64,000 nt of DNA from an uncultured Hormoscilla sp. (GTDB lineage Bacteria; Cyanobacteriota; Cyanobacteriia; Cyanobacteriales; Desertifilaceae): assembly GCA_963921275.4 (NCBI GenBank), contig OZ001293.3, positions 3,136,001-3,200,000 on the forward strand, read 5' to 3'. How positions within the stretch are numbered: position 1 is the first letter of the stretch; each line of letters begins with the position of its first letter. A program made the position numbers and the translations under genes. Positions 1 to 64,000 of the stretch are shown in pieces. The notes beneath the pieces are model-generated. The model saw nothing but the letters and a program-made list of their open reading frames with translations. It was not told the origin of the DNA and searched no databases.

Positions 1-110
1 TTTCCCGTGAAGAACTTGTGGGTCAATTTCGCCCACAACACTATAATTGTGAATTGTCAATTGCCATTAGCAATTAGGGCAAGCTTGGCTCATTAGTTAT
101 TGATAATTAA

Positions 111-569
111 CTAATTAAATTCCCGGCGGTGAATCTTATCTTCAAGAGCATTAATATTTTGATTTAACTCCCGGGTCCGACGAGACAGCATGCGAATGAT
201 ATTTATGGCAATTCCTGGGGTCTCCTCGATCGCGTCATAAAGTTGCTGCTGAGTTAGCATCAGACATTCGCTGGGTTCAATAGTGGTCACCGAAGCCGAA
301 CGAGGTTCAGCATCAAACAGGGACATCTCGCAAAAAGGCGCTCCCTCAGATAGTTGCGCCACATCCCGATCGCCTATATGCACCCGTACTCTACCTTTTA
401 CCACAATATAGAGAGAGCGCCCTTCCTGCCCTTGTGTAAAAATACTATGCTTCGCCGGAAAAGACAGCTCATCCATAATCGAAGCGACGCGCACGAGAAA
501 ATCATCCCGCAACTCCTTAAAGATGAGCACTCCCCGGACGAACAGAAGGCGGTCAACACTGGTAAGCAT
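111..569 (-). CDS. cyclic-nucleotide-binding (Crp/Fnr-type cNMP) domain protein
   Basis: cNMP motifs IFTQGQEGRSLYIVVKGRV and EMSLFDAEPRSASVTT; follows the HEAT-repeat transporter gene. Confidence 0.85.
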   Translation of the reverse strand: MLTSVDRLLFVRGVLIFKELRDDFLVRVASIMDELSFPAKHSIFTQGQEGRSLYIVVKGRVRVHIGDRDVAQLSEGAPFCEMSLFDAEPRSASVTTIEPSECLMLTQQQLYDAIEETPGIAINIIRMLSRRTRELNQNINALEDKIHRREFN

Positions 570-694
570 GTACCTATACTTTTATCTGATAATCATTATA
601 TTTCCCTCTTAAATGGTCAAAGAAACCCATCTAAGCAGTTAGCGCATAAGTTACATTGTATCGCCGAGGGTAAGAGGGCGCTACAACATTCTGC

Positions 695-3693
695 TCAAAT
701 CAGCCCCAATTCTGCGATCCCAGGGGAATTGGGAAAACTAGCTGTACTGGCACTATTGCTTTGGTCAGGAACTCCAGCAACACCCAACTCCTGCATCATC
801 GATGAAACTTGGGTACGCACCAAGCTATTGGGGTCATTTTTCATCATTGGCAACAAATCCACCAGCGAGCGAGGGCTAGCAACTTTCAGATAGGCCAACA
901 CCGCTTCCCGCACAAAACCCGTGGGATGACGCAAACAGGTCAAGGTCTGCTCGGCTGTCAAGCTCCATCGGGCCATCCTGGCGCAATGAAAACAGCAAGC
1001 CAAAGGCCAATCAGGCAAGAAATGACGTAATTCTAACAGATGGCGCAGCCGATCGCTCGGACCTTGGGTTGATAGTATACTAGGGTGCTCAGACCCTCCA
1101 GCTTTTCCTGGTCGCTATATCGATCCAGTACCGTCAGCATCGCGTTTTTGCTCTTGATATCCAGAGTATTGTCCAATATTTCCAACCCCCGCGCCCTATT
1201 CATCATGGAAGCGGACTGCAAATTAAACGCAGTTGCTTGTACGCTGTTGATGGGGTACAGAAACTTCATCAGCAAGAAACACCGGTCGATCGCATCTCCT
1301 TGCAAATCCTTCAGGGCCTGACGCAAGAAATCCGCTTCTCGACCCTGCACCAACTCCTCTGTCATGTCCACCATCGCCCCATAGATCTGCCCCAAAAACA
1401 TCAATTCCTGGTCAATTAACAGTTCTATGCCCGCTCGACCCACCTGCTCTAAAACTCCCTCAATGCCCCGATCTGAGGGCATTTTCAGCAATATGCGTCC
1501 AATATTGCTGCGTGTCGTGCCCCAAGAGGTCATCAGATTATTCGCTAATACCTGCAAAGCTTCGGGCGTATCGATCCTACCAATCCCAGTCCAGGCATAC
1601 TGCCGCACCAGATCCGGCTTGTGGATGTCCAGGGCTAATTCCAGCAGTAATGGTATCGCTTCATTTTCTAAACGCACCAGGGAACGTAATGCCGTTTCCC
1701 TGGTGGATTGGTAAGTCAGGCCCCGCAACACAGAAGGATAATATTCCTCTAAATGGGTTGCCGCGATCGCCTCTAGCAAAGCGCAGCGCACCCGCAAAGA
1801 TTCATCGGCCAACAGGTTGGGGATATAAAGCCGCAGGGCCTGCATATATACTGCTTCTCCCAAGGCCCGACAACCCATCACTCTTTCCCGCTCTTGGGGC
1901 GAAGTTACCAAGAGTCGCAGAGTATTGGTTGCCTCTGCTTTCTGACGAGGGGAGCCACGGCGCAGCATTAACGAAGCTGCCGTCGCTCGCACGATCGGGT
2001 CTACTTCTGGCTGCAAGTACGGTCGCAGTTGCCGAATATCTGGCTCTGGTTCCGTCAGCCATATGTAGCGCAGGGCTACCGCCAACACTTCCGGTTGCAG
2101 CGCTTGACTCGTCAGCATCCGCACTTTATTTAAGTCCGCCTCCTTGGGATGCTCTAGCAGCACTTCCAGACTCTGACGCTGCAATGCTGGTGACATCGAA
2201 GGCAGCAAAGGTACCAGCACCTCATTCAGATTTTCCGGGTCCAGCTGACTGAGCAATTCTATACAGGAACTTTTATCTTCATCTGCTCCTGGCTGCTGCA
2301 AAGTTTCCGCTACTTTCCGTTTCAGCGCTCGTAAGTCTACATCCGATACTCCCAGCTGTCCTTTCTCGGCACTCGTTACTAACAATTTCACGTATCCCGA
2401 TCGCAGGGCCCTGATCGCCACTAACCACCCCAAAGCTAGGATTACTGCCTCTAGTAGAAATATTTTGTCTTGTACTCCCCGTTCTACTTGAGCCCACTCA
2501 CACACCCAAATTGTTGCTAACATCGCCAGCCCCGTCAATCCTGTAGAGATTGGTTCCGCGATGCCACGGATTGCCTGGGCCCTGTTGCGTCCACTCTCAG
2601 GTATTGGTTGGAACAGCGCTGGTCCCGTCCCCGCCACTAGGGTGTAGCGAAACAGATCGTCGATGAATTTCATCGCGATCGCGCCCCAGTACAGGTCTAC
2701 TATGCCTCCCATGAATATTATCCCGCCCAGCCCGATCGAACCTGGCAGCAGAGATGCTGCCACGAATACCCCCAACTTCTCGATCGCCCTTGATGATATG
2801 AACCATTGTACTGCTAGCTCTGCTATTCCCAATATCCCGCTGAACAGTCCTAAAAAGCCTACTATCTGTTCCCTGCTCAACTTGATTTCTAGTTGTCCCA
2901 AGAACTGAAACTCTACTACCTGTAATATTGCTTGGGCGAATACGAATAATAAAATTAATGGTATGACATACTGTCCGATCGGACCTGTTAGTCGCGGCGT
3001 CGTAAATTCTTGATTTTCATCTGACCTGGACCCCTGCCGTGAGTCAGGAAAGAATTGCTGGTAGCTGATAGTGATATAAAACAATATCCCTGCTCCCAGG
3101 GATATCATCACGCTCGACACTAAAACTACGTTGTTTAGCTTAAATACTACTAGGAGTAGCGGCAGCGAGAAACCACTTATCACATCTGCCATCAGTATCC
3201 CGCTGCTTACCAGCGGGTAGGTGCGCTTAATTTCCCTGATATTGAACAGTTGATTTGCCGTGATTGACGTATTCAGTTCGTTCAGCACGTGACATGCTTC
3301 TACCCACAGCCGCAGCAGAAATACCGTTAAGCCGGCCACGTATATTATATCTAACCCGAAACGCAGCCCAAATAACGGGATTGCCATCAACAGGGCGATC
3401 GCTACTATTAACCACCGCAGGGGCAGCCATTTTTCCAGCCAGGAGTACAAAAAACCCAATCCCGAACCCATCACCGCACTGGCAATATATATCCAGGGCA
3501 ATGATTCGGCTCCATACCTATCCAGGAACAATGCTGCCGTACTTGCTTCCGACCAAGTCAGTCCTACACAGGTTGCTGTGTAGAACGCGAGCATCAGCAA
3601 CGTCCGTCCACTATCATCTGGTCGGAGATTTAGTAGTTGCAATAATCCCCTAGCTGATTTGCTCAATCCCGAACCCTGATGCTTTATTTCCAT
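695..3693 (-). pseudogene. MFS/Npt-like membrane domain + HEAT-repeat protein, frameshifted near 1060
   Basis: Hydrophobic N-half and HEAT-like helical C-half; ORF 1033..3750 ends YYQPKVRAIGCAIC* and the C-terminus (..PDWPLACCFH..HPTGFVREAVLAYL) continues in another frame as ORF 695..1018. Confidence 0.75.
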
Positions 3694-3706
3694 AATCTCC
3701 TTCTCC

Positions 3707-3756
3707 TGTAACTTGACACCGATTATCAAATCTTTAATTATGACTGTCAAGTTACA
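3707..3756. repeat. hairpin TGTAACTTGACA...TGTCAAGTTACA upstream of the HEAT gene
   Basis: 12-bp perfect inverted repeat. Confidence 0.6.
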
Positions 3757-4059
3757 CTACTCGCTAATTGTTAATTGCTAATTGCTAATTGCTTTATTTT
3801 CCTGGACACTTAACACTTAACAATCAACAATTATCCATCTGTGTCCCCCCCTCGTTCCCACGGCGAAGCCTGGGAACGTGCGAGTAGCGCGAGGTAAGCT
3901 GTCGCGCATCGCTCACTGCATATTCGAGCTGCCGATAAAATCTTGGGAACCCTCTACCCATAAGCGGCGATCGCCACCCAGCCTGCCCCATTTTGGACTA
4001 TGCAATTTAAATGCATCACAGCTTATCTCCTGGGTAGTGATCCTACGATGTCCCCGCTT

Positions 4060-4140
4060 TTGTGCGGCTAGCGCTCCCCGGGGACATCGATCTCCCAGGA
4101 GATACCTCGCCCCGGGAGACACAGCATCCGGGGACACAGC
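4060..4140. repeat. modular GACATCG/CGATGTC micro-repeat copy
   Basis: Shares modules with copies at 4817, 25100, 27614, 28982, 35470, 49497, 54960 and 61720. Confidence 0.7.
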
Positions 4141-4144
4141 CCTG

Positions 4145-4672
4145 TTATTTTTTTGGAGAAAGCATCATCATCATATTCCGACCTTCTTTCTTCGGTTCCT
4201 GTTGCACCTCTGCCACTTCTTCCAAGTCCTTTGCCATCCGCTTGAGCAATTCTTCTGCCAGGTTACTATGCTGTATTTCCCGACCTCTGAAGGTTATCGT
4301 TGCTTTTACCTTATCTCCTGCTTTTAGAAAGCGCTGGGCGCTATTTACGCGCACCTGATAGTCATGTTCGTCTATCTTGTAACGCATTTTCACTTCCTTT
4401 ACATCAGCCTGGTGCTGTTTTTTCTTTGCTTCCCTGGCTTTTTTCTCTTGTTCAAACTTATATTTGCCGTAGTCAATTATCCTGCAAACTGGCGGATCTG
4501 CCTTGTCACTGACTAGGACCAGATCCAGATCCTTTTGATCCGCCATCTGCAATGCTTCCCTCGGGGTCATCACCCCTAATTGGCCCCCATCAGTATCTAT
4601 GACCCTAATCTTGGGAAATCTAATCCGTTCGTTGATTTGGGGGAGAGCGCGATTTTTTCTTTTCTCTATCAC
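4145..4672 (-). CDS. infC: translation initiation factor IF-3
   Basis: [44 protein letters not shown]; likely GTG start at 4672. Confidence 0.97.
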
Positions 4673-4816
4673 AAGCGTTAAAGGTGAAACTTCTAATAGC
4701 GCTACAATGCGCGAAGTTAATTTTTCTTTTGGAGTCAGGTATTTTTTTGCTTTGCTCTGCACCGGCTTTACTGTCCGCAGACATCAACCCTAGCCCAGCG
4801 GTGTCTGGTCGTCGCT

Positions 4817-4885
4817 CGATGTCCCCGGGGAGCGCTAACCGCACAAAAGCGGGGACATCGTACTCGCACTACCCACGAGACACCG
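4817..4885. repeat. modular GACATCG/CGATGTC micro-repeat copy
   Basis: cgatgtccccgggg...ggggacatcgtactcgcactaccc. Confidence 0.7.
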
Positions 4886-5041
4886 GCTGCTCCTTCTCTT
4901 TATTTCTAGCATATCCGCATCCTGAGAGTGTCAACTTTCTGGCTGCTAGCATCATAATTGCCAATATTTTCATCAAGGACCTACTGGCCCATAGCAGTTC
5001 CTTGAGTATATCTACCTATTTATATTCCCATCGGGGGCTTG

Positions 5042-5410
5042 CTAGCCTAGGACAGTGACTTGCTCTGTGTCCACCTCTGTGGCTCCATCCACTCCCATCG
5101 CTAAATCCACCATTTTGTCAAGAATGTCTTGGCTGGAAACTTCTCCTTTCAACACTACCTTGCTGCTGGTCTGAGCCACCCACAGGCGTTCGGAATCATC
5201 CAGTTCATCGTCTTCATCGAACGCTAGAACCACCCGCTTAGCCAAGCCACTCTGATCGTATTCTCCGTACAACCCTACTCGCTCTGGAGGGATCTCATCT
5301 ACTCCTGCGGCCTCTTGGGCTGCTACTGCGGCCTCTTGGGCTGCTGCTACCGCTTCTTAGTCAGTTTCGGAGGGTTTTTCTAGGCCAAACATTCTTTTTA
5401 ACCAACCCAT
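5042..5410 (-). pseudogene. BON-domain (phospholipid-binding) protein with in-frame TAA at codon 18
   Basis: MGWLKRMFGLEKPSETD*EAVAAAQ...PPERVGLYGEYDQSGLAKRV...VVLKG; stop at 5357-5359. Confidence 0.75.
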
Positions 5411-5741
5411 AGTCCTTTCGACTCCTACTCTAGTTTTACTTCAACTCCGACCACCGGGCCTACGGCCTCGGATAGTTAGGACCTTCATTTTACCGCGTTA
5501 TCTGTATATGCTGAATATCTTAACGTCTATTTTTCAACTCTGTCTTTCCCACCTGCCAGTCTTCCGGAGTTGGATAGGGGACCGGTATTCAAATAGTAGC
5601 ATCTGCTGGTGAGCGGTCAGAGATGAAAATCTGTTTGATGTGGGGGAGTAGTCTATATAATAGAGGGCTAGACAAAGTTAAACTACCGATCGCCCGAAGC
5701 GGACAGTACGCAACGGACAACTGACAACTGACAACTGACTT

Positions 5742-6260
5742 ATGAAACATACTATATCTGTGCTAGTGGAGGATGTTGCGGGGGTTCTCACTAGGATTGC
5801 CGGTCTATTCGCCCGTCGCGGCTTTAATATTGAGAGTCTAGCAGTGGGCCATGCCGAGCAGCTGGGAGTCTCCCGGATTACCATGGTGGTGCCTGGAGAT
5901 GACCGAATAATTGAGCAGTTGATTAAGCAACTGTACAAGCAAATTAATGTGCTTAAGGTCCAGGATATCACGGAAAGTCCCTGTGTGGAGCGGGAATTAA
6001 TGCTGATGAAGGTGAATGCCACCAGCAGCACTCGCTCAGAAGTGATAGAATTAGCCCAGATTTTTCGCGCTCGTGTGGTAGATGTGGCGGAGGAGTCCCT
6101 GACCCTGGAAGTGGCGGGCGACCCTGGTAAAATGGTGGCGCTCGTCCAGGTGCTGCAAAAGTTCGGCATTCGGGAAATCGCCCGTACTGGCAAAATTGCT
6201 CTGACCCGCGAGTCTGGGGTGAATACTGAATTACTCAAAACTCTGGAAGCTTCGCTTTAG
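5742..6260 (+). CDS. ilvN: acetolactate synthase small subunit
   Basis: [39 protein letters not shown] domain. Confidence 0.97.
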
Positions 6261-6587
6261 GTGGGGAGCATTTAGAACTGCTGGTCAGCGATCGGTGGTC
6301 AGCGGTCAGTGGTCAGTAGTCAATTCTGAATTTGGAATTTTGAAGAAAGAATTTTGGGTCTTCGGTACTTGGGAGGCTATAATGATGCTTAAAAACCACC
6401 GAAACCCTTGCTATGTAAGGCTTTGACGAATTGATTAACTCAAATTACCTTCATTATGTAAGCCTTGCCAAGGCTGGAGTGCATTAATTTGATGCCAAAA
6501 TACCATTGCTTTGTACCGAAGAGCCAGAATTTTGAATTAGGTGGAGCTGTCAGTAGAATAAGGAAGATTTATTTGAGGTAAACTCCG

Positions 6588-6893
6588 ATGCCAGTTGCAG
6601 TGGGAGTAATTCAAACTCTCGGTTTTCCAGGTGTGCTAGCTGCTGCTGACGCAATGGTCAAAGCAGCGCGGGTCACCCTGGTCTATTTTGACAGGGCGGA
6701 AAGCAGTCAGTTCGTGGTGGCGATTCGAGGGCAAGTTTCTGAGGTGAAAGTAGCTGTGGATGCGGGTGTCCAAGCAGCTAAAAACACCTACGGCGCGACA
6801 ATACTCATGCATTACATCGTTCCCAACCCACCGGAAAATGTGGTGGCGGTTCTGCCCATCGACTACACGGAAGCGAGCGAACCGTTTAGATAA
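6588..6893 (+). CDS. ccmK3: carboxysome shell BMC-H protein CcmK3
   Basis: BMC motif GFPGVLAAADAMVKAARV; first gene of the tandem pair. Confidence 0.88.
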   Translation: MPVAVGVIQTLGFPGVLAAADAMVKAARVTLVYFDRAESSQFVVAIRGQVSEVKVAVDAGVQAAKNTYGATILMHYIVPNPPENVVAVLPIDYTEASEPFR

Positions 6894-6980
6894 AAAGTTC
6901 CCCTACTTAACAGTAAGAATATAGCAATTAGCTATACTTTTTTCACCGCTCAAAAACACGGGATTTAGAGGAGATTGACA

Positions 6981-7337
6981 ATGGCACAACAAGCGGTTGG
7001 AGCACTGGAAACAAAGGGCTTTCCCGGTGTTCTCGCAGCGGCGGACGCGATGGTGAAAGCAGGTCGGGTGACCCTGGTAGGTTATATCAGAGCTGGGAGT
7101 GCGCGATTTACGGTGATGATTAGGGGAGATGTCTCGGAGGTGAAGGCGGCGATGGATGCGGGTATTGATGCAGTAGAGAAGGCTTTTGGTGCCACTCTAG
7201 AAACTTGGGTGATCATTCCTCGCCCCCATGAAAATGTAGTGGCGGTTCTGCCGATCGATTTCAGTGCGTCGGTCGAAGAGTACCGTCAAGCGGTTGAGGG
7301 CATTACTCTTCCGGGCCGACCGAATGGTTCTAATTGA
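6981..7337 (+). CDS. ccmK4: carboxysome shell BMC-H protein CcmK4
   Basis: AVGALETKGFPGVLAAADAMVKAGRV...IIPRPHENV. Confidence 0.88.
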   Translation: MAQQAVGALETKGFPGVLAAADAMVKAGRVTLVGYIRAGSARFTVMIRGDVSEVKAAMDAGIDAVEKAFGATLETWVIIPRPHENVVAVLPIDFSASVEEYRQAVEGITLPGRPNGSN

Positions 7338-7344
7338 ATGGTGA

Positions 7345-7425
7345 ATTGTCAGTGGTTAGTTGTCGGTGGTCAGCAGTCAGTAGTCAGTTGTATTAGAGGT
7401 AGGTGGTCCGCAGTCAGCAGTCAAT
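7345..7425. repeat. degenerate heptamer tandem repeats (STRR-like CAGTGGT/CAGTAGT)
   Basis: Similar tracts at 5716, 6285, 10277 and 54750. Confidence 0.6.
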
Positions 7426-7884
7426 GTAAGAATTTTGAATTTTATAGTTGGCCAATTGGAACTCGCTGGCACCAGTCCCGATACTGTCCATGGCATTAAC
7501 AGAGCCGGAGATGGGGTGGGCTGGGTCTTGCTTTTGACTGGCTGACCGTTTGGGCCAATGCTCCGGTTACTCTCATACCGACCTCGGACCTTAGCCGCTA
7601 GCCCCCTAGAGCGCTGGCGGCTATTTGTGAACTTGTTGTTGCCAGTTCATAAATTTTGTGCTATAGTTATTTTATCACGGAATAATAGGATTTGTAAAGG
7701 GCGCGAGTTGCGCTCCTGGTTGGCGACAGTTGAGGTGGCCCGATCCCGATCGCCTGTTGCAGCTATTCTAGCTCATGTAGTTTGCTCTGCCCGGACGTGA
7801 ACCCTTGGGGCAAGATCTGCTCAGCTGTTAGGGGCTGGGTTTGGATATGATTATAGTCAGGAGTTTACCAAAAAGTTAGGTTGC

Positions 7885-10275
7885 ATGTTAGTAGAAAAGA
7901 CATTAAGAGAAACTTTCTCCAGATCCTTCAAGAAAAAAAGGGTCCAAAATTATTGGTCAGACAGACGGTCATGGGGAGAAATATTCAGAAATACTTTTGA
8001 TTTAAGATGGACGCAGCATGTATTAGATCCGATCCTGGGATGCTTGAAGATGAAGAAGCATTCAATTAAGGTCCACAGGGTAGAAAAAGATCTAGTTTAT
8101 TTAACGACATTGTCGATTAATAAACACAATCAGCTGTTTATTAGTTTGCCAGTTACTCCAGTTTCTGTAGGGACAATGGTAGTTGCCTATAGTGCTCAAA
8201 TTGCCGCTAGCCTATCGGCAAAAGCATTTGTGCTCTGGATCAGAACGGAGGAGGATAGTAAAATCGATAGCTTGAGAACTGCTAAAGCATTTAATTTCAT
8301 AGACCCTTGGCAAAGCCGGATTAATTTTAAGGAAAAAATAGTTGGCTGGACAGCAGAGAAAATAAATGAACCATTATCAGGAAATCAACTCAAGGTGATC
8401 GTGGTTAGAACGCTGGGGGAAGGAGTAGAATTATTGCAGCGGTTTCATAACTGCTCTCTGGTGGTTATGGACGATCCTTCAGGAAAAACTTATCCAAGAA
8501 ACTCTAGCTACGGAGAAGAAGCTTTTGGTTTAGCTAGAGTTTGCAGGAAAAAAAATATTCCTTTGGTGGGAATTGTGCCACCTTGGGTAATGAAAGATAT
8601 AGAAGACAATCAAATAGGGGCGCAAAATACGGAGAATGTGCTACTGTGGCCGATCGACTTCTTTACTTTACGCTCTTATCCGGATGATGGTCATATATAT
8701 GATAAAAATAGGAACAGACCTCATCCGATAGAAGAAAGCTTTTTGCGATTAGAAAGAAAACGTCAATGTTTACATGAGGCGGAGGTAACAATTAGAACAT
8801 TTAGCTGCCAAGTAAAAATTGCCGGGCTATTTCAATCCTCATCGGAGTTGCTGCTGGAGTTGGCGGGACAGCCGCAATGTCAGACTGTGTGGGAAGCAGT
8901 ATGGGAAATCTGGCGGGATCTGGCGGCTCCAGTATTGCCTTTTGAATTGCTATGGGAGCGGTTGCTTTCAAGGGAGTTGGCGCGTTTAGAAAATGCGGCT
9001 AATAACTCACCTCAAGCAATGCGCTTACAGGAAATGCTCCAGACTCTGGCCCGAATGCTGGTGACCCTGAAGGAGAATCCTTTCCTGGATGTAATTGCTA
9101 GGACTGAACCAGAAACTGTGGTGGCGATCGAAAATGCCGAACGGGCCCAGGCTTTAGAGAAGTTTTTAATGGTAAGTCGCTCTCCCGAATTGATGCCGCA
9201 AATTTTACCGATCGGCCAGATTAAAGATATAGGGGGAGAAAAGCTGATTGTGTTGGGTCAACCCAAGGCTTTTCATCGGGACTTGTTGCAAAGATCTTTT
9301 TTTCACAAAGTAGAGGTGTTGCTATGGTCAGCTCTAGCGGATGATGCCGATCGGTGGTGGAGTGATTTGGAGGTTGATGCGCGATCGTGGCATCGTAAAA
9401 CTTGGCTGGAGTTAACGGGAAAAGACCAGATGGTCCGTTATGGCTATAGCGAGCAGCCGACATCGGTGCAGGTTGTGAGTACAGGAAAATCCACAGAGGA
9501 TAAAACTCTGAATATATCAAGGATCGAGGAAAGTTTCAATAGCTTAACGGGCCTCCATGCCGATACTGAGGGGATTAACTGGATATTGAAAGATTTAGAG
9601 TATCACTATCTAGTAGAATTGGAGCAGGGACAGAAAATTAGGGTAGTACGGGATAGCGAATTTTTATTGCTATGGCGCAGACAAACTCGGATAGTGGCTG
9701 CCCCAGACTTGAGAATAGGACCAAAAGTTGTGCTGTGCGAGGGCATGAGCCGGGATTGGTTATTTGCCCAGAAGGTTGGTTTGCTCGAAGATACTAAGGA
9801 GAATTTCCTTTATCGCGCTCAACTAGATAGTTGGCGGTCTTCGGTCAGACAGGAGGTGGAACGGTCTGGTTTGTCTAGGGTATGCCAAAACCTGTTGTGG
9901 GATACAGGTGTATCTGTTGAGCAAGAGACTGTTCGGTCTAAGTGGATGGAGGGTCAGGACTTGCTTGGGGTGCCCAGGGAAAAAGCACATTTCTTTTGGT
10001 TTATACCACCTGTAGCCCAGGCAGGTTTTGAGGAGTTTTGGGAAAAAGCTGATGAATTAAGGATGAAGCGTGCAGAACTGGGAGATACGATTTGTGCTTG
10101 CGCGAAGGATGGATGGAAGGATCGCAAGCATGATGAAATCGTCTTTAGATATCGGCGGGTTTGGATTACTGTAGGTGAGTTACGAGATAGAATGCAGCTG
10201 CTGACAGTGCAGTCAGAGCCGCAATTAATTCCCGAAAAACCGGCCTTTCCTTTTAATCGTCTGTTTAAGGGTTAG
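7885..10275 (+). CDS. large hypothetical protein; C-terminal part loosely resembles DrmE-like proteins
   Basis: Intact 796-aa ORF; the C-terminal W..L..L..G..TVR.KW..GVP pattern is recalled from DrmE-like proteins (not verified). Confidence 0.55.
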   Translation: MLVEKTLRETFSRSFKKKRVQNYWSDRRSWGEIFRNTFDLRWTQHVLDPILGCLKMKKHSIKVHRVEKDLVYLTTLSINKHNQLFISLPVTPVSVGTMVVAYSAQIAASLSAKAFVLWIRTEEDSKIDSLRTAKAFNFIDPWQSRINFKEKIVGWTAEKINEPLSGNQLKVIVVRTLGEGVELLQRFHNCSLVVMDDPSGKTYPRNSSYGEEAFGLARVCRKKNIPLVGIVPPWVMKDIEDNQIGAQNTENVLLWPIDFFTLRSYPDDGHIYDKNRNRPHPIEESFLRLERKRQCLHEAEVTIRTFSCQVKIAGLFQSSSELLLELAGQPQCQTVWEAVWEIWRDLAAPVLPFELLWERLLSRELARLENAANNSPQAMRLQEMLQTLARMLVTLKENPFLDVIARTEPETVVAIENAERAQALEKFLMVSRSPELMPQILPIGQIKDIGGEKLIVLGQPKAFHRDLLQRSFFHKVEVLLWSALADDADRWWSDLEVDARSWHRKTWLELTGKDQMVRYGYSEQPTSVQVVSTGKSTEDKTLNISRIEESFNSLTGLHADTEGINWILKDLEYHYLVELEQGQKIRVVRDSEFLLLWRRQTRIVAAPDLRIGPKVVLCEGMSRDWLFAQKVGLLEDTKENFLYRAQLDSWRSSVRQEVERSGLSRVCQNLLWDTGVSVEQETVRSKWMEGQDLLGVPREKAHFFWFIPPVAQAGFEEFWEKADELRMKRAELGDTICACAKDGWKDRKHDEIVFRYRRVWITVGELRDRMQLLTVQSEPQLIPEKPAFPFNRLFKG

Positions 10276-10276
10276 T

Positions 10277-10323
10277 TAGCGGTCAGTTGTGAGCGGTCAG
10301 TTGTGAGCGGTCAGTTGTGAGCG
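10277..10323. repeat. 14-bp tandem repeat (GCGGTCAGTTGTGA x3) ending at a HIP1 site
   Basis: Seen directly. Confidence 0.85.
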
Positions 10324-10364
10324 ATCGCTTATTTAATCAAAAATTTCGTGATTCTTCGGTAGCC

Positions 10365-10462
10365 CAGAAACCAGGTTTCTAGCGTATTCCTGCGTCGCGA
10401 GCACGCGCAGGACCGGTAGCCTGTCGGTGCGGCACTGCGTATAGGAGAAACCTGGTTTCTTA
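10365..10462. repeat. REP-like AGAAACC(G/T)GGTTTCT palindrome pair
   Basis: Related palindromes at ~20325, 44386-44450, 50178 and 59896. Confidence 0.6.
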
Positions 10463-10609
10463 ATTCAAAGGCACTGGCGATCGCCTGAGTAATGCTGATA
10501 AATATTGTATAATAATACTTTTCCGATTTTGAGCTTGAATAGCAGAAACCTGGGGAGCGACTATTCGATCCCTGGGCATTAACTACACGCTCACCAGTGC
10601 CCCAGTGAA

Positions 10610-11070
10610 ATAATACAAAAGAGTACAAATAATACGTAGCTGGTGAATTACTTATACTGCAAGTAGTATAAACTAGGTGATCGCCCGGTAAAATAATACA
10701 AAAAAGTATAAATAATACGGTAATTAGTGAATTACCCCATGTTATATTATAGCACAAACTGGAGGAGATGAGCCAGTTAAATAATACAAAAAATACAGAT
10801 AATACGGGAGCTAGTGAATTACGTGCGCTACTTTATGCTACAGCTTGCAGGCGATGGCCCGGTGATAATACAAAAAAGTACAGATAAGACGCGCAATTTA
10901 CGTGCGCAACTTCGTAACACGAAGTTGAGGCAATGGGCAGGGTTAATAATACAAAAAAGTACAGATAAGACGCGCAATTTTGAATTACGTGCCCTACTTT
11001 TTAGTATAGATAAAGGCGATCGCCAGGTTGGATAATACAAAAAAGGACAGATAATACTGTTGTTTTGAAT
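10610..11070 (+). repeat. tandem array of six ~84-bp degenerate units (ATAATACAAAAAAGTACAGATAATACG..TGAATTACGTGCGCTACT..GGCGATCGCC)
   Basis: Unit starts at 10610, 10693, 10781, 10865, 10946 and 11032. Confidence 0.9.
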
Positions 11071-11181
11071 ATGGATATAATTTGGGAAAAAACAAAAGGC
11101 AAGTGGGAAGTGCGATTGCTCGGGGGTTTCCAGATAAGTCGTAACCAAACCAAGATATGTGCCATTCTTTATCTTATATTA

Positions 11182-12193
11182 ACTCAAGTTGCGACCTATA
11201 AAAATTGGATACAAAAAGCTATGATAAAGAGAATTATTTTCAACTCTAATCCCTTAGATGTAACAGCATGAATTGACTTGGGAAACAAATTGGTGATTCG
11301 ACTAAAACAGGTTTCAACTTGTTTTCTTGTTACTTTTTGTATATATTCAAAACAAGAAGATTCTTTTCTTTTTGAGTTCTTTTTTCGCAAAGGTTTTAAC
11401 ATTATACTTGACGACTCTTTTAGTAAATCCTCTAATTGATAATCATTATAAGCTTTATCTCCATAAACTATTGAATTTGATGGTAAGTCAAAGCCAAAAG
11501 ATTGCAAAACTTTAACATCATTATAACTACCAGGATCTAGATAAAATTCTATTGGCTTTCCATTTTTGTTTACCAACATATGAACTCTTAATCCATAAAA
11601 ATAACGTTTTTTACTGGCAATATACCCTCGATATTCTTCCTTGTTATAAATTTGGCATCTATCAATCCTAATATTATCACATACTGGCACCGGGAAACTA
11701 TCAAGAATATATTCTTGACCCGGATTGAGCTCTTTAAATGTTTGAGCTATAACTTGGAAGAAAAACATCCAAATTGGTTCCTCAATATTGTGTAATCGAC
11801 GATTGAACCTACTTTTACTTAACAGATTTTTTATATACTTGTGTTGGACCATAAATTGACAAGAGCGATCATGGTGTCCTCCGAAAAAATATGCAGCAAC
11901 TAATCCGACTGTCATCACTTCGGCATTGTTCATTTTTACTTGTGGATCTTCTTTTATATTTAACGCTTTTAGTAGCTCGTCACAAAGAACAAAAATTGTT
12001 GTAATCATATCTTCCATCATCTACATCCCCCAGCAATTAACTATTATTTTAGTACATTATAACCTATAAACAGCCAACCCGCCGTCTAGCACAAAAAAAA
12101 TATAATTTTGTATCAAAAGCTACGAAATATCCCAAATATCTGTAAAGTCTAAGTGGGTAATTCATATTTTTTTTAATAGGTCGCAACTTAGGT
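11182..12193 (-). mobile_element. IS982-family element, apparently intact
   Basis: TIRs ACTCAAGTTGCGACCTA / TAGGTCGCAACTTAGGT; 7-bp TSD TATATTA. Confidence 0.9.
11196..12020 (-). CDS. IS982-family DDE transposase
   Basis: YILDSFPVPVC, YFYGLRVH, VYGDKAY, RKQVETCFS. Confidence 0.92.
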   Translation of the reverse strand: MMEDMITTIFVLCDELLKALNIKEDPQVKMNNAEVMTVGLVAAYFFGGHHDRSCQFMVQHKYIKNLLSKSRFNRRLHNIEEPIWMFFFQVIAQTFKELNPGQEYILDSFPVPVCDNIRIDRCQIYNKEEYRGYIASKKRYFYGLRVHMLVNKNGKPIEFYLDPGSYNDVKVLQSFGFDLPSNSIVYGDKAYNDYQLEDLLKESSSIMLKPLRKKNSKRKESSCFEYIQKVTRKQVETCFSRITNLFPKSIHAVTSKGLELKIILFIIAFCIQFL

Positions 12194-12273
12194 TATATTA
12201 CCTATATCTAATCAAAAATTCGGCACCCTTGTCAGCCTGTTAGATAATGGTTAGTTGTGAGTGGTTAGTTGTG

Positions 12274-12775
12274 TTAGAGATAAGCTTTGGGCATGGGTTC
12301 TTCGTAAGAATTATAGATCTTAAAGCCGCGCTTGAGATAAGTATTCAGAGCATAAGGACTATCGAGACTACAGGTATGTACCCACAAGCGTTTAGCACCC
12401 CTCTCCCAGCCATAGTCAACACCATAACTGAGGAGATGCTTGCCTAGTCCTTTGCCCATATAGCCAGAACGGAGACCAAAATAGACAATTTCAGTTGATT
12501 GTTTTCCCTGGGACAGTTCGATGTACCCTGCTGGTACCCCGAACATATAATACATGAACGCTGGTTCCTGGTTCTGCTAAGATTGCTTCCATATCCCGAT
12601 CGGATAGTTTCAGTCTGTCCCGCCAACACCATTTTTACCCAACAGTTCTGTACAAAAAACGATAAAATTCGACATGGGGTATGCCCATTAACATGATGTT
12701 AATGAACTGCTATCATGGAGATAAGCTGGCCGGAATGAAGTGCGATCGCGCATTTCCAGATAAGTTGTTACCAAG
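12274..12775 (-). pseudogene. GNAT acetyltransferase, frameshifted
   Basis: PAGYIEL..EIVYFGL..GKGLGKHLL..RLWVHTCSLD; N-terminal part broken. Confidence 0.7.
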
Positions 12776-12816
12776 ATGTCTGCCATCACTGATTTATTAA
12801 CCTATATAAGACCCCC

Positions 12817-13818
12817 TCAATCAATTAGTAAGGCAATTTTACCTGTCATCGTTCCAGATCCTAGCAAGCGATGGGCTGCTGCTGCTTCTGCTAGGGGGAA
12901 AGTTTCACATAGCTGAATCTGCAACTGACCTTCGTCTATAAGACGGGCAGATTGTTGTAGAATCTTTGCTTGGTCTTGCTGCGCTTCCACTAATCCTTCT
13001 ACCATTGGCGTCAGCATCAGTTCTAGACTAATTCTCAGGTTGCGGTTTCTGGCTATTTTCCAATTTGTAGCTGGATCTGGAGAAAGAATTGTGACCAAAT
13101 CGCCATAAATTTTCACCCCTGGGAAGGTTTTGGCGAAGGTTTCTCCTCCTACGGTGTCGAAGGCGATATCTACTCCTTCTCCTGAAGTCAAATCTAGAAC
13201 AGCGGACACGAAGTCGGTCTGTTTGTAAAGTATGGCTTTGTCAGCACCCAGCCGCCGGACAAATTCGGCTTTTGCTTCCGAACCAACTGTGGTATAAACT
13301 TCAGCACCTTGTAATTTAGCCAACTGCACGGCTACGTGACCGACTCCACCGGCACCAGCGTGAATTAAGGCGGTTTGCCCTGCTTGCAGACGCCCCCGAT
13401 CGTACAGTGATTCCCAAGCGGTAATTAAGACTAACGGCACTGCTGCTGCTTGGGCAAAATTGAGAGATGCTGGTTTTTTGGCGACAAACCGTTCGTCTAC
13501 TACGGCAAATTGGGCGTAGTTGCCAGTCTGTGCCCCCAGACCAGCATTGCAGAAATAGACTTCGTCGCCGACTTGGTAATTTTGCACGGCTGCACCCAGG
13601 GCTTCAACGATACCGGCACCGTCGCATCCCAGGACTGCGGGTCCAGCAGCATCGGGATATAAGGTGCCTCTGGTTCGCAGTTTGGTGTCAATGGGGTTGA
13701 CCCCTGCGGCTTTGAGTCGGACTAAGATTTCTCGGTCCTGGGAAATTTCTGGGTCTGGGATGTCCTGAAGTTGGAGAACTTCAGGACCGCCAGGGGCGGT
13801 CATGACTATTGCTTTCAT
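12817..13818 (-). CDS. MDR-family NADPH:quinone oxidoreductase / zinc-type alcohol dehydrogenase-like protein
   Basis: AAGVNPID, LGCDGAG, HAGAGGVGH. Confidence 0.92.
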   Translation of the reverse strand: MKAIVMTAPGGPEVLQLQDIPDPEISQDREILVRLKAAGVNPIDTKLRTRGTLYPDAAGPAVLGCDGAGIVEALGAAVQNYQVGDEVYFCNAGLGAQTGNYAQFAVVDERFVAKKPASLNFAQAAAVPLVLITAWESLYDRGRLQAGQTALIHAGAGGVGHVAVQLAKLQGAEVYTTVGSEAKAEFVRRLGADKAILYKQTDFVSAVLDLTSGEGVDIAFDTVGGETFAKTFPGVKIYGDLVTILSPDPATNWKIARNRNLRISLELMLTPMVEGLVEAQQDQAKILQQSARLIDEGQLQIQLCETFPLAEAAAAHRLLGSGTMTGKIALLID

Positions 13819-13819
13819 C

Positions 13820-14557
13820 TTATTGGTGCTTGACTAAAACTCCGGGTTCTCGCTGGATGGGTAATACGTTGAGAATGTCGAGTTGGGCGCAATATTTCAG
13901 GTCTTCGTAGCAGTTGAGACCGATGAGGCGTTTGCCGTGACTGGCTTGTTGCATCAGCTCTAATAATTGCTCTTGCCACTGGCGGTAAAGGGCGATCGCG
14001 GCATGGACTTCATCGTTAACCTCGGATATAGGCGCAGACCAGGTGAGTTCTGCGAGCAGGTTTTGGGCAATCGCGCCAGCACAGACTGTATCTTCCAGGG
14101 AGTAGCTGCCTTGCCAACCGGATCCGACAATCCAGACTGTTTCTGGCTGATGAGTCATGAGATATTGTACCAATGCCTGACGATTAATTAAGGCGGCAGT
14201 TAACACTACTTTCGCCTTTTGGATCCGCTGTAAGGCACGGGTACCGTTGGTAGTGCTGATGAACAAGCGGCGTCCTTGGACCACTGCGGGAGTGCAGTCC
14301 AGAGGCGAGTTACCTAAGTCGCAGTCTTCCACCTTGGCCCCGCCCCGTTCGCCAGCCCGGAGTCGCTTTTCAGGGGGCCATTCGGCGCTGACTTGCATCA
14401 GCAGGTCAATGTCACTGAAGACTTGGACTGCTTCTGCACCGGCGTCCAAGGCCGTTGCCATTGTGGTCGTGGCGCGGAGGACATCGACTGCGATCGCGCA
14501 ATCGGGTACGCTGTCTGTCGGTGTCTGTTCTGGGGTGTGGTAAACGAATAGCTTCAC
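13820..14557 (-). CDS. comB: 2-phosphosulfolactate phosphatase
   Basis: [35 protein letters not shown]. Confidence 0.93.
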
Positions 14558-14769
14558 TAGCTGGGGACATTTCCTAACTATCGAGATATTATTTTATGAT
14601 TGAATGTCGCCCAATGGAAGATCGTCATCGGGGTTTTTCTGCGGTAACTGCCTTTTGGGGCCCCGTTACACCGCCGGGGTTCGCTTACCCCGCGTCATAG
14701 CTAAAGTCGGTTGAAAACAGACTAAAAACATTCTGCCAATACCCAAGGCCGTATTTACATGGCTATCCC

Positions 14770-14866
14770 AAAGTAAATGAGGTGAATGTTTCCCTGGATC
14801 TGTATGGCCATCGGGGATGGTCATCTCACCCTGTCAGCGGCGCTAAAACTGGAACCCGAGCCGATT
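14770..14866 (+). pseudogene. internally deleted remnant of the PIN toxin/antitoxin pair at 18699-19396
   Basis: AAAGTAAATGAGGTGAATGTTTCCCT joined to GGTCATCTCACCCTGTCAGCGGC; both segments also occur at 19079-19360. Confidence 0.7.
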
Positions 14867-15058
14867 TTTATGGATTAAATTAGGGGGCGATCGCTCTAAC
14901 ATTATAATCAGATGTAGGTCTGACAATGTTTCCTTTTGCCTTATAGTTAGTATGCCACGTCTGATATCAATTGTACCACATATGATGGACTGGCTTATGT
15001 CTGGGGCGATCGCCCTAAGGCCATTACCACAGACATGTTCTTACCCTCAGCAATCAGT

Positions 15059-15880
15059 CTAGCTTTTCGACTCCTGGTTTAGTGATTCTCCAATTAGCTT
15101 GTGAAGTTCTCTTAGTTGCTCGGAGTCAAAAGATTTAATCAGCTGCTCTCCTGCTTTCTTGGGGTTGTGGCGAGGTATGGATAGCCATAATTCACCATTC
15201 ATTGTAGCAGATTGCGCTTGTTCTAACCAATCTTTTACCACTTTCCGTCCCAGAGCCGCGATCTGGTAATAACCGCGTTTTTTACTCGGTAATGGTTCAA
15301 TCCATCCCAGATCCAGCCACCGTTTCCTCCAGGTATGTGCTGTTCTGATTGAGATTTTCAACTGTTCCCCAATCTTGGCGGCATTAATAGGCTGATTTTC
15401 TGGACAAGATTGAACTAGCTTAGAAAACCTCTGCAAAGATCCCTCTCGACTAGGACCTTCGCCCGTTAGATCTGGGCCAGCACTTGGCTTCGGTGGGTCG
15501 GGCGCAGCCCGGGTATCCTCTACCTCAAACGTCTTGGCATCAACTAATTCCAGTTCCTGAATGATTTGATCGATATCTGACGGAGCGCAACCTAATCCAA
15601 AGGGTGGTTTAGCCTGGCAGAATTCTTCATAACTGCTAAATGCTTTTCCGTCCTTGTTAACAAGTTGGCGATAGCCTGCGTGCTGCTTCATTAAGTCGCG
15701 CCATGCTTTTAACTGTTGAGCATTAAACTTAGCATCATGCCAAAGTGATTGCAGCTCTGACCTGACAGCAATTGCCCAAGGGCGCGTTCCAGAAGGTGCA
15801 TAGAAGTTTCCAGCATTTCCTAAAGTTTCTATGTACCCTTTCAATCTCCCATTGGATAGTTGTTTTGTAGCCATGCCCAC
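15059..15880 (-). CDS. hypothetical protein with C-terminal HTH-like segment
   Basis: Intact ORF downstream of the HNH-helicase; AAKIGEQLKISIRTAHTWRKRW. Confidence 0.65.
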   Translation of the reverse strand: MGMATKQLSNGRLKGYIETLGNAGNFYAPSGTRPWAIAVRSELQSLWHDAKFNAQQLKAWRDLMKQHAGYRQLVNKDGKAFSSYEEFCQAKPPFGLGCAPSDIDQIIQELELVDAKTFEVEDTRAAPDPPKPSAGPDLTGEGPSREGSLQRFSKLVQSCPENQPINAAKIGEQLKISIRTAHTWRKRWLDLGWIEPLPSKKRGYYQIAALGRKVVKDWLEQAQSATMNGELWLSIPRHNPKKAGEQLIKSFDSEQLRELHKLIGESLNQESKS

Positions 15881-15947
15881 ACCTTCCTCAATTCCTCTAG
15901 TGTCATACTTTTTCTGGACTTTTTAAATTTTATCACAATCTCCGAGT

Positions 15948-17730
15948 TTAAGGTTCCATGTTCTCGGTTATTTTTCCATTCATAGCTACGAACATATTTT
16001 CGATCCCATCCCGCATTCTCTTCTCTTCTTCTCGGGGAGTCAAAGTTTCTTTTCCTCCCAACCCTCGATCGTAGTTTTCTTTTCCGGTTTTCCGACTGTT
16101 CAACAAATCATAAAACTGTTTCATTTTCATGGTGCTAATTCCCGAAATATCACTTTCTTGCATAGCCCATTGGATTTCTTCCGTTTCAAGATAGTCAACT
16201 CTTTCTCCACTACTTAAATCCAAGGCTCTCGCTCTTGTCAAGTCAGATGTTAGTGGGAGAATAGCATTATCTCTTGGCCGATCTGGATCCTCATCTTGGC
16301 GATCATTACCTTGACCGGTTTCTCGCGGCTTTTGTTCTCTTTCCTTGAGAATTGGCTCTTGTTCTGCAAGTATCTTTTCGATACAGTTCTGAGCCCTTCA
16401 TAAGCCATTTGTACCGTTACCAAAACATCAATGGCATCCCTTTTCTGAACGCGGTGTTTCTTGAATCTTTTAATGGCTGTTTGAGCTTCTTTTGATTCAT
16501 CGCTCGTCGCTTTTAATGCTTTTATTTCTAAGTTCTTAAGCCACTTAACATATTCCGTAGCTTTGGGAATTGATGGTGCGATTACCAGGAGTTTAGAGCG
16601 TGAGTTAATAGCTTTATATTCTTGCCAATGTTTGACTGACTTTGTCAAAAGGTCATAAGCATATTCCGTATTAAGGATTGTCCAAATTGCTGCGTTTGTA
16701 TCTCCTCCTGCTTCGGCAATACTTTCTGCGGCACAAACCTGTCCTTTTCTATCTACCCACTCAGCTTCCCCATCTTGAAGTTCAAAATGAAGGGGAACGA
16801 TCGCCCCCTCTCTGAGGGCATCCTCTCGCGTGTAACGAATGACCCTTGCATCTTGACTGTTAGACAGATCGGGAGTCAGGCGATCGCCATTAATTGATTT
16901 ATAGGGCATAAAGGCAATTGGTTTGCCATCTCCCCGCTTATGAGTGCCAGTGACTAGAACTACCAAAACCGCGCTATCAACTAATGGTTGTAATGCTTGA
17001 TGCCACGGGCTACCTTCCTCAACATGATGGAACTCATCCAGCACTAAAATATAACGCTTACGCTGTAGCTCTTGAGCATGAAGGTCTCGAGCGGAAAAAA
17101 TGGCTTGGTAGGTGGCTACATAGCCAGAAGTTCCTTTACATGGGTTAGGTTCATTATTATTTCCCCGAATTCTGTGCTGATGATTGAGCTGTTCTTTGAA
17201 ATACGAATCTTCAAAGTTGCGTTCCGCTTGAGCTTGCAAATTTAGTCTGGGAACCACCCAACATATGGCATCGGCAATAGTACCGTCGAACCTACCCCCA
17301 GAGGCTCGGTTGGGAATCAACTGTGCAGCAGCAATGACGGGAATTAAACTCTTACCGCCTCCGGGAGTAACCAGCATGATAATTTCCCCGATCTGCTTAT
17401 CTCTCTTTAAAAGTTCACATATTCCTAGAAACTCCTGTTGGTGCTTCCTCAGTTTAATCGGCTCTGTGGGCGATTCAAATAGATTGAGTTGTTTGTAGTC
17501 TTCACTCTTCATGTTCTTGTTTTCCTCAGCTGTTTTTTTCCTATGACATTTATGACATAAAGCTTGCATTTCCTGGACATTGGTTCTGCGAGTTTCTGCC
17601 CACCGTTCGATGTGGTCTGCGTGCCAGTCTGGAGGCAGGTCGCACCCGCAAAGTTGGCATTTGCCGTCGGCGGCATACCAGAGGCAGATCTTAGGCGTTT
17701 CGAGCGAAGGTAACGGTTCTGATGGGACAT
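15948..17730 (-). pseudogene. HNH endonuclease fused to SF2 (ResIII-like) helicase; frameshift plus internal deletion
   Basis: Correcting a frameshift near 17683 gives KCQLCG..HADHI..NVQEMQALCHKCH in frame with TPGGGKS/DEFH/TGT/MAYEG; motif VI is absent and the C-terminus resumes in another frame after ~16392. Confidence 0.8.
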
Positions 17731-18094
17731 CCTACATCCTACTCAGCGATGAGATCGGGGAAGTTAGCAGATATATCTACTTTAGCATAAGTTGATTTTT
17801 TGAGCAACTGCTCGATCGGGATCGAACGGCCTAGGCCCATCACAGGGAACGATACTATGCATAATTGTACTCCACTGAGGTACTCAACCCAGCCAAACTC
17901 GCTGGAAACAGTGACCATTGACCGGCGAGCGGTCACTTCTGACCGGTGACCAGTGATATCTAGTCCGGCAGCGAAGCCTGTCAGTATTAGGGAGTTGGGT
18001 AGATCGGGAAGAGAGGCGATCGGGTGGCGCGATTTCATATTGATTTAACATTGCTACCTGTCATCTAATCTATCACGATCAAATATCTGGCTCA

Positions 18095-18422
18095 TTACAG
18101 TTTCCCCGCTTTCCATTCAGATGACAAGCGATCGCACTCTGAGTAATATTTTACTATATCCGCTTCGATCCGATCTTTGTTAGCATGATAATAAGCCAAA
18201 GCTGCATAAACCTGTGCTAAAGTCAAATGTGGAAATTACTCGACAATTTTTTCTGGACTCATCCCCGCCCTATAGTCTACGATCAATGTAGGGACAGACA
18301 TTCTGGTTCCGGCAATTCTCATTTGGTTTCCGAGATTGCCCTAGGGTGGGCATCTCTGGAAACGACCCACAGGTTCCAGGAGTAGAGACAATCATTGTCC
18401 CAATGTTGATGATAGTTGTCAT
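18095..18422 (-). pseudogene. DUF433 antitoxin copy disrupted by a small insertion
   Basis: Near-duplicate of 19932..20222 with an insert at ~18323-18369. Confidence 0.75.
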
Positions 18423-18698
18423 CTTTACCTCGGTTTATTTACCTGATAATATGATAGCATGAAATATCGGAGTTTTATGATTATAGAAAAAGGGGCGATC
18501 GCACTGGAGGAATATCCTTACAGATCGCCTGGTAAGTAGGGTAGTGGCAAAAAAAGAGTCACAAATATTAAAATCAATCCTATCGTTTCCGAGAGTGCCC
18601 ACCCATGTCGTGCGCGGGTGCGACACGACAGGGTGGGCATCTCTGGAAACGACCCTCCAATTGCTAATGCCCTATTTTAAAACTGGAGTTAAGGTGAA

Positions 18699-19148
18699 AT
18701 GAAACTAAAAGTTTATCTGGATACATCGGTATTCAGTGCTTATTACGATGATAATGTCAAGGAGCGTCAAACACAAACCCATGAGTTTTGGTCTCGTCTA
18801 TCTGAATTTGATGTAGCCACTTCTGAATTAGCTCGCCAAGAGCTCAGTCGGACAAGCGATCTGGAGCTACGGCAGAAATTGCTCAATTTACTGGAGGGCG
18901 TCACCATCTACCCGATTACGCCGGAGATAATCGCTTTGGCGAATAAATATATTGAGGCGGGAGTTTTCACCGGAACAATGTTCAATGATGCTGCTCATAT
19001 TGCGGCTGCGGTGTTGAACAACCATGATTTTGTGCTAGCTTGGAATTTCAAGCACTTAGTCAACTTACGTCGCAAGGCAAAAGTAAATGAGGTGAATGTT
19101 TCCCTTAGTTTGCGGACGATTGAGATTATAGCACCCCCAGAAATATAG
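18699..19148 (+). CDS. PIN-domain (VapC-like) toxin
   Basis: VYLDTSV, DAAHIAAA, WNFKHLVN. Confidence 0.9.
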   Translation: MKLKVYLDTSVFSAYYDDNVKERQTQTHEFWSRLSEFDVATSELARQELSRTSDLELRQKLLNLLEGVTIYPITPEIIALANKYIEAGVFTGTMFNDAAHIAAAVLNNHDFVLAWNFKHLVNLRRKAKVNEVNVSLSLRTIEIIAPPEI

Positions 19149-19159
19149 AGGAGGTATAA

Positions 19160-19396
19160 ATGCGTTATTTTGACTATGAGAAGGTCGCTGAAGAAGCGAA
19201 ACTTAGTCCGGAACAGTTGGCGTTATTGTCTGAAATCGCCCGCAAGGACTTTCCTACAGACGACATGCTGTATGAACTTTATTTACTGCGGATGTGTATG
19301 GCGATCGCTTCTGGTCATCTCACCCTGTCAGCGGCACTAAAACCGGAACCAGAGCCAATTTCATTTGCCCAGATGATGACAGCGCTGAAAGGGTAA
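19160..19396 (+). CDS. putative antitoxin partner
   Basis: Small ORF with GAGGAGG RBS directly after the PIN gene. Confidence 0.65.
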   Translation: MRYFDYEKVAEEAKLSPEQLALLSEIARKDFPTDDMLYELYLLRMCMAIASGHLTLSAALKPEPEPISFAQMMTALKG

Positions 19397-19579
19397 GTCG
19401 CGAGAAGAGGTTTGGGGCGATCGCGCCCAGAAGCAATTAGTTCCGCTTTGGGACAGAGTTCGCGTACTGGCGAGGTAATTTTGAGGGATTAATTCAAGGG
19501 CGATCGTGTTTTTATGGGATTCTGGAGGGGCGATCGCCTTCCTCAGAATCAAAGTAGTAAGGCACCATCCAATCTAGAT

Positions 19580-19932
19580 TTACTCATCTCTAATGTAAGC
19601 ACTGAGAAACACAAGTTTATTTCTCATGTCCTCTGCTGACTGTTCGGCCATCAATCTTAGAAGTCCCCGCAATTGTTGTCCTATGGAGTAACTCTGCTTT
19701 GATGCTAGAATAATGCCTGCATGTTCTCTCCCTTGTTCCAGATACATTTTGTGCAGACGACAAAAATCTCCCATATAAAAGCTATAGATGACGCGAGCAG
19801 TTGCCCAGATTAACTGCTCTTCGTCATCAGACCGAAGTCTGTTTGCATCGCATCTACAGCAGAGTTTTGTAAGGCTTCTATCAATGAACGGTTGCCAGCA
19901 TCTTCATCAAAATATAAACAAATCTGGCTCAT
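19580..19932 (-). pseudogene. DUF5615 PIN-like toxin, frameshifted
   Basis: MSQICLYFDED start; HAGIIL..YSIGQQLRGL end; frames broken. Confidence 0.75.
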
Positions 19933-20222
19933 TACAGTTTCCCCGCTTTCCATTCAGATGACAAACGAGCGCACTCAGCGTAATATTCTGCTATATCCGC
20001 TTCGATCCGATCTTTGTTAGCATGATAGTAAGCTAAGGCTGCATAAACCTGTGCTAAGGTCAAGTGTGGAAATTCGGAGACAATTTCTTTTGGACTCATC
20101 CCTGCCTTATAGTCTATGGCGATGTTTTGGACGGACATCCTGGTTCCGGCAATTCTCGGACGCCCTCCACAGGTTCCGGGAGTAGAGACAATCATTGTCC
20201 CAATGTCAATAGTAGTTGTCAT
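19932..20222 (-). CDS. DUF433 antitoxin
   Basis: TPGTCGGRPRIAGTRMSV..LTLAQVYAALAYY. Confidence 0.9.
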   Translation of the reverse strand: MTTTIDIGTMIVSTPGTCGGRPRIAGTRMSVQNIAIDYKAGMSPKEIVSEFPHLTLAQVYAALAYYHANKDRIEADIAEYYAECARLSSEWKAGKL

Positions 20223-20424
20223 CTTTACCTCTGTTGAGTTACCCGCTCCTATGATAGCATGAAAGCGATGGGGTTTGTCTGGGATTCGGGAACGAGATGC
20301 GATCGCCCTCATGGTGAAACCCGATTTTGCCAAAAAACCGGGTTTCTTAATTAAAAGCTGCTATCCTAAACTGTAAACTTAGGTAAAGTTTGATTGTTTC
20401 AGCTGCTCTGACGTAGGATAAGGT

Positions 20425-21708
20425 ATGGTAACTGCTTGGATAGTCACAGCGGCGTGGGGACTCGGTTCCGTTCTCTGGGTAGAACTAGTCCGAGATCTGT
20501 GCCACGTCCTCTCCCATTCTTGGCAACCCCTCTATCGGTTGCATGTTTGGCATCATCGCGTCTTCCGTCCGGATCTAACTCCTGTTAGTGATATCATCTA
20601 TCGACAAGCTAACTGGTTCCACGATCTGCCAGAATCTTTGGTGATGCTGCTCTTTGGTCTGCTATTATGGTGTTTAGCCTATATTTGCACTCCCGGACAG
20701 CATCTGACCGCGATCGCGGGTTCGGTCTATAGTTTGAGCTTCGTGATGGGCGCGATCGCCCGTGGGACTGGGTTCCCTAGGGCGGATGAAATCACGGACA
20801 GCACTCATCGATCGGGACCTTTTCTCTCCCCACCTTCCCCTTGGTTGGTAAATCGACCTTACCACTGGCGGCATCACTTCGACAACCAAAATGCTTACTT
20901 TTGCGGTGTTTTTACTTTCTTAGATCGACTTATGGGTACAGCACTTTCCATCAAAGGCAAAACTATTGCTGTTACGGGCGCTTCTGGAACTCTGGGCCGA
21001 TCGCTTCTCCTGCATCTGCACCAAGCGGGTGCTAAAGTTATCGCCCTCTCTTCCCAAAATCAGCCCGTTACTTTAACTGTAGATGGTGACAGTTTTCCTG
21101 TGGATACCATAACTTGGCAAATTGGTCAAGAATCTGATTTGGCTTCGGTGTTAGAAAAGGTAGATATTCTGATTCTCAATCACGGGATTAATGTCCACGG
21201 ACAGAGGACTAAAGAGGCGATCGGCCTATCCTACGAAGTCAATACTTTTTCCAGTTGGCGACTGATGGAACTGTTCTTCACCACCGTCCGCAGTAACCAA
21301 GATATAGCACGTAAGGAAGTTTGGGTCAATACCTCCGAAGCAGAAGTTGGTCTCGCTTTCAGTCCCCTCTATGAACTGACTAAACGGGCGATCGGGGACT
21401 TAGTCACCCTGCGGCGTCAGGATGCACCCTGTGTAGTGCGGAAACTAATTTTAGGACCATTTAAGAGTAACCTGAATCCTATTGGGGTAATGTCACCTGA
21501 CTGGGTAGCCAAGCAAATTGTCAAATCTGCTAAAGCAGATATGCGCAATATCATTGTTACCATCAATCCTTTCACATTGGTAGCATTTCCGATCAAAGAA
21601 TTCTGGGTTGGTCTCTACTTTAAGTTGTTTAGTCGTCAGGCGGCTGATTTGAATGTAGTTACCACTACCATGCCCTCATCGGAACCCTCACCTAAAGGGT
21701 GGGGCTAA
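20425..21708 (+). CDS. bifunctional sterol desaturase / short-chain dehydrogenase
   Basis: His boxes HVWHH and HWRHH, followed by VTGASGTLG Rossmann motif and YELTK. Confidence 0.9.
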   Translation: MVTAWIVTAAWGLGSVLWVELVRDLCHVLSHSWQPLYRLHVWHHRVFRPDLTPVSDIIYRQANWFHDLPESLVMLLFGLLLWCLAYICTPGQHLTAIAGSVYSLSFVMGAIARGTGFPRADEITDSTHRSGPFLSPPSPWLVNRPYHWRHHFDNQNAYFCGVFTFLDRLMGTALSIKGKTIAVTGASGTLGRSLLLHLHQAGAKVIALSSQNQPVTLTVDGDSFPVDTITWQIGQESDLASVLEKVDILILNHGINVHGQRTKEAIGLSYEVNTFSSWRLMELFFTTVRSNQDIARKEVWVNTSEAEVGLAFSPLYELTKRAIGDLVTLRRQDAPCVVRKLILGPFKSNLNPIGVMSPDWVAKQIVKSAKADMRNIIVTINPFTLVAFPIKEFWVGLYFKLFSRQAADLNVVTTTMPSSEPSPKGWG

Positions 21709-21737
21709 ACGAATAAAGCCCGCCTGCGCGGGCTTTA
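21683..21737. repeat. REP-like element (CCC..CCTAAAGGGTGGGGCT..AGCCCGCCTGCGCGGGCT); inverted copy at 35630-35683
   Basis: Two related copies seen. Confidence 0.6.
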
Positions 21738-21855
21738 TTACTTGCATCATCAATGCACTCTCTCGCCATCATAATCTAGTGCAGCATGACAGAAATAAAT
21801 ATTATGCCAACTCGATCTAGGTTGTACATCCGACTCTTTGACTGCTATCAAGGCA

Positions 21856-22782
21856 GTGCGATTCGTTCCGGCATAAGCCAGTAGGTGAAAGTCGGGTCTG
21901 GCTCTATCAGCCAGATAACTCTGGTTATCATGGGGGTTAAATTCCCTTTCCCCAGGTACGGGGGTCGAGGGTACTACCGGTCGGAGGTGCTACGGAGCCA
22001 CATCGCCGTGGTGCCTCCCGAGGACTTAAATGTAGGATAACTGGCAGCCTAAGCCGGTGACGCCGCTAGGAAAGATGCTAATGGTTAGAACAAGCGAACC
22101 TATGTAAACCTCGTTAACCAGAACCAGCGGAAGAAGGCTTATGCGCTTGCCCAAAAAGGGAAATGGTAGTTAGTATTAGCTCTTGCCTCTGGCTAATAAC
22201 GTACTCAAAGAACTCCCGGGGTATAGTAGGAACCTAAAAGCATCGTGAAATGATACTAGGGAACGAAGTAACCTCTCGTGAGCTGTCCCCATTTGGACAA
22301 GTTAGATGTAAAGCGCAAGCCACGAAGAAGAAGGATGTCCTAAGAAGCTAACGCCCAGGGTAATGCCTGTGGATATGCAGACGTAGGACGGATATGGTAA
22401 GACACCCTTGGGAAAAGTAACCTTAATGTCACAGAACTAGGGAGAAATTCCGAAAGTACGAATTTTGGATTCAAATCTTAGCCAGGTAAAGTTCAGAGCC
22501 CTTACGAAAAGCGGAAAGCAGAATGGGGAAGATGTTAGTAAAGAGCGGCGAGTATGGTTTGCTGAACTATCCTCCGCGAACCTTCCGCAGCTCAGTACTT
22601 AAACGGTCCAATAGGATTGACCATAAGGGGTAAAATTTCAAAGGGTAAGGGACAACGGGGGTAACCCCCAGTAATCCTACTGATGACAACAGCTTACCAA
22701 CCAGTAGCCGTGTGCGGTTCCAGTCGCTCTTCAGGTTTCGCTCTTGGAGGGTTGGGGAGTGATTCCCAGCTCGACCCCGACC
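21856..22782 (+). mobile_element. ORF-less group II intron (copy B), domain V degenerate
   Basis: GTGCG 5' end; EBS1 TGCCT vs exon AGGCA; DV/DVI ...GGAGGGTTGGGGAGTGATTCCCAGCTCGACCCCGACC. Confidence 0.9.
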
Positions 22783-23308
22783 AAGAGCTTCAACCCGATC
22801 GAGAATAGCAGCATAATCCAAAGGGTCGAAATTAGTTAGTCTCTGGGCCCACTCGCGACCGGGATGCAGTAAATCCCAAACTGAACGTTTCTGCTGGTAT
22901 CTTCCCCGACCCGGGTCGTGATTACCAAACCCGTCGATGATTTGATTCCACACAGGTTGGAAATGCCGAATCATCACCCCCTCTCCCCAAGATCCTAAAT
23001 CAACTTCCATCGCTACTACTTTAAACTCAAACTCACTAACTGAAAGACCATCGCCTTTTTCAATCGATCTTTTGTGTTCTCTCAATCTATTATAGAGATT
23101 TGATGTTCTTCTTTCAGTACTCCCCGTTCGGCGACCACCTGCTATTGCCTTACCCACATAGATGGGCAAGCAGCAGCGATCGGAGTTCGCTCTGCTGATA
23201 CAAGCGTAAAGTGGATTAGCACCGCGATAGTAAAGAGCATAAACTCCCACATATTGACTGAGTTCTGTCTTTAAATCCTCCATTTCCGTTAGAGAGTAGC
23301 AATCTTGT

Positions 23309-23340
23309 CGATCGCGCAGCGCGCGCGCCGAAGGCGATCG
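23309..23340. repeat. 26-bp HIP1-associated small dispersed repeat (SDR5-like) with duplicated CGATCG
   Basis: CGATCG cgcagcgcgcgcgccgaagg CGATCG; removal restores the host frame. Confidence 0.75.
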
Positions 23341-23358
23341 GAAAACTCCAGTAGATCG

Positions 23359-24555
23359 TCAGCGAGGGTCTTCGGGACTTGAAATATCTCTAGCATAGCT
23401 TAAAGTTATTTTAATGCGTTTAGCCAGTATCTCAGATAAGGTAACTGGAACGGCATTTCCTAGCTGACGCATTGCCTCCGTCCAAGCAACTGGAAACCGA
23501 TAGGAGTCGGGAAATGTTTGCAGTCTCGCAGCCTCGCGGACTGTAAAATACCGGACACTGCCATCAGTTAATCGCATCATGTTTTCTCCTCCTGGTACTC
23601 CGTGAACCCCTGCTTTCAAGGTTTTAGCTGGTTCGTCCAGGGGACTGCCTGTATGACCGGGATACTGTCTCGCACCGGGAACGAAATTATGATTTCCGAT
23701 ATCTTTAGCTTCCTCTTGCCTGGGGTCTGGTAAGTTGTCAATAGCGTCGCGGACTGTCAACCATCGCTGGCGATCGGGCGGGAATAATCTAGACTGTAAT
23801 TTTCGCTGCTGGGAGACTAGCTGAGGCGGTATTTCGGGAGGCGAGAGCGAGAACTGTTCCCAGTATTCTCTCGTTACCCACTGTGAATGCAATAGCGCTT
23901 CTTGGGAATGGGTTGGCTGAGGAAATGACCATTCTTGCTTCAGATCGGAACGGATCCCAATAATAAAAACCCGATCGCGCCTCTGGGGTACTCCGTAGTC
24001 AGCAGCGTTTAGCAGGCGGAAGGTGACATTATAGAAAAGACCGTCTTGCAAACCTTTTCTGTCATACTGCTTCAGGCGTAAGGCATGTTCGTTCCAGTGT
24101 TCTGAAGGGCGAATATGGATTTCTGGATAAGTCAGTTGCCAGATGAGGTACTGAAAATATTCAGCAAAGGATTTGCGTAGCAAACCTTTAACATTTTCTA
24201 CTAATAAAGCTTGCGGTTTTAACGAACGCACGGCGCGGATAAATTGGGGAAACATATCTCTTTTATCCTGGAAACTGCGATGAAGACCGCCATTAGAAAA
24301 TGGCTGACAGGGTGGTCCTCCAGCTAACAGAGCAATGTCATCAGTTATTGATGAAAAGTTAAACTGCGCGACATCGCACCTGGCGACTGCCATCTGCTCT
24401 CCAAACAGATCGTGCTTATTTTGAAGTAAGGTTTGGCAAGCTCGATCATTCCATTAAACTGCAAGTTTATGCTGAAAACCAGATCTATAAATTCCTAATG
24501 TTAAGCCTCCTGCACCTGCAAAAATATCAACTGATTTCATTGTTACTTTTTTCAT
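23359..24555 (-). pseudogene. DNA (cytosine-5) methyltransferase with a nonsense codon in motif II
   Basis: DIFAGAGG..KLAV*WN (TAA 24454-24456), GGPPCQPFS, ENV, PQRRDRVF, QLGNAVP. Confidence 0.9.
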
Positions 24556-25099
24556 TCATTATATCTCAATTATAACCTGTAAATTATAACCGCTCTGGCT
24601 GACAGCGAAGAGAGAAAGCAATTCCTTAGCTGCCATCTCCAATCAGAATAAACGGGGACCAAGACGAATGATGCTGGTACTTGTAAATCTGGGCAAGCTT
24701 CGCCTTTTGCAGCGCTTCCGCTTTGCTCATCTTCCAATCTTTCAGATTCTTGTAAAACTCCAGCATCATTTCCTTGGTGCTTTCGTCCTCCGCATTCCAG
24801 AGACTCGCCATCACCGCACCCGCACCCGCCCGTTCAAATAGATAGGCTAGTCCCGCTATTTCTTCCCCGTTGGAGTCCGCTTCCATTGCGGTTTGACAGG
24901 CGCTGAGGGCGATTAAGTCAACGTTTTCTAGTCCCAGTAGCGCCGCCCCCTAATGTTGAGTTTTCGATCGGCAAATAGCAAGCTATTCTCTTCCATCCGC
25001 AATTTGGGACAACCGCCCTTTTGAAAACAGCCGTGAGTCGCCAGATGCAGTAACTGAGACTGAGGTGCTTCCAGCTTGAAGGCTGACAGGGTGGCGTTT

Positions 25100-25273
25100 C
25101 GATGTCTCCGGAGTAGTGCGAGTTCGGTGTCCACCGGGTAGTGCGAATACGATGTCTCCCGGGTAGTGCGGTTACGATGTCTCTTGGGTAGTGCGACTAG
25201 CGCTCCCAAGAGACATCGAGCGACCAGGAGACATCGAGCGATAGGGGACACCGAAAGCTCTCCGGAGACATCG
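25100..25273. repeat. 174-bp composite micro-repeat with 14-bp terminal inverted repeats, inserted in frame
   Basis: CGATGTCTCCGGAG...CTCCGGAGACATCG; removal gives LLGKNATLSAF. Confidence 0.85.
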
Positions 25274-25348
25274 TTGCCGAGAAGCAATTTTTCGGCCATG
25301 ATTTCATTAATTTTTCTGGCTTCTTCCTCAGCCCCTGGCAGATGTTGC

Positions 25349-26593
25349 GGGTGCATCTCACTTTTGCATCTGTGACTCATCATAGATAAATATCTATGAT
25401 GAGTCTTCGATATTTATCTAATAAAAACTTGCAGTCTTTTGGATATTTATACATTATCTATGATAGATTGAAGTCATTTTCTTGCTGCTATGAACCCAGA
25501 ACAACTTTTTGATATGGAGGAATTTGAAATTGACGAATGTATAGACAAAAAAAAATTTGGCTCTACTGGTAAAAATTTTCCAAGGAAAATTTTTAAGATT
25601 TAGAAATTGAACGATTTTCTGCTCGAAAGAGTGGGTTCAGAACTCACAAATTATTGAATACGGGAATAAAAACAGGAAAAAAACGTCAATTGACAACAGG
25701 GAAAGATATCAATCACCAATCGACAAGCTAATTATTTTGAAGTCTCATGTGAAATCCAGTCCCAAAATGGAGAAAAATGCTATGTTAATTTGTGCGAATG
25801 AATCTTATCAAAAGATGATTTAGCAGAGCTCACGGGAATAAAAATTAGTCATAGTACATTACATAGATTAGTTCAAAGGCAGGATGTTGCCAACATCAGT
25901 ATTGGGAGTGAAAGAAGTCGCATGGAGGAAAAGCAAGGATTAGAACAGAAGAAAAAGGACAAGCTTGTGAATGGAAAGATTATAAAGCAGTCAGTGGGAT
26001 ATATTGCGGAGCATTTTTTCAAGCCAACTGGGTAAATTGTCAAAAACTTTTGGCTCCATTTTATTGTCTAGGAGATGGACATGCAGGAATTTGGAAATTA
26101 TTTAAACAGATAGGCGAACCAGGCAAGAGAAGAGAAATATTAGATTGGTATCATCTCAAGGAAAATCTTCATAAAGTAGGAGGCTACGAGGATAAAAAAA
26201 GCTAAAAATCTCCTCTGGTCGGGAAAAGTTGATGAAACAATACTATTATTCAATCGGATCAAAAAGAAACTCATAATTTATGTAATTATTTAGAAAAACA
26301 TCGTTCTCGAATAATTGATTATCAGTATTATCAGTTAGAATCAGTGAGTTCTATCGGTTCTGGTTCAATAGAATCAGTGATTAAACGTATTGGAACACGG
26401 ATAAAAATTTCAGGGGCTCAATGGAATATATCCAACCTTCTCCAAATACTTTCTTGACGTTGTGCTTATATAAATGGGGCCCTTTCTACATGATGTTTTT
26501 GCAAAAGTAAGATGCATCCTTGGCAAAAGCCAATAAATTTTATCATAGATAAAAGTCTATGATAGGTCACAGATGCAAAAGTGAGATGCACCC
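25349..26593 (+). mobile_element. ISKra4-family element, transposase decayed
   Basis: TIRs GGGTGCATCTCACTTTTGCA; 8-bp TSD GATGTTGC; remnants LDWYHLKENL and IGSGSIES. Confidence 0.88.
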
Positions 26594-26794
26594 GATGTTG
26601 CGATCCTGAAGGAACGGGATTTCCTAAGGCTAAGACTCTCGCGGGCGAGGACGCCTGTCTGAGGTCGGGTTTCTCCCTGGCGGAAATGCGGGTGCGATAG
26701 GAAATGGGATATTTCTCGATCGGGTATTGCTCCGTTTCGCTGTCGTACAGGGTTTCAAAGCATCGACTACCGCACGGATTTCTATTCCCTGGGA

Positions 26795-27395
26795 GTGACG
26801 TTTTTTGAACTCCTGACCGGACAATTGCCCTTTTCAAGCCAGGATCCAATGGAGTTAGTGCATTGTCACATTGCCCAGGGGGTGCAGTTTCCAGCAGACA
26901 GTCAAGTGGACGAGGTGGTGCAAGGGATTGTACTCAAGTTGATGGCGAAAAATGCCTCAGACCGCTATCAAAGTGCCTTGGGTTTGAAGCACGATCTAGA
27001 GCGATGTCTGCAACAGTTGGAAAGCACTGTGCAAATTACCCCATTTTCCCTTGGCCAGCGGGATATGTGCTCACGCTTTATCATTCCCGAAAAACTCTAC
27101 GGACGGGAAGCAGAAGTTCAAACCTTACTAGATGCCTTCGAGCCCGTGGCGAATGGGGCAAGGTCAATGATGCTAGTAGCAGGATTTTCCGGAATTGGCA
27201 AAACTGCTGTAGTCTCAGAGGTGCATAAGCCGATCGTGCGCCAGCGGGGCTACTTCATCAAAGGCAAGTTCGACCAGTTAAATCGCAACATTCCCTTTAG
27301 TGCGTTCATCCAAGCCTTCCGCAGTTTGATGGGTCAATTGCTCGGCTCATCCGATGCAGAACTCGCGAATTGGAAGACCAAAATCATGGAAGCGC
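26795..27395 (+). pseudogene. fragment of Ser/Thr kinase-AAA ATPase-sensor protein
   Basis: ELLTGQLPF, DRYQSALGL, KLYGRE, GFSGIGKT; truncated at both ends. Confidence 0.85.
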
Positions 27396-27398
27396 TAG

Positions 27399-29303
27399 AG
27401 CGTCGGTCCAGTAGAAGTAGTTGACAAATCAATCAAAATCTGGTCTGACTCAACCAAGTCTTAAATTTTCTGCAGTTTGCTCTTGAGTTGTTACTGGCAT
27501 CCTAGCAAAAACATGAAGATTATGTACAACAGCCAGGCGCCGTAGAGCCAAGAGATTCGTGATGTATCCAAGATAACGCGCGCGCTCGCCCTGCCACTGA
27601 CCGATGTGAGCTTCGATATCCCCCAGAAGGGACGCCCATGGCTGCGCCACGCTACGCGATAGTCGCACTACCCCAGAGATATCGAGGCTATGTTCTACCG
27701 TTACTCGCTCTCGTAGTTTTGAACGACCATTAGGTGTTTTTTGACCTTCCAGTATCACTTGACATGGGTGATAATATAATAGATCACGCTATGTCAAGTG
27801 ATACTGCCACGTAATTCTTGCAATAGAGACTCATCGGGATGAAGAGAAACTGTGCGACCTTTGCTGTTAGTAGTGCATTGAGAACGTCAGGGACAAATCT
27901 CACACTTGTCGCGAGGAAACTGAACCCTTTTTCCTTCCTCAAAAGTTACAGCTACTCCATTAGGACAGCGAATTAATTGTTTTTCCCAGTCGATAACGAA
28001 AGCTGTTCGATCAAAAAACTCACCGTTGCGTACCCGCCAAGCCTTGCCAATTATTGTTAAATCATCGTCGCGTTCTTTAACAAAATGACTGTTAAGATAT
28101 CCTCGAGCTATATGGAATTCTTCTAATGTTACTTGTTGGGCTTCTAAATCAGAAGCGCTCGCTTCTGTAACACTTGATTCAGGAATATTGGCTGGTGTCA
28201 CACCCACTGCTCGCACTAAGCCTGAGTCTAAATCCTTAATAATATGACGTTTGTAACGATCAAACCTTTGACTACGGCTTTTTCGTCCATGACGCATTTG
28301 TAAGTCTTCAATTGCAATGCGCCGCTCTTTAGCTACGCCCTTACGAAGCTTTGGGTCGCCTTCTTCTGTAACCTCCACATCTTGCGCTTCAACTTATCTT
28401 GCTGCTTCCAGACTTTTGTTGACAGCAATCATAGTTGGGTCATCCAAGTTATCTTGTTGTTCAACCCACGATTCAACTTGAGCAAGTAATTGAAGAATCG
28501 TTGTTAAAGCTTCTGTTCTTGCTTGTGGATCATTCCAATCCTTATCTAAAGCTGCTTTGAGACTTAACCCAGTCATAATAGAAGCTCCTAATTGTGAGGC
28601 GATCGTCTCATACTCTTGCTGCTGTTGACGAGCAATTAATTCTAATGCTTTTCGCAGTGACTCAATAGGTTGTAAGTATCTTCGACTCTTGCTGCTCCCC
28701 ACAAAGGACTTGAATCTTGTTGCTCTCAAGGTTCGCGAACTGAATCCCCCTTTTTGCTCGACCATTTCTATTGTGCGTTCCAATAAACGGCGATCGCCTT
28801 TGGATGCAATCAAAGCAGCACGAAATCTGACAAGTGTTCCTTTGCCAAAAGGTGCGCGATCGCAGTCTATGCAATTCTTAACCAATTGCCACCATCTGTC
28901 CAGGCTCAGAGCTTCTATGAGCTCATCATCTGAAATCCCAGTGTAAGCCTGTAAAATGATAGCTAATGCTAGTTGAGCTGGCTGTGTCCCTCGGGTAGTG
29001 CGAGTAGCGCTCTCGGGGGACACAGTGGAACTGGACATAAACCAACTGTGCTGTCTTTATATATAGTTGCTAGTTCACGCATGAAATTGCTCTGAAAATA
29101 ATTCATGACGTATCTCTCTTAAAATTATGAATAGTTTAGCTTTTCGTATCCGATTGGCCACTTGCTGTTCAGCGTCAGAAAGTTCAATTGGGGGATTCCA
29201 GAGGACTGGACGCATATGTGTACTCCTGCTTACATATTTAGATATTTTTCTAGTATATACACATTTTCGTTTTTTTGTCAACCCCCTCTACTGGACTGAC
29301 GCT
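27399..29303 (-). mobile_element. IS1182-family element, transposase pseudogene
   Basis: TIRs AGCGTCGGTCCAGTAG / CTACTGGACTGACGCT flanked by CTAG; MRPVLWNPP..MRHGRKS..RERVTVEHSL fragments. Confidence 0.85.
27750..27806. repeat. 57-bp hairpin CAGTATCACTTGACAT...ATGTCAAGTGATACTG inside the IS1182 transposase
   Basis: 16-bp perfect inverted repeat; related copy at 60247-60297. Confidence 0.8.
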
Positions 29304-29307
29304 CTAG

Positions 29308-29495
29308 GGCAAGATCGCGTAATCTTTACTCACGACGCTGATTTTTTGAGGCTGCATCAACAAGGAGTTGCACATGCAGGTATTGTTTATTCTCGTCCAG
29401 GTCGTCGTTCAATTGGAGAAATTTTACGTACTCTCATCCGGATCTGGGAGTCCCAAACACCATCTTCTATGTACCGACATGTTGAGTTTATTTAG
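29308..29495 (+). pseudogene. DUF5615 PIN-like C-terminal fragment
   Basis: RVIFTHDADFL..HAGIVY; 5' part lost at the IS end. Confidence 0.75.
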
Positions 29496-29657
29496 GATCG
29501 CCTTCTCCCTCGCGCCTCCTTCGCACCGGAACAGAGATCGCCAGATCGGGTGCCGCCCGTGCAGCCCGATCGCCCCCCTGACAGCTATAGGTTATTGACA
29601 ATTGACAAGTGACCCAGAAACCCGGTACGCGCTCGAGTTACCGAGTTCCTTAGTCCA

Positions 29658-30021
29658 TCAACCCGAGCGCAGTCCCACGCGACCTAGTTCCACAATTACT
29701 AGCTTACCTGGAATCTGTTCGACAATCTCCTTTTGTTCGATAAACATCGATAACAATTCCAAAATTACCGCTGCAGATGCATTTCCCGCTATTGCTAGAA
29801 CTACTATTCCTGCATACTCTGCGGGAGGATAGTTGCGAATGTCAGCAAAATCAAAATCTCCTGTGAGAATACTCCACCCACCAGCACGAGCATATTCGGC
29901 AATTTGGATGTCTTCCGCTCCTCTTAAGCCAACCCATGCGGACATCAATAGCTTCATGGGAATACTGTCTTAATAAGTTAGCTGTGGAACGAGGCAGATC
30001 CTCATCAATCAAAAATCTCAC
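29658..30021 (-). pseudogene. DUF5615 PIN-like toxin, frameshifted
   Basis: MRFLIDEDLPRS start; ILTGDFDFADI..YAGIVVL. Confidence 0.75.
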
Positions 30022-30023
30022 AG

Positions 30024-30258
30024 TTATCCTCCTACGGCTACCAGAGGATAAACTTTTTCTTTCTCAATCAATTCCGCTGCTAATCTTTGAGCTGCGAAAA
30101 TATCTTCTTCGGTCACTTCATATTCCATGCACACTTCCTATGCAAGTCATTCCTGCTGCCAACCCACCTACTATGCGGGTTATGGGAATTCTGGTTCCCC
30201 TAATTATTGGCTTGCCTGGGTGGATTTTTGGATCTATTATTATGCGCTGCTCATTCAT
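30024..30258 (-). pseudogene. DUF433 antitoxin, frameshifted
   Basis: IIIDPKIHPGKPIIRGTRIPI. Confidence 0.7.
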
Positions 30259-30685
30259 CTACTCTTATCTCCCATAGTTGTTACTGCGCAACTCGATCGA
30301 CTACTCTGACTTGACCAAACGTTTTATCGCTGATATTTCTACTGTACCACTTTTTTGCCTGATCGCACCCCCTCACCCCTCCGATCGCGCCTCCGGACAC
30401 CGGTAGGGGCACGGCATCAGAAATTGTCGGTTGATTGCAAATTTTCCTGTCGCCGTGCCCCGGCTGTTTATTCCCGATCGCATCCCCATGAAAGCCCGAT
30501 CTCATTTTCCCGGTGTACGGCCTATTTGACATTTTCATCTCCACCGAAACCTCTGGTATGCCGTACACATACAACCGGTATTCTATTCTATTTTATTTTT
30601 TGATGCGATCGCCCCTTTCCCCGTTCCCGTAGCGAAGCCTGTGCCGCCCCCCGACGGGGCGATCGCACCTGTTCATGAGACTAAT

Positions 30686-30916
30686 TCAACTTGCAAGATT
30701 TAATATCTTTGCTTGCGCTGATTCAAGAATTACATCTCTAATAAAAGAACTTGCCTGAATAATCTCGATTCCGATTAATTCTCCTGCTTCATTTAATTCG
30801 GCAGTTATATTGGGCATAATTTCTACTGTCCCTGCTTCTGGTTCGTCAGAAAGATTGATATGCAGGATGTCTTCTTTCTCGAAGTATCTCATTTTCGCAT
30901 TATTCATTTTATTCAT
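30686..30916 (-). CDS. DUF2283 antitoxin-like protein
   Basis: YFEKEDILHINLSD..ELNEAGELIGIEI. Confidence 0.8.
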   Translation of the reverse strand: MNKMNNAKMRYFEKEDILHINLSDEPEAGTVEIMPNITAELNEAGELIGIEIIQASSFIRDVILESAQAKILNLAS

Positions 30917-31028
30917 TTATCGTAAACCTCCCGGTTTTTACACGAAATCGTATTTGTTGGCGGGTTGTACCATGAATAGTTACAGGTATAATTTCTTTGT
31001 CGTCGATATCATAAGGAATTATAACTAA
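30910..31028 (-). pseudogene. C-terminal remnant of the toxin partner of DUF2283
   Basis: VIIPYDIDDKEIIPVTIHGTTRQQIRFR. Confidence 0.5.
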
Positions 31029-31049
31029 TATATTGTCATGTTTGCCAAC

Positions 31050-31741
31050 GGCGATCTCCCTACCTGTAACGCACCCACATATACGAATCCGCCACCAGCA
31101 GCGATGTGCAAGCGCCCAAAGGTCGGACGATTTTCTATCACCAGTGTATCGACCGCTTCCGTCAGTCTCTCACTCAACTGAATTTTATTGATAGTCTGGG
31201 GAGAAGTCCCTGAGCGAGAAATCGTGTATAGGAAGTTATCTGCGATCGCCATGTCATCAATGTTGTCACCAGAATATTGACGCTGAGTGATAATTTCACC
31301 TGTTAGCAAATCAACGATAACTATCTCATCGCTAGAGGCTACATAAGCCAAACCATCATTCGCTTCTAGATAGTTTGCAGCTATATTTACTGTCTGGGTT
31401 GGTGTTGGGAGCATCGGGTCAGACACATCCACCAACTGCAACCAGCCACTATTGCTAGCTATAGCAGCAATTAGCAAGTTAGCATCAACTGCCACATCTG
31501 TCGCATCACCCGATAAATCAAGTTGACCGAGGACAATGGGGTTATCGAACTGGGAAGCATCTACGATAGCTAGTCCGTGAGAACCTGTAGCAACGTAGGC
31601 AGTTTGTTCCTCGGCGTTGAGAGTTGAGCCTTTGACGATAACTTCCCTTGCTTCACCCTCTAGAGGCAAACTGGAGATAATACCTGTTGGGAAGGCATGA
31701 CCTCCTAACGGGTCAAGTCCTTGCTGAATTTCTGCTAGATC
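31050..31741 (-). pseudogene. internal fragment of a large LVIVD-repeat surface protein
   Basis: AYVATGSHGLAIVD, LQLVDVSDP repeats; both ends truncated. Confidence 0.7.
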
Positions 31742-31847
31742 ATCGATTGACTTGCGCTTTAAGGCATTATTGGTGTCATACCGTTACCATCGTGCAGCAC
31801 TTCCCAAGGCAAGTGAGCGAGTTTTTCCGCTGCGGATATGGCTAATA

Positions 31848-32092
31848 TACTTTGAAATCGATTGACTTGCGCTTTAAGGCATTATTGGTGTCATTGCGAG
31901 GGGGGCTCTTCTTCGCAGTAACTTCGTCAGCACAACAGGAAGACCCCCCGAAGCAATCTCCCACCCCGCAGGACCGCCGGAGATTGCTTCGGGGGGAGTT
32001 ACTCCTACAGCACAAGGATCTCTCAATTATCCCCCCTCGCAATGACAATTCTTTACTGTCCCAAAAAGCGCAGTTTCTCACCGTTCGGAGTA
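31848..32092. mobile_element. 245-bp MITE with TA duplication, containing a nested GTCATTGCGAG/GAAGCAATC palindrome
   Basis: TA|TACTTTGAA...TTCGGAGTA|TA; removal restores the host frame. Confidence 0.75.
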
Positions 32093-32095
32093 TAT

Positions 32096-34470
32096 GTGCG
32101 ATTCGTTTAGTGTAAACCACCGGCGATCAAGCCGGCGGGGGACCACTAGCAGGGTTTCATTAGCCCTGACAACTTACAGATGATGGTGGTGAAAGTCCAC
32201 CCCTCCAGGTGCAGGAGTGACAGCACTTCCCCTACGGTAGAGATGGCATCAATCCGTAAAGCGGGGATGAAAGGCGCTCTAACTGGCAGCCTACACCGGT
32301 TATCGCCGAGCAAGTAGCCATGATGAGCATAAAGCGAAGGTTTGCAGCGTCGTGACGAACAACCAGTGAAATAAGGCTGACACACTGGCCCAAAAGGGAA
32401 AGGATAATGGTCACCGGCGGATATATTCCTGACCAGTAAGCACTGACAATAAACCCGGCGTAAGGAACCCATCTAAAGTTACAAATAATCATCGGTAGGA
32501 ACGAAGTAAACCAGGTATACACTCTCTACCACCGGTCGATAGGTAAAGTAGCCACCAAAGGCGTAACCTCTGTTTTCATCAGACAGGTCATACCTGGGAA
32601 AGATTTCGTGGAGAAGCAAACGCCTGCCCGTAATGAGCAGGATACGCTGACGCCCTCACGGTAATGTCAAATGTCAAGCGGTGAGTAGCAAATGATACGT
32701 CATAGGCACGGCACTGAGCCGATGAATGAATGGAAGGATATCCCCTGGCGAAAGCTAGAGCGGGTAGTCTTTAAGCTGCAAAAGCGGATTTACAGAGCGG
32801 CACAACGTGGCGATAAGCGAATGGTTCGCAGACTCCAGAGGTTATTGGCAAGCTCCCAGGCCGCAAAAAAGCTAGCGGTACGTCAGGTAACACAAGATAA
32901 CCAGGGAAAGAAGACCGCCGGTGTGGACGGTGTGAAAGCACTGACCCCAAAGCAACGATTGGAACTGGTAGGACAAATAGGAATCTTGGGAAGGGCAAAA
33001 CCCGCACGACGGGTATGGATACCTAAACCAGGAAGAACAGAAAAACGTCCATTGGGAATACCAACGATACACGACCGCGCGACACAAGGGCTGCTGAAGA
33101 TAGTACTAGAGCCCGAATGGGAAGCATACTTTGAGTGCAACTCATACGGATTCAGGCCAGGGAGAGGATGCCACGACGCGATCGAAGCAATAATCACCAG
33201 CATCAACCAAAAACCCAAATGGGTATTAGATGCGGACATTGCGAAATGCTTCGATAGAATCAACCACAGAGCGCTAATGGAAAAACTGAATACAACATCA
33301 CCAATCCGTAAACAAATACGGGCATGGCTAAAAGCCGGAGTGATAGACAAAGGATACTGGCACCCCACTGATGAGGGCACCCCCCAAGGTGGAGTGATAT
33401 CGCCATTACTGGCCAACATAGCCTTACACGGGCTTGAGGAAAGGATAATGGAAATGGCAAAAACACAAAGAGAAAAGCAAAGGTTGACAGTAGTCAGATA
33501 TGCAGATGACTTTGTGGTAATGCACAACGACAAGGAAAAGGTGGAAGAAGCGCAAAAGGTTGTAGCGGAGTGGTTAAAGGGGGTTGGACTAGAGCTAAAA
33601 CCAGAAAAAACCCGAATAAGTCATACGCTATACGGAGAAAAACTGGGGTTCGATTTCCTGGGAATCAACGTAAGACAATATGAGGTAAGTAAAAACAGAA
33701 GCGGGAAAAATCCACACGGTAAAGCCCTAGGTTTCAAAACCTTGACAAGGCCAAGTGACAAGTCCATAAAGAAGCATAAAGAAAGGCTGTCGGAAGTGAT
33801 AGCCAGCCATAAAGCGGCACCCCAAGAAGCGCTAATAGGAAAGCTCAACCCAATAATACGGGGATGGGCGAATTACTTCAGAACGGGGGCAAGCAAGGAG
33901 ACCTACTCCGAAATGGACAACTACTTATGGAACACCCTATGGCAGTGGGCAAAAAGAAGACACCCGAACAAATCCGGGAACTGGATAGCCAAAAAGTACT
34001 GGTTGAACAACCAAGCGAAAGAATGGCGATTCGGGAACGGAGAAATCAAACTAATGAAACACACAAGTGTGAAAATAGTAAGACATGTAAAGGTGAAAGG
34101 AAAAGCGAGCCCATACGACGGGAACCTCACATACTGGAGTACCAGACTAGGCAGAAACCCAGAAATACCTAACAGAGTGGCAAAGTTGCTCAAAAGGCAA
34201 AAGGGAAAATGCCAGCAATGCGGGCTTACATTTAAGGACGGAGACAAGTGGGAAGTTGACCATGTCAAACCTCTAACACTAGGAGGCAAAGACCAATACG
34301 ACAACCTACAACTACTACACAAACATTGCCACAACCGAAAAACTGCCAACGATGGCAGTAATAGCCGTACCCATGACAAGGGTGGCGTTACTGAGGAGCC
34401 GGATGAGATGAAAGTCTCACGTCCGGTTCTGAAGACGAGTCGGAGGGGTGACTCTCTGGCTTAGTTTAAT
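32096..34470 (+). mobile_element. group II intron with RT/maturase/HNH ORF, antisense to its host gene
   Basis: GTGCG start; DV GAGCCGGATGAGATGAAAGTCTCACGTCCGGTTC; ends TTTAAT; flanks rejoin in frame. Confidence 0.95.
32692..34464 (+). CDS. ltrA: group II intron reverse transcriptase/maturase with HNH endonuclease
   Basis: KRPLGIP, SYGFRPGR, GTPQGG, RYADDF, GWANYF, CQQC..DHVKP..LHKHCH. Confidence 0.97.
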   Translation: MIRHRHGTEPMNEWKDIPWRKLERVVFKLQKRIYRAAQRGDKRMVRRLQRLLASSQAAKKLAVRQVTQDNQGKKTAGVDGVKALTPKQRLELVGQIGILGRAKPARRVWIPKPGRTEKRPLGIPTIHDRATQGLLKIVLEPEWEAYFECNSYGFRPGRGCHDAIEAIITSINQKPKWVLDADIAKCFDRINHRALMEKLNTTSPIRKQIRAWLKAGVIDKGYWHPTDEGTPQGGVISPLLANIALHGLEERIMEMAKTQREKQRLTVVRYADDFVVMHNDKEKVEEAQKVVAEWLKGVGLELKPEKTRISHTLYGEKLGFDFLGINVRQYEVSKNRSGKNPHGKALGFKTLTRPSDKSIKKHKERLSEVIASHKAAPQEALIGKLNPIIRGWANYFRTGASKETYSEMDNYLWNTLWQWAKRRHPNKSGNWIAKKYWLNNQAKEWRFGNGEIKLMKHTSVKIVRHVKVKGKASPYDGNLTYWSTRLGRNPEIPNRVAKLLKRQKGKCQQCGLTFKDGDKWEVDHVKPLTLGGKDQYDNLQLLHKHCHNRKTANDGSNSRTHDKGGVTEEPDEMKVSRPVLKTSRRGDSLA

Positions 34471-34843
34471 TATGCCTTCCCGCCGATGTTTGTCTAAGGT
34501 TTGTTGGAGGAAGCGACTATCCCCATCCAACCAATCATACAAGCGCCTTCCCGTGATAGCATAATCTACAGCCAAGGGGAGGTAATAGTCCCGATCGGCC
34601 ATTTTAATCAACTCAGCGATATCTGCCAGGGGGAGACGGCGAGACTGATACTGATTGGGGTTATCCAAAAAGTAGCGCAGTTCGGCGTAATCTTCGCCAA
34701 GCAGCTTGAGGTTGAGGTGTATAATTTGCATATTAGTAGTTCCCAGTAATCTTTTAGGTTGGGTTTCAAGAGCGTCAACCCAACCTCCGAAGTGCCAACG
34801 TGAGATGCTCCCTGACTTCTTCCTAGGATCCATATCCTCTAGA

Positions 34844-35209
34844 TTATGTTCCCTGATTATAGCAGGTAACGAGATCATTGCGGTGTGATTCGTCGAGAAT
34901 TTGCTTAATCTGCTCAATTGTAGCATTTTCCAGCAGCCCTCGCCCGCCATTGTGCCCCACAATCAGCACTTTTTCAATTTTTTTACCATTTCCCTGCTTG
35001 TACTCTTTATACCACTTGCGAATTTGCTCGGCAATGGCTAACGTCCCGCCAGCAATGGCGACAATGGTGGCAATGGTTACCAGCGATTCTCCTTTCTCGG
35101 CTTCACTTGTTGCTGGCTCCCAAGTCCCCGATAACCCGGAAATGGACAACAACTCCTCGGTAGCGGAGATCGCATCTCGTCCTTGAATTTCGACTTGAAT
35201 ATCTGCCAT
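34844..35209 (-). CDS. small hypothetical protein upstream of the CHAT gene
   Basis: Intact ORF with GGAG RBS and one hydrophobic helix. Confidence 0.65.
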   Translation of the reverse strand: MADIQVEIQGRDAISATEELLSISGLSGTWEPATSEAEKGESLVTIATIVAIAGGTLAIAEQIRKWYKEYKQGNGKKIEKVLIVGHNGGRGLLENATIEQIKQILDESHRNDLVTCYNQGT

Positions 35210-35307
35210 GACTTAATCTAGCAACTCCTACAGCTCAATTATAGCAAAAATTGTCCATCAATGGTTTTATGGATAAAATAGGATAAAATAGAGAAAGTAG
35301 AGTAGCC

Positions 35308-37051
35308 ATAGCCAAAACAGAACATCTCCAAGCCAATGAATGACCCCAAGACCTCGACAGCAGCAAACACCAGCTTTATTAGAGAGCAGAACCAGCGCCT
35401 ATCACGCTCCCGGCTGTGGAAGCGGAGAGCGAAATTTCTTTGAACAGCAGGGGGTGGCAGCCTGGAGTCAGGACACCTCCGATGTGCTCTGTGCGCTCGA
35501 TGTCCCCGGGGAGCCCTATTCGCACTACCCTGGGGACATCGTATTCGCACTACGCAGAGCACATCGTCCCCCACTACATTACCAGTAATCCTTTTATTGC
35601 CAAGGCCTATGCTAAAGTGGTAATTTTCTTCAGCCCGCGCAGGCGGGCTTTGTACTTGTAGCCCTACCCTAAAGGGTGGGGGTGCCTGTTTATTTTATTG
35701 AACTCGGTGCAGGTTCTGGTCCTTTTGCCTATCTGTTTCTGAAAAAGTTCCTGGGTTTATATAAGCGTTCAGTAATGAGAGCAGTGCCTTTCAAATATAT
35801 GATCACAGATTTACCCCAGGGGAACATCGACTATTGGAACTCTCACCCCAGGCTACAGGCTTTTGTAGCATCAGGTCAACTGGACTTTGCCCGCTTTGAT
35901 GCTACCAAGGACCGGGAAATTCAGCTAGTTCGTTCCGGAGAGATTCTCTGGGCCCAAACGGTGAAAAAACCGGTGGTCGTCCTGGCTAACTATTTCTTCG
36001 ATAGCATTCCTCAAGATTGTTTTTATATCAAAGATGGTCAACTCTACGAAAGTCTGGTTACCCTTTCGACTCCCCAAGGGAACCGGACCTGGATGACCCA
36101 GCATTGCTTGATCGGGTGCAAATATCCTATCAGAATCATCCAGTCACGGCTGCTGACTACTCCGATGGGGACTTGAATCAACTGCTGCGGAACTATCAGC
36201 AGCAGTTGACAGATACTTCACTCCTCTTTCCTTGCTTTGGTCTAGAATGTCTACGAAATTTCCGTCAGCTGGCGGGGGGACGATTGCTATTATTATCGGG
36301 TGATAAGGGCTACAACCGAGAAGAATCTCTCTATTATCGGGGAGAACCGGTAATTAATGTTCATGGCAGTTTCTCGATGATGGTTAACTATCATGCTATT
36401 GGACAATCCGTGCAAAATAAAGGAGGTAAAGTGCTACAGGCATCCCACTACTATCATAGCCTGAGTATCTCGGCCTTTCTCTGGGGCAATCGCCATCAAT
36501 AATATGTATAAATAGCCCACGCATACGAGGAGGCGATCAAGAACTTGGGACCAGATGAATTCTTCACCTTGACAGGGGCGATAGAGAAAAATTATGAAAG
36601 CTTGAGAACCGAATAAATTCTTGTCTACCTGAGATTAAGTGGCTGGGATCCGAACATCATGCTGGGCTTTTTTCCAATCTTGATGTCCCAGATGGAAACT
36701 GCATCAGAAGTATTGAAGCAGGAAATGTATGGGGCGATCGGGCAAGTGTGGGACACTTACTATCCCATTGGCGAACAGCAGGACTTAGCTTTTTACCTGG
36801 GGTTACTGCTTGGTCAAATGCAATATTATGCCCCCGCTTTGCAGTATTTCCAGCAGTCTCTGAAACTGTACGGTGCTGATTCCATGACTCTCTACAACAT
36901 GGGAATGTGTTACTATCATCTTGGAGAAAGAGCCGTCGCCCTTGACTGTACCAACGAATCCTTGGAACTATTCCCAGATTTTGAACCCGCCCAAGAACTA
37001 CAGCGCGAAATTATGTCAATGGAGAAGGGAGAATTGAGAAGGGAGAATTGA
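35308..37051 (+). pseudogene. SAM-dependent methyltransferase + TPR protein, multiply disrupted
   Basis: VPHYITSNP, IELGAGSG, LANYFFDS, LLSGDKG, C-terminal TPR; two repeat insertions, a frameshift and stops. Confidence 0.8.
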
Positions 37052-37069
37052 GAAGGGTTCGATAAGGTG

Positions 37070-37280
37070 GCGATCGCCCATTACCTCCACCAACCGCCCT
37101 GACTTCCAGGTAACGCAGTCCGCGAACGGCGCGAGTGCCATGGCACTCGCGTAGTGTGGCGCAGCCATGGCCGCTCGACCAGCAGCACCAGAGAATAACC
37201 AGCTGGGTTCAGCAGCCTGGCACAAGTCAGACCAGCGATACCAGCACCAATGACAAGCAGGTCAAACAGGCGATCGGCTA
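37070..37280 (-). pseudogene. N-terminal fragment of an FAD-dependent oxidoreductase
   Basis: DLLVIGAGIAGLTCARLL. Confidence 0.55.
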
Positions 37281-37417
37281 TCTAAAATAAAAGAGAAAAG
37301 AATCTGAGGTTTCCATCGAACCCTAAAAATTCCAGTTATCGTCAAGAGGAAAGCTCCTGCTAGCTAAGGTAATACCCGCAGGAGCTGACAAACAACTATT
37401 AAATAGAGGCGTTCGCA

Positions 37418-38263
37418 GTGGATGAACTAAGAACAGGGCTAGAATTGGCCACAGAGGAAGAATTGCAGCAGCTGACGCAACTCCTGTTCCGCCGTCAGTT
37501 AAACCCTCTGGACTATATTTACACCCCCGACCCGATCGATGTCCAGAGTCAGGAACGTTCCGCTTGGCTAGAGGCCATAGAGAGGCGCTTTCGCTTTCTG
37601 GCCGCAGATGGACTGACGGTACTGCGGGGACGGGCCCAGCAGGTGACTTACCGTCAAGTGCTGATCCAGGTCTGTCGTTACCTGAAATTTCCCTATTCTG
37701 CAAAGCTTTCTACTATAGATTTAGAAGCAGAGGTGTTTCTCAATCTGCTGCTGCGGACTTGGAAACGACTGCCCGCGTCAGAAAAACAAACTTTGGGAGA
37801 CCGGGTCCGAGGGGCGATCGCCCAAACCCAATTCGCCCAACCCCTGCCCCGATCGCTTGTGAAAAACCCGATCGGTTTACTACTCAAGGGGGGCAGTGCC
37901 ATAGCTGTCAGTTCCACCCTCAAGTCCATGTTGCTGCAAAAAATTGCCCATCAATTTGCCCTGCATTTTGCTAGCTATCAAGTTGCCAAAGAAGCATTAG
38001 TCAAAGGTGGCGTAGCAGCAGCGGCTCAGTTTCAGAATTATCTGACATTGCAGGGCGCTAAGCAGGGTATGGCATTAACTACAGCCCGCTATGGGGCGAC
38101 CCGGAGTATTTTAGCCTTTGTCGGACCAGCATTATGGACTTGGTTTTTTGCTGATTTGGGTTGGCGGGCGGTCTCAACTAACTACGGTCGCATTATTCCC
38201 ACCATTTTGGCCCTAGCTCAAATTCGTCTCACCCGTTCTGAATGCTGGGAATTTGCTTATTAG
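37418..38263 (+). CDS. YaaW-family (UPF0174) protein
   Basis: MDELRTGLELATEEELQQL..RFRFLAADG..NYGRIIP. Confidence 0.8.
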   Translation: MDELRTGLELATEEELQQLTQLLFRRQLNPLDYIYTPDPIDVQSQERSAWLEAIERRFRFLAADGLTVLRGRAQQVTYRQVLIQVCRYLKFPYSAKLSTIDLEAEVFLNLLLRTWKRLPASEKQTLGDRVRGAIAQTQFAQPLPRSLVKNPIGLLLKGGSAIAVSSTLKSMLLQKIAHQFALHFASYQVAKEALVKGGVAAAAQFQNYLTLQGAKQGMALTTARYGATRSILAFVGPALWTWFFADLGWRAVSTNYGRIIPTILALAQIRLTRSECWEFAY

Positions 38264-38388
38264 CTTATTCCCAACAACCTCTCTCTTCGCTGTCAGCCCG
38301 CCGGAGGTTTTAACCCCCGGCGCTCAAGTCGGTTAAAACCGACTAATAATTTAATCTTTATAAATTTTATTTTTTTAGACGAAATAGT

Positions 38389-39663
38389 ATGAATTTCCAA
38401 ATACCTAATCGAAAATCCTTGGTTTCTTGGCAACTGCATCTGGGGTTAATTCTCTTGCCTCTGAGTCCATTTTTGGCTGCTTTCGGCTTCCTGTGGATGA
38501 TGGTGAATGTCTGGCGGCAAGAGTTCCATACTATTATCCGCCGCCCTGTCAACCAGGGATTTGCGATTTTGGCAGCTTTACTGCTTGTTAATGCTTGCTT
38601 TGCCCAAAACCGGGGCGATGGGTTTTTGGGATTATTTAATTTCTTGCCTTTATTCGTGCTATTTGCTGCTGTCAGCGCTTTGATTAAAACACCTGCCCAG
38701 TTGCTGCGGATATCTTGGGCGATCGGGCTTTCTGCTGTCCCCGTAATAATTATCGGTTTGGGGCAGCTATTTTGGGGCTGGACCGGACCGATCGAATTAT
38801 GGATGATAATCGACTTTCCTCTGGAACTTACCGGGACACCTCCGGGGAGAATGGCCTCGGTTTTTGCCTATGCTAATGTCCTAGGTAGCTATCTAGTCAT
38901 TACCTTTATTCTAACACTGAAATTGTGGATCGAACAAGTCCAGAAAAAAAGTTTTCCTAATTTATTTTTATCCCTGCTAGTTATAGGGAATGCCCTGGCC
39001 CTGATTTTAACTCATTCCCGCAATGGTTGGGCGATCGCCTTTTTAAGTTGTCTTGCCTTTGCGGTATATCTGGGTTGGCGTTGGTTGGTAACAGGGGTAA
39101 CAGCAGCAGCGGGGACCGTACTTTGGGCAGCATTTGGTTTAAACCCCTTGCGGCAATGGTTGCGCTTATTCGTGCCCGCATACTTCTGGAAGCGACTCAC
39201 CGACGAGTTACATCCCGATCGCCTGATCGCCCAGTTACGTTCTACCCAATGGCAATTTGCCTGGGACTTAACTTTACAGCGTCCTGGGACGGGTTGGGGG
39301 TTAAGAAATTTTACTAGCATATATGAAGCGCAGATGGATTACTGGGTAGGTCATCCCCACAACTTAATTTTGATGTTAATGGCAGAAACAGGAATTCTGG
39401 CAACGCTGTTGTTTTGTGGGTTAGTGGGTTGGGTGTTGGGGAAAGCGGTTTTGCTGCTGGGTGAGGTGAAGAATGAGGAGAGATTAATATTTTTCAGCTA
39501 TATCCTCGCCTTCGGGGGCTGTAGCTTATTTCACTTGCTGGACGTGACCTTGTTTGATGCCAGGATTAATATCTTGGGATGGTTGCTGTTAGGGTCCATT
39601 GCCGGTATAGTGGATAATTATAGGGGGGATCGCATGTCAAAGGGGATGAGGATGATAGAATGA
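38389..39663 (+). CDS. O-antigen ligase family protein
   Basis: Polytopic membrane protein with THSRNGW, GWGLRNF, HPHNL. Confidence 0.88.
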   Translation: MNFQIPNRKSLVSWQLHLGLILLPLSPFLAAFGFLWMMVNVWRQEFHTIIRRPVNQGFAILAALLLVNACFAQNRGDGFLGLFNFLPLFVLFAAVSALIKTPAQLLRISWAIGLSAVPVIIIGLGQLFWGWTGPIELWMIIDFPLELTGTPPGRMASVFAYANVLGSYLVITFILTLKLWIEQVQKKSFPNLFLSLLVIGNALALILTHSRNGWAIAFLSCLAFAVYLGWRWLVTGVTAAAGTVLWAAFGLNPLRQWLRLFVPAYFWKRLTDELHPDRLIAQLRSTQWQFAWDLTLQRPGTGWGLRNFTSIYEAQMDYWVGHPHNLILMLMAETGILATLLFCGLVGWVLGKAVLLLGEVKNEERLIFFSYILAFGGCSLFHLLDVTLFDARINILGWLLLGSIAGIVDNYRGDRMSKGMRMIE

Positions 39664-39889
39664 AAATAGTCGTTACAAGAGAAAAGTTATCTCGTTTCCT
39701 GCCGGATTCAGGGAACGTCCATCGCGAGGATCTGCCTCCTGTCAAGGCGCGAGTCTCCCGCCTATGTTGCCCACCTGACGGTAGCGGGAATGTATAAGGG
39801 TTTAATTTGCGCAAGTCATGGAAAATTTACTTGAGCAATTAGCTATAATATAATTACAATAGTCGTCAAGAATAAATAGGAGGTAAAGT

Positions 39890-40231
39890 CTGCCGAGTCA
39901 AGGAATAGGTGGAAATGGGACTGCATCAGAGTTTGGCGATTTAACTGGACTGAGTCGCCAAGAAGTAGATGAGTTTTTACGCGGACTTGGTGCAGAAATG
40001 AGGACTACAAGAAGTGGTTATGTTGAATACCGATTTGCTGACGGGTCGCTAGTACATATTCGTCCTGACAGTGAAGTGGTACGCACGCCAGCGCCGAGGT
40101 ATAATGCAGAAGGAAGAAGAATCAACAGGGGTTTGCGCCTTGATAAGGATGGCGGTTTGCTACAAACGCGCGATCCAGAAGGTAATTTAATCCCAGGTAC
40201 GCATCAGACAGGAGAAAGGTTAAGTGACTAA
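39890..40231 (+). CDS. putative stand-alone polymorphic-toxin-like nuclease domain
   Basis: AGGAGG RBS then CTG start in frame with ORF 39998; overlaps the next gene. Confidence 0.5.
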   Translation: MPSQGIGGNGTASEFGDLTGLSRQEVDEFLRGLGAEMRTTRSGYVEYRFADGSLVHIRPDSEVVRTPAPRYNAEGRRINRGLRLDKDGGLLQTRDPEGNLIPGTHQTGERLSD

Positions 40232-40655
40232 TTGGACAGAAGACTACCATTTGCTAGGTTTAGGAGGGTTAACCTCGTTAATTACAAATGTTAAAATTTC
40301 CATGTGGGGAAATAAAATATTGTTTGAATGCGTGTACGATCCAGAAAATAGATCGCCTTACATGATAGTTTTTCAAGATTGTCGAGAAATAACTTGGGAA
40401 GTATACGTTCCCGAAGAAGTAGGCGAAGCAGAAGCAGATTTGATTGGCATTCATCTGGGAGAGGACGCGCACAGAAAGCCAGCAGTGATTACTACAGATA
40501 TTTTTGAAGTTTCGATTATGTATGGCAGTTTTCATGTTGAGAAGGATCGTGAGATGGGCGAAAGGAAACAAAAGAAAACTGTAGGAGTGCAGGAAGAATT
40601 GCGAGGAGTGCGAAGAGAAGACAATTTTGCGATCGTGGAAGGAGGAGTAAGATGA
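40224..40655 (+). CDS. putative immunity protein
   Basis: Acidic small protein translationally coupled to the upstream ORF. Confidence 0.5.
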   Translation: MTNWTEDYHLLGLGGLTSLITNVKISMWGNKILFECVYDPENRSPYMIVFQDCREITWEVYVPEEVGEAEADLIGIHLGEDAHRKPAVITTDIFEVSIMYGSFHVEKDREMGERKQKKTVGVQEELRGVRREDNFAIVEGGVR

Positions 40656-40796
40656 TAGCATCAAGGTAAATTACTCAAAAGGCGATCGACTTAGAAGAAG
40701 TTGCTGAAAATCATTCAGCGCCGACTACTGCTTGACACGGTATCTAGACGAGGATATTGTGTTAAGCAACAGTCAAGTCACGGTCAAAGTAAGGGT

Positions 40797-41714
40797 ATGG
40801 AACAAGAAAATATCAAACACGATCGCCTCTTCAAGGAACTGCTCAAGACTTTCTTCGTGGAATTCTTAGAGTTATTTTTTCCCGAACTTCTCGCAGAGAT
40901 CGACCCAAGCTATCTGGAGTTCTTAGAACAAGAGATATTCACTGAACTCAAATCAGGAGAGAAATATAACGCGGATATCGTGGTCAAAACCAGATTTAAG
41001 AGTGGTCAAGAAACCTTCTTATTGATTCATGTGGAAAATCAGGCACAGTATGAAACAAAGTTTGAGCAGCGGATGTTTCGGTACTTTGCCTTAAGTTCAC
41101 ACAATCATGGTTTGCCAGTGTATCCCATAGCAGTGCTGTCCTTTGACTCTCCGGAACAACCCAATAGTTATGAAGTTATCATTGCTAACAAAGTCATCTT
41201 GCAGTTCAACTACGAGCTGATTCAGCTAAATCGCCTGAATTGGCGAGATTTTGTGCGTCAGGAAAATCCAGTGGCCACGGCATTGATGGCGAAAATAAGG
41301 ATTGACAAAAAGGACCGCTGGCGGGTAAAATTAGAGTGTCTGCGCTTGCTAGCAAGTTGGAAATTATATCCCGCAAAAACAAGATTTATTTCGGGGTTTA
41401 TCGACACCTATCTGCAATTGAATTCAGAGGAGGAAACCCAGTTCCAAGAAGAGATTGGTATACTGGCATCAGAAGAACAGGAGGGAATCATGGAAATAGT
41501 CACCAGTTGGAAACTCGAAGGTATAGAAGAAGGAGAGTTAAAGATTATTCTGCGCCTACTCACGCGGCGTATTGGTGAAATTGCGGCGGAGTTACAGTCC
41601 CAGATTCGCCAGTTGTCACTCATCCAGTTAGAGGATTTAGCAGAGGCGTTGCTGGATTTTGAGGCCCAGACAGATTTAGTGGCTTGGTTGCAGCGTGTTT
41701 CTGCTGAAGAATAA
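40797..41714 (+). CDS. Rpn-family PD-(D/E)XK nuclease with DUF4351 C-terminus
   Basis: HDRLFKELL, ADIVVK, IHVENQ, LEDLAEALLDF..DLVAWL. Confidence 0.9.
   Translation: MEQENIKHDRLFKELLKTFFVEFLELFFPELLAEIDPSYLEFLEQEIFTELKSGEKYNADIVVKTRFKSGQETFLLIHVENQAQYETKFEQRMFRYFALSSHNHGLPVYPIAVLSFDSPEQPNSYEVIIANKVILQFNYELIQLNRLNWRDFVRQENPVATALMAKIRIDKKDRWRVKLECLRLLASWKLYPAKTRFISGFIDTYLQLNSEEETQFQEEIGILASEEQEGIMEIVTSWKLEGIEEGELKIILRLLTRRIGEIAAELQSQIRQLSLIQLEDLAEALLDFEAQTDLVAWLQRVSAEE
41490..41714 (+). CDS. putative internally translated Rpn small antitoxin (DUF4351)
   Basis: AGGAGG 5 nt before the in-frame ATG of MEIVTSW. Confidence 0.55.
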   Translation: MEIVTSWKLEGIEEGELKIILRLLTRRIGEIAAELQSQIRQLSLIQLEDLAEALLDFEAQTDLVAWLQRVSAEE

Positions 41715-41798
41715 TCTTACCAGATTCTGTTGCTTGACATCGTCTTATGACTAAAATATTGTGTTAAGCAACAGTCAAGTCACAGCCAAAGCAAGAAT

Positions 41799-42708
41799 AT
41801 GGAAAAAGAAGCTATCAAACACGATCGTCTCTTCAAGGAACTGCTCAAGACTTTCTTCGAGGAGTTCTTAGAGTTATTTTTTCCTGAATTCCTCGCAGAG
41901 ATCGACCTAAGCTATCTGGAGTTCTTAGAACAAGAGATATTCACCGAACTCAAATCGGGAGAGAAATATAACGCGGATATCGTGGTCAAAACCAGATTTA
42001 AGAGTGGTCAAGAAACCTTCTTATTGATTCATGTGGAAAATCAGGCACAGTATGAAACAAAGTTTGAGCAGCGGATGTTTCGGTACTTTGCCTTAAGTTC
42101 ACACAATCATGGTTTGCCAGTGTACCCCATAGCATTGCTGTCCTTTGACTCTCCACGTACTCTGCAACCCAACCATTACGAAGTGGTCATTGCTAATAAA
42201 ATTATCTTGCAGTTTGACTACGAGCTGATTCAGCTAAATCGCCTGAATTGGCGAGATTTCATGCGCCATAAAAATCCAGTGGACACGGCATTGATGGCAA
42301 AAATGAAAATTGACAAAGATGAACGCTGGCGAGTAAAATTTGAATGCTTGCGCTTGCTGGCAACTTTGAAGTTATATCCCGCAAAAACAAGATTTATTTC
42401 GGGATTTGTCGATACCTATCTGAAATTGAATACGGATGAGGAAAGCAAGTTCAAAGAAGAGATTGGTATACTGGAATCAGAAGAAGAACAGGAGGAAATC
42501 ATGGAAATAGTCACCAGTTGGATGGTCGAAGGAGAATTGAATATTATTCTGCGCCTACTCACGTATTGGTGAAATTGCGGCGGAGTTACAGTCCCAAATT
42601 CGCCAGTTGTCAGTCACTCAGTTAGAGGATTTGGCAGAGGCGCTGCTGGATTTTGAGGCCCAGACAGATTTAGTGGCTTGGTTGCAGCGTGTTTCTGCTG
42701 AAGAATAA
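41799..42708 (+). pseudogene. second Rpn/DUF4351 copy, 4-bp deletion near 42563
   Basis: Paralog of the upstream gene; ACGCGGCGTATT became ACGTATT. Confidence 0.85.
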
Positions 42709-42822
42709 ATCACCCAGATTCTGTTGCTTGACACCATCTTATGACTAGCATGGGTGTCAAGCGACAGTCAAGTCAGATTATTGGTAGGGAAGGAAATAAG
42801 CTGTTATGAAAAGAGGTGTAAG

Positions 42823-43179
42823 ATGGTGACAGCAATCGAACTAATGGCAGATTATGGATGCTACCCACTGTGGGGGAAATATCCTGAAAATATTGGTAAC
42901 ATAGACCCGAATACGTTACCCTTGAGTCAGTAAACAATTAATCGTCTGGAAAAGTGGGCAGATGCCTATGATGCCAAGTTGAACTAGGAAGATCCTGCAT
43001 CATCGGGTTTCCCTAGTGCAGAAGCAAAGAAGGCTTTTGAGAAAGAGGCGATCGGTTTGCGGCATCAGTTACGCAAAGAATTGGCACCAGAATATGAAGT
43101 TTTCTATTTCAGCGATCGACTGCGCCAACATTTAACCCATCCTAGGGAACTGGAACTGTTACAATTAATTGCCAAGTGA
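42823..43179 (+). pseudogene. hypothetical protein with two in-frame stops
   Basis: LMADYGCYPLW..LPLSQ*..LN*EDPASSGF..LRKEL. Confidence 0.65.
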
Positions 43180-43321
43180 TGCTCCGTTGCAGAAACCTCT
43201 CCCAAAGCAACAGGCGATCGCGCTTGTGATGGGTTTCGCTATGCGATCGCCCTTGTTGTTGGTGCGATCGCCCAACCGATCGCCCCCAGACAACCGCAGC
43301 GCGTTCTCAATCTTGTGTTAG

Positions 43322-44362
43322 CTAATCTTTCTCTCCTTTCTCCTTGATAATTATATTATCAAAATACACGGCAACTGCATTTCCTTTGCCTCGTTCTGAC
43401 TCAACTGCAACTTTTCCCGAGTTGAATGATTTATATATAAAACTTCCCACCATTTCATTATTAATAAACCCCATAATCATATTACCTTTACAAACAATTC
43501 TTAAACGATTAGGATTATTCTTATTATTGCCTCGCTTAATGAGATTACTTTTCTTCCAACCTATTTGATTGTCCCATTTTTCTTGTGACTGTTTACCCAT
43601 CACAAAATAACCATTTCCGTTAATTTGTAAATAATAAAAGTTTTTATCTTTGGTTTCGCTAGCTCTGACAATTATACCAAACGCAACATCATTAGGACCA
43701 TTGACTTTAATCACATCTGCTGAAAAATCAACATCTGTAAAACTCTGTCTCGTCCAGATAGACCAGCCGGAATAATTAATTTTTGGTTGTAGTTGAAATA
43801 AGCCGCCATCTTTCATTACCGCGCCCTGAGTAAGCAACCAGTCATTCTTATTAGGAGAAGTAAAGTTTTCATTAAGGACTGTTTTATTAAAAGCGCTCGT
43901 ATCAAATTGAGATTGCCAGTTCCAATACCCGGCTAATCCTATCATAAATACCGCACCAGTTGCAAGCATTCCCGGTTGGCGGTAAACCCAAGTAAGTACC
44001 TGTGCTAAAGGTCGGAGAGTTAAATTATAAGAAAGTTTGGCTATTCGAGTTATAGTTGATTTACGGGGTGGTGAGGAACTAAATGGTGATGAAACTGGCG
44101 CTGGAGTTGATTTACGCAATCGTGAGGAACTAGATGGCGATGAGACTGACGCTGGAGTTGATTTACGGGGTGGCGAGGAACTAGATGGTGATGAGACTGG
44201 TGCTGGAGTAGTAAAATTTTTACTGATAGTGTCTGGAGTCTCAAGTTTAGTTTTCTTCTCACCTAACAACATGAAGTCGATGCTACCACAAATATCACAT
44301 TCGGCAGGTCTGTCTGCCGAAATCGTTTCATGACTACATTCTTGACACTTATATACACCCAT
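43322..44362 (-). CDS. Zn-ribbon + Ser/Pro repeats + TM + beta-sandwich (DUF1080-like) protein
   Basis: CxxC..CxxC, three 60-bp repeats at 44055-44210, TM helix, NRLRIVCKG..FINN. Confidence 0.7.
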   Translation of the reverse strand: MGVYKCQECSHETISADRPAECDICGSIDFMLLGEKKTKLETPDTISKNFTTPAPVSSPSSSSPPRKSTPASVSSPSSSSRLRKSTPAPVSSPFSSSPPRKSTITRIAKLSYNLTLRPLAQVLTWVYRQPGMLATGAVFMIGLAGYWNWQSQFDTSAFNKTVLNENFTSPNKNDWLLTQGAVMKDGGLFQLQPKINYSGWSIWTRQSFTDVDFSADVIKVNGPNDVAFGIIVRASETKDKNFYYLQINGNGYFVMGKQSQEKWDNQIGWKKSNLIKRGNNKNNPNRLRIVCKGNMIMGFINNEMVGSFIYKSFNSGKVAVESERGKGNAVAVYFDNIIIKEKGEKD

Positions 44363-44473
44363 GACTCAAACTATAGCGCCGGTCAAGAAACCGGGTTTCT
44401 CTGGTAAAAACATTGATATCTCGTTGATAGCGATGCCAGAAACCCGGCTTCTAGCTTCTACTTGACCGATGTA

Positions 44474-47266
44474 CTAGCCGCGATTGAGATTTTTGCCGAT
44501 CCTAAGTCTTCCTGAACTTTCCGTTTTCTTAAACTCTATTGGTGGTGATGGCTCTTCTATCTCTGTCTTCGGCAGAGTTCCGGAACGGTAAAGATGTTTG
44601 AGACTTTGCTGCACATCATTAATCGATAATCGCTTACTATGGTCTAGAACAAGCATTTTTTCAATCAGTTGACTTATTGTTGTATCCATTGATTCAGGCT
44701 CAGTTTTGCTCTTAGCAGTTTTCTTAAAGTTAGAGCTGAATCTTAGTCGAGAAGAAATTCCAGTACCTTCAGACCCTACTTTACCACTAGATGCTGCTAT
44801 TGGTATTGTAAGTCTGTCTCCCTTCAGTAAAGCTTCGTAAGCATAATGAGCATCAGACGGCAAAGTAGGAAATTTTCCTGTCCAGTATTGGCAAAAGATT
44901 AAACCGAGTGAAAATATATCAGACTTTTTGGTTGGCGGCGGTGTTTCCCCTGATGTAGCGATATGCTGACCAAACTCTGGAGAATAGTAGGCTGGATCGC
45001 CAACCAGATCGTCAGGAGCAATTGATTCACCTTCAAGCAGACTACTGTCAAAATCGATGACTTTGGCAATAAGTTTGCCTTCCCACTCTTGAATTAAATA
45101 AATTAATGCCAGAGAATACTGTTCTTTATATTCTTCATTCCCTGGTCTTACGACTTGCTCACAATACCCAATAGCATTTTCATATTGTCCTTCCTCATAG
45201 TAAAATTGACCAAGCCTAAAGTTTGCTCTTATATGATCTGGTTCTAATTTTAAAACTTGTTGACATAACTTAACAGTTTCTTGAATGTATCCTCTTCTTT
45301 CCATTTCTTCAGCCTGCTTGATAAGCTCGTGAATTTGCTTACCCTTATCAGCATCATCTTCCTCTCTTAAATTTCCTTTTTCTGAAACCATATTACGCCA
45401 CTTATTACCAAATCTATTAAATAGATTTTTACCGTCACCACCGCCAGTAACTGATGAATCTCTGTCAAGCTTTTTTTCGGAGTCTTCCGCCGGTTCTTCA
45501 CTATCAGGAGTTTCAAGCATCGCTTCATAATCAGAACGATAACTGTCCCAGAGTCCCATTAAATCCTCATGGCTGTCAGTTGGCGAATTATAAGAGTTTC
45601 TCAAATTAGCTAACCGAGTTTGATAATTTGATTTTAGCTCGTCAAATTCAGTATAACCAACTGGGTACAAGACGAGCGATACATCATCTTGCCTAATCTT
45701 TTCATACTCTTTGATTAACAACTCTTTCCATTCCGATGCTGTCTTTGACTCTGTCAGTGTCTCTAGCAACAGTTTCTCAAAATCCCAAGGTGCGGGAATA
45801 TATTGGAAACAACCATCAGTACAAGCTAAGATGCACCCGCTTTCCTGAAATTTTTCTGACTTCCAATGAATTTGCCATTTCTCAGGCATATCAGCAGTTA
45901 TATACTGAGACATTGGCGGGTCTTCGCGGATCATCTGAAAGGCATCTTTGCTGCTTTCTAGATCGTCTTTGGTTAGCTGTTGTAGACCTTTGGTTGGACT
46001 CAAAAAATAAATGCGAGAATCCCCCATCCAAGCTAGATTAACCTCAAACTATTCGTTGGGTTCCTTTTGCTTGGGCATGTTCGCGATCGCTATAGTCGTA
46101 CATAACCTCTTGCTAGCTAGTGAACCCCTGATCTTGGAGATTCCCATCTTCCGATCTGCTTGAGTTTTTAGGTCTGTACATATCTTCTGCTGAAGCTGAT
46201 CTGCTACATCTTTCGTCAGTCTGCCTTTTTGATGCTGTAAAAGGTTCTTGCTCAACTCAGCAGCTTTTCTAGATGCAATTCTTCCGCCTGTTTCCCCATC
46301 ATAGCCTGCGGATCTGCCCCCCAAACCGTCAAATACACCTATGACTACTGTCTGAGGATAATCTGAATCAGCTAGGTAATCATCCTCACCTTTACCACTT
46401 GTGCTTGGTCGGGGTCGAGCTGGGAATCACTCCCCAACCCTCCAAGAGCGGAACCGGGCTTGCGACTTTCACCGCACCCGGCTACTGGGCAGTAGGGCCT
46501 TGTCATTGGTAGGATTACTGGGGATTACTCCCGTTGTCCCTCATCTCATGTAATTTCTCCCCTTTCCTGGTTGGTAAGTGGCGCTGCCGGATAACCTTTA
46601 GTATTACCAATTTATCTGAGTCCGTTTCACCAGTTATCCCACCTTCGCATGCTAGGTATTGGGGCGTATTAGGGTTACTTTAGCCCGAGATTTCCTACTG
46701 TCACCGACCCCTGTTTGCTTATCCCAGGCATTAATTAGGGCTTTTGCTTCTTGGGCCATCCCTCCCACCGTAGCTTGCGCTTCACATCTGACTGGTCTCG
46801 GTAGACAGCACACGATGGGTTACTTCGTTCCCTAGTATCATTTCACGATGCTTTTAGGTTCCTACTATACCCCGGGAGTTCTTTGAGTACGTTATTAGCC
46901 AGATAGAAGAGCTAATACTAACTACCATTTCCCTTTTTTTGGGCAAGCGCATAAGCCTTATTCCGCTGGTTCTAGTTAACGAGGTTTACATAGGTTCGCT
47001 TGTTCTAACCATTAGCATCTTTCCTAGCGGCGTCACCGGCTTAGGCTGCCAGTTATCCTACATTTAAGTCCTCGGGAGGCACCACGGCGATGTCGCTCCG
47101 TAGCACCTCCGACCGGTAGTACCCTCGACCCCCGTACCTGGGGAGGGGGAATTGAACCCCCATGATTACCAGAGTTCCTAATTTCTTAGGCTAGCGTTCC
47201 GTGTTTGACTACGTTAGACTAGAACAAATCGCACTCTATCTTTATAGTTAAAGGAAATTCATTCAT
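44474..47266 (-). pseudogene. PP2C-like phosphatase/TPR gene (intron-split, in-frame TAG) joined by deletion to the C-half of a Ser/Thr kinase
   Basis: GKGED, VFDGLGG, GDSRIY, CTDG, DDVS; TAG 46049-46051; then KVIDFDSS, YYSPE, SDIFSLG with no kinase N-lobe. Confidence 0.8.
46407..47234 (-). mobile_element. ORF-less group II intron (copy C), sense in the PP2C gene
   Basis: GTGCG start; EBS1 TCTATCT vs exon AGATAGA; intact DV; excision gives MNEFPLTIKIESTSGKGED. Confidence 0.92.
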
Positions 47267-47426
47267 TGACTTAAGGAGTGTAATTTTAAGTACCGGTAGC
47301 CGATTACTTTACCTAGTCAATTATATGACTTATTGAACCAGTGTCATATTATGACCAGTAGTCATCGGCATCTCAAACTATCCACATTCAGCCTTTACTG
47401 TGAGCATTTTGCTACCAGATAAGGAA

Positions 47427-48104
47427 TTAGATGCTATTAGCTATAACATTCAAAATTTCTTCCATCTCTAATTCTTGTAGTCCATCACCGCCTTTGGATA
47501 TATAATGTATAGTGTTTTCCCAGCTATTCCCGATTACTGTCCAAGGGGAGGCATCCGGTGCAAACAGAAGCAGACGCTTTGAACTATCTGGCATTTCAGA
47601 CCATTGATCTGTCAGCTCATCCAGTGTCTTGGCAATATCGTTCGGATAATGGCTCGGCTTTGGACCTTTATCTAAGCTATGGGCACTGGCATCAGTATAA
47701 ATGACTATAACTTGACGCTGTTTTGAAAACTTTTGCCCTGTTTCCCAATTCGAGTTTATGGCTAGTGCTAAAGCCTCTAAACCATTTTCTGGTTCATCTC
47801 CTCCGCCATCTGCCTCTATATCAGACACAAAGTTAGCGTAGTTAGGAGATTGCGATCTGAGATCGAAAAATTCCGAACAGACCATTGCCTTGTCTGGCTC
47901 GTCAGCATAGTAATCCCGGAATACGATCACTTTGACTCGTATCTGATCGACTTTTTTCTTTTTTTCCTCCATTTTAACTTCTAGCTTACTATAGAAGTTT
48001 AGCGCCTCTGACTTGACTTGGTCTATTATAGGATGCATTGAACCTGTAGCATCAATGCACATCACCAAATCAACAGTATATTTTATACCTTGACCTGCTA
48101 CCAT
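47427..48104 (-). CDS. vWA-domain protein (TerY-like)
   Basis: MIDAS DATGSM, GGGDEPE, YTDA. Confidence 0.88.
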   Translation of the reverse strand: MVAGQGIKYTVDLVMCIDATGSMHPIIDQVKSEALNFYSKLEVKMEEKKKKVDQIRVKVIVFRDYYADEPDKAMVCSEFFDLRSQSPNYANFVSDIEADGGGDEPENGLEALALAINSNWETGQKFSKQRQVIVIYTDASAHSLDKGPKPSHYPNDIAKTLDELTDQWSEMPDSSKRLLLFAPDASPWTVIGNSWENTIHYISKGGDGLQELEMEEILNVIANSI

Positions 48105-48393
48105 AAACAGTCACCTCCTGTCAATATACACTTTTGCTCATTAGCTGCCCTAGCTTGATACGGTGATATATGTATCAGCAAAGAGCGCTCCTGTCCGCAA
48201 ATTTTTCTCTCTGTCGTATATTAACAACTCCCAATCTTGGGAAAAGTTATATAAAAGTCATAAAAAGTCATATAAAAGTCATAATCTCGTTCTTTGCGCT
48301 AAAATGCATATCGAGGCAGAGGTGCCAGACCCCAAGGGTGCCGGTTATAACCTAGGCCCACATCGACACTCTACTAATGATGTACTCTGACAC

Positions 48394-49215
48394 ATGACCG
48401 CTGACGAGGCCCTGGCGTTTGTGGAAACCCTGCTCGACTACCAGCCCTTAAACCGAGTCGAAGAAATCATATTTCGGGAATGCTGGGAAGGGCGGCGGTC
48501 CTATGGGGAAATTGCCAAAAGCACCAGCTATCAACCTGACTATCTCAAGCAGACCGGTTACAAACTCTGGGATCTACTCTCAGATGCCTTTGGGGAAAAG
48601 GTCACAAAAAAGAATCTCCAGTCAGTCGTGAAGCGATACCTACGGCGAAATCAACTGACTTTACATCGAAATCAGGTGATTGCTGGCAACCTCAACTGCG
48701 CAACCCTCCATGAAGCAAACCTAAGTGGAGCCACACTATTCGCTAAGGTAGATGAAGCAGACTTGCATCAATCTAATTCACAGGGGGCAATAATACCAGA
48801 TGATAACGCTCGATCGGGTGCAGAGAGCAGAGATGATGCAGAGGAAAATAACCAAGAAGTTCAGTTTCATTCAGAAGAACGAGTCTATGAATGGAATGGT
48901 TTGCAGTTGAGAACGGATGCAGAAGTGAAAATTGCCCAAGCACTCGATCGCGCCTCAGTTGTCTTCTCCCCCAACCCGCAACTGCGACTGACAACCCGCG
49001 AAGGCCGACTAAATCAACAACCCAACTTTGCCATCTTCCACCAAGGCAAATTAGGCATTCTGCTGATCGATCCTGTCGAACAGCATCCAGAACAGAGTCA
49101 CGAATACGAAACCTCGCAGTCCCTCCCGATAGTTCAGCGTTACCATGCTAACAGATGCCGGGAAGAACCCGATCGGGTAGTACAGGAATTTTTAGCTATC
49201 TTGACTCAAGCATAG
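48394..49215 (+). CDS. N-terminal HTH + pentapeptide repeats + C-terminal nuclease-like domain
   Basis: SYGEIAK..LWDLLSDAFGEKVTKKN; ANLSGA; LRTDAEVKIAQALD. Confidence 0.7.
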   Translation: MTADEALAFVETLLDYQPLNRVEEIIFRECWEGRRSYGEIAKSTSYQPDYLKQTGYKLWDLLSDAFGEKVTKKNLQSVVKRYLRRNQLTLHRNQVIAGNLNCATLHEANLSGATLFAKVDEADLHQSNSQGAIIPDDNARSGAESRDDAEENNQEVQFHSEERVYEWNGLQLRTDAEVKIAQALDRASVVFSPNPQLRLTTREGRLNQQPNFAIFHQGKLGILLIDPVEQHPEQSHEYETSQSLPIVQRYHANRCREEPDRVVQEFLAILTQA

Positions 49216-49251
49216 AGAATCAAGTCCCAGTGAGAGAGTGCTTCAATGCTT

Positions 49252-49905
49252 TTAATTACCAGCGCTATAAATCTGTTCTGCGGTCAAATTCAGTTCGGAA
49301 AATACTGGAGATTCAATGAGGTTATCCTCCCGAAATTGACTGAATTCGTACTCGCCGTCCACAAGTGTATATACAGAAATAGTTGGTTGCTTGGGGTTGC
49401 CAATAAACCGCCTGCCACCTAAAGCACGATAATCAACTATCCAGTATTCAGGGATACCCATTTCTTCATAATCTGTGGCTTTAAGAAAGTAGTCATCGAT
49501 GTGGTACGAATAGTGCTCCCAGGAGAGATCAAAGCGCCAATTGGTGCTCACTACTTCTACAATTAGACGGACAGACTCTCCCATTGTAATAGTTGATTCA
49601 GCCTCCCAGCGCGGTTCCTTGCTGACAGCCGGGCGATCGAGTACAATTACATCTGGTTCATAGCCTGATTCATATCGAAAAGGTTTAACGACACATTCTT
49701 TGGGAATAAAGCAGTTGCAGCCTTGATTGTCAATTGCAACATTTAGCTTCTTGATTATAAATCCCGCAATTTCTGAATGTTTACCCCTCGGTTTCGGCAT
49801 CTCAACAATAACTCCGTTGTGTAGTTCGTAGCGGTGTTCTGAATTTTCTGGGTACCAGGCTATGAATTCGTCAAAAGTTATAGGTTTGTGTTTCGATTGT
49901 GTCAT
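49252..49905 (-). CDS. Uma2-family endonuclease with a 12-aa in-frame repeat insertion
   Basis: YEPDVIV, VEVVSTNWR[FDLSWEHYSYHI]DDY, GIPEYWIVD. Confidence 0.9.
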   Translation of the reverse strand: MTQSKHKPITFDEFIAWYPENSEHRYELHNGVIVEMPKPRGKHSEIAGFIIKKLNVAIDNQGCNCFIPKECVVKPFRYESGYEPDVIVLDRPAVSKEPRWEAESTITMGESVRLIVEVVSTNWRFDLSWEHYSYHIDDYFLKATDYEEMGIPEYWIVDYRALGGRRFIGNPKQPTISVYTLVDGEYEFSQFREDNLIESPVFSELNLTAEQIYSAGN

Positions 49906-50044
49906 GGTACTCTATTCTGTGAGAGAGACTGTGCGAGAGGATTGTGGTTGGGATGAGGCAAAATACGTATTTACTATTGTAGCAGATTTGCTCTTGAGAT
50001 CCAGGTGCATCTCACTTAAATTAATGTGCGATCGCCCCTTAACC

Positions 50045-50163
50045 CCGCAGTCCATCGAGGTCCTCGACCATTACCATGGTAACAGATGCCGGGAAGAACC
50101 CGATCAGGTAGTGGAGGAATTTTTAGCTATTTTGACTCAAGCATAGAGAATCAAGTCCCAGTG
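50045..50163 (+). repeat. duplicate of the 3' end of gene 48394..49215
   Basis: Matches ~49120-49232 (YH.NRCREEPD.VV.EFLAILTQA* plus AGAATCAAGTCCCAGTG). Confidence 0.85.
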
Positions 50164-50433
50164 CCAGTAAAGTGCTAAGAAACCAGGTTTTTCCCAAAAA
50201 ACTGGTTTATGGCATACTGGTGAATGATGATAATAACTCTGGTAGTTTTTCTTCTGCTGACGCGATCGCTCTTGTCTTATTGAATCATACCTTTGTTTAT
50301 CTCTGTTTACATTCTAGCACAAACAGGTACCCATTTTATAACATTATCGCGCGATGATGCTTGGACAACAATTAGGCGATTTCTGGAAAATAAGATACCG
50401 ATGCCTGAGAATGAAGTATGCTCTCGTCTAATT

Positions 50434-51590
50434 GGGTCTCCTGTACTTATGGTGATAAGTTTTTCTTATCAGAGAAGCAAGCTAATAAACGTAAACGGAA
50501 GTTCTCAAAGTTTGTAAATCCGTGTCGCTTAATCAGCTTAAGAATATTGTTAATTCCTTCCATTACTCCACTTGTTGTATGACTAATAAAATAATTACAA
50601 ATTTTCGTGATTTTTGATAAAAAAACTTAGCATACCATTTTTTTAATTGACCTTTAGCTGATTTCAATGTTTTACTGGTTTCATAGATAGCACGAAGTTT
50701 TTCTTTTAGCTGATTAGCAATAGCGCTCGCGCTATTGCTAAAATTACTTCTAGTTTTTCTTGGGCTTCAAGATCTGCACCGTTGCTTAACAATAAATATT
50801 TACTGCCTCTTTCTGTCACCCCGAGCTTGCAATTTGTTTAATTCACGATTGACATGTTGCATAACATGAAATCGAGCGTAAACTATTTGTGCAGAAGATT
50901 TTTTCGACAACTAAAGGATAACCTCCCCATATATCTATGCTGATCTCTACAACTCCTTCGCGGATCTCTAAGTCAAGCAAGGGTTTCAATTATTTCCCAT
51001 AAGTTTATGAGAATTGATTACTTCTAATAAATCTCCTGTATCTAGATCGCTAATGACTGTTACAAAATCGCGTCGCGTAAACTAATCTCATCAAGACTCA
51101 AAGATTTTGGCTGACCCCATTTTTTTTTACTGCTTGGCGCGCTCAATAAATCAAATATACTTTGAACCTGAGTTTCAGTTAATTTTTCTTCCCGACTAAC
51201 TTGAAGAACTGTAGTTACTTTAACAGGTTCATATATACTCTTGATCTCCACTGGTTTGACGGCCAATCAATAAAGTCTAATTGCTCGTCAACATAATGTT
51301 GACAAGAAGAACAATCTCATTGTCGATGAGGGATTTTTAACTATACGGCTCGCCCCTGACAAATTATCAATTAAACTTTGACGTTCTTGATGCAGTTTTG
51401 TTGTAGTTTCTCCACATTGTATTTTTTCATTAAGCTAGGGAATTTGAAAATAGCTGATATCATCAATGAGAGAGCAACTTTCAACAGTTGCATGATCGTA
51501 AATTCAATAATTTATCGAGATTAAAATCCATTTCTTCACTACTCAAAATGTAACACCGTATACATTTTACACCAAAAACCCAGGAGAACC
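50434..51590 (-). mobile_element. ISL3-family element remnant
   Basis: Ends GGGTCTCC / GGAGAACC; 8-bp TSD GTCTAATT; decayed ORF starting MDFNLDKLLNL, LSLDEIS. Confidence 0.8.
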
Positions 51591-51686
51591 GTCTAATTTG
51601 AGGAGTCAATGCTATGAATCCTGCTATGACTTTCCCTACTGCTCTCGATAAGTCCCACATTGAAGACCTGCGACTGGCCGCTTCTC

Positions 51687-52597
51687 GTGCGATTCGTTCG
51701 TAAATGACCCGCAACAGGTCATGAGCGACCGGTTACATCAACCGGGAACTTTGATGTTCATGGGGGTTAAATTCCTCCCGCCCAGATGCAGGGTTGACAC
51801 CGGTCGGAGGTGCTGCGGAGCGATATCACCGTGGTGCTGAGCGAGGACTCAAATGTAGGATAGCTGGTAGCCTAAATCGGTGACTCCGCTAGGAAAGATA
51901 TCCAAGGTTAGAACAAGCGAACGTATAAAAACCTCGTTAACCAAAACCAGCGGAATAAGGCTATATACGCTGGCCCCAAAAGGGGAAGCAGTCAGGGCTA
52001 GCTTTGGGCAGTGGCTAGTCATGTATCCGAAAGACTGTCGGGGAATAGTACGGACCTAAAGATATCGTGAAATGACATCAAGGAACGAAGTAACCTCTCG
52101 TGTGCTGTCTGGTCTCGACCGGCTAGACAAGTTAGATATTAAGCGCAAGCCACGGGAGGAGGGATGTCCCAAAAAGCAAATGCCCAGGGTAATGCCTGGG
52201 ATAACGCCCGGAGCAATCCCGGTGATGTCCACAAGGACGCTGACGTGGGACGGATATACCAGGATGCTGTTCAGATTAGTAACTCCACATATATTATGAG
52301 CCCGATTTGGACCCCTCGGGGACTGATGGAGGTATGAGTGAAGGTGTAGGTGAAACAGGGTGACTGCCGTCGGACGGCGATATAAACTAGGCGAGAGACC
52401 ACAGGTTCCTTGACAACCGCTCGCTGACCTGCACATAGAAGGAGCCAACAAGTAGACAGTAAGGGCCTACGGTGGGTAACCCCTATAAAGCCTATCCATG
52501 ACAAGGACCTGGTAACCAGTAGCCGTGTGCGGTGAAAGTCGCAAGCACGGTTTCGCTCTTGGAGGGTTGGGGAGCGATTCCCAGCTCGACCCCGACC
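51687..52597 (+). mobile_element. ORF-less group II intron (copy D), sense in the ISAzo13 transposase
   Basis: GTGCG start; DV GCCGTGTGCGGTGAAAGTCGCAAGCACGGT; excision gives DLRLAASQLTGAKRRSF. Confidence 0.92.
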
Positions 52598-53935
52598 AAC
52601 TGACCGGCGCAAAGCGGAGATCATTTCTTGCTGAGATGACGTTGAAGTATTGCCATGGTAGCGCTCGTCTAGCAGAAACCTACTTTGGTTGGAACCGCAA
52701 CAGGGTGGAGGTGGAATTGGCACCAGATAGGACAGGGCTCCTCTGTCAGGGAGATCAATCAGGGTTTGGCGGAAATAAGCGTATTCGAGAGCGTCACCCC
52801 GAACTGAAGCCCTGCGACAATTAGCCGAAGCTCATGTGCCGTGACCCTAGCTTTACCACCGCGATCGCCTACAGCCGTTTGACCGCAGCCTCAGCCCTGG
52901 GGCAACTGAAGGCCCAAGGCTTTCGGGACGACCAACTGCCAGCGGGAAGCACGATGGCGGTCATCCTCAACCGGATGGGCTATCGTCTGCGCAAAGTGGT
53001 CAAAGCCAAACCAAAAAAAAACTCCCTGAAACAGACTCGATTTTTGAGAACCTCCAAGCCAAAGACCGTCAAGCCCAAGTCAAGGATGCAAAACGCTTGA
53101 GCCTCGATTGCAAGGCTACCGTTAGTTTGGGCGAGTACTCTCGGGGTGGCAAAACTCGAGGAGATCATCAGGCCAATGACCATGACATGGGTGTCAAAGA
53201 AAAATACATTCCTTGTGGGATTGTAGATGAAGATAGCGGAGAGTTGTTTATTGAGTTTGGCAGTTCCTACAAAACCAGCGACTTCATTGTCGATACCTTA
53301 GAATCCTGGTGGGACCGCTTATCAGGACAAGCGCAACGGGATATTCCCTTTGTGCAAATCAAAGTTGATAATGGGTCGGAAAGTAGTGGGGTACGCACTC
53401 AGTTTCTCAAACGCATGATACAGTGGGTCGATCGCATTGGTAAGCCCATGCAACTGCTCTACTTTCCGCCATACCATAGCTTCTACAATCCCATTGAGCC
53501 TTGTTGGGGCATATTGAAACAACATCTTCATTGGCGCTAAACTCACCGATGTTCAGACCATGCTTGCTTGGGCGCAGAGTATGACGTGGAAAGGGCAGCG
53601 TCCAGTCTAGAAACTGAATCGCTCGGTTTATCAAAAGGGAATTTCTTTGAGCAAGAAAGAAATGCGCTCCTATTGAGAGGCGATTAGAGCGCAATCCGAT
53701 GTTGCCTAAGTGGGATATCCTGATTCGTCCGGCTTAGCTGGTACCTGATTTTCTTGAAATCGCCTTATATCTTTCTTATATCTGTAGCATCAAAAAAGGA
53801 TTTAATAACAGGCAGCAACTGTGTTATAATTAGCAGAGGGCAGGAACTGCCGCCAGAAAGTCATAGGTGTCCCAGGTCGCTCAGACCAGTTAAAATATCG
53901 GCAAACATCGCCAAACCAGGTACCATAGAGCAGAC

Positions 53936-54460
53936 GTGACTAGCAACAGGGCAACCAACTCCAATCGCCAAATGCCAGCAGTTGACAAGCTAGCGAACAG
54001 CTATTACGCCTTACTAGGGGTCCACCCTTCGGCGTCGGTAGTAGAGATCCGACGCGCCTATCGGGAACTGTCGAAACGCTACCATCCCGATACCACAGAC
54101 CTGGCACCAAAAATTGCCACGGAAAAATTCCACCAACTCAACCAAGCTTACGCTACCTTAAGTAATCCAGAACAACGTCGAGTCTACGACCACTTCATTG
54201 GCTACTCGCGCGTATACGTAGTTCAGCCATCCCCTGCTTATCGTCGGACTGACAATGGGCAACAGAAGATGTCATCCTCGGCCTATTTAGATCCAACCGA
54301 TCACCCCCTGTCCGCCGGGGAAATCTTTGCCCTGTTCATTCTGGCCCTGAGTTTTATCGTCTGTCTGATGTTAGCGATCGCAGTGGCCTTCACCCGGCCA
54401 GAGGACGCCTTTGCACCCATCGAACTGCCCAGCAGCATTCTAATTAACTCTATTGTTTAA
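53936..54460 (+). CDS. DnaJ (J-domain) membrane protein
   Basis: YYALLGV..YHPD..LSNPEQRRVYD; C-terminal TM. Confidence 0.9.
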   Translation: MTSNRATNSNRQMPAVDKLANSYYALLGVHPSASVVEIRRAYRELSKRYHPDTTDLAPKIATEKFHQLNQAYATLSNPEQRRVYDHFIGYSRVYVVQPSPAYRRTDNGQQKMSSSAYLDPTDHPLSAGEIFALFILALSFIVCLMLAIAVAFTRPEDAFAPIELPSSILINSIV

Positions 54461-54466
54461 TAAATT

Positions 54467-54742
54467 ATGGCTCTCCCGACCTCTGATACCCCCCTGTACA
54501 ACCATCCTCTCCCAGAAATTGAGCGCTGGCTCACCAACCAGGGATGCCAGCAAGACCGAGAACAACTCCACTGCTGGTACATCCAGCGAGCCAACTGGCA
54601 AGCAGAAATCAGCCTCGATATAGAACAGTTGACTGTCCGTTATATCAAAGCCAGTGAGGGAGGACGCGGCGACATTCAACGCGCCTTCAAATATTCCCTT
54701 AGTCGTAAAGATATTGAAGATGCTGTCTTCGCAGGACCTTAA
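54467..54742 (+). CDS. DUF3143 protein
   Basis: TPLYNHPLPEIERWL..FKYSLSRKDIEDAVFAGP. Confidence 0.85.
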   Translation: MALPTSDTPLYNHPLPEIERWLTNQGCQQDREQLHCWYIQRANWQAEISLDIEQLTVRYIKASEGGRGDIQRAFKYSLSRKDIEDAVFAGP

Positions 54743-54959
54743 TGACTTGTCAGTAGTCAGTGGTTAGTGGCCAGTGGTTAGTTGTCAGTGGTTAGTTGTC
54801 AGCGGTCAGTGATCGGTGGTCATTAATCAGCGATCGACTAATACCATTTTGGAAAAACAATGCTAGGATTACTTGAACATTATATTATTAGTCGGTTTTA
54901 ACCGACATAAAGCCGAGTTCCCTGGCTCCCGCCTGGGAACGCGAGGGTTTTAACCCTCC

Positions 54960-55028
54960 GTGTCTCGTGGGTAGTGCGAGTACGATGTCCCCGGGTAGTG
55001 CGGTTACGATGTCTCGGGAGTAGTGCGA
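54960..55028. repeat. tandem 24-25-nt micro-repeat modules (CGATGTCCCCGGGTAGTGCGGTTA)
   Basis: Three modules seen. Confidence 0.75.
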
Positions 55029-55473
55029 TTAGGTGATTTCTGGAAAATAAGATACCGATGCCTGAGAATGAAGTATGCTCTCGTCTAATTTGAGGGGTAC
55101 GCACTCAGTTTCTCAAACGCATGATACAGTGGGTCGATCGCATTGGTAAGCCCATGCAACTGCTCTACTTTCCGCCATACCATAGCTTCTACAATCCCAT
55201 TGAGCCTTGTTGGGGCATATTGAAACAATATCTTCATTGGCGCTAAACTCACCGATGTTCAGACCATGCTGGCTTGGGCGCAGAGTATGACTTGGAAAGG
55301 GCAGCGTCCAGTCTAGAAACTGAATCGCTCGGTTTATCAAAAGGGAATCTCTTTGAGCAAGAAAGAAATGCGCTCCTATTGAGAGGCGATTAGAGCGCAA
55401 TCCGATGTTGCCTAAGTGGGATATCCTGATTCGTCCGGCTTAGCTGGTACCTGATTTTCTGGAAATCGCCTTA
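55029..55473 (+). mobile_element. internally deleted ISAzo13 copy
   Basis: Both TIRs present; 55094-55473 nearly identical to 53388-53767. Confidence 0.88.
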
Positions 55474-55582
55474 TGGGTGTGGTCTTGCACCAGTTGGAAA
55501 AAAAAGGCCATATCTCTGACTATTTTACCAGTTGAGAGAGCATAAATTGCTCTACTAATTCAACTACTTTCGAGCGCGCATA

Positions 55583-55931
55583 TATTACATAGTAGCGCAC
55601 GTAATTCAAATTCTCCGTATTATCTGTAAATTTTGTATTATAAATCCCGACTTTACCCTTTTATACTACATTGGAGTACACAATTCAATTTTTTGTATGA
55701 TTTGTATTTTTATAATACAAATCCGGGTGATCGCCTGGCTTCCATATTACATAGTAGCGCACGTAATTCAAATTCTCCGTATTATCTGTAAATTTTGTAT
55801 TATAAATCCCGACTTTCTCCTTTAGTTTTATACTACATAGTAGCTCGCGTAATCCACATGCTTTGTATTACTTGCGATTTTTCTAATACAAGACGCTCGC
55901 CTGGCTTCCGTATTACATCGTAGCGCAGGTA
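55583..55931 (-). repeat. ~81-86-bp unit array (same family as 10610-11070), about 4.3 units, ABAB order
   Basis: Reverse complement reads ATAATACAAAATTTACAGATAATACGGAGAATTTGAATTACGTGCGCTACTATGTAATA. Confidence 0.85.
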
Positions 55932-55954
55932 AGGGTGTGGTCAAAACCCGTTGG

Positions 55955-56088
55955 TAAGGGAACTACAAAAAATAAATTCTCCAATTTAAGGAGTCTTTTT
56001 TTACTCCTCCTACTCCCTACTCCCTACTACTCCCCACTCCCCCACTCCCTGCTCAAAGATTGGTGATTTTTTTATTTGGAAGTCCCTA
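55955..56088. mobile_element. small MITE with internal CTCCC(T/C)A heptamers
   Basis: Imperfect TIRs AGGGAACTACAAAAAATAAA / TTTTTATTTGGAAGTCCCT. Confidence 0.5.
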
Positions 56089-56349
56089 AGGGATCCCCCC
56101 CAGCCCCCGGATCCCCCCTAACCCCCCTTAGCGACTTTTTCTGCTAACTTCTGAAACGCTTACCCCGTCTAGCATAGGAGCATTTCAGGGTAGGGGTCGG
56201 AGGGTCACTTCTGTGGGTTATGGAGGTAGAGGAAGAAAGAGAGTGCTGTAACAGCCAATGTCTAAAAATTAAGTAAAAATACGCTTGTGTTTTTTTGTAT
56301 GATATAATTAATAATCGTAGCATTTCACAATTATGGGAGGAGGATAAAT

Positions 56350-56877
56350 TATGTTAGATTGGGCAGCAATCTTCTCAAATTGCTCCTTGCGCTCTGGGTG
56401 GTCTCCAGTGGCCTTGGTCTTGAATGCCTTACGGCGACGAAAATTATGCTGTTTCAACAATTTATCTACCACGGTCACACTCACGTTAATCTCTTCTTCT
56501 TGGGCGAGTAAGTCGGCAATTTGCTGACGAGTCAGATGCGTCCATTTGAGCGATTCATCCATTGGCGAACCCGCTGTATGAGCCTCAACAACTCGAAGGA
56601 ATGCCTCATCTAATCTCTCTATCTGCTCCAATGCTTTTTTACCTCCACCCCCAGGGCGACGAATGCCCCTACTGCTCATCGCTTGGTCATCGGACAACTC
56701 TTTAAGCCCAAGGGGAATGGTGTGGGCATGGCAACCCATCAGTTGACTGATATAGCTTATGCCACCGTAGCCTAGCTTAAGTGCTTCGATGGCAGCGTAG
56801 CGGCGGCGGTCCTTCTCTGACAAGGACTTGTAGTATCGCTGCATCTGTTCTGAGATATCTGAGGGATAGGGTTGCAT
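56350..56877 (-). pseudogene. ISAzo13-family transposase N-terminal fragment
   Basis: LSEKDRRRYAAIEALKLGYGG..IRRPGGG..TAGSPM..LKWT. Confidence 0.85.
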
Positions 56878-57445
56878 CTTATTGTGCTTTCCATTATGTC
56901 GTTGTAGGGTATAAGCTAATTTTAGCGCCACATGACAATAGTTTGACAGTTTATTAAATTCTCATTCCTAAGGTCGAACAGAGAACGGAGAAGGGATAAA
57001 TCACGTTGAAGCAGGTTTTTACATGCTTAAAATTAACTATTACGTCCGAAATCCGAAAAATACCCACGCTAAAGCATGTAAAGAATGTCAGATATGAACT
57101 CTTAAGTCCCTATCTCTGAAGATATTTATGTTTAAGTATGGAAAAAGCGCTTGATTTAATAGAAATTGGGCGTTGCACATTTTGGGGATGGTACTCTTTT
57201 TGCACCAGCAAAACGCTACTGAAAGTCGCTTGTAGTCTAGGTTTAAAACTATTGCAACTGTGTCTATCATCCCGTCCGAAGTGCAACGCCAGAAATTCAA
57301 GTGGCGATATGCATAATAAGCATGTAAAAGTATGTGTTAACCTGGAGAAAAAAGTCCGAACTCGGAAGACAGAACGGGGGACAGGTTAAGAAATCGGCAA
57401 TTCAAGGAATTACCGACGGGTTTTGACCTCCCCCCCTACCTCTTA

Positions 57446-57690
57446 CAAGGGTAGGTTTTTTACAAAAAGGCAGTGACCGAACTTGGGAGACAAGGAGACA
57501 AGGAAGGAAAGGAAGAGAAAAATGATGACAGCAATGGTATATTCACCAAACCACTTTCCCTCCTTGTCTCCCTTATCTGTTCTGACGGCATCGGTTTTAT
57601 GGTTTTTTTGTTTTCTGAGAAGTCCACTTTCCCTCCTTGTCTCCCTTATCTGTTCGGAATTATATCGTTAATGTAAAAAATCTACCCCTG
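57446..57690. mobile_element. MITE with internal GGAGACAA repeats
   Basis: TIRs CAAGGGTAGGTTTTTTACA / TGTAAAAAATCTACCCCTG. Confidence 0.7.
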
Positions 57691-57711
57691 TGAGCTCCCC
57701 TACCCCCACCT

Positions 57712-57954
57712 GTACTACGAAGCAAATCACGTAATTCCAGATTTTTGTATTATTCGTACTTTTTGTATTATTTGCCAGGCTAGCACCTCCATTTCATATT
57801 ACCTCTTGTAGTTGAGTCGGGCCGTGATTATCATTTGAAATAGTCGGAGCTTCACCTTTCCAAAACCCAACTGGTGCAAGACCACACCCCTATAACACCT
57901 GTCCGGCAGGGCATAGATTGCTCTACTAATTCAACTAATGCACGACCACACCCC
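57712..57954 (-). repeat. single array unit followed by two GACCACACCCC-type ends
   Basis: CACGTAATTC..GTATTATTCGTACTTTTTGTATTAT; CCAACTGGTGCAAGACCACACCCC; CAACTAATGCACGACCACACCCC. Confidence 0.7.
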
Positions 57955-58001
57955 CTCGTTATCAATGGGTTTGGCAATGCCAGAATCTTGAATTGCTTAG
58001 C

Positions 58002-59000
58002 TTATGGGACTTGCCAAATCCGCTGATGATAACGATCTAAATTAGCATAGGGGTCGCGCCACACCCCATCGCGATCGCGGTCGTCGCGATGATGGTGGTG
58101 TCCGCGATCGCGATGGTGAGAGTGACTGTCAGCAGATCGATCGCCGCTCGCCTGCAGCCGGAATTTGCACATCTCGCAGTTCATTTGCACTTGGGACAGC
58201 TGAGTTTCAATCTCTCGTTCCCTCAGAACGGAGAGTAACTGCCTATGAACGCCCATTTCGGGCAGGCAAACATGAGCAATTTCGGGATATAGTTCTTGCT
58301 GTTGGGCCGTGATGTCAAAAATCTTTTTCACCAACACGCCTGTAAACAAGAAATAGGGTAGCACAATGATCCGTTTTGGCTGGTATAATCGAGCCCGACG
58401 AAAGCCTTCCTCTAACCGAGGGTGGGTAATGCCGATAAAACAGGTTTCCAGCGTTTGATAGCCACTACCTTCCCAGATCATCCGGGCCAGTTTGTACAGA
58501 TCTCCGTTGGCATCCGGGTCGCTGGAACCTCGACCAACAAATAGTAACGCGGTCTCGGAACATTGGTATTGCGGTTCGTCTAGCTGGGCCAGGCGATCGC
58601 CCCACAACTTCAGGATCCCGGGAGTAATGCCAAAATGCCGTCCGTAGTGAAATTCGATCTGCCGATGACGCTGTCGCGCCCGGTCTAACTCCGACGTAAC
58701 ATCAAACTTATTGTGCCGTGCCGCAAACAGCAGAATGGGTAAAGCGGAAATTTCCTTATAACCCAGTTCCACGCAGCGATCGACCCCCTCTTGAATGGTC
58801 GGTTCCGTCAGTTCCAGAAAACATGGTATCACGGGTCTGGATGGGTCAAGGGCGTGATAGGCTCGAGCAAAATCGATAAAGGCCTGACGTCCTTGCTCGT
58901 CGCGGGTTCCGTGCCCGATCGCCAACAGCGGGCGTTGCAGCGGTAGTGGCGGTAATTCTAGAAGTGGTTTCCGATTATCCTGAGTTGCGAGTTGTTGCAT
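58002..59000 (-). CDS. cbiX: sirohydrochlorin cobaltochelatase with His-rich tail
   Basis: [39 protein letters not shown]. Confidence 0.93.
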
Positions 59001-59044
59001 TAATACCTTTTTCCCGTGCGAAGCGGGAAATTTAGTTTACAAGT

Positions 59045-59135
59045 AACAGCTAGGTATTCTGGCCGAAGATTTGTCCTTTATAGCTGCCCCACAGCCCCGG
59101 ACTTGCACCGGTGTTTCCCTAGGCTGCTGCAATTT
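59045..59135 (-). promoter_or_regulatory. cobalamin riboswitch (possibly degenerate)
   Basis: AGGGAAACACCGGTGCAAGTCCGGGGCTGT..GCAGCT..GCCAGAATACC directly upstream of cbiX. Confidence 0.75.
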
Positions 59136-59417
59136 GTGGGTGCTTTGATATCTTAGCCCATTTTCCTGCTACTGACTTTTGACCTTTTTTTGAGGGTGGG
59201 CGATCGCCACCAGCGTCTGAGATGATATAATATTATCGGCCTTGCGCATTTTTGGGATGATAGCAGTCAATGGTTGAAAATTGAAAATTGTTTATTTGTC
59301 TATTTATGAACATCTATAACTATTTCAATTGACCATTGACAATTAACAATTTTCAACCCCTATCATTCCGTAGTCGTGCAACGCCATATAATCTACAGTT
59401 ATCCGATCTCATCCATT

Positions 59418-59696
59418 ATGCAACGATCTCCCTCCCGCAAGAACATTCCGCCCAAAATTAGCACCCTACCCCGTCATAAGTCGGAAGCAGCGGACTATCT
59501 GCGCATGTATCAGATGGCGATCGAAAAGAGACGCCTCCAGCAAGAACTGGACAACCTAGATTTACGCCGCGAACAGATTCACCAGCGCCTCTCCATGCTG
59601 GATCGGGAGATGGGCGAGATTACTAACAGCAGTAAGTTACAACTTGAAAACCCGGAAGCAACTCCACAAATGGTGGCGGTTTCTCGCGTCAATTAA
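59418..59696 (+). CDS. small coiled-coil protein resembling gas vesicle protein GvpV
   Basis: PKISTLPR..YL.MYQMAIEKRRLQQEL recalled from GvpV-like proteins. Confidence 0.5.
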   Translation: MQRSPSRKNIPPKISTLPRHKSEAADYLRMYQMAIEKRRLQQELDNLDLRREQIHQRLSMLDREMGEITNSSKLQLENPEATPQMVAVSRVN

Positions 59697-59926
59697 GTTC
59701 AAAGAATACAGAGGAAACCGACTCCTAAACCCCAAAATTCTCAGCCGGAAAAGTTTCATGTCTTCCCCGTTCGTAGTAAGAACTAAAGTCCTTCCCCGTT
59801 CGTAGTAAAGACTAAAGTCCTTCCCCGAGCAGTGGGTTAAGGGCAGAATCATCGGGTGCATCGAAATGTTAGCTGCGGCTATATTCCCTCTTTTCCCCGG
59901 AAACCCGGTTTTTTGGTAAAACTGAA

Positions 59927-60145
59927 TGTGGTCTTGCAATATTTAGTAAAAAATGTCATATCTGACTATATTACCGGTTGATAAGCGGCTCCCGCTAGCT
60001 TTTGCCCTACAACTTTTATATATAATACACCAAGCATTACGCGCGCTACTATGTAATCTGCCGGGTCGGCTCCCGCCCGCTCCGAGCAGACAAAGGATTA
60101 CGTATAATACACAAAGAATTACGCGCGCTGCTATGGGATCTGCCA
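59927..60145 (+). repeat. degenerate TGTGGTCTTGCA end plus two array units
   Basis: TATAATACAC..ATTACGCGCGCT(A/G)CTATG twice, about 82 bp apart. Confidence 0.7.
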
Positions 60146-60476
60146 GCGTCGATGGCCGGGATATCAACTGCTTTTGACCGCACCCAACTGAATTTCTGAC
60201 GGCGGTTTTCAAGAAAAGAGAATACAGTTCGCGGGTTACGCAAAAATATCGCTTGACATGACGTAATATAATATATTATCACCCATGTCAAGCGGTACTT
60301 TCGGCAGAATTGGTTTACTCGCTGCTGCTATTGTAGTCTATTAACTTAAAAATCGCTGTCAGGCATTAGGCAACGTTGTTGGAAATTTATTGTAGCTGCA
60401 AGTATTGGCTATCATTCAAAAAACCTATGTTTGCCAGGAAGCATCACCAGCTTAAATTCAGCTTTGCAGACATACC

Positions 60477-61145
60477 CTAGGTTCCTAGTCGTCCCCAAAA
60501 TAGAGCCACGCATCCAATTGTTTTCACTGAACTCTCTGAAAAATTATGGAACATAATTTTCTTTAACTCTTCTAAACTATCATTTTCATTGGTAAAGATG
60601 CCTTTCTTGTTATAAACATCCATTAAACGCCGGGCCAGAAAATTTCGTTTAACTCCGACCGTTAGAATAGTTGAACCAAAAACAACCCCACCAGGATTCA
60701 GCAAAGGCAAAATATTCTCAAAAACAACTGCTTTCGTTAGCATTGTCTCCGGTAAACAGTGGAGTAAATAATTCAATCCCACTGAATCAAACCCTTGACC
60801 GTCAAGCTGGATTGGCTTCAAGATATTCCTTCTGTAAGCAACGGGGTAATAACGTGCAACCCGGCGAGAAGTTACTTCTAAACTGTTAGGGTTTAAATCC
60901 ATTAATGCCAGTCGAGGGTTATTTGTAGGAAAAGTGCAACGGTCTAGGAAAAAACCAGTCCCAACACCTATGTCAAGATGATTGTCTGAAATCCGCTGAT
61001 TGTAAAGTTCTAGTAGGTGGGATGACGGACATTTCCATATAAACTGATTAGAGATTCCCAGCACCACTAGGTCGTAGATGGCTAAAGTCAGCTTAGTGTA
61101 AGCGGCCTGTCCCACCTCTGCTTGTTGCTCGGCGATCTTTGTCAT
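60477..61145 (-). CDS. class I SAM-dependent methyltransferase
   Basis: HLDIGVGTG, LMDLNPNSL, FDSVGLNYLLHCLP. Confidence 0.9.
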   Translation of the reverse strand: MTKIAEQQAEVGQAAYTKLTLAIYDLVVLGISNQFIWKCPSSHLLELYNQRISDNHLDIGVGTGFFLDRCTFPTNNPRLALMDLNPNSLEVTSRRVARYYPVAYRRNILKPIQLDGQGFDSVGLNYLLHCLPETMLTKAVVFENILPLLNPGGVVFGSTILTVGVKRNFLARRLMDVYNKKGIFTNENDSLEELKKIMFHNFSESSVKTIGCVALFWGRLGT

Positions 61146-61520
61146 GGTTATCCTTTTATTCCTTAGATTGAGATGCTCCCGATCGATCGTTGTTGTTGGG
61201 TTTCTTTCTACTGGACAGTGCGAAGTTCAAAGGTAACTGCTTGCCATCGGCTGGTTTCAGCTAGATCGGGCTTTATTGGGCCGATCGCCAAGTCAAGCTA
61301 AGGGTTTCAGCTTTTGGACGAGGTCGTCAGGGGAGCTTCGCACTCTCCAGTAACCCAAGTTCCTGCCCTATAAAACAATCCACCTGGCAGACCGAGCTGT
61401 TGATAATTTCGGGGCCTTATGACTGCTCTTCCCATTTGGGGACTAGAAAACGGCTCGGATGAAGCGATTATTCTTGTCCGGGTCGTGCGAGTCACAACTT
61501 TAGTTATTTTACTATAGCAA

Positions 61521-61672
61521 ACCTAAGTTGCTACCTATAGAACGTCAACATCGAAATTCGTCAAAATTGGCCTTTATAGCCTTGTTATTTACCCCCAAAT
61601 AGCATTCTTGCGTAGAAATTAACCAAAAATAGCTGTCAGGGAGGTATAATTTTTATAGGTAGCAACTTGAGC
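61521..61672. mobile_element. 152-bp MITE with IS982-type ends
   Basis: ACCTAAGTTGCTACCTATA...TATAGGTAGCAACTTGAGC; TSD TATAGCAA. Confidence 0.85.
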
Positions 61673-61886
61673 TATAGCAATTCCCTTGACGGCTACCAAC
61701 GGAAAGCGGGACAAATTTGCTCTAGCGAGTCCACGATGTTCCCCGAAAGCGCTAAAAGCACTACCCGGGAACATCGTGCTGAAATCCCTGTGGGCTGGAA
61801 GCCTTGCATCAGGGGCTGTTCCGGCTTAAGTTGGCAGCCCAAGCATCGATATTACAAGAAAAAATCATGATTGCTAATATTATATA

Positions 61887-62909
61887 ACCTAAGTTGCGAC
61901 CTATTTAAAAAAATATGAATTACCCACTTAGACTTTACAGATATTTTGAGGGTTTTTGTAGCCCTAGATACAAAATTATCTTTTTATTGCGCTAGGCGGC
62001 GGGTTGGCTGTTTAGAGGGCTGTTTAGAGGTTATAATGTACTAAAATAACAGTTAATTGCTGGTTCTGTAGATTATGGAAGATATGATTACAACAATTTT
62101 TGTTCTTGGCGACGAGCTACTAAAAGCTTTGAATATAAAAGAAGATCCACAAGGAAAAATGAACAATGCAGAGGTGATGACGGTAGGATTGGTTGCTGCA
62201 TATTTTTTTGGAGGACACCACGAGCGCTCTTGTCAATTTATGGTGGAACACAATTATCTAAAAATTTGTTAAGTAAAAGTAGATTCAATAGGAGATTACA
62301 TAATATAGGCGAACCTATTTGGATGCTTTTATTCCAAGTCATAGCTCAAACATTTAAAGAGCTAAATCCAGATCGAGAATATATTATTGATAGTTACCTT
62401 GTGCCAGTCTGTGACAATATTAGGATTGATAGATGTAAGATTTATAAGCAAGAAGAATATCGAGGATATATTGCAAGTAAAAAACGTTATTTTTATGGAT
62501 TAAGGGTTCGTATGTTAGTAAACAAAAGTGGAAATCCAATAGAATTTCATCTAGCCCCGGCTAGTTATAATGACCTTAAAGTTCTGCAATCTTTTTGCTT
62601 CGATTTATCATCAAAGTCTCTAGTTTATGGAGACAAAGCTTATAAGGATTATCAATTAGAATATTTACTAAAAGAGTCGGCAAAGATCGAATTAAAACCT
62701 TTGCGAAAAAATAATTAGAAAAGGAAAGAATCTCCTTGTTTTGAATATATACAAAAAGTAACTAGGAAACAATTTGAAACATGTTTTAGTCGGATAACTA
62801 ATTTGTTCCCCAAGTCAATTCATGCCGTTACATCCAAATGATTTGAATTGAAAATAATTCTCTTTATCATCGCTTTTTGTCTTCAATTTTTATAGGTCGC
62901 AACTTAAGT
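61887..62909 (+). mobile_element. IS982-family element with pseudogenized transposase
   Basis: Paralog of 11182..12193; TSD TATATA; frameshift near 62260 and stops. Confidence 0.9.
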
Positions 62910-63509
62910 TATATAGTATTTGATTATGTATGTTAAGTAATATTTGATTGTCCCTAATTATGGTTTTACTGCCAGAATCCCAAGGTTATTTGACTATATT
63001 TGGCTTTGCTAGCCAGGCCCATTTTTTTAAATATCTGATAGATTTGACTAGACTTCGATGGCATGATTAGGAGGCGGGAGCCTCAGAAGGCCGTTCCCAG
63101 GGTAGAACCTAAAAACGAGAGGGTAGTTGTTTTGATAGCGATCAATATGTAGTGATTTGACCACGGTCCCTGGTTTCAGGCGCTAAAATCCCTACTTGCG
63201 ACCCGCTACCTTCATTAACTACATCTTGCCATATTCCTATTCCCGATAGTGGTCAAATAAGCGCGATCTGATACGGTCCCCCAGGCTTCCGCAGGCGCTC
63301 AAACCGCCACTCACGACCCGCAACCGCGCTACCCAGGACACACCGCCCGTTTCCTGGCCAGACGGATGATAGTTTGTTCGGGAACTTGCTTGCCCCGATA
63401 TTCCCATTCTAATAGAATCCCCCCCTGGGAAGCGCCTTAGCAAAACTTTACTTCTAACCAAAATATATACTCTCAAAGAAATAGGATTGCGCTTTTTTTG
63501 GCATTGAAT

Positions 63510-63924
63510 GGGGTATGGTCTTGCACCAGTTGGTAAGTCGCGCGTTCCCGCGGGTAAAATTATGGCGATTTCACTGATTGATAAGCGGCGATCGCACGAC
63601 TGTGTCTTACTAATGATTACATATAACACATTGTTGGAGGATTACGTGCGCTACTAGATAATCTGCGGAGGCCCGGCTTTGTATTATCAATAATTACAGG
63701 TAACACGGAAGTTCTAGTATTACGTGTTATAATATAATTCTTAAGGCCCCCGTCGGGCCTTGTATTATTAATGATGACAAGTAACCCGTTCTTGTCTTAT
63801 GTGCGCTACAATGTAATATTTCAGCAACGTTCGCTACGTCTCCTAGGAGCACCTCGTTTCCAGGAGACCGCAGCAGTGTCGCAATCCTTTTGGCCAGGAT
63901 ATCAACAAATGCATGACCACACCC
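63510..63924. mobile_element. putative non-autonomous element with GGGT(G/A)TGGTC ends enclosing degenerate array units
   Basis: GGGTATGGTCTTGCACCAGTTGGTA vs reverse-complemented right end GGGTGTGGTCATGCATTTGTTGATA; internal ATTACGTGCGCTACT boxes. Confidence 0.6.
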
Positions 63925-64000
63925 ATTGGTAGGGTACACCGAACGCTTGCCAACTGGTGCCAGGTCACGTTTCCCCCACGACCTCAAAGCCGCAGTCAGA

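Follow-up and report, generated by a model that had tools for sequence, protein, structure and literature searches.

ORF-less group II introns with differing EBS1 loops in a 64-kb stretch of a cyanobacterial genome

The 64-kb stretch of DNA analysed here (the window) contains three ORF-less group II introns, B, C, and D, which are probably three diverged members of a non-autonomous group IIB-type cyanobacterial intron lineage. That grading covers the explanation as a whole, that is, the lineage, the protein in trans, the EBS1-guided sites, the occasional new EBS1, and an A-type helper. B, C, and D cannot produce a reverse transcriptase/maturase themselves and would spread, and splice if they splice, by means of a protein supplied in trans. 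Each lineage would have a distinct EBS1, located in the loop of 11 nt at the tip of a domain I hairpin, where it pairs with the last 5 to 7 bases of the 5' exon; the pairing is observed, and by analogy it would determine site choice by reverse splicing. Occasional new EBS1 texts would have founded new lineages, within which EBS1 would stay constant while copies spread into partly matching sites.

Identity and boundaries of the introns

21856-22782, plus strand: intron B, degenerate ORF-less group II intron; 927 nt; homology to C and D; 5' GTGCGATTC, 3' ...GACC
46407-47234, minus strand: intron C, ORF-less group II intron with intact ribozyme core; 828 nt; RF00029 at 42.5 bits; domain V folds; boundaries from host-protein alignment
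51687-52597, plus strand: intron D, ORF-less group II intron with intact ribozyme core; 911 nt; RF00029 at 45.0 bits; domain V folds
32096-34470, plus strand: intron A, RT-encoding group II intron; RF00029 at 59.6 bits; only RT in the window
32692-34464, plus strand: IEP ORF of intron A; RVT_N, RVT_1, GIIM, HNH; YADD at residue 270
32421-32429, plus strand: EBS1 of intron A; 9 contiguous pairs with exon 32087-32095

Only three copies of the family are in view, all within the window, and they are 828-927 nt long. Their alignment establishes homology, each starting with GTGCGATT and ending with ...CCCAGCTCGACCCCGACC, and no remnant of an IEP was matched inside them by tblastn at E≤10 with the intron A IEP, the sole IEP query. 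These results bear out the first-pass annotation of B, C, and D as ORF-less group II introns. The GTGCG at all three 5' ends matches the group II boundary consensus GUGYG (PMC4424553); the fuller motif reads GTGCGATTC in B and D and GTGCGATTT in C, and a hypervariable stretch of ~60 nt comes after it. Identification as group II introns follows from the Rfam domain V/VI matches of C and D, the GUGCGAUUC 5' end, and the domain I columns shared with intron A. A GUGCGAUUC 5' end is one of the criteria for subgroup IIB2 given in the consulted part of PMC4649490. Bearing on a IIB2 or CL2-like subclass, the best Rfam D1-D4 match is weak (19 bits, E=0.28), and the loop alignment, read by eye, has no conserved hairpin in the EBS2 region.

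C and D match the domain V/VI model RF00029 above its gathering cut-off of 40, and both show the domain V hallmarks, with a 34-nt helix, an AGC triad, a bulge of 2 nt, and a GNRA loop, together with a putative bulged A in domain VI, GUGCG, and a near-invariant 3' end. B lacks such a domain V: there is no Rfam match to the domain even at E≤10, and the helix does not form in the fold (z-score 0.06).

22703-22740, plus strand: domain V of B, destroyed; GAAA>TCCA and AAGCAC>TCTTCA as block substitutions; from alignment and fold

The loss of domain V in B had been missed in the first-pass annotation. The consensus fold of domain VI, which bears on the branch-point A, is a helix in which GA bulges out at a distance of 8 nt from the 3' end; it was obtained from seven usable rows (an eighth, mis-specified, was left out) of an almost invariant domain and so comes without covariation.

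The 3' terminus reads ...GACC rather than the usual group II AY, a deviation that concerns the terminal motif and lies outside the catalytic core. Sequence identity among 12 Hormoscilla copies ends at GACC, and this end fits both the RTX 9-residue periodicity at locus L001 and the continuity of the ORF at L006. In C, the boundary after GACC is exact, since the Glu at the intron-split codon is conserved in 15 of 15 uninterrupted PP2C homologues with N-termini read, and the spacing to GKGED is identical in the proteins that have the window's 11-residue start (P0001, P0018, P0021, and P0052).

Pairing of EBS1 with the 5' exon

21849-21855, plus strand: IBS1 of B, CAAGGCA; 5 contiguous Watson-Crick pairs with EBS1, from -1
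22184-22190, plus strand: EBS1 of B, TGCCTCT; at positions 4-10 in a loop of 11 nt (22181-22191); register from the Hormoscilla logo and five other lineages
47235-47241, minus strand: IBS1 of C, AGATAGA; 7/7 Watson-Crick pairs with EBS1
46901-46907, minus strand: EBS1 of C, TCTATCT; from alignment and pair count
51680-51686, plus strand: IBS1 of D, GCTTCTC; 4 Watson-Crick and 2 G-U pairs, internal mismatch at -4
52006-52012, plus strand: EBS1 of D, GGGCAGT; from alignment and pair count

The EBS1 loops and their pair counts, 5/7 in B, 7/7 in C, and 6/7 in D (4 Watson-Crick plus 2 G-U), agree with those first proposed. Within the window only the pairing of C is individually decisive, being equalled by 9 of 127,986 window 7-mers; B (1,609 of 127,986, or 1.3%, Watson-Crick only) and D (2.8% with G-U allowed, 6.5% with Watson-Crick only) are individually weak.

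Related loci (L001-L015) are found in Hormoscilla sp. GUM202 and GM7CHS1pb and in Prochloron sp. MAGs, all from species other than that of the window. These relatives are likewise ORF-less, match B, C, and D in the architecture of domain I (about 70% identity), in domain VI, in the ...GACC end, and in A as the +1 exon base, and have EBS1 in the same loop. They confirm the EBS1 register independently: the Hormoscilla site logo (11 sites) gives an IBS1 of CAGAYY at -6 to -1, complementary to GGTCTG at loop positions 4-9. In the cognate assignment, eight lineages with eight different EBS1 sequences together form 46 of 56 Watson-Crick pairs, compared with a permutation mean of 18.75, and a single permutation of 40,320, the identity alone, reaches this sum. 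EBS1/IBS1 complementarity across copies, the check proposed with the first-pass annotation, is thus above chance, and co-variation of EBS1 with the 5' exon across the family lineages is supported. The stems of the EBS1 hairpin, read by eye, also change between lineages yet remain paired (TTAGC/GCTAA, CTAGC/GCTAG, GATATC/GATATC). At Prochloron L002 no EBS1/IBS1 match was found, the best run being 4 bp.

22081-22087, plus strand: proposed EBS2 of B, ATGGTTA; within an unpaired loop of roughly 25 nt
47012-47006, minus strand: proposed EBS2 of C, ATGGTTA, text identical to B; from loop alignment
51904-51910, plus strand: proposed EBS2 of D, AAGGTTA; from loop alignment

The EBS2/IBS2 pairing that had been claimed for all three introns is no better than chance: among 3,000 random window 14-mers, 27% (B), 14% (C), and 7% (D) form a duplex with the EBS2 loop at least as good as that of exon positions -20 to -7. 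The Hormoscilla logo has a conserved GATGAA at -13 to -8, and its ATGA and the loop sequence TCAT are complementary.

Divergence of EBS1 and of the intron scaffold

B, C, and D are three diverged lineages and did not arise as sisters in a single burst. D shares about 77% identity with B and C, and full-length near-identity is seen in no pair of window copies. Within the 360 columns of the domain I core (82-441 of the alignment), B and C differ at 12, three of which form the contiguous EBS1 change TGCCTCT vs TCTATCT. Identity between B and C is a patchwork, with ~45% over the first ~60 columns (27/60), 97% in the core, and an average of about 40% in columns 442-830 (0 to 83% per 30-column window). 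The near-identity of B and C across most of domain I, EBS1 excepted, that had been described in the first pass stands for the core, but over the whole intron the pair is a mosaic (274 of 940 columns differ). Likewise, the proposal that the scaffold changes more slowly than the guide loop is correct relative to the core, where EBS1 exceeds the remaining columns both between B and C (3/7 vs 9/353, p=9e-4) and between C and D (6/7 vs 80/353, p=9e-4), but not relative to the whole intron (B-C, 3/7 vs 274/940, p=0.34; B-D, p=0.22). The first ~60 nt and domains II-IV are far more variable than EBS1.

GUM202 is the only related genome in which a recent burst is visible, and in this it differs from the window. 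Its 12 near-identical copies of 903 nt have four variable intron positions, none of them in EBS1, and this single EBS1 lies at 12 junctions with differing 5' flanks and forms 4-7 of 7 pairs. Since the 12 copies share one EBS1, the loop is not rewritten with each insertion. The strict form of the first-pass proposal, in which every insertion would bring a freshly rewritten EBS1 as a hypervariable guide cassette on a constant scaffold, is improbable: the contiguous 3-nt block in the 97%-identical B-C core and the excess in EBS1 between the main Hormoscilla family and L007c (4/7 vs 125/899, p=0.01) are in its favor, but it conflicts with the GUM202 copies, with the lack of an EBS1 excess over whole introns, and with the greater variability of the intron periphery. 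The same Hormoscilla sites, some pairing at just 4 of 7 positions, indicate that mismatched insertions occur. Pairing might then have been restored, along with splicing, by mutation of EBS1 or exon after retrotransposition to poorly matched sites, which would make the match a consequence of insertion. The best match is that of C, which lies in a coding gene, the setting in which splicing would be most important, but B (antisense) and D (in a dead IS) pair at 5-6 of 7 positions without selection for splicing; in the consulted part of PMC2882425, EBS changes in T. elongatus define retrohoming families and well-matched sites are read as retrohoming. We give such compensation little credence.

Recombination or template switching between co-resident lineages, rather than point mutation in the loop, could also account for how EBS1 differs and for the patchwork of identity, and is rather unlikely. 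Consistent with such an exchange of modules are the B-C mosaic, the contiguous blocks in which both EBS1 and the domain V of B have changed, and the first 80 nt of C, which have 83% identity to Hormoscilla L014, those of B being unrelated. Prochloron L002 is itself a chimera of an A-type domain I and family-type domains V/VI. No donor of the 3-nt block was seen, though, and the periphery may owe its divergence simply to fast evolution in the absence of constraint. The founding of lineages by occasional new EBS1 texts, with EBS1 fixed within each lineage, remains our preferred reading.

Host genes and present state of the introns

22783-23283, minus strand: Eco29kI-like restriction endonuclease gene, host of B; Pfam PF09517, 1.1e-58; intron-removed reading
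47266-47235 (exon 1) and 44474-46406 (exon 2), minus strand: PP2C/TPR host gene of C; from homologues
51614-51686 (exon 1) and 52598-53540 (exon 2), plus strand: host gene of D, a decayed transposase gene of the ISAzo13 family; PF07592, 2.6e-37

B is a fossil, with its domain V wrecked and its position antisense in the 3' end of the restriction-enzyme gene, 12 codons before the natural stop. As a dead relic it is uninformative on present targeting. C, with an intact core and 7/7 pairing on the sense strand at codon 11 of the PP2C/TPR gene, is probably still spliceable. Selection for its splicing may already have been lost, because the host gene has an in-frame TAG at 46051-46049, where P0001 (83% identity over 436 aa) has K. 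D also has an intact core and lies on the sense strand of its host gene, with weaker pairing; its junction reads AAS and QLTGAKRR on the two sides, and the PF07592 match is at 53097-53540 in another frame.

It is possible, though less than even, that all three introns are immobile fossils and that no helper is left in the genome. The destroyed domain V of B, the decayed IS around D, the premature TAG in the host gene of C, the lack of full-length near-identity among the window copies, and the lack of an RT with this domain V/VI type in the window or the 15 loci all point in this direction. Against it, C and D retain the catalytic and terminal features described above, and a complete IEP is encoded 12-17 kb away.

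Intron A and the helper protein

The family presumably depends on a protein in trans. As noted in the first pass, domains V/VI of B, C, and D are unlike those of intron A. The suggested search for an RT-encoding intron with B/C/D-type domains V/VI yielded none in the 64-kb window or the 15 loci; no RT lies inside the intron at any of the 15 loci with the family domain VI, three of which have insertions of IS elements (IS66, IS630-like, TnpB). Intron A is only distantly related to the family (69% over 137 nt of domain I), has many invariant domain I columns in common with B, C, and D, and encodes a complete IEP with RT, X, and HNH domains and YADD. In Hormoscilla GUM202, copies of the family have A-type intron sequence as a neighbor (L004, 70% aa identity over 210 aa), and 233 nt of Prochloron L002 are 91% identical to A. 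An A-type IEP is the best candidate for the type of helper. A more specific possibility, to which we assign a low probability, is a non-autonomous lineage without an RT-bearing member that is parasitic on IEPs of A-type introns, which differ from it in structure, across several cyanobacterial genera (the window organism, Hormoscilla, and Prochloron), the near-invariant domain VI and ...GACC end serving as a recognition handle for the foreign IEP.

Comparison with known systems

ORF-less group II introns of Trichodesmium erythraeum are spliced with trans-encoded maturases, and their in vivo splicing is documented in the consulted part of PMC4649490, whereas B, C, and D are known from sequence alone. 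By description, not sequence, the two sets are alike in being cyanobacterial ORF-less introns in protein-coding genes with a GUGCGAUUC 5' end (IIB2-type), a putatively stem-less EBS2, and a presumed trans maturase.

The Thermosynechococcus precedent cited in the first-pass annotation exists: T. elongatus has ORF-less TeI3 and ORF-containing TeI4 group II introns (Mohr, Ghanem & Lambowitz 2010, PMC2882425; see also PMC4424553). As portrayed in the consulted part of PMC2882425, TeI3 resembles B, C, and D in comprising ORF-less cyanobacterial IIB introns whose lineages are set by different EBS matching their own sites, in inserting into other mobile elements (here D in an IS, and tandem and nested family copies at Hormoscilla L007), and in depending on the IEP of another intron (here presumed). 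By the same source, TeI3 introns keep N- and C-terminal ORF remnants, whereas B, C, and D have none by tblastn with the A IEP, and TeI3 is close to the RT-encoding TeI4, whereas the resident RT intron A is distant and differs in domains V/VI. Also unlike TeI3/TeI4 as described there, the present family has no RT-bearing member among the 15 loci, ends in ...GACC and not AY, and has no thermophily context.

The general principle dates from 2010, and what we describe is a new family that shows this established phenomenon (Mohr et al. 2010). Our literature search found no paper linking group II introns with Hormoscilla. The non-AY 3' end and the lack of an RT-bearing member, if they hold up, should interest group II specialists. 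The family would be a second, independent family of cyanobacterial group II introns that lack an ORF and have a diversifying guide, one that includes the symbiont genera Hormoscilla and Prochloron, and two modes of spread would be seen in it side by side: rare EBS1 changes that found lineages, and fixed-EBS1 bursts into loosely matching sites.

Identity and boundaries of the ORF-less introns

Reading and alignment of the three ORF-less group II introns B, C, and D demonstrate that they are homologous, and their ends proved to be exactly those of the first-pass annotation. These introns and the reverse transcriptase (RT)-encoding intron A are located as follows:

21856-22782 (+), ORF-less intron B, 927 nt
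47234-46407 (-), ORF-less intron C, 828 nt
51687-52597 (+), ORF-less intron D, 911 nt
32096-34470 (+), intron A, encoding the protein IEP-A

B, C, and D share the ends 5' GTGCGATT and 3' ...GATTCCCAGCTCGACCCCGACC, and the 3'-terminal text of the family introns is ...CCCAGCTCGACCCCGACC. Blastn of the whole window revealed no further copy or fragment of them. The Rfam group II domain V/VI (DV/DVI) matches in the window, at 34394-34470 (+), 52518-52584 (+), and 46486-46403 (-), belong to A, D, and C, respectively. The Rfam D1-D4 models gave at best a 19-bit sub-threshold match and no ready-made domain I structure. As described at first, B, C, and D lack an RT; tblastn with IEP-A at E<=10 found no match inside any of the three.

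The 3' consensus of group II introns is given as AY in a review (PMC4424553), which makes the ...GACC end of this family unusual. In Hormoscilla sp. GUM202, identity among 12 copies of a related 903-nt intron ends at GACC, and the GTGCGG of the next copy begins directly after the GACC of one of them. Bulk ORF continuity over 10 Hormoscilla sites was ambiguous on the 3' end, which was decided by loci L001 and L006 and by the PP2C homologues of the C host gene. In L001, a perfect 9-residue RTX-type repeat is restored by exon joining only with the GACC end, and in L006 the same end fuses 186-codon and 94-codon parts of a Uma2 reading frame. Excision of 47234-46407 yields MNEFPLTIKI/ESTSGKGEDDY (slashes mark junctions); glutamate occupies the intron-split codon in 15/15 uninterrupted PP2C/TPR homologues (those with N-termini read), and the spacing to GKGED is the same in all four PP2C homologues with the window's 11-residue start. 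The alternative ends (Rfam's DVI alignment end at 52584, GACCAAC or GACCAAG, and GAC/C) were excluded by reading frame, identity limits, and homologue spacing. In the DV-DVI consensus fold (7 rows), DVI forms a helix that is capped by a GNRA loop and has a GA bulge 8 nt from the 3' end; since DVI hardly varies, this helix has no covariation support. The predicted ligated exons are:

C: ...AAGATAGA/AAGCAC...
D: ...GCTTCTC/AACTGACC...

The first two exon bases after the intron are AA in B (22783-22784), C (46406-46405), D (52598-52599), and L007c, a diverged third copy at GUM202 locus L007; in none of these was the A at +1 forced by the search word. The constancy of these bases suggests a fixed IBS3.

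Pairing of EBS1 and EBS2 with the exons

In B, C, and D, the EBS1 text first assigned occupies positions 4-10 of a hairpin loop 11 nt long. The logo of 11 Hormoscilla sites independently confirms this register: its IBS1, CAGAYY at -6..-1, is complementary to loop positions 4-9 (GGTCTG). At the homologous loop of A, 9 contiguous pairs form, the sole such position in that whole intron. The pair counts of the first-pass annotation were reproduced: 5/7 in B, 7/7 in C, and 6/7 in D (two G-U, mismatch at -4). Among 127,986 window 7-mers, the C pairing is equalled by 9, that of B by 1.3% (Watson-Crick (WC) only), and that of D by 2.8% (GU allowed) or 6.5% (WC only). Other EBS1 texts are present in L015, L005, L014, and L007c, each pairing 6/7 with its own exon. 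When EBS1 was tabulated against IBS1 for 8 lineages, complementarity was beyond chance: cognate pairs sum to 46/56 WC pairs versus a permutation mean of 18.75, and the identity permutation alone among 40,320 reaches the observed sum (1/40,320). The degenerate Prochloron chimera L002 has no EBS1/IBS1 match (best run 4 bp).

EBS2/IBS2 pairing, also claimed for all three introns, was not established. The proposed EBS2 (ATGGTTA) falls in an unpaired loop of about 25 nt; when this loop was searched freely for duplexes with exon positions -20..-7, random window 14-mers (3,000) did as well or better in 27% (B), 14% (C), and 7% (D) of cases. The Hormoscilla logo has a conserved GATGAA at -13..-8, the ATGA of which is complementary to TCAT in the EBS2 loop. 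By eye, RACTR recurs around -16..-11 in the 5' exon of each of the three window introns (21839-21844, 47246-47250 (-), and 51672-51676); with wobbles it is complementary to GGTT, which is invariant in the EBS2 loop. As a lead from sequence comparison, RACTR may represent IBS2 or a site contacted by an IEP.

Divergence of guide and scaffold

The guide loop had been proposed to vary faster than its scaffold, and this stands for the domain I core. In alignment columns 82-441, where B and C are 97% identical, 3/7 EBS1 positions are changed versus 9/353 other columns (Fisher p=9e-4); in the domain I core, the counts are 6/7 versus 80/353 for C-D (p=9e-4) and 4/7 versus 80/353 for B-D (p=0.054). Over the whole intron, however, the B-C contrast is gone (3/7 versus 274/940, p=0.34). 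Because the rest of the intron is far more divergent, the statement is true solely in comparison with the conserved core of domain I.

Identity between B and C is about 45% in the first ~60 columns (B 21856-21915; C 47234-47177 (-)) and averages about 40% in DII-DIV (columns 442-830), with 30-column windows of 0 to 83%. The first 80 nt of C have an 83% match to Hormoscilla L014. Prochloron L002 (1525-3520) combines a domain I of A type, which matches A at 91% identity and is interrupted by an IS605/TnpB element, with family-type DV/DVI, and DII-DIV are missing. The B-C mosaic, the C/L014 match, and the Prochloron chimera suggest module exchange between intron lineages.

The model in which EBS1 is rewritten individually at each target is contradicted by the single visible recent burst, 12 GUM202 copies that differ at only 4 intron positions, 0 of them in EBS1. 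Their junction 5' flanks pair 7, 6, 6, 6, 5, 6, 5, 4, 6, 4, 6, and 7 of 7 (G-U included). A new EBS1 text goes with an older split, as in L007c, where 4/7 EBS1 positions are changed versus 125/899 elsewhere. B, C, and D are best read as three lineages of this kind, each with its own EBS1.

Locus L007 (match oriented +) holds four family pieces within 7 kb: identical copies at 1715-2617 and 2618-3520 in direct tandem (GACC/GTGCGG), the diverged copy at 5872-6758 with its own EBS1 TTTCCTT and exon AGGAAA, and a reversed fragment at 13-176.

State and host genes of the three copies

B is a fossil. Its domain V is lost, the blocks GAAA>TCCA and AAGCAC>TCTTCA replacing the tetraloop and 3' strand; it has no Rfam match even at E<=10, and the DV helix does not form in the fold (z=0.06). 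These two contiguous block substitutions lie within 22703-22740 (+), where the flanking DV-DVI text is identical to that of C and D, and the new text yields TCGCTCTT twice, 14 nt apart. The lesion resembles a templated (quasi-repeat) mutation more than it does random decay. Stop avoidance was rejected as its cause, since a D-type DV in the restriction-enzyme frame adds no stop (hand reading). B is inserted antisense, 12 codons upstream of the natural stop of an Eco29kI-like restriction endonuclease gene, and hence is not spliceable from that mRNA. With its last 12 codons displaced, the ORF extends 72 codons into the intron. The interval 22783-24393 (-) encodes this endonuclease and a C5 cytosine methylase.

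DV/DVI are intact in C and D, both in sense orientation. C interrupts codon 11 of a PP2C/TPR gene, which has an in-frame TAG at 46049-46051 (-); a homologue with 83% identity (tblastn) encodes Lys at that position, and the text beyond the TAG is still well conserved. The TAG therefore marks a recent pseudogene, a case of read-through, or a sequencing error. D lies in a decayed ISAzo13-family transposase gene.

Relatives and a candidate helper

Genome contigs were scanned with an exact 21-nt DVI word and A forced after GACC, a limited census, in a collection that does not include the genome from which the window comes, that misses copies with another +1 base or a DVI mismatch and that returned 15 loci (13 in Hormoscilla sp. 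GUM202, 1 in Hormoscilla sp. GM7CHS1pb, and 1 in Prochloron sp.). None of the 15 has an RT inside the intron, and the anticipated RT-encoding intron of the same DVI type was not found among them. The 3.1-kb copy L005 was rejected as an RT-bearing member, its ORF being an IS66 transposase; the other two long loci, L014 and L002, carry IS630-like and TnpB inserts. Searched against a plasmid collection, intron C gave no match in 'distant' mode, and the only matches for window 30000-54900 were six of ~170 nt, at 77-79% identity, in RT genes of Tolypothrix and Microchaete plasmids.

IEP-A is complete (RVT_N, RVT_1, GIIM, HNH, YADD). Its ORF (32692-34464 (+)) spans domains V and VI, with the stop 6 nt before the 3' end of A. 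A separate HNH-type gene at 17462-17665 (-) has weak similarity to the HNH part of IEP-A (30% over 70 aa, E=1e-4). Rfam matches agree with the earlier view that the DV/DVI of A are unlike those of the family, from which A is otherwise distant (69% over 137 nt). Family copies have A-type sequences as neighbours at Hormoscilla L004, with 70% aa identity over 210 aa, and in Prochloron, where 233 nt match at 91%. This co-occurrence is the sole evidence that makes an A-type IEP a candidate driver.

Comparison with known systems

A literature search for group II introns and Hormoscilla found no publication. Thermosynechococcus elongatus introns have been described as six families split by EBS1/2/3, in which 'driver' IEPs mobilise the ORF-less copies and other mobile elements are the preferred insertion sites (Mohr et al. 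2010, PMC2882425). According to a review (PMC4424553), CL2 introns occur almost exclusively in cyanobacteria, and ORF-less introns of bacteria are nearly always found together with IEP-encoding relatives. Work on Trichodesmium reports GUGCGAUUC as an IIB2 mark and dependence of ORF-less introns on trans maturases (PMC4649490). The first-pass observation was largely right and its interpretation partly right. The B/C/D family, distinctive in its ...GACC end, in having no ORF remnants, and in having no RT-bearing member so far, is a new family with behaviour that is already known.
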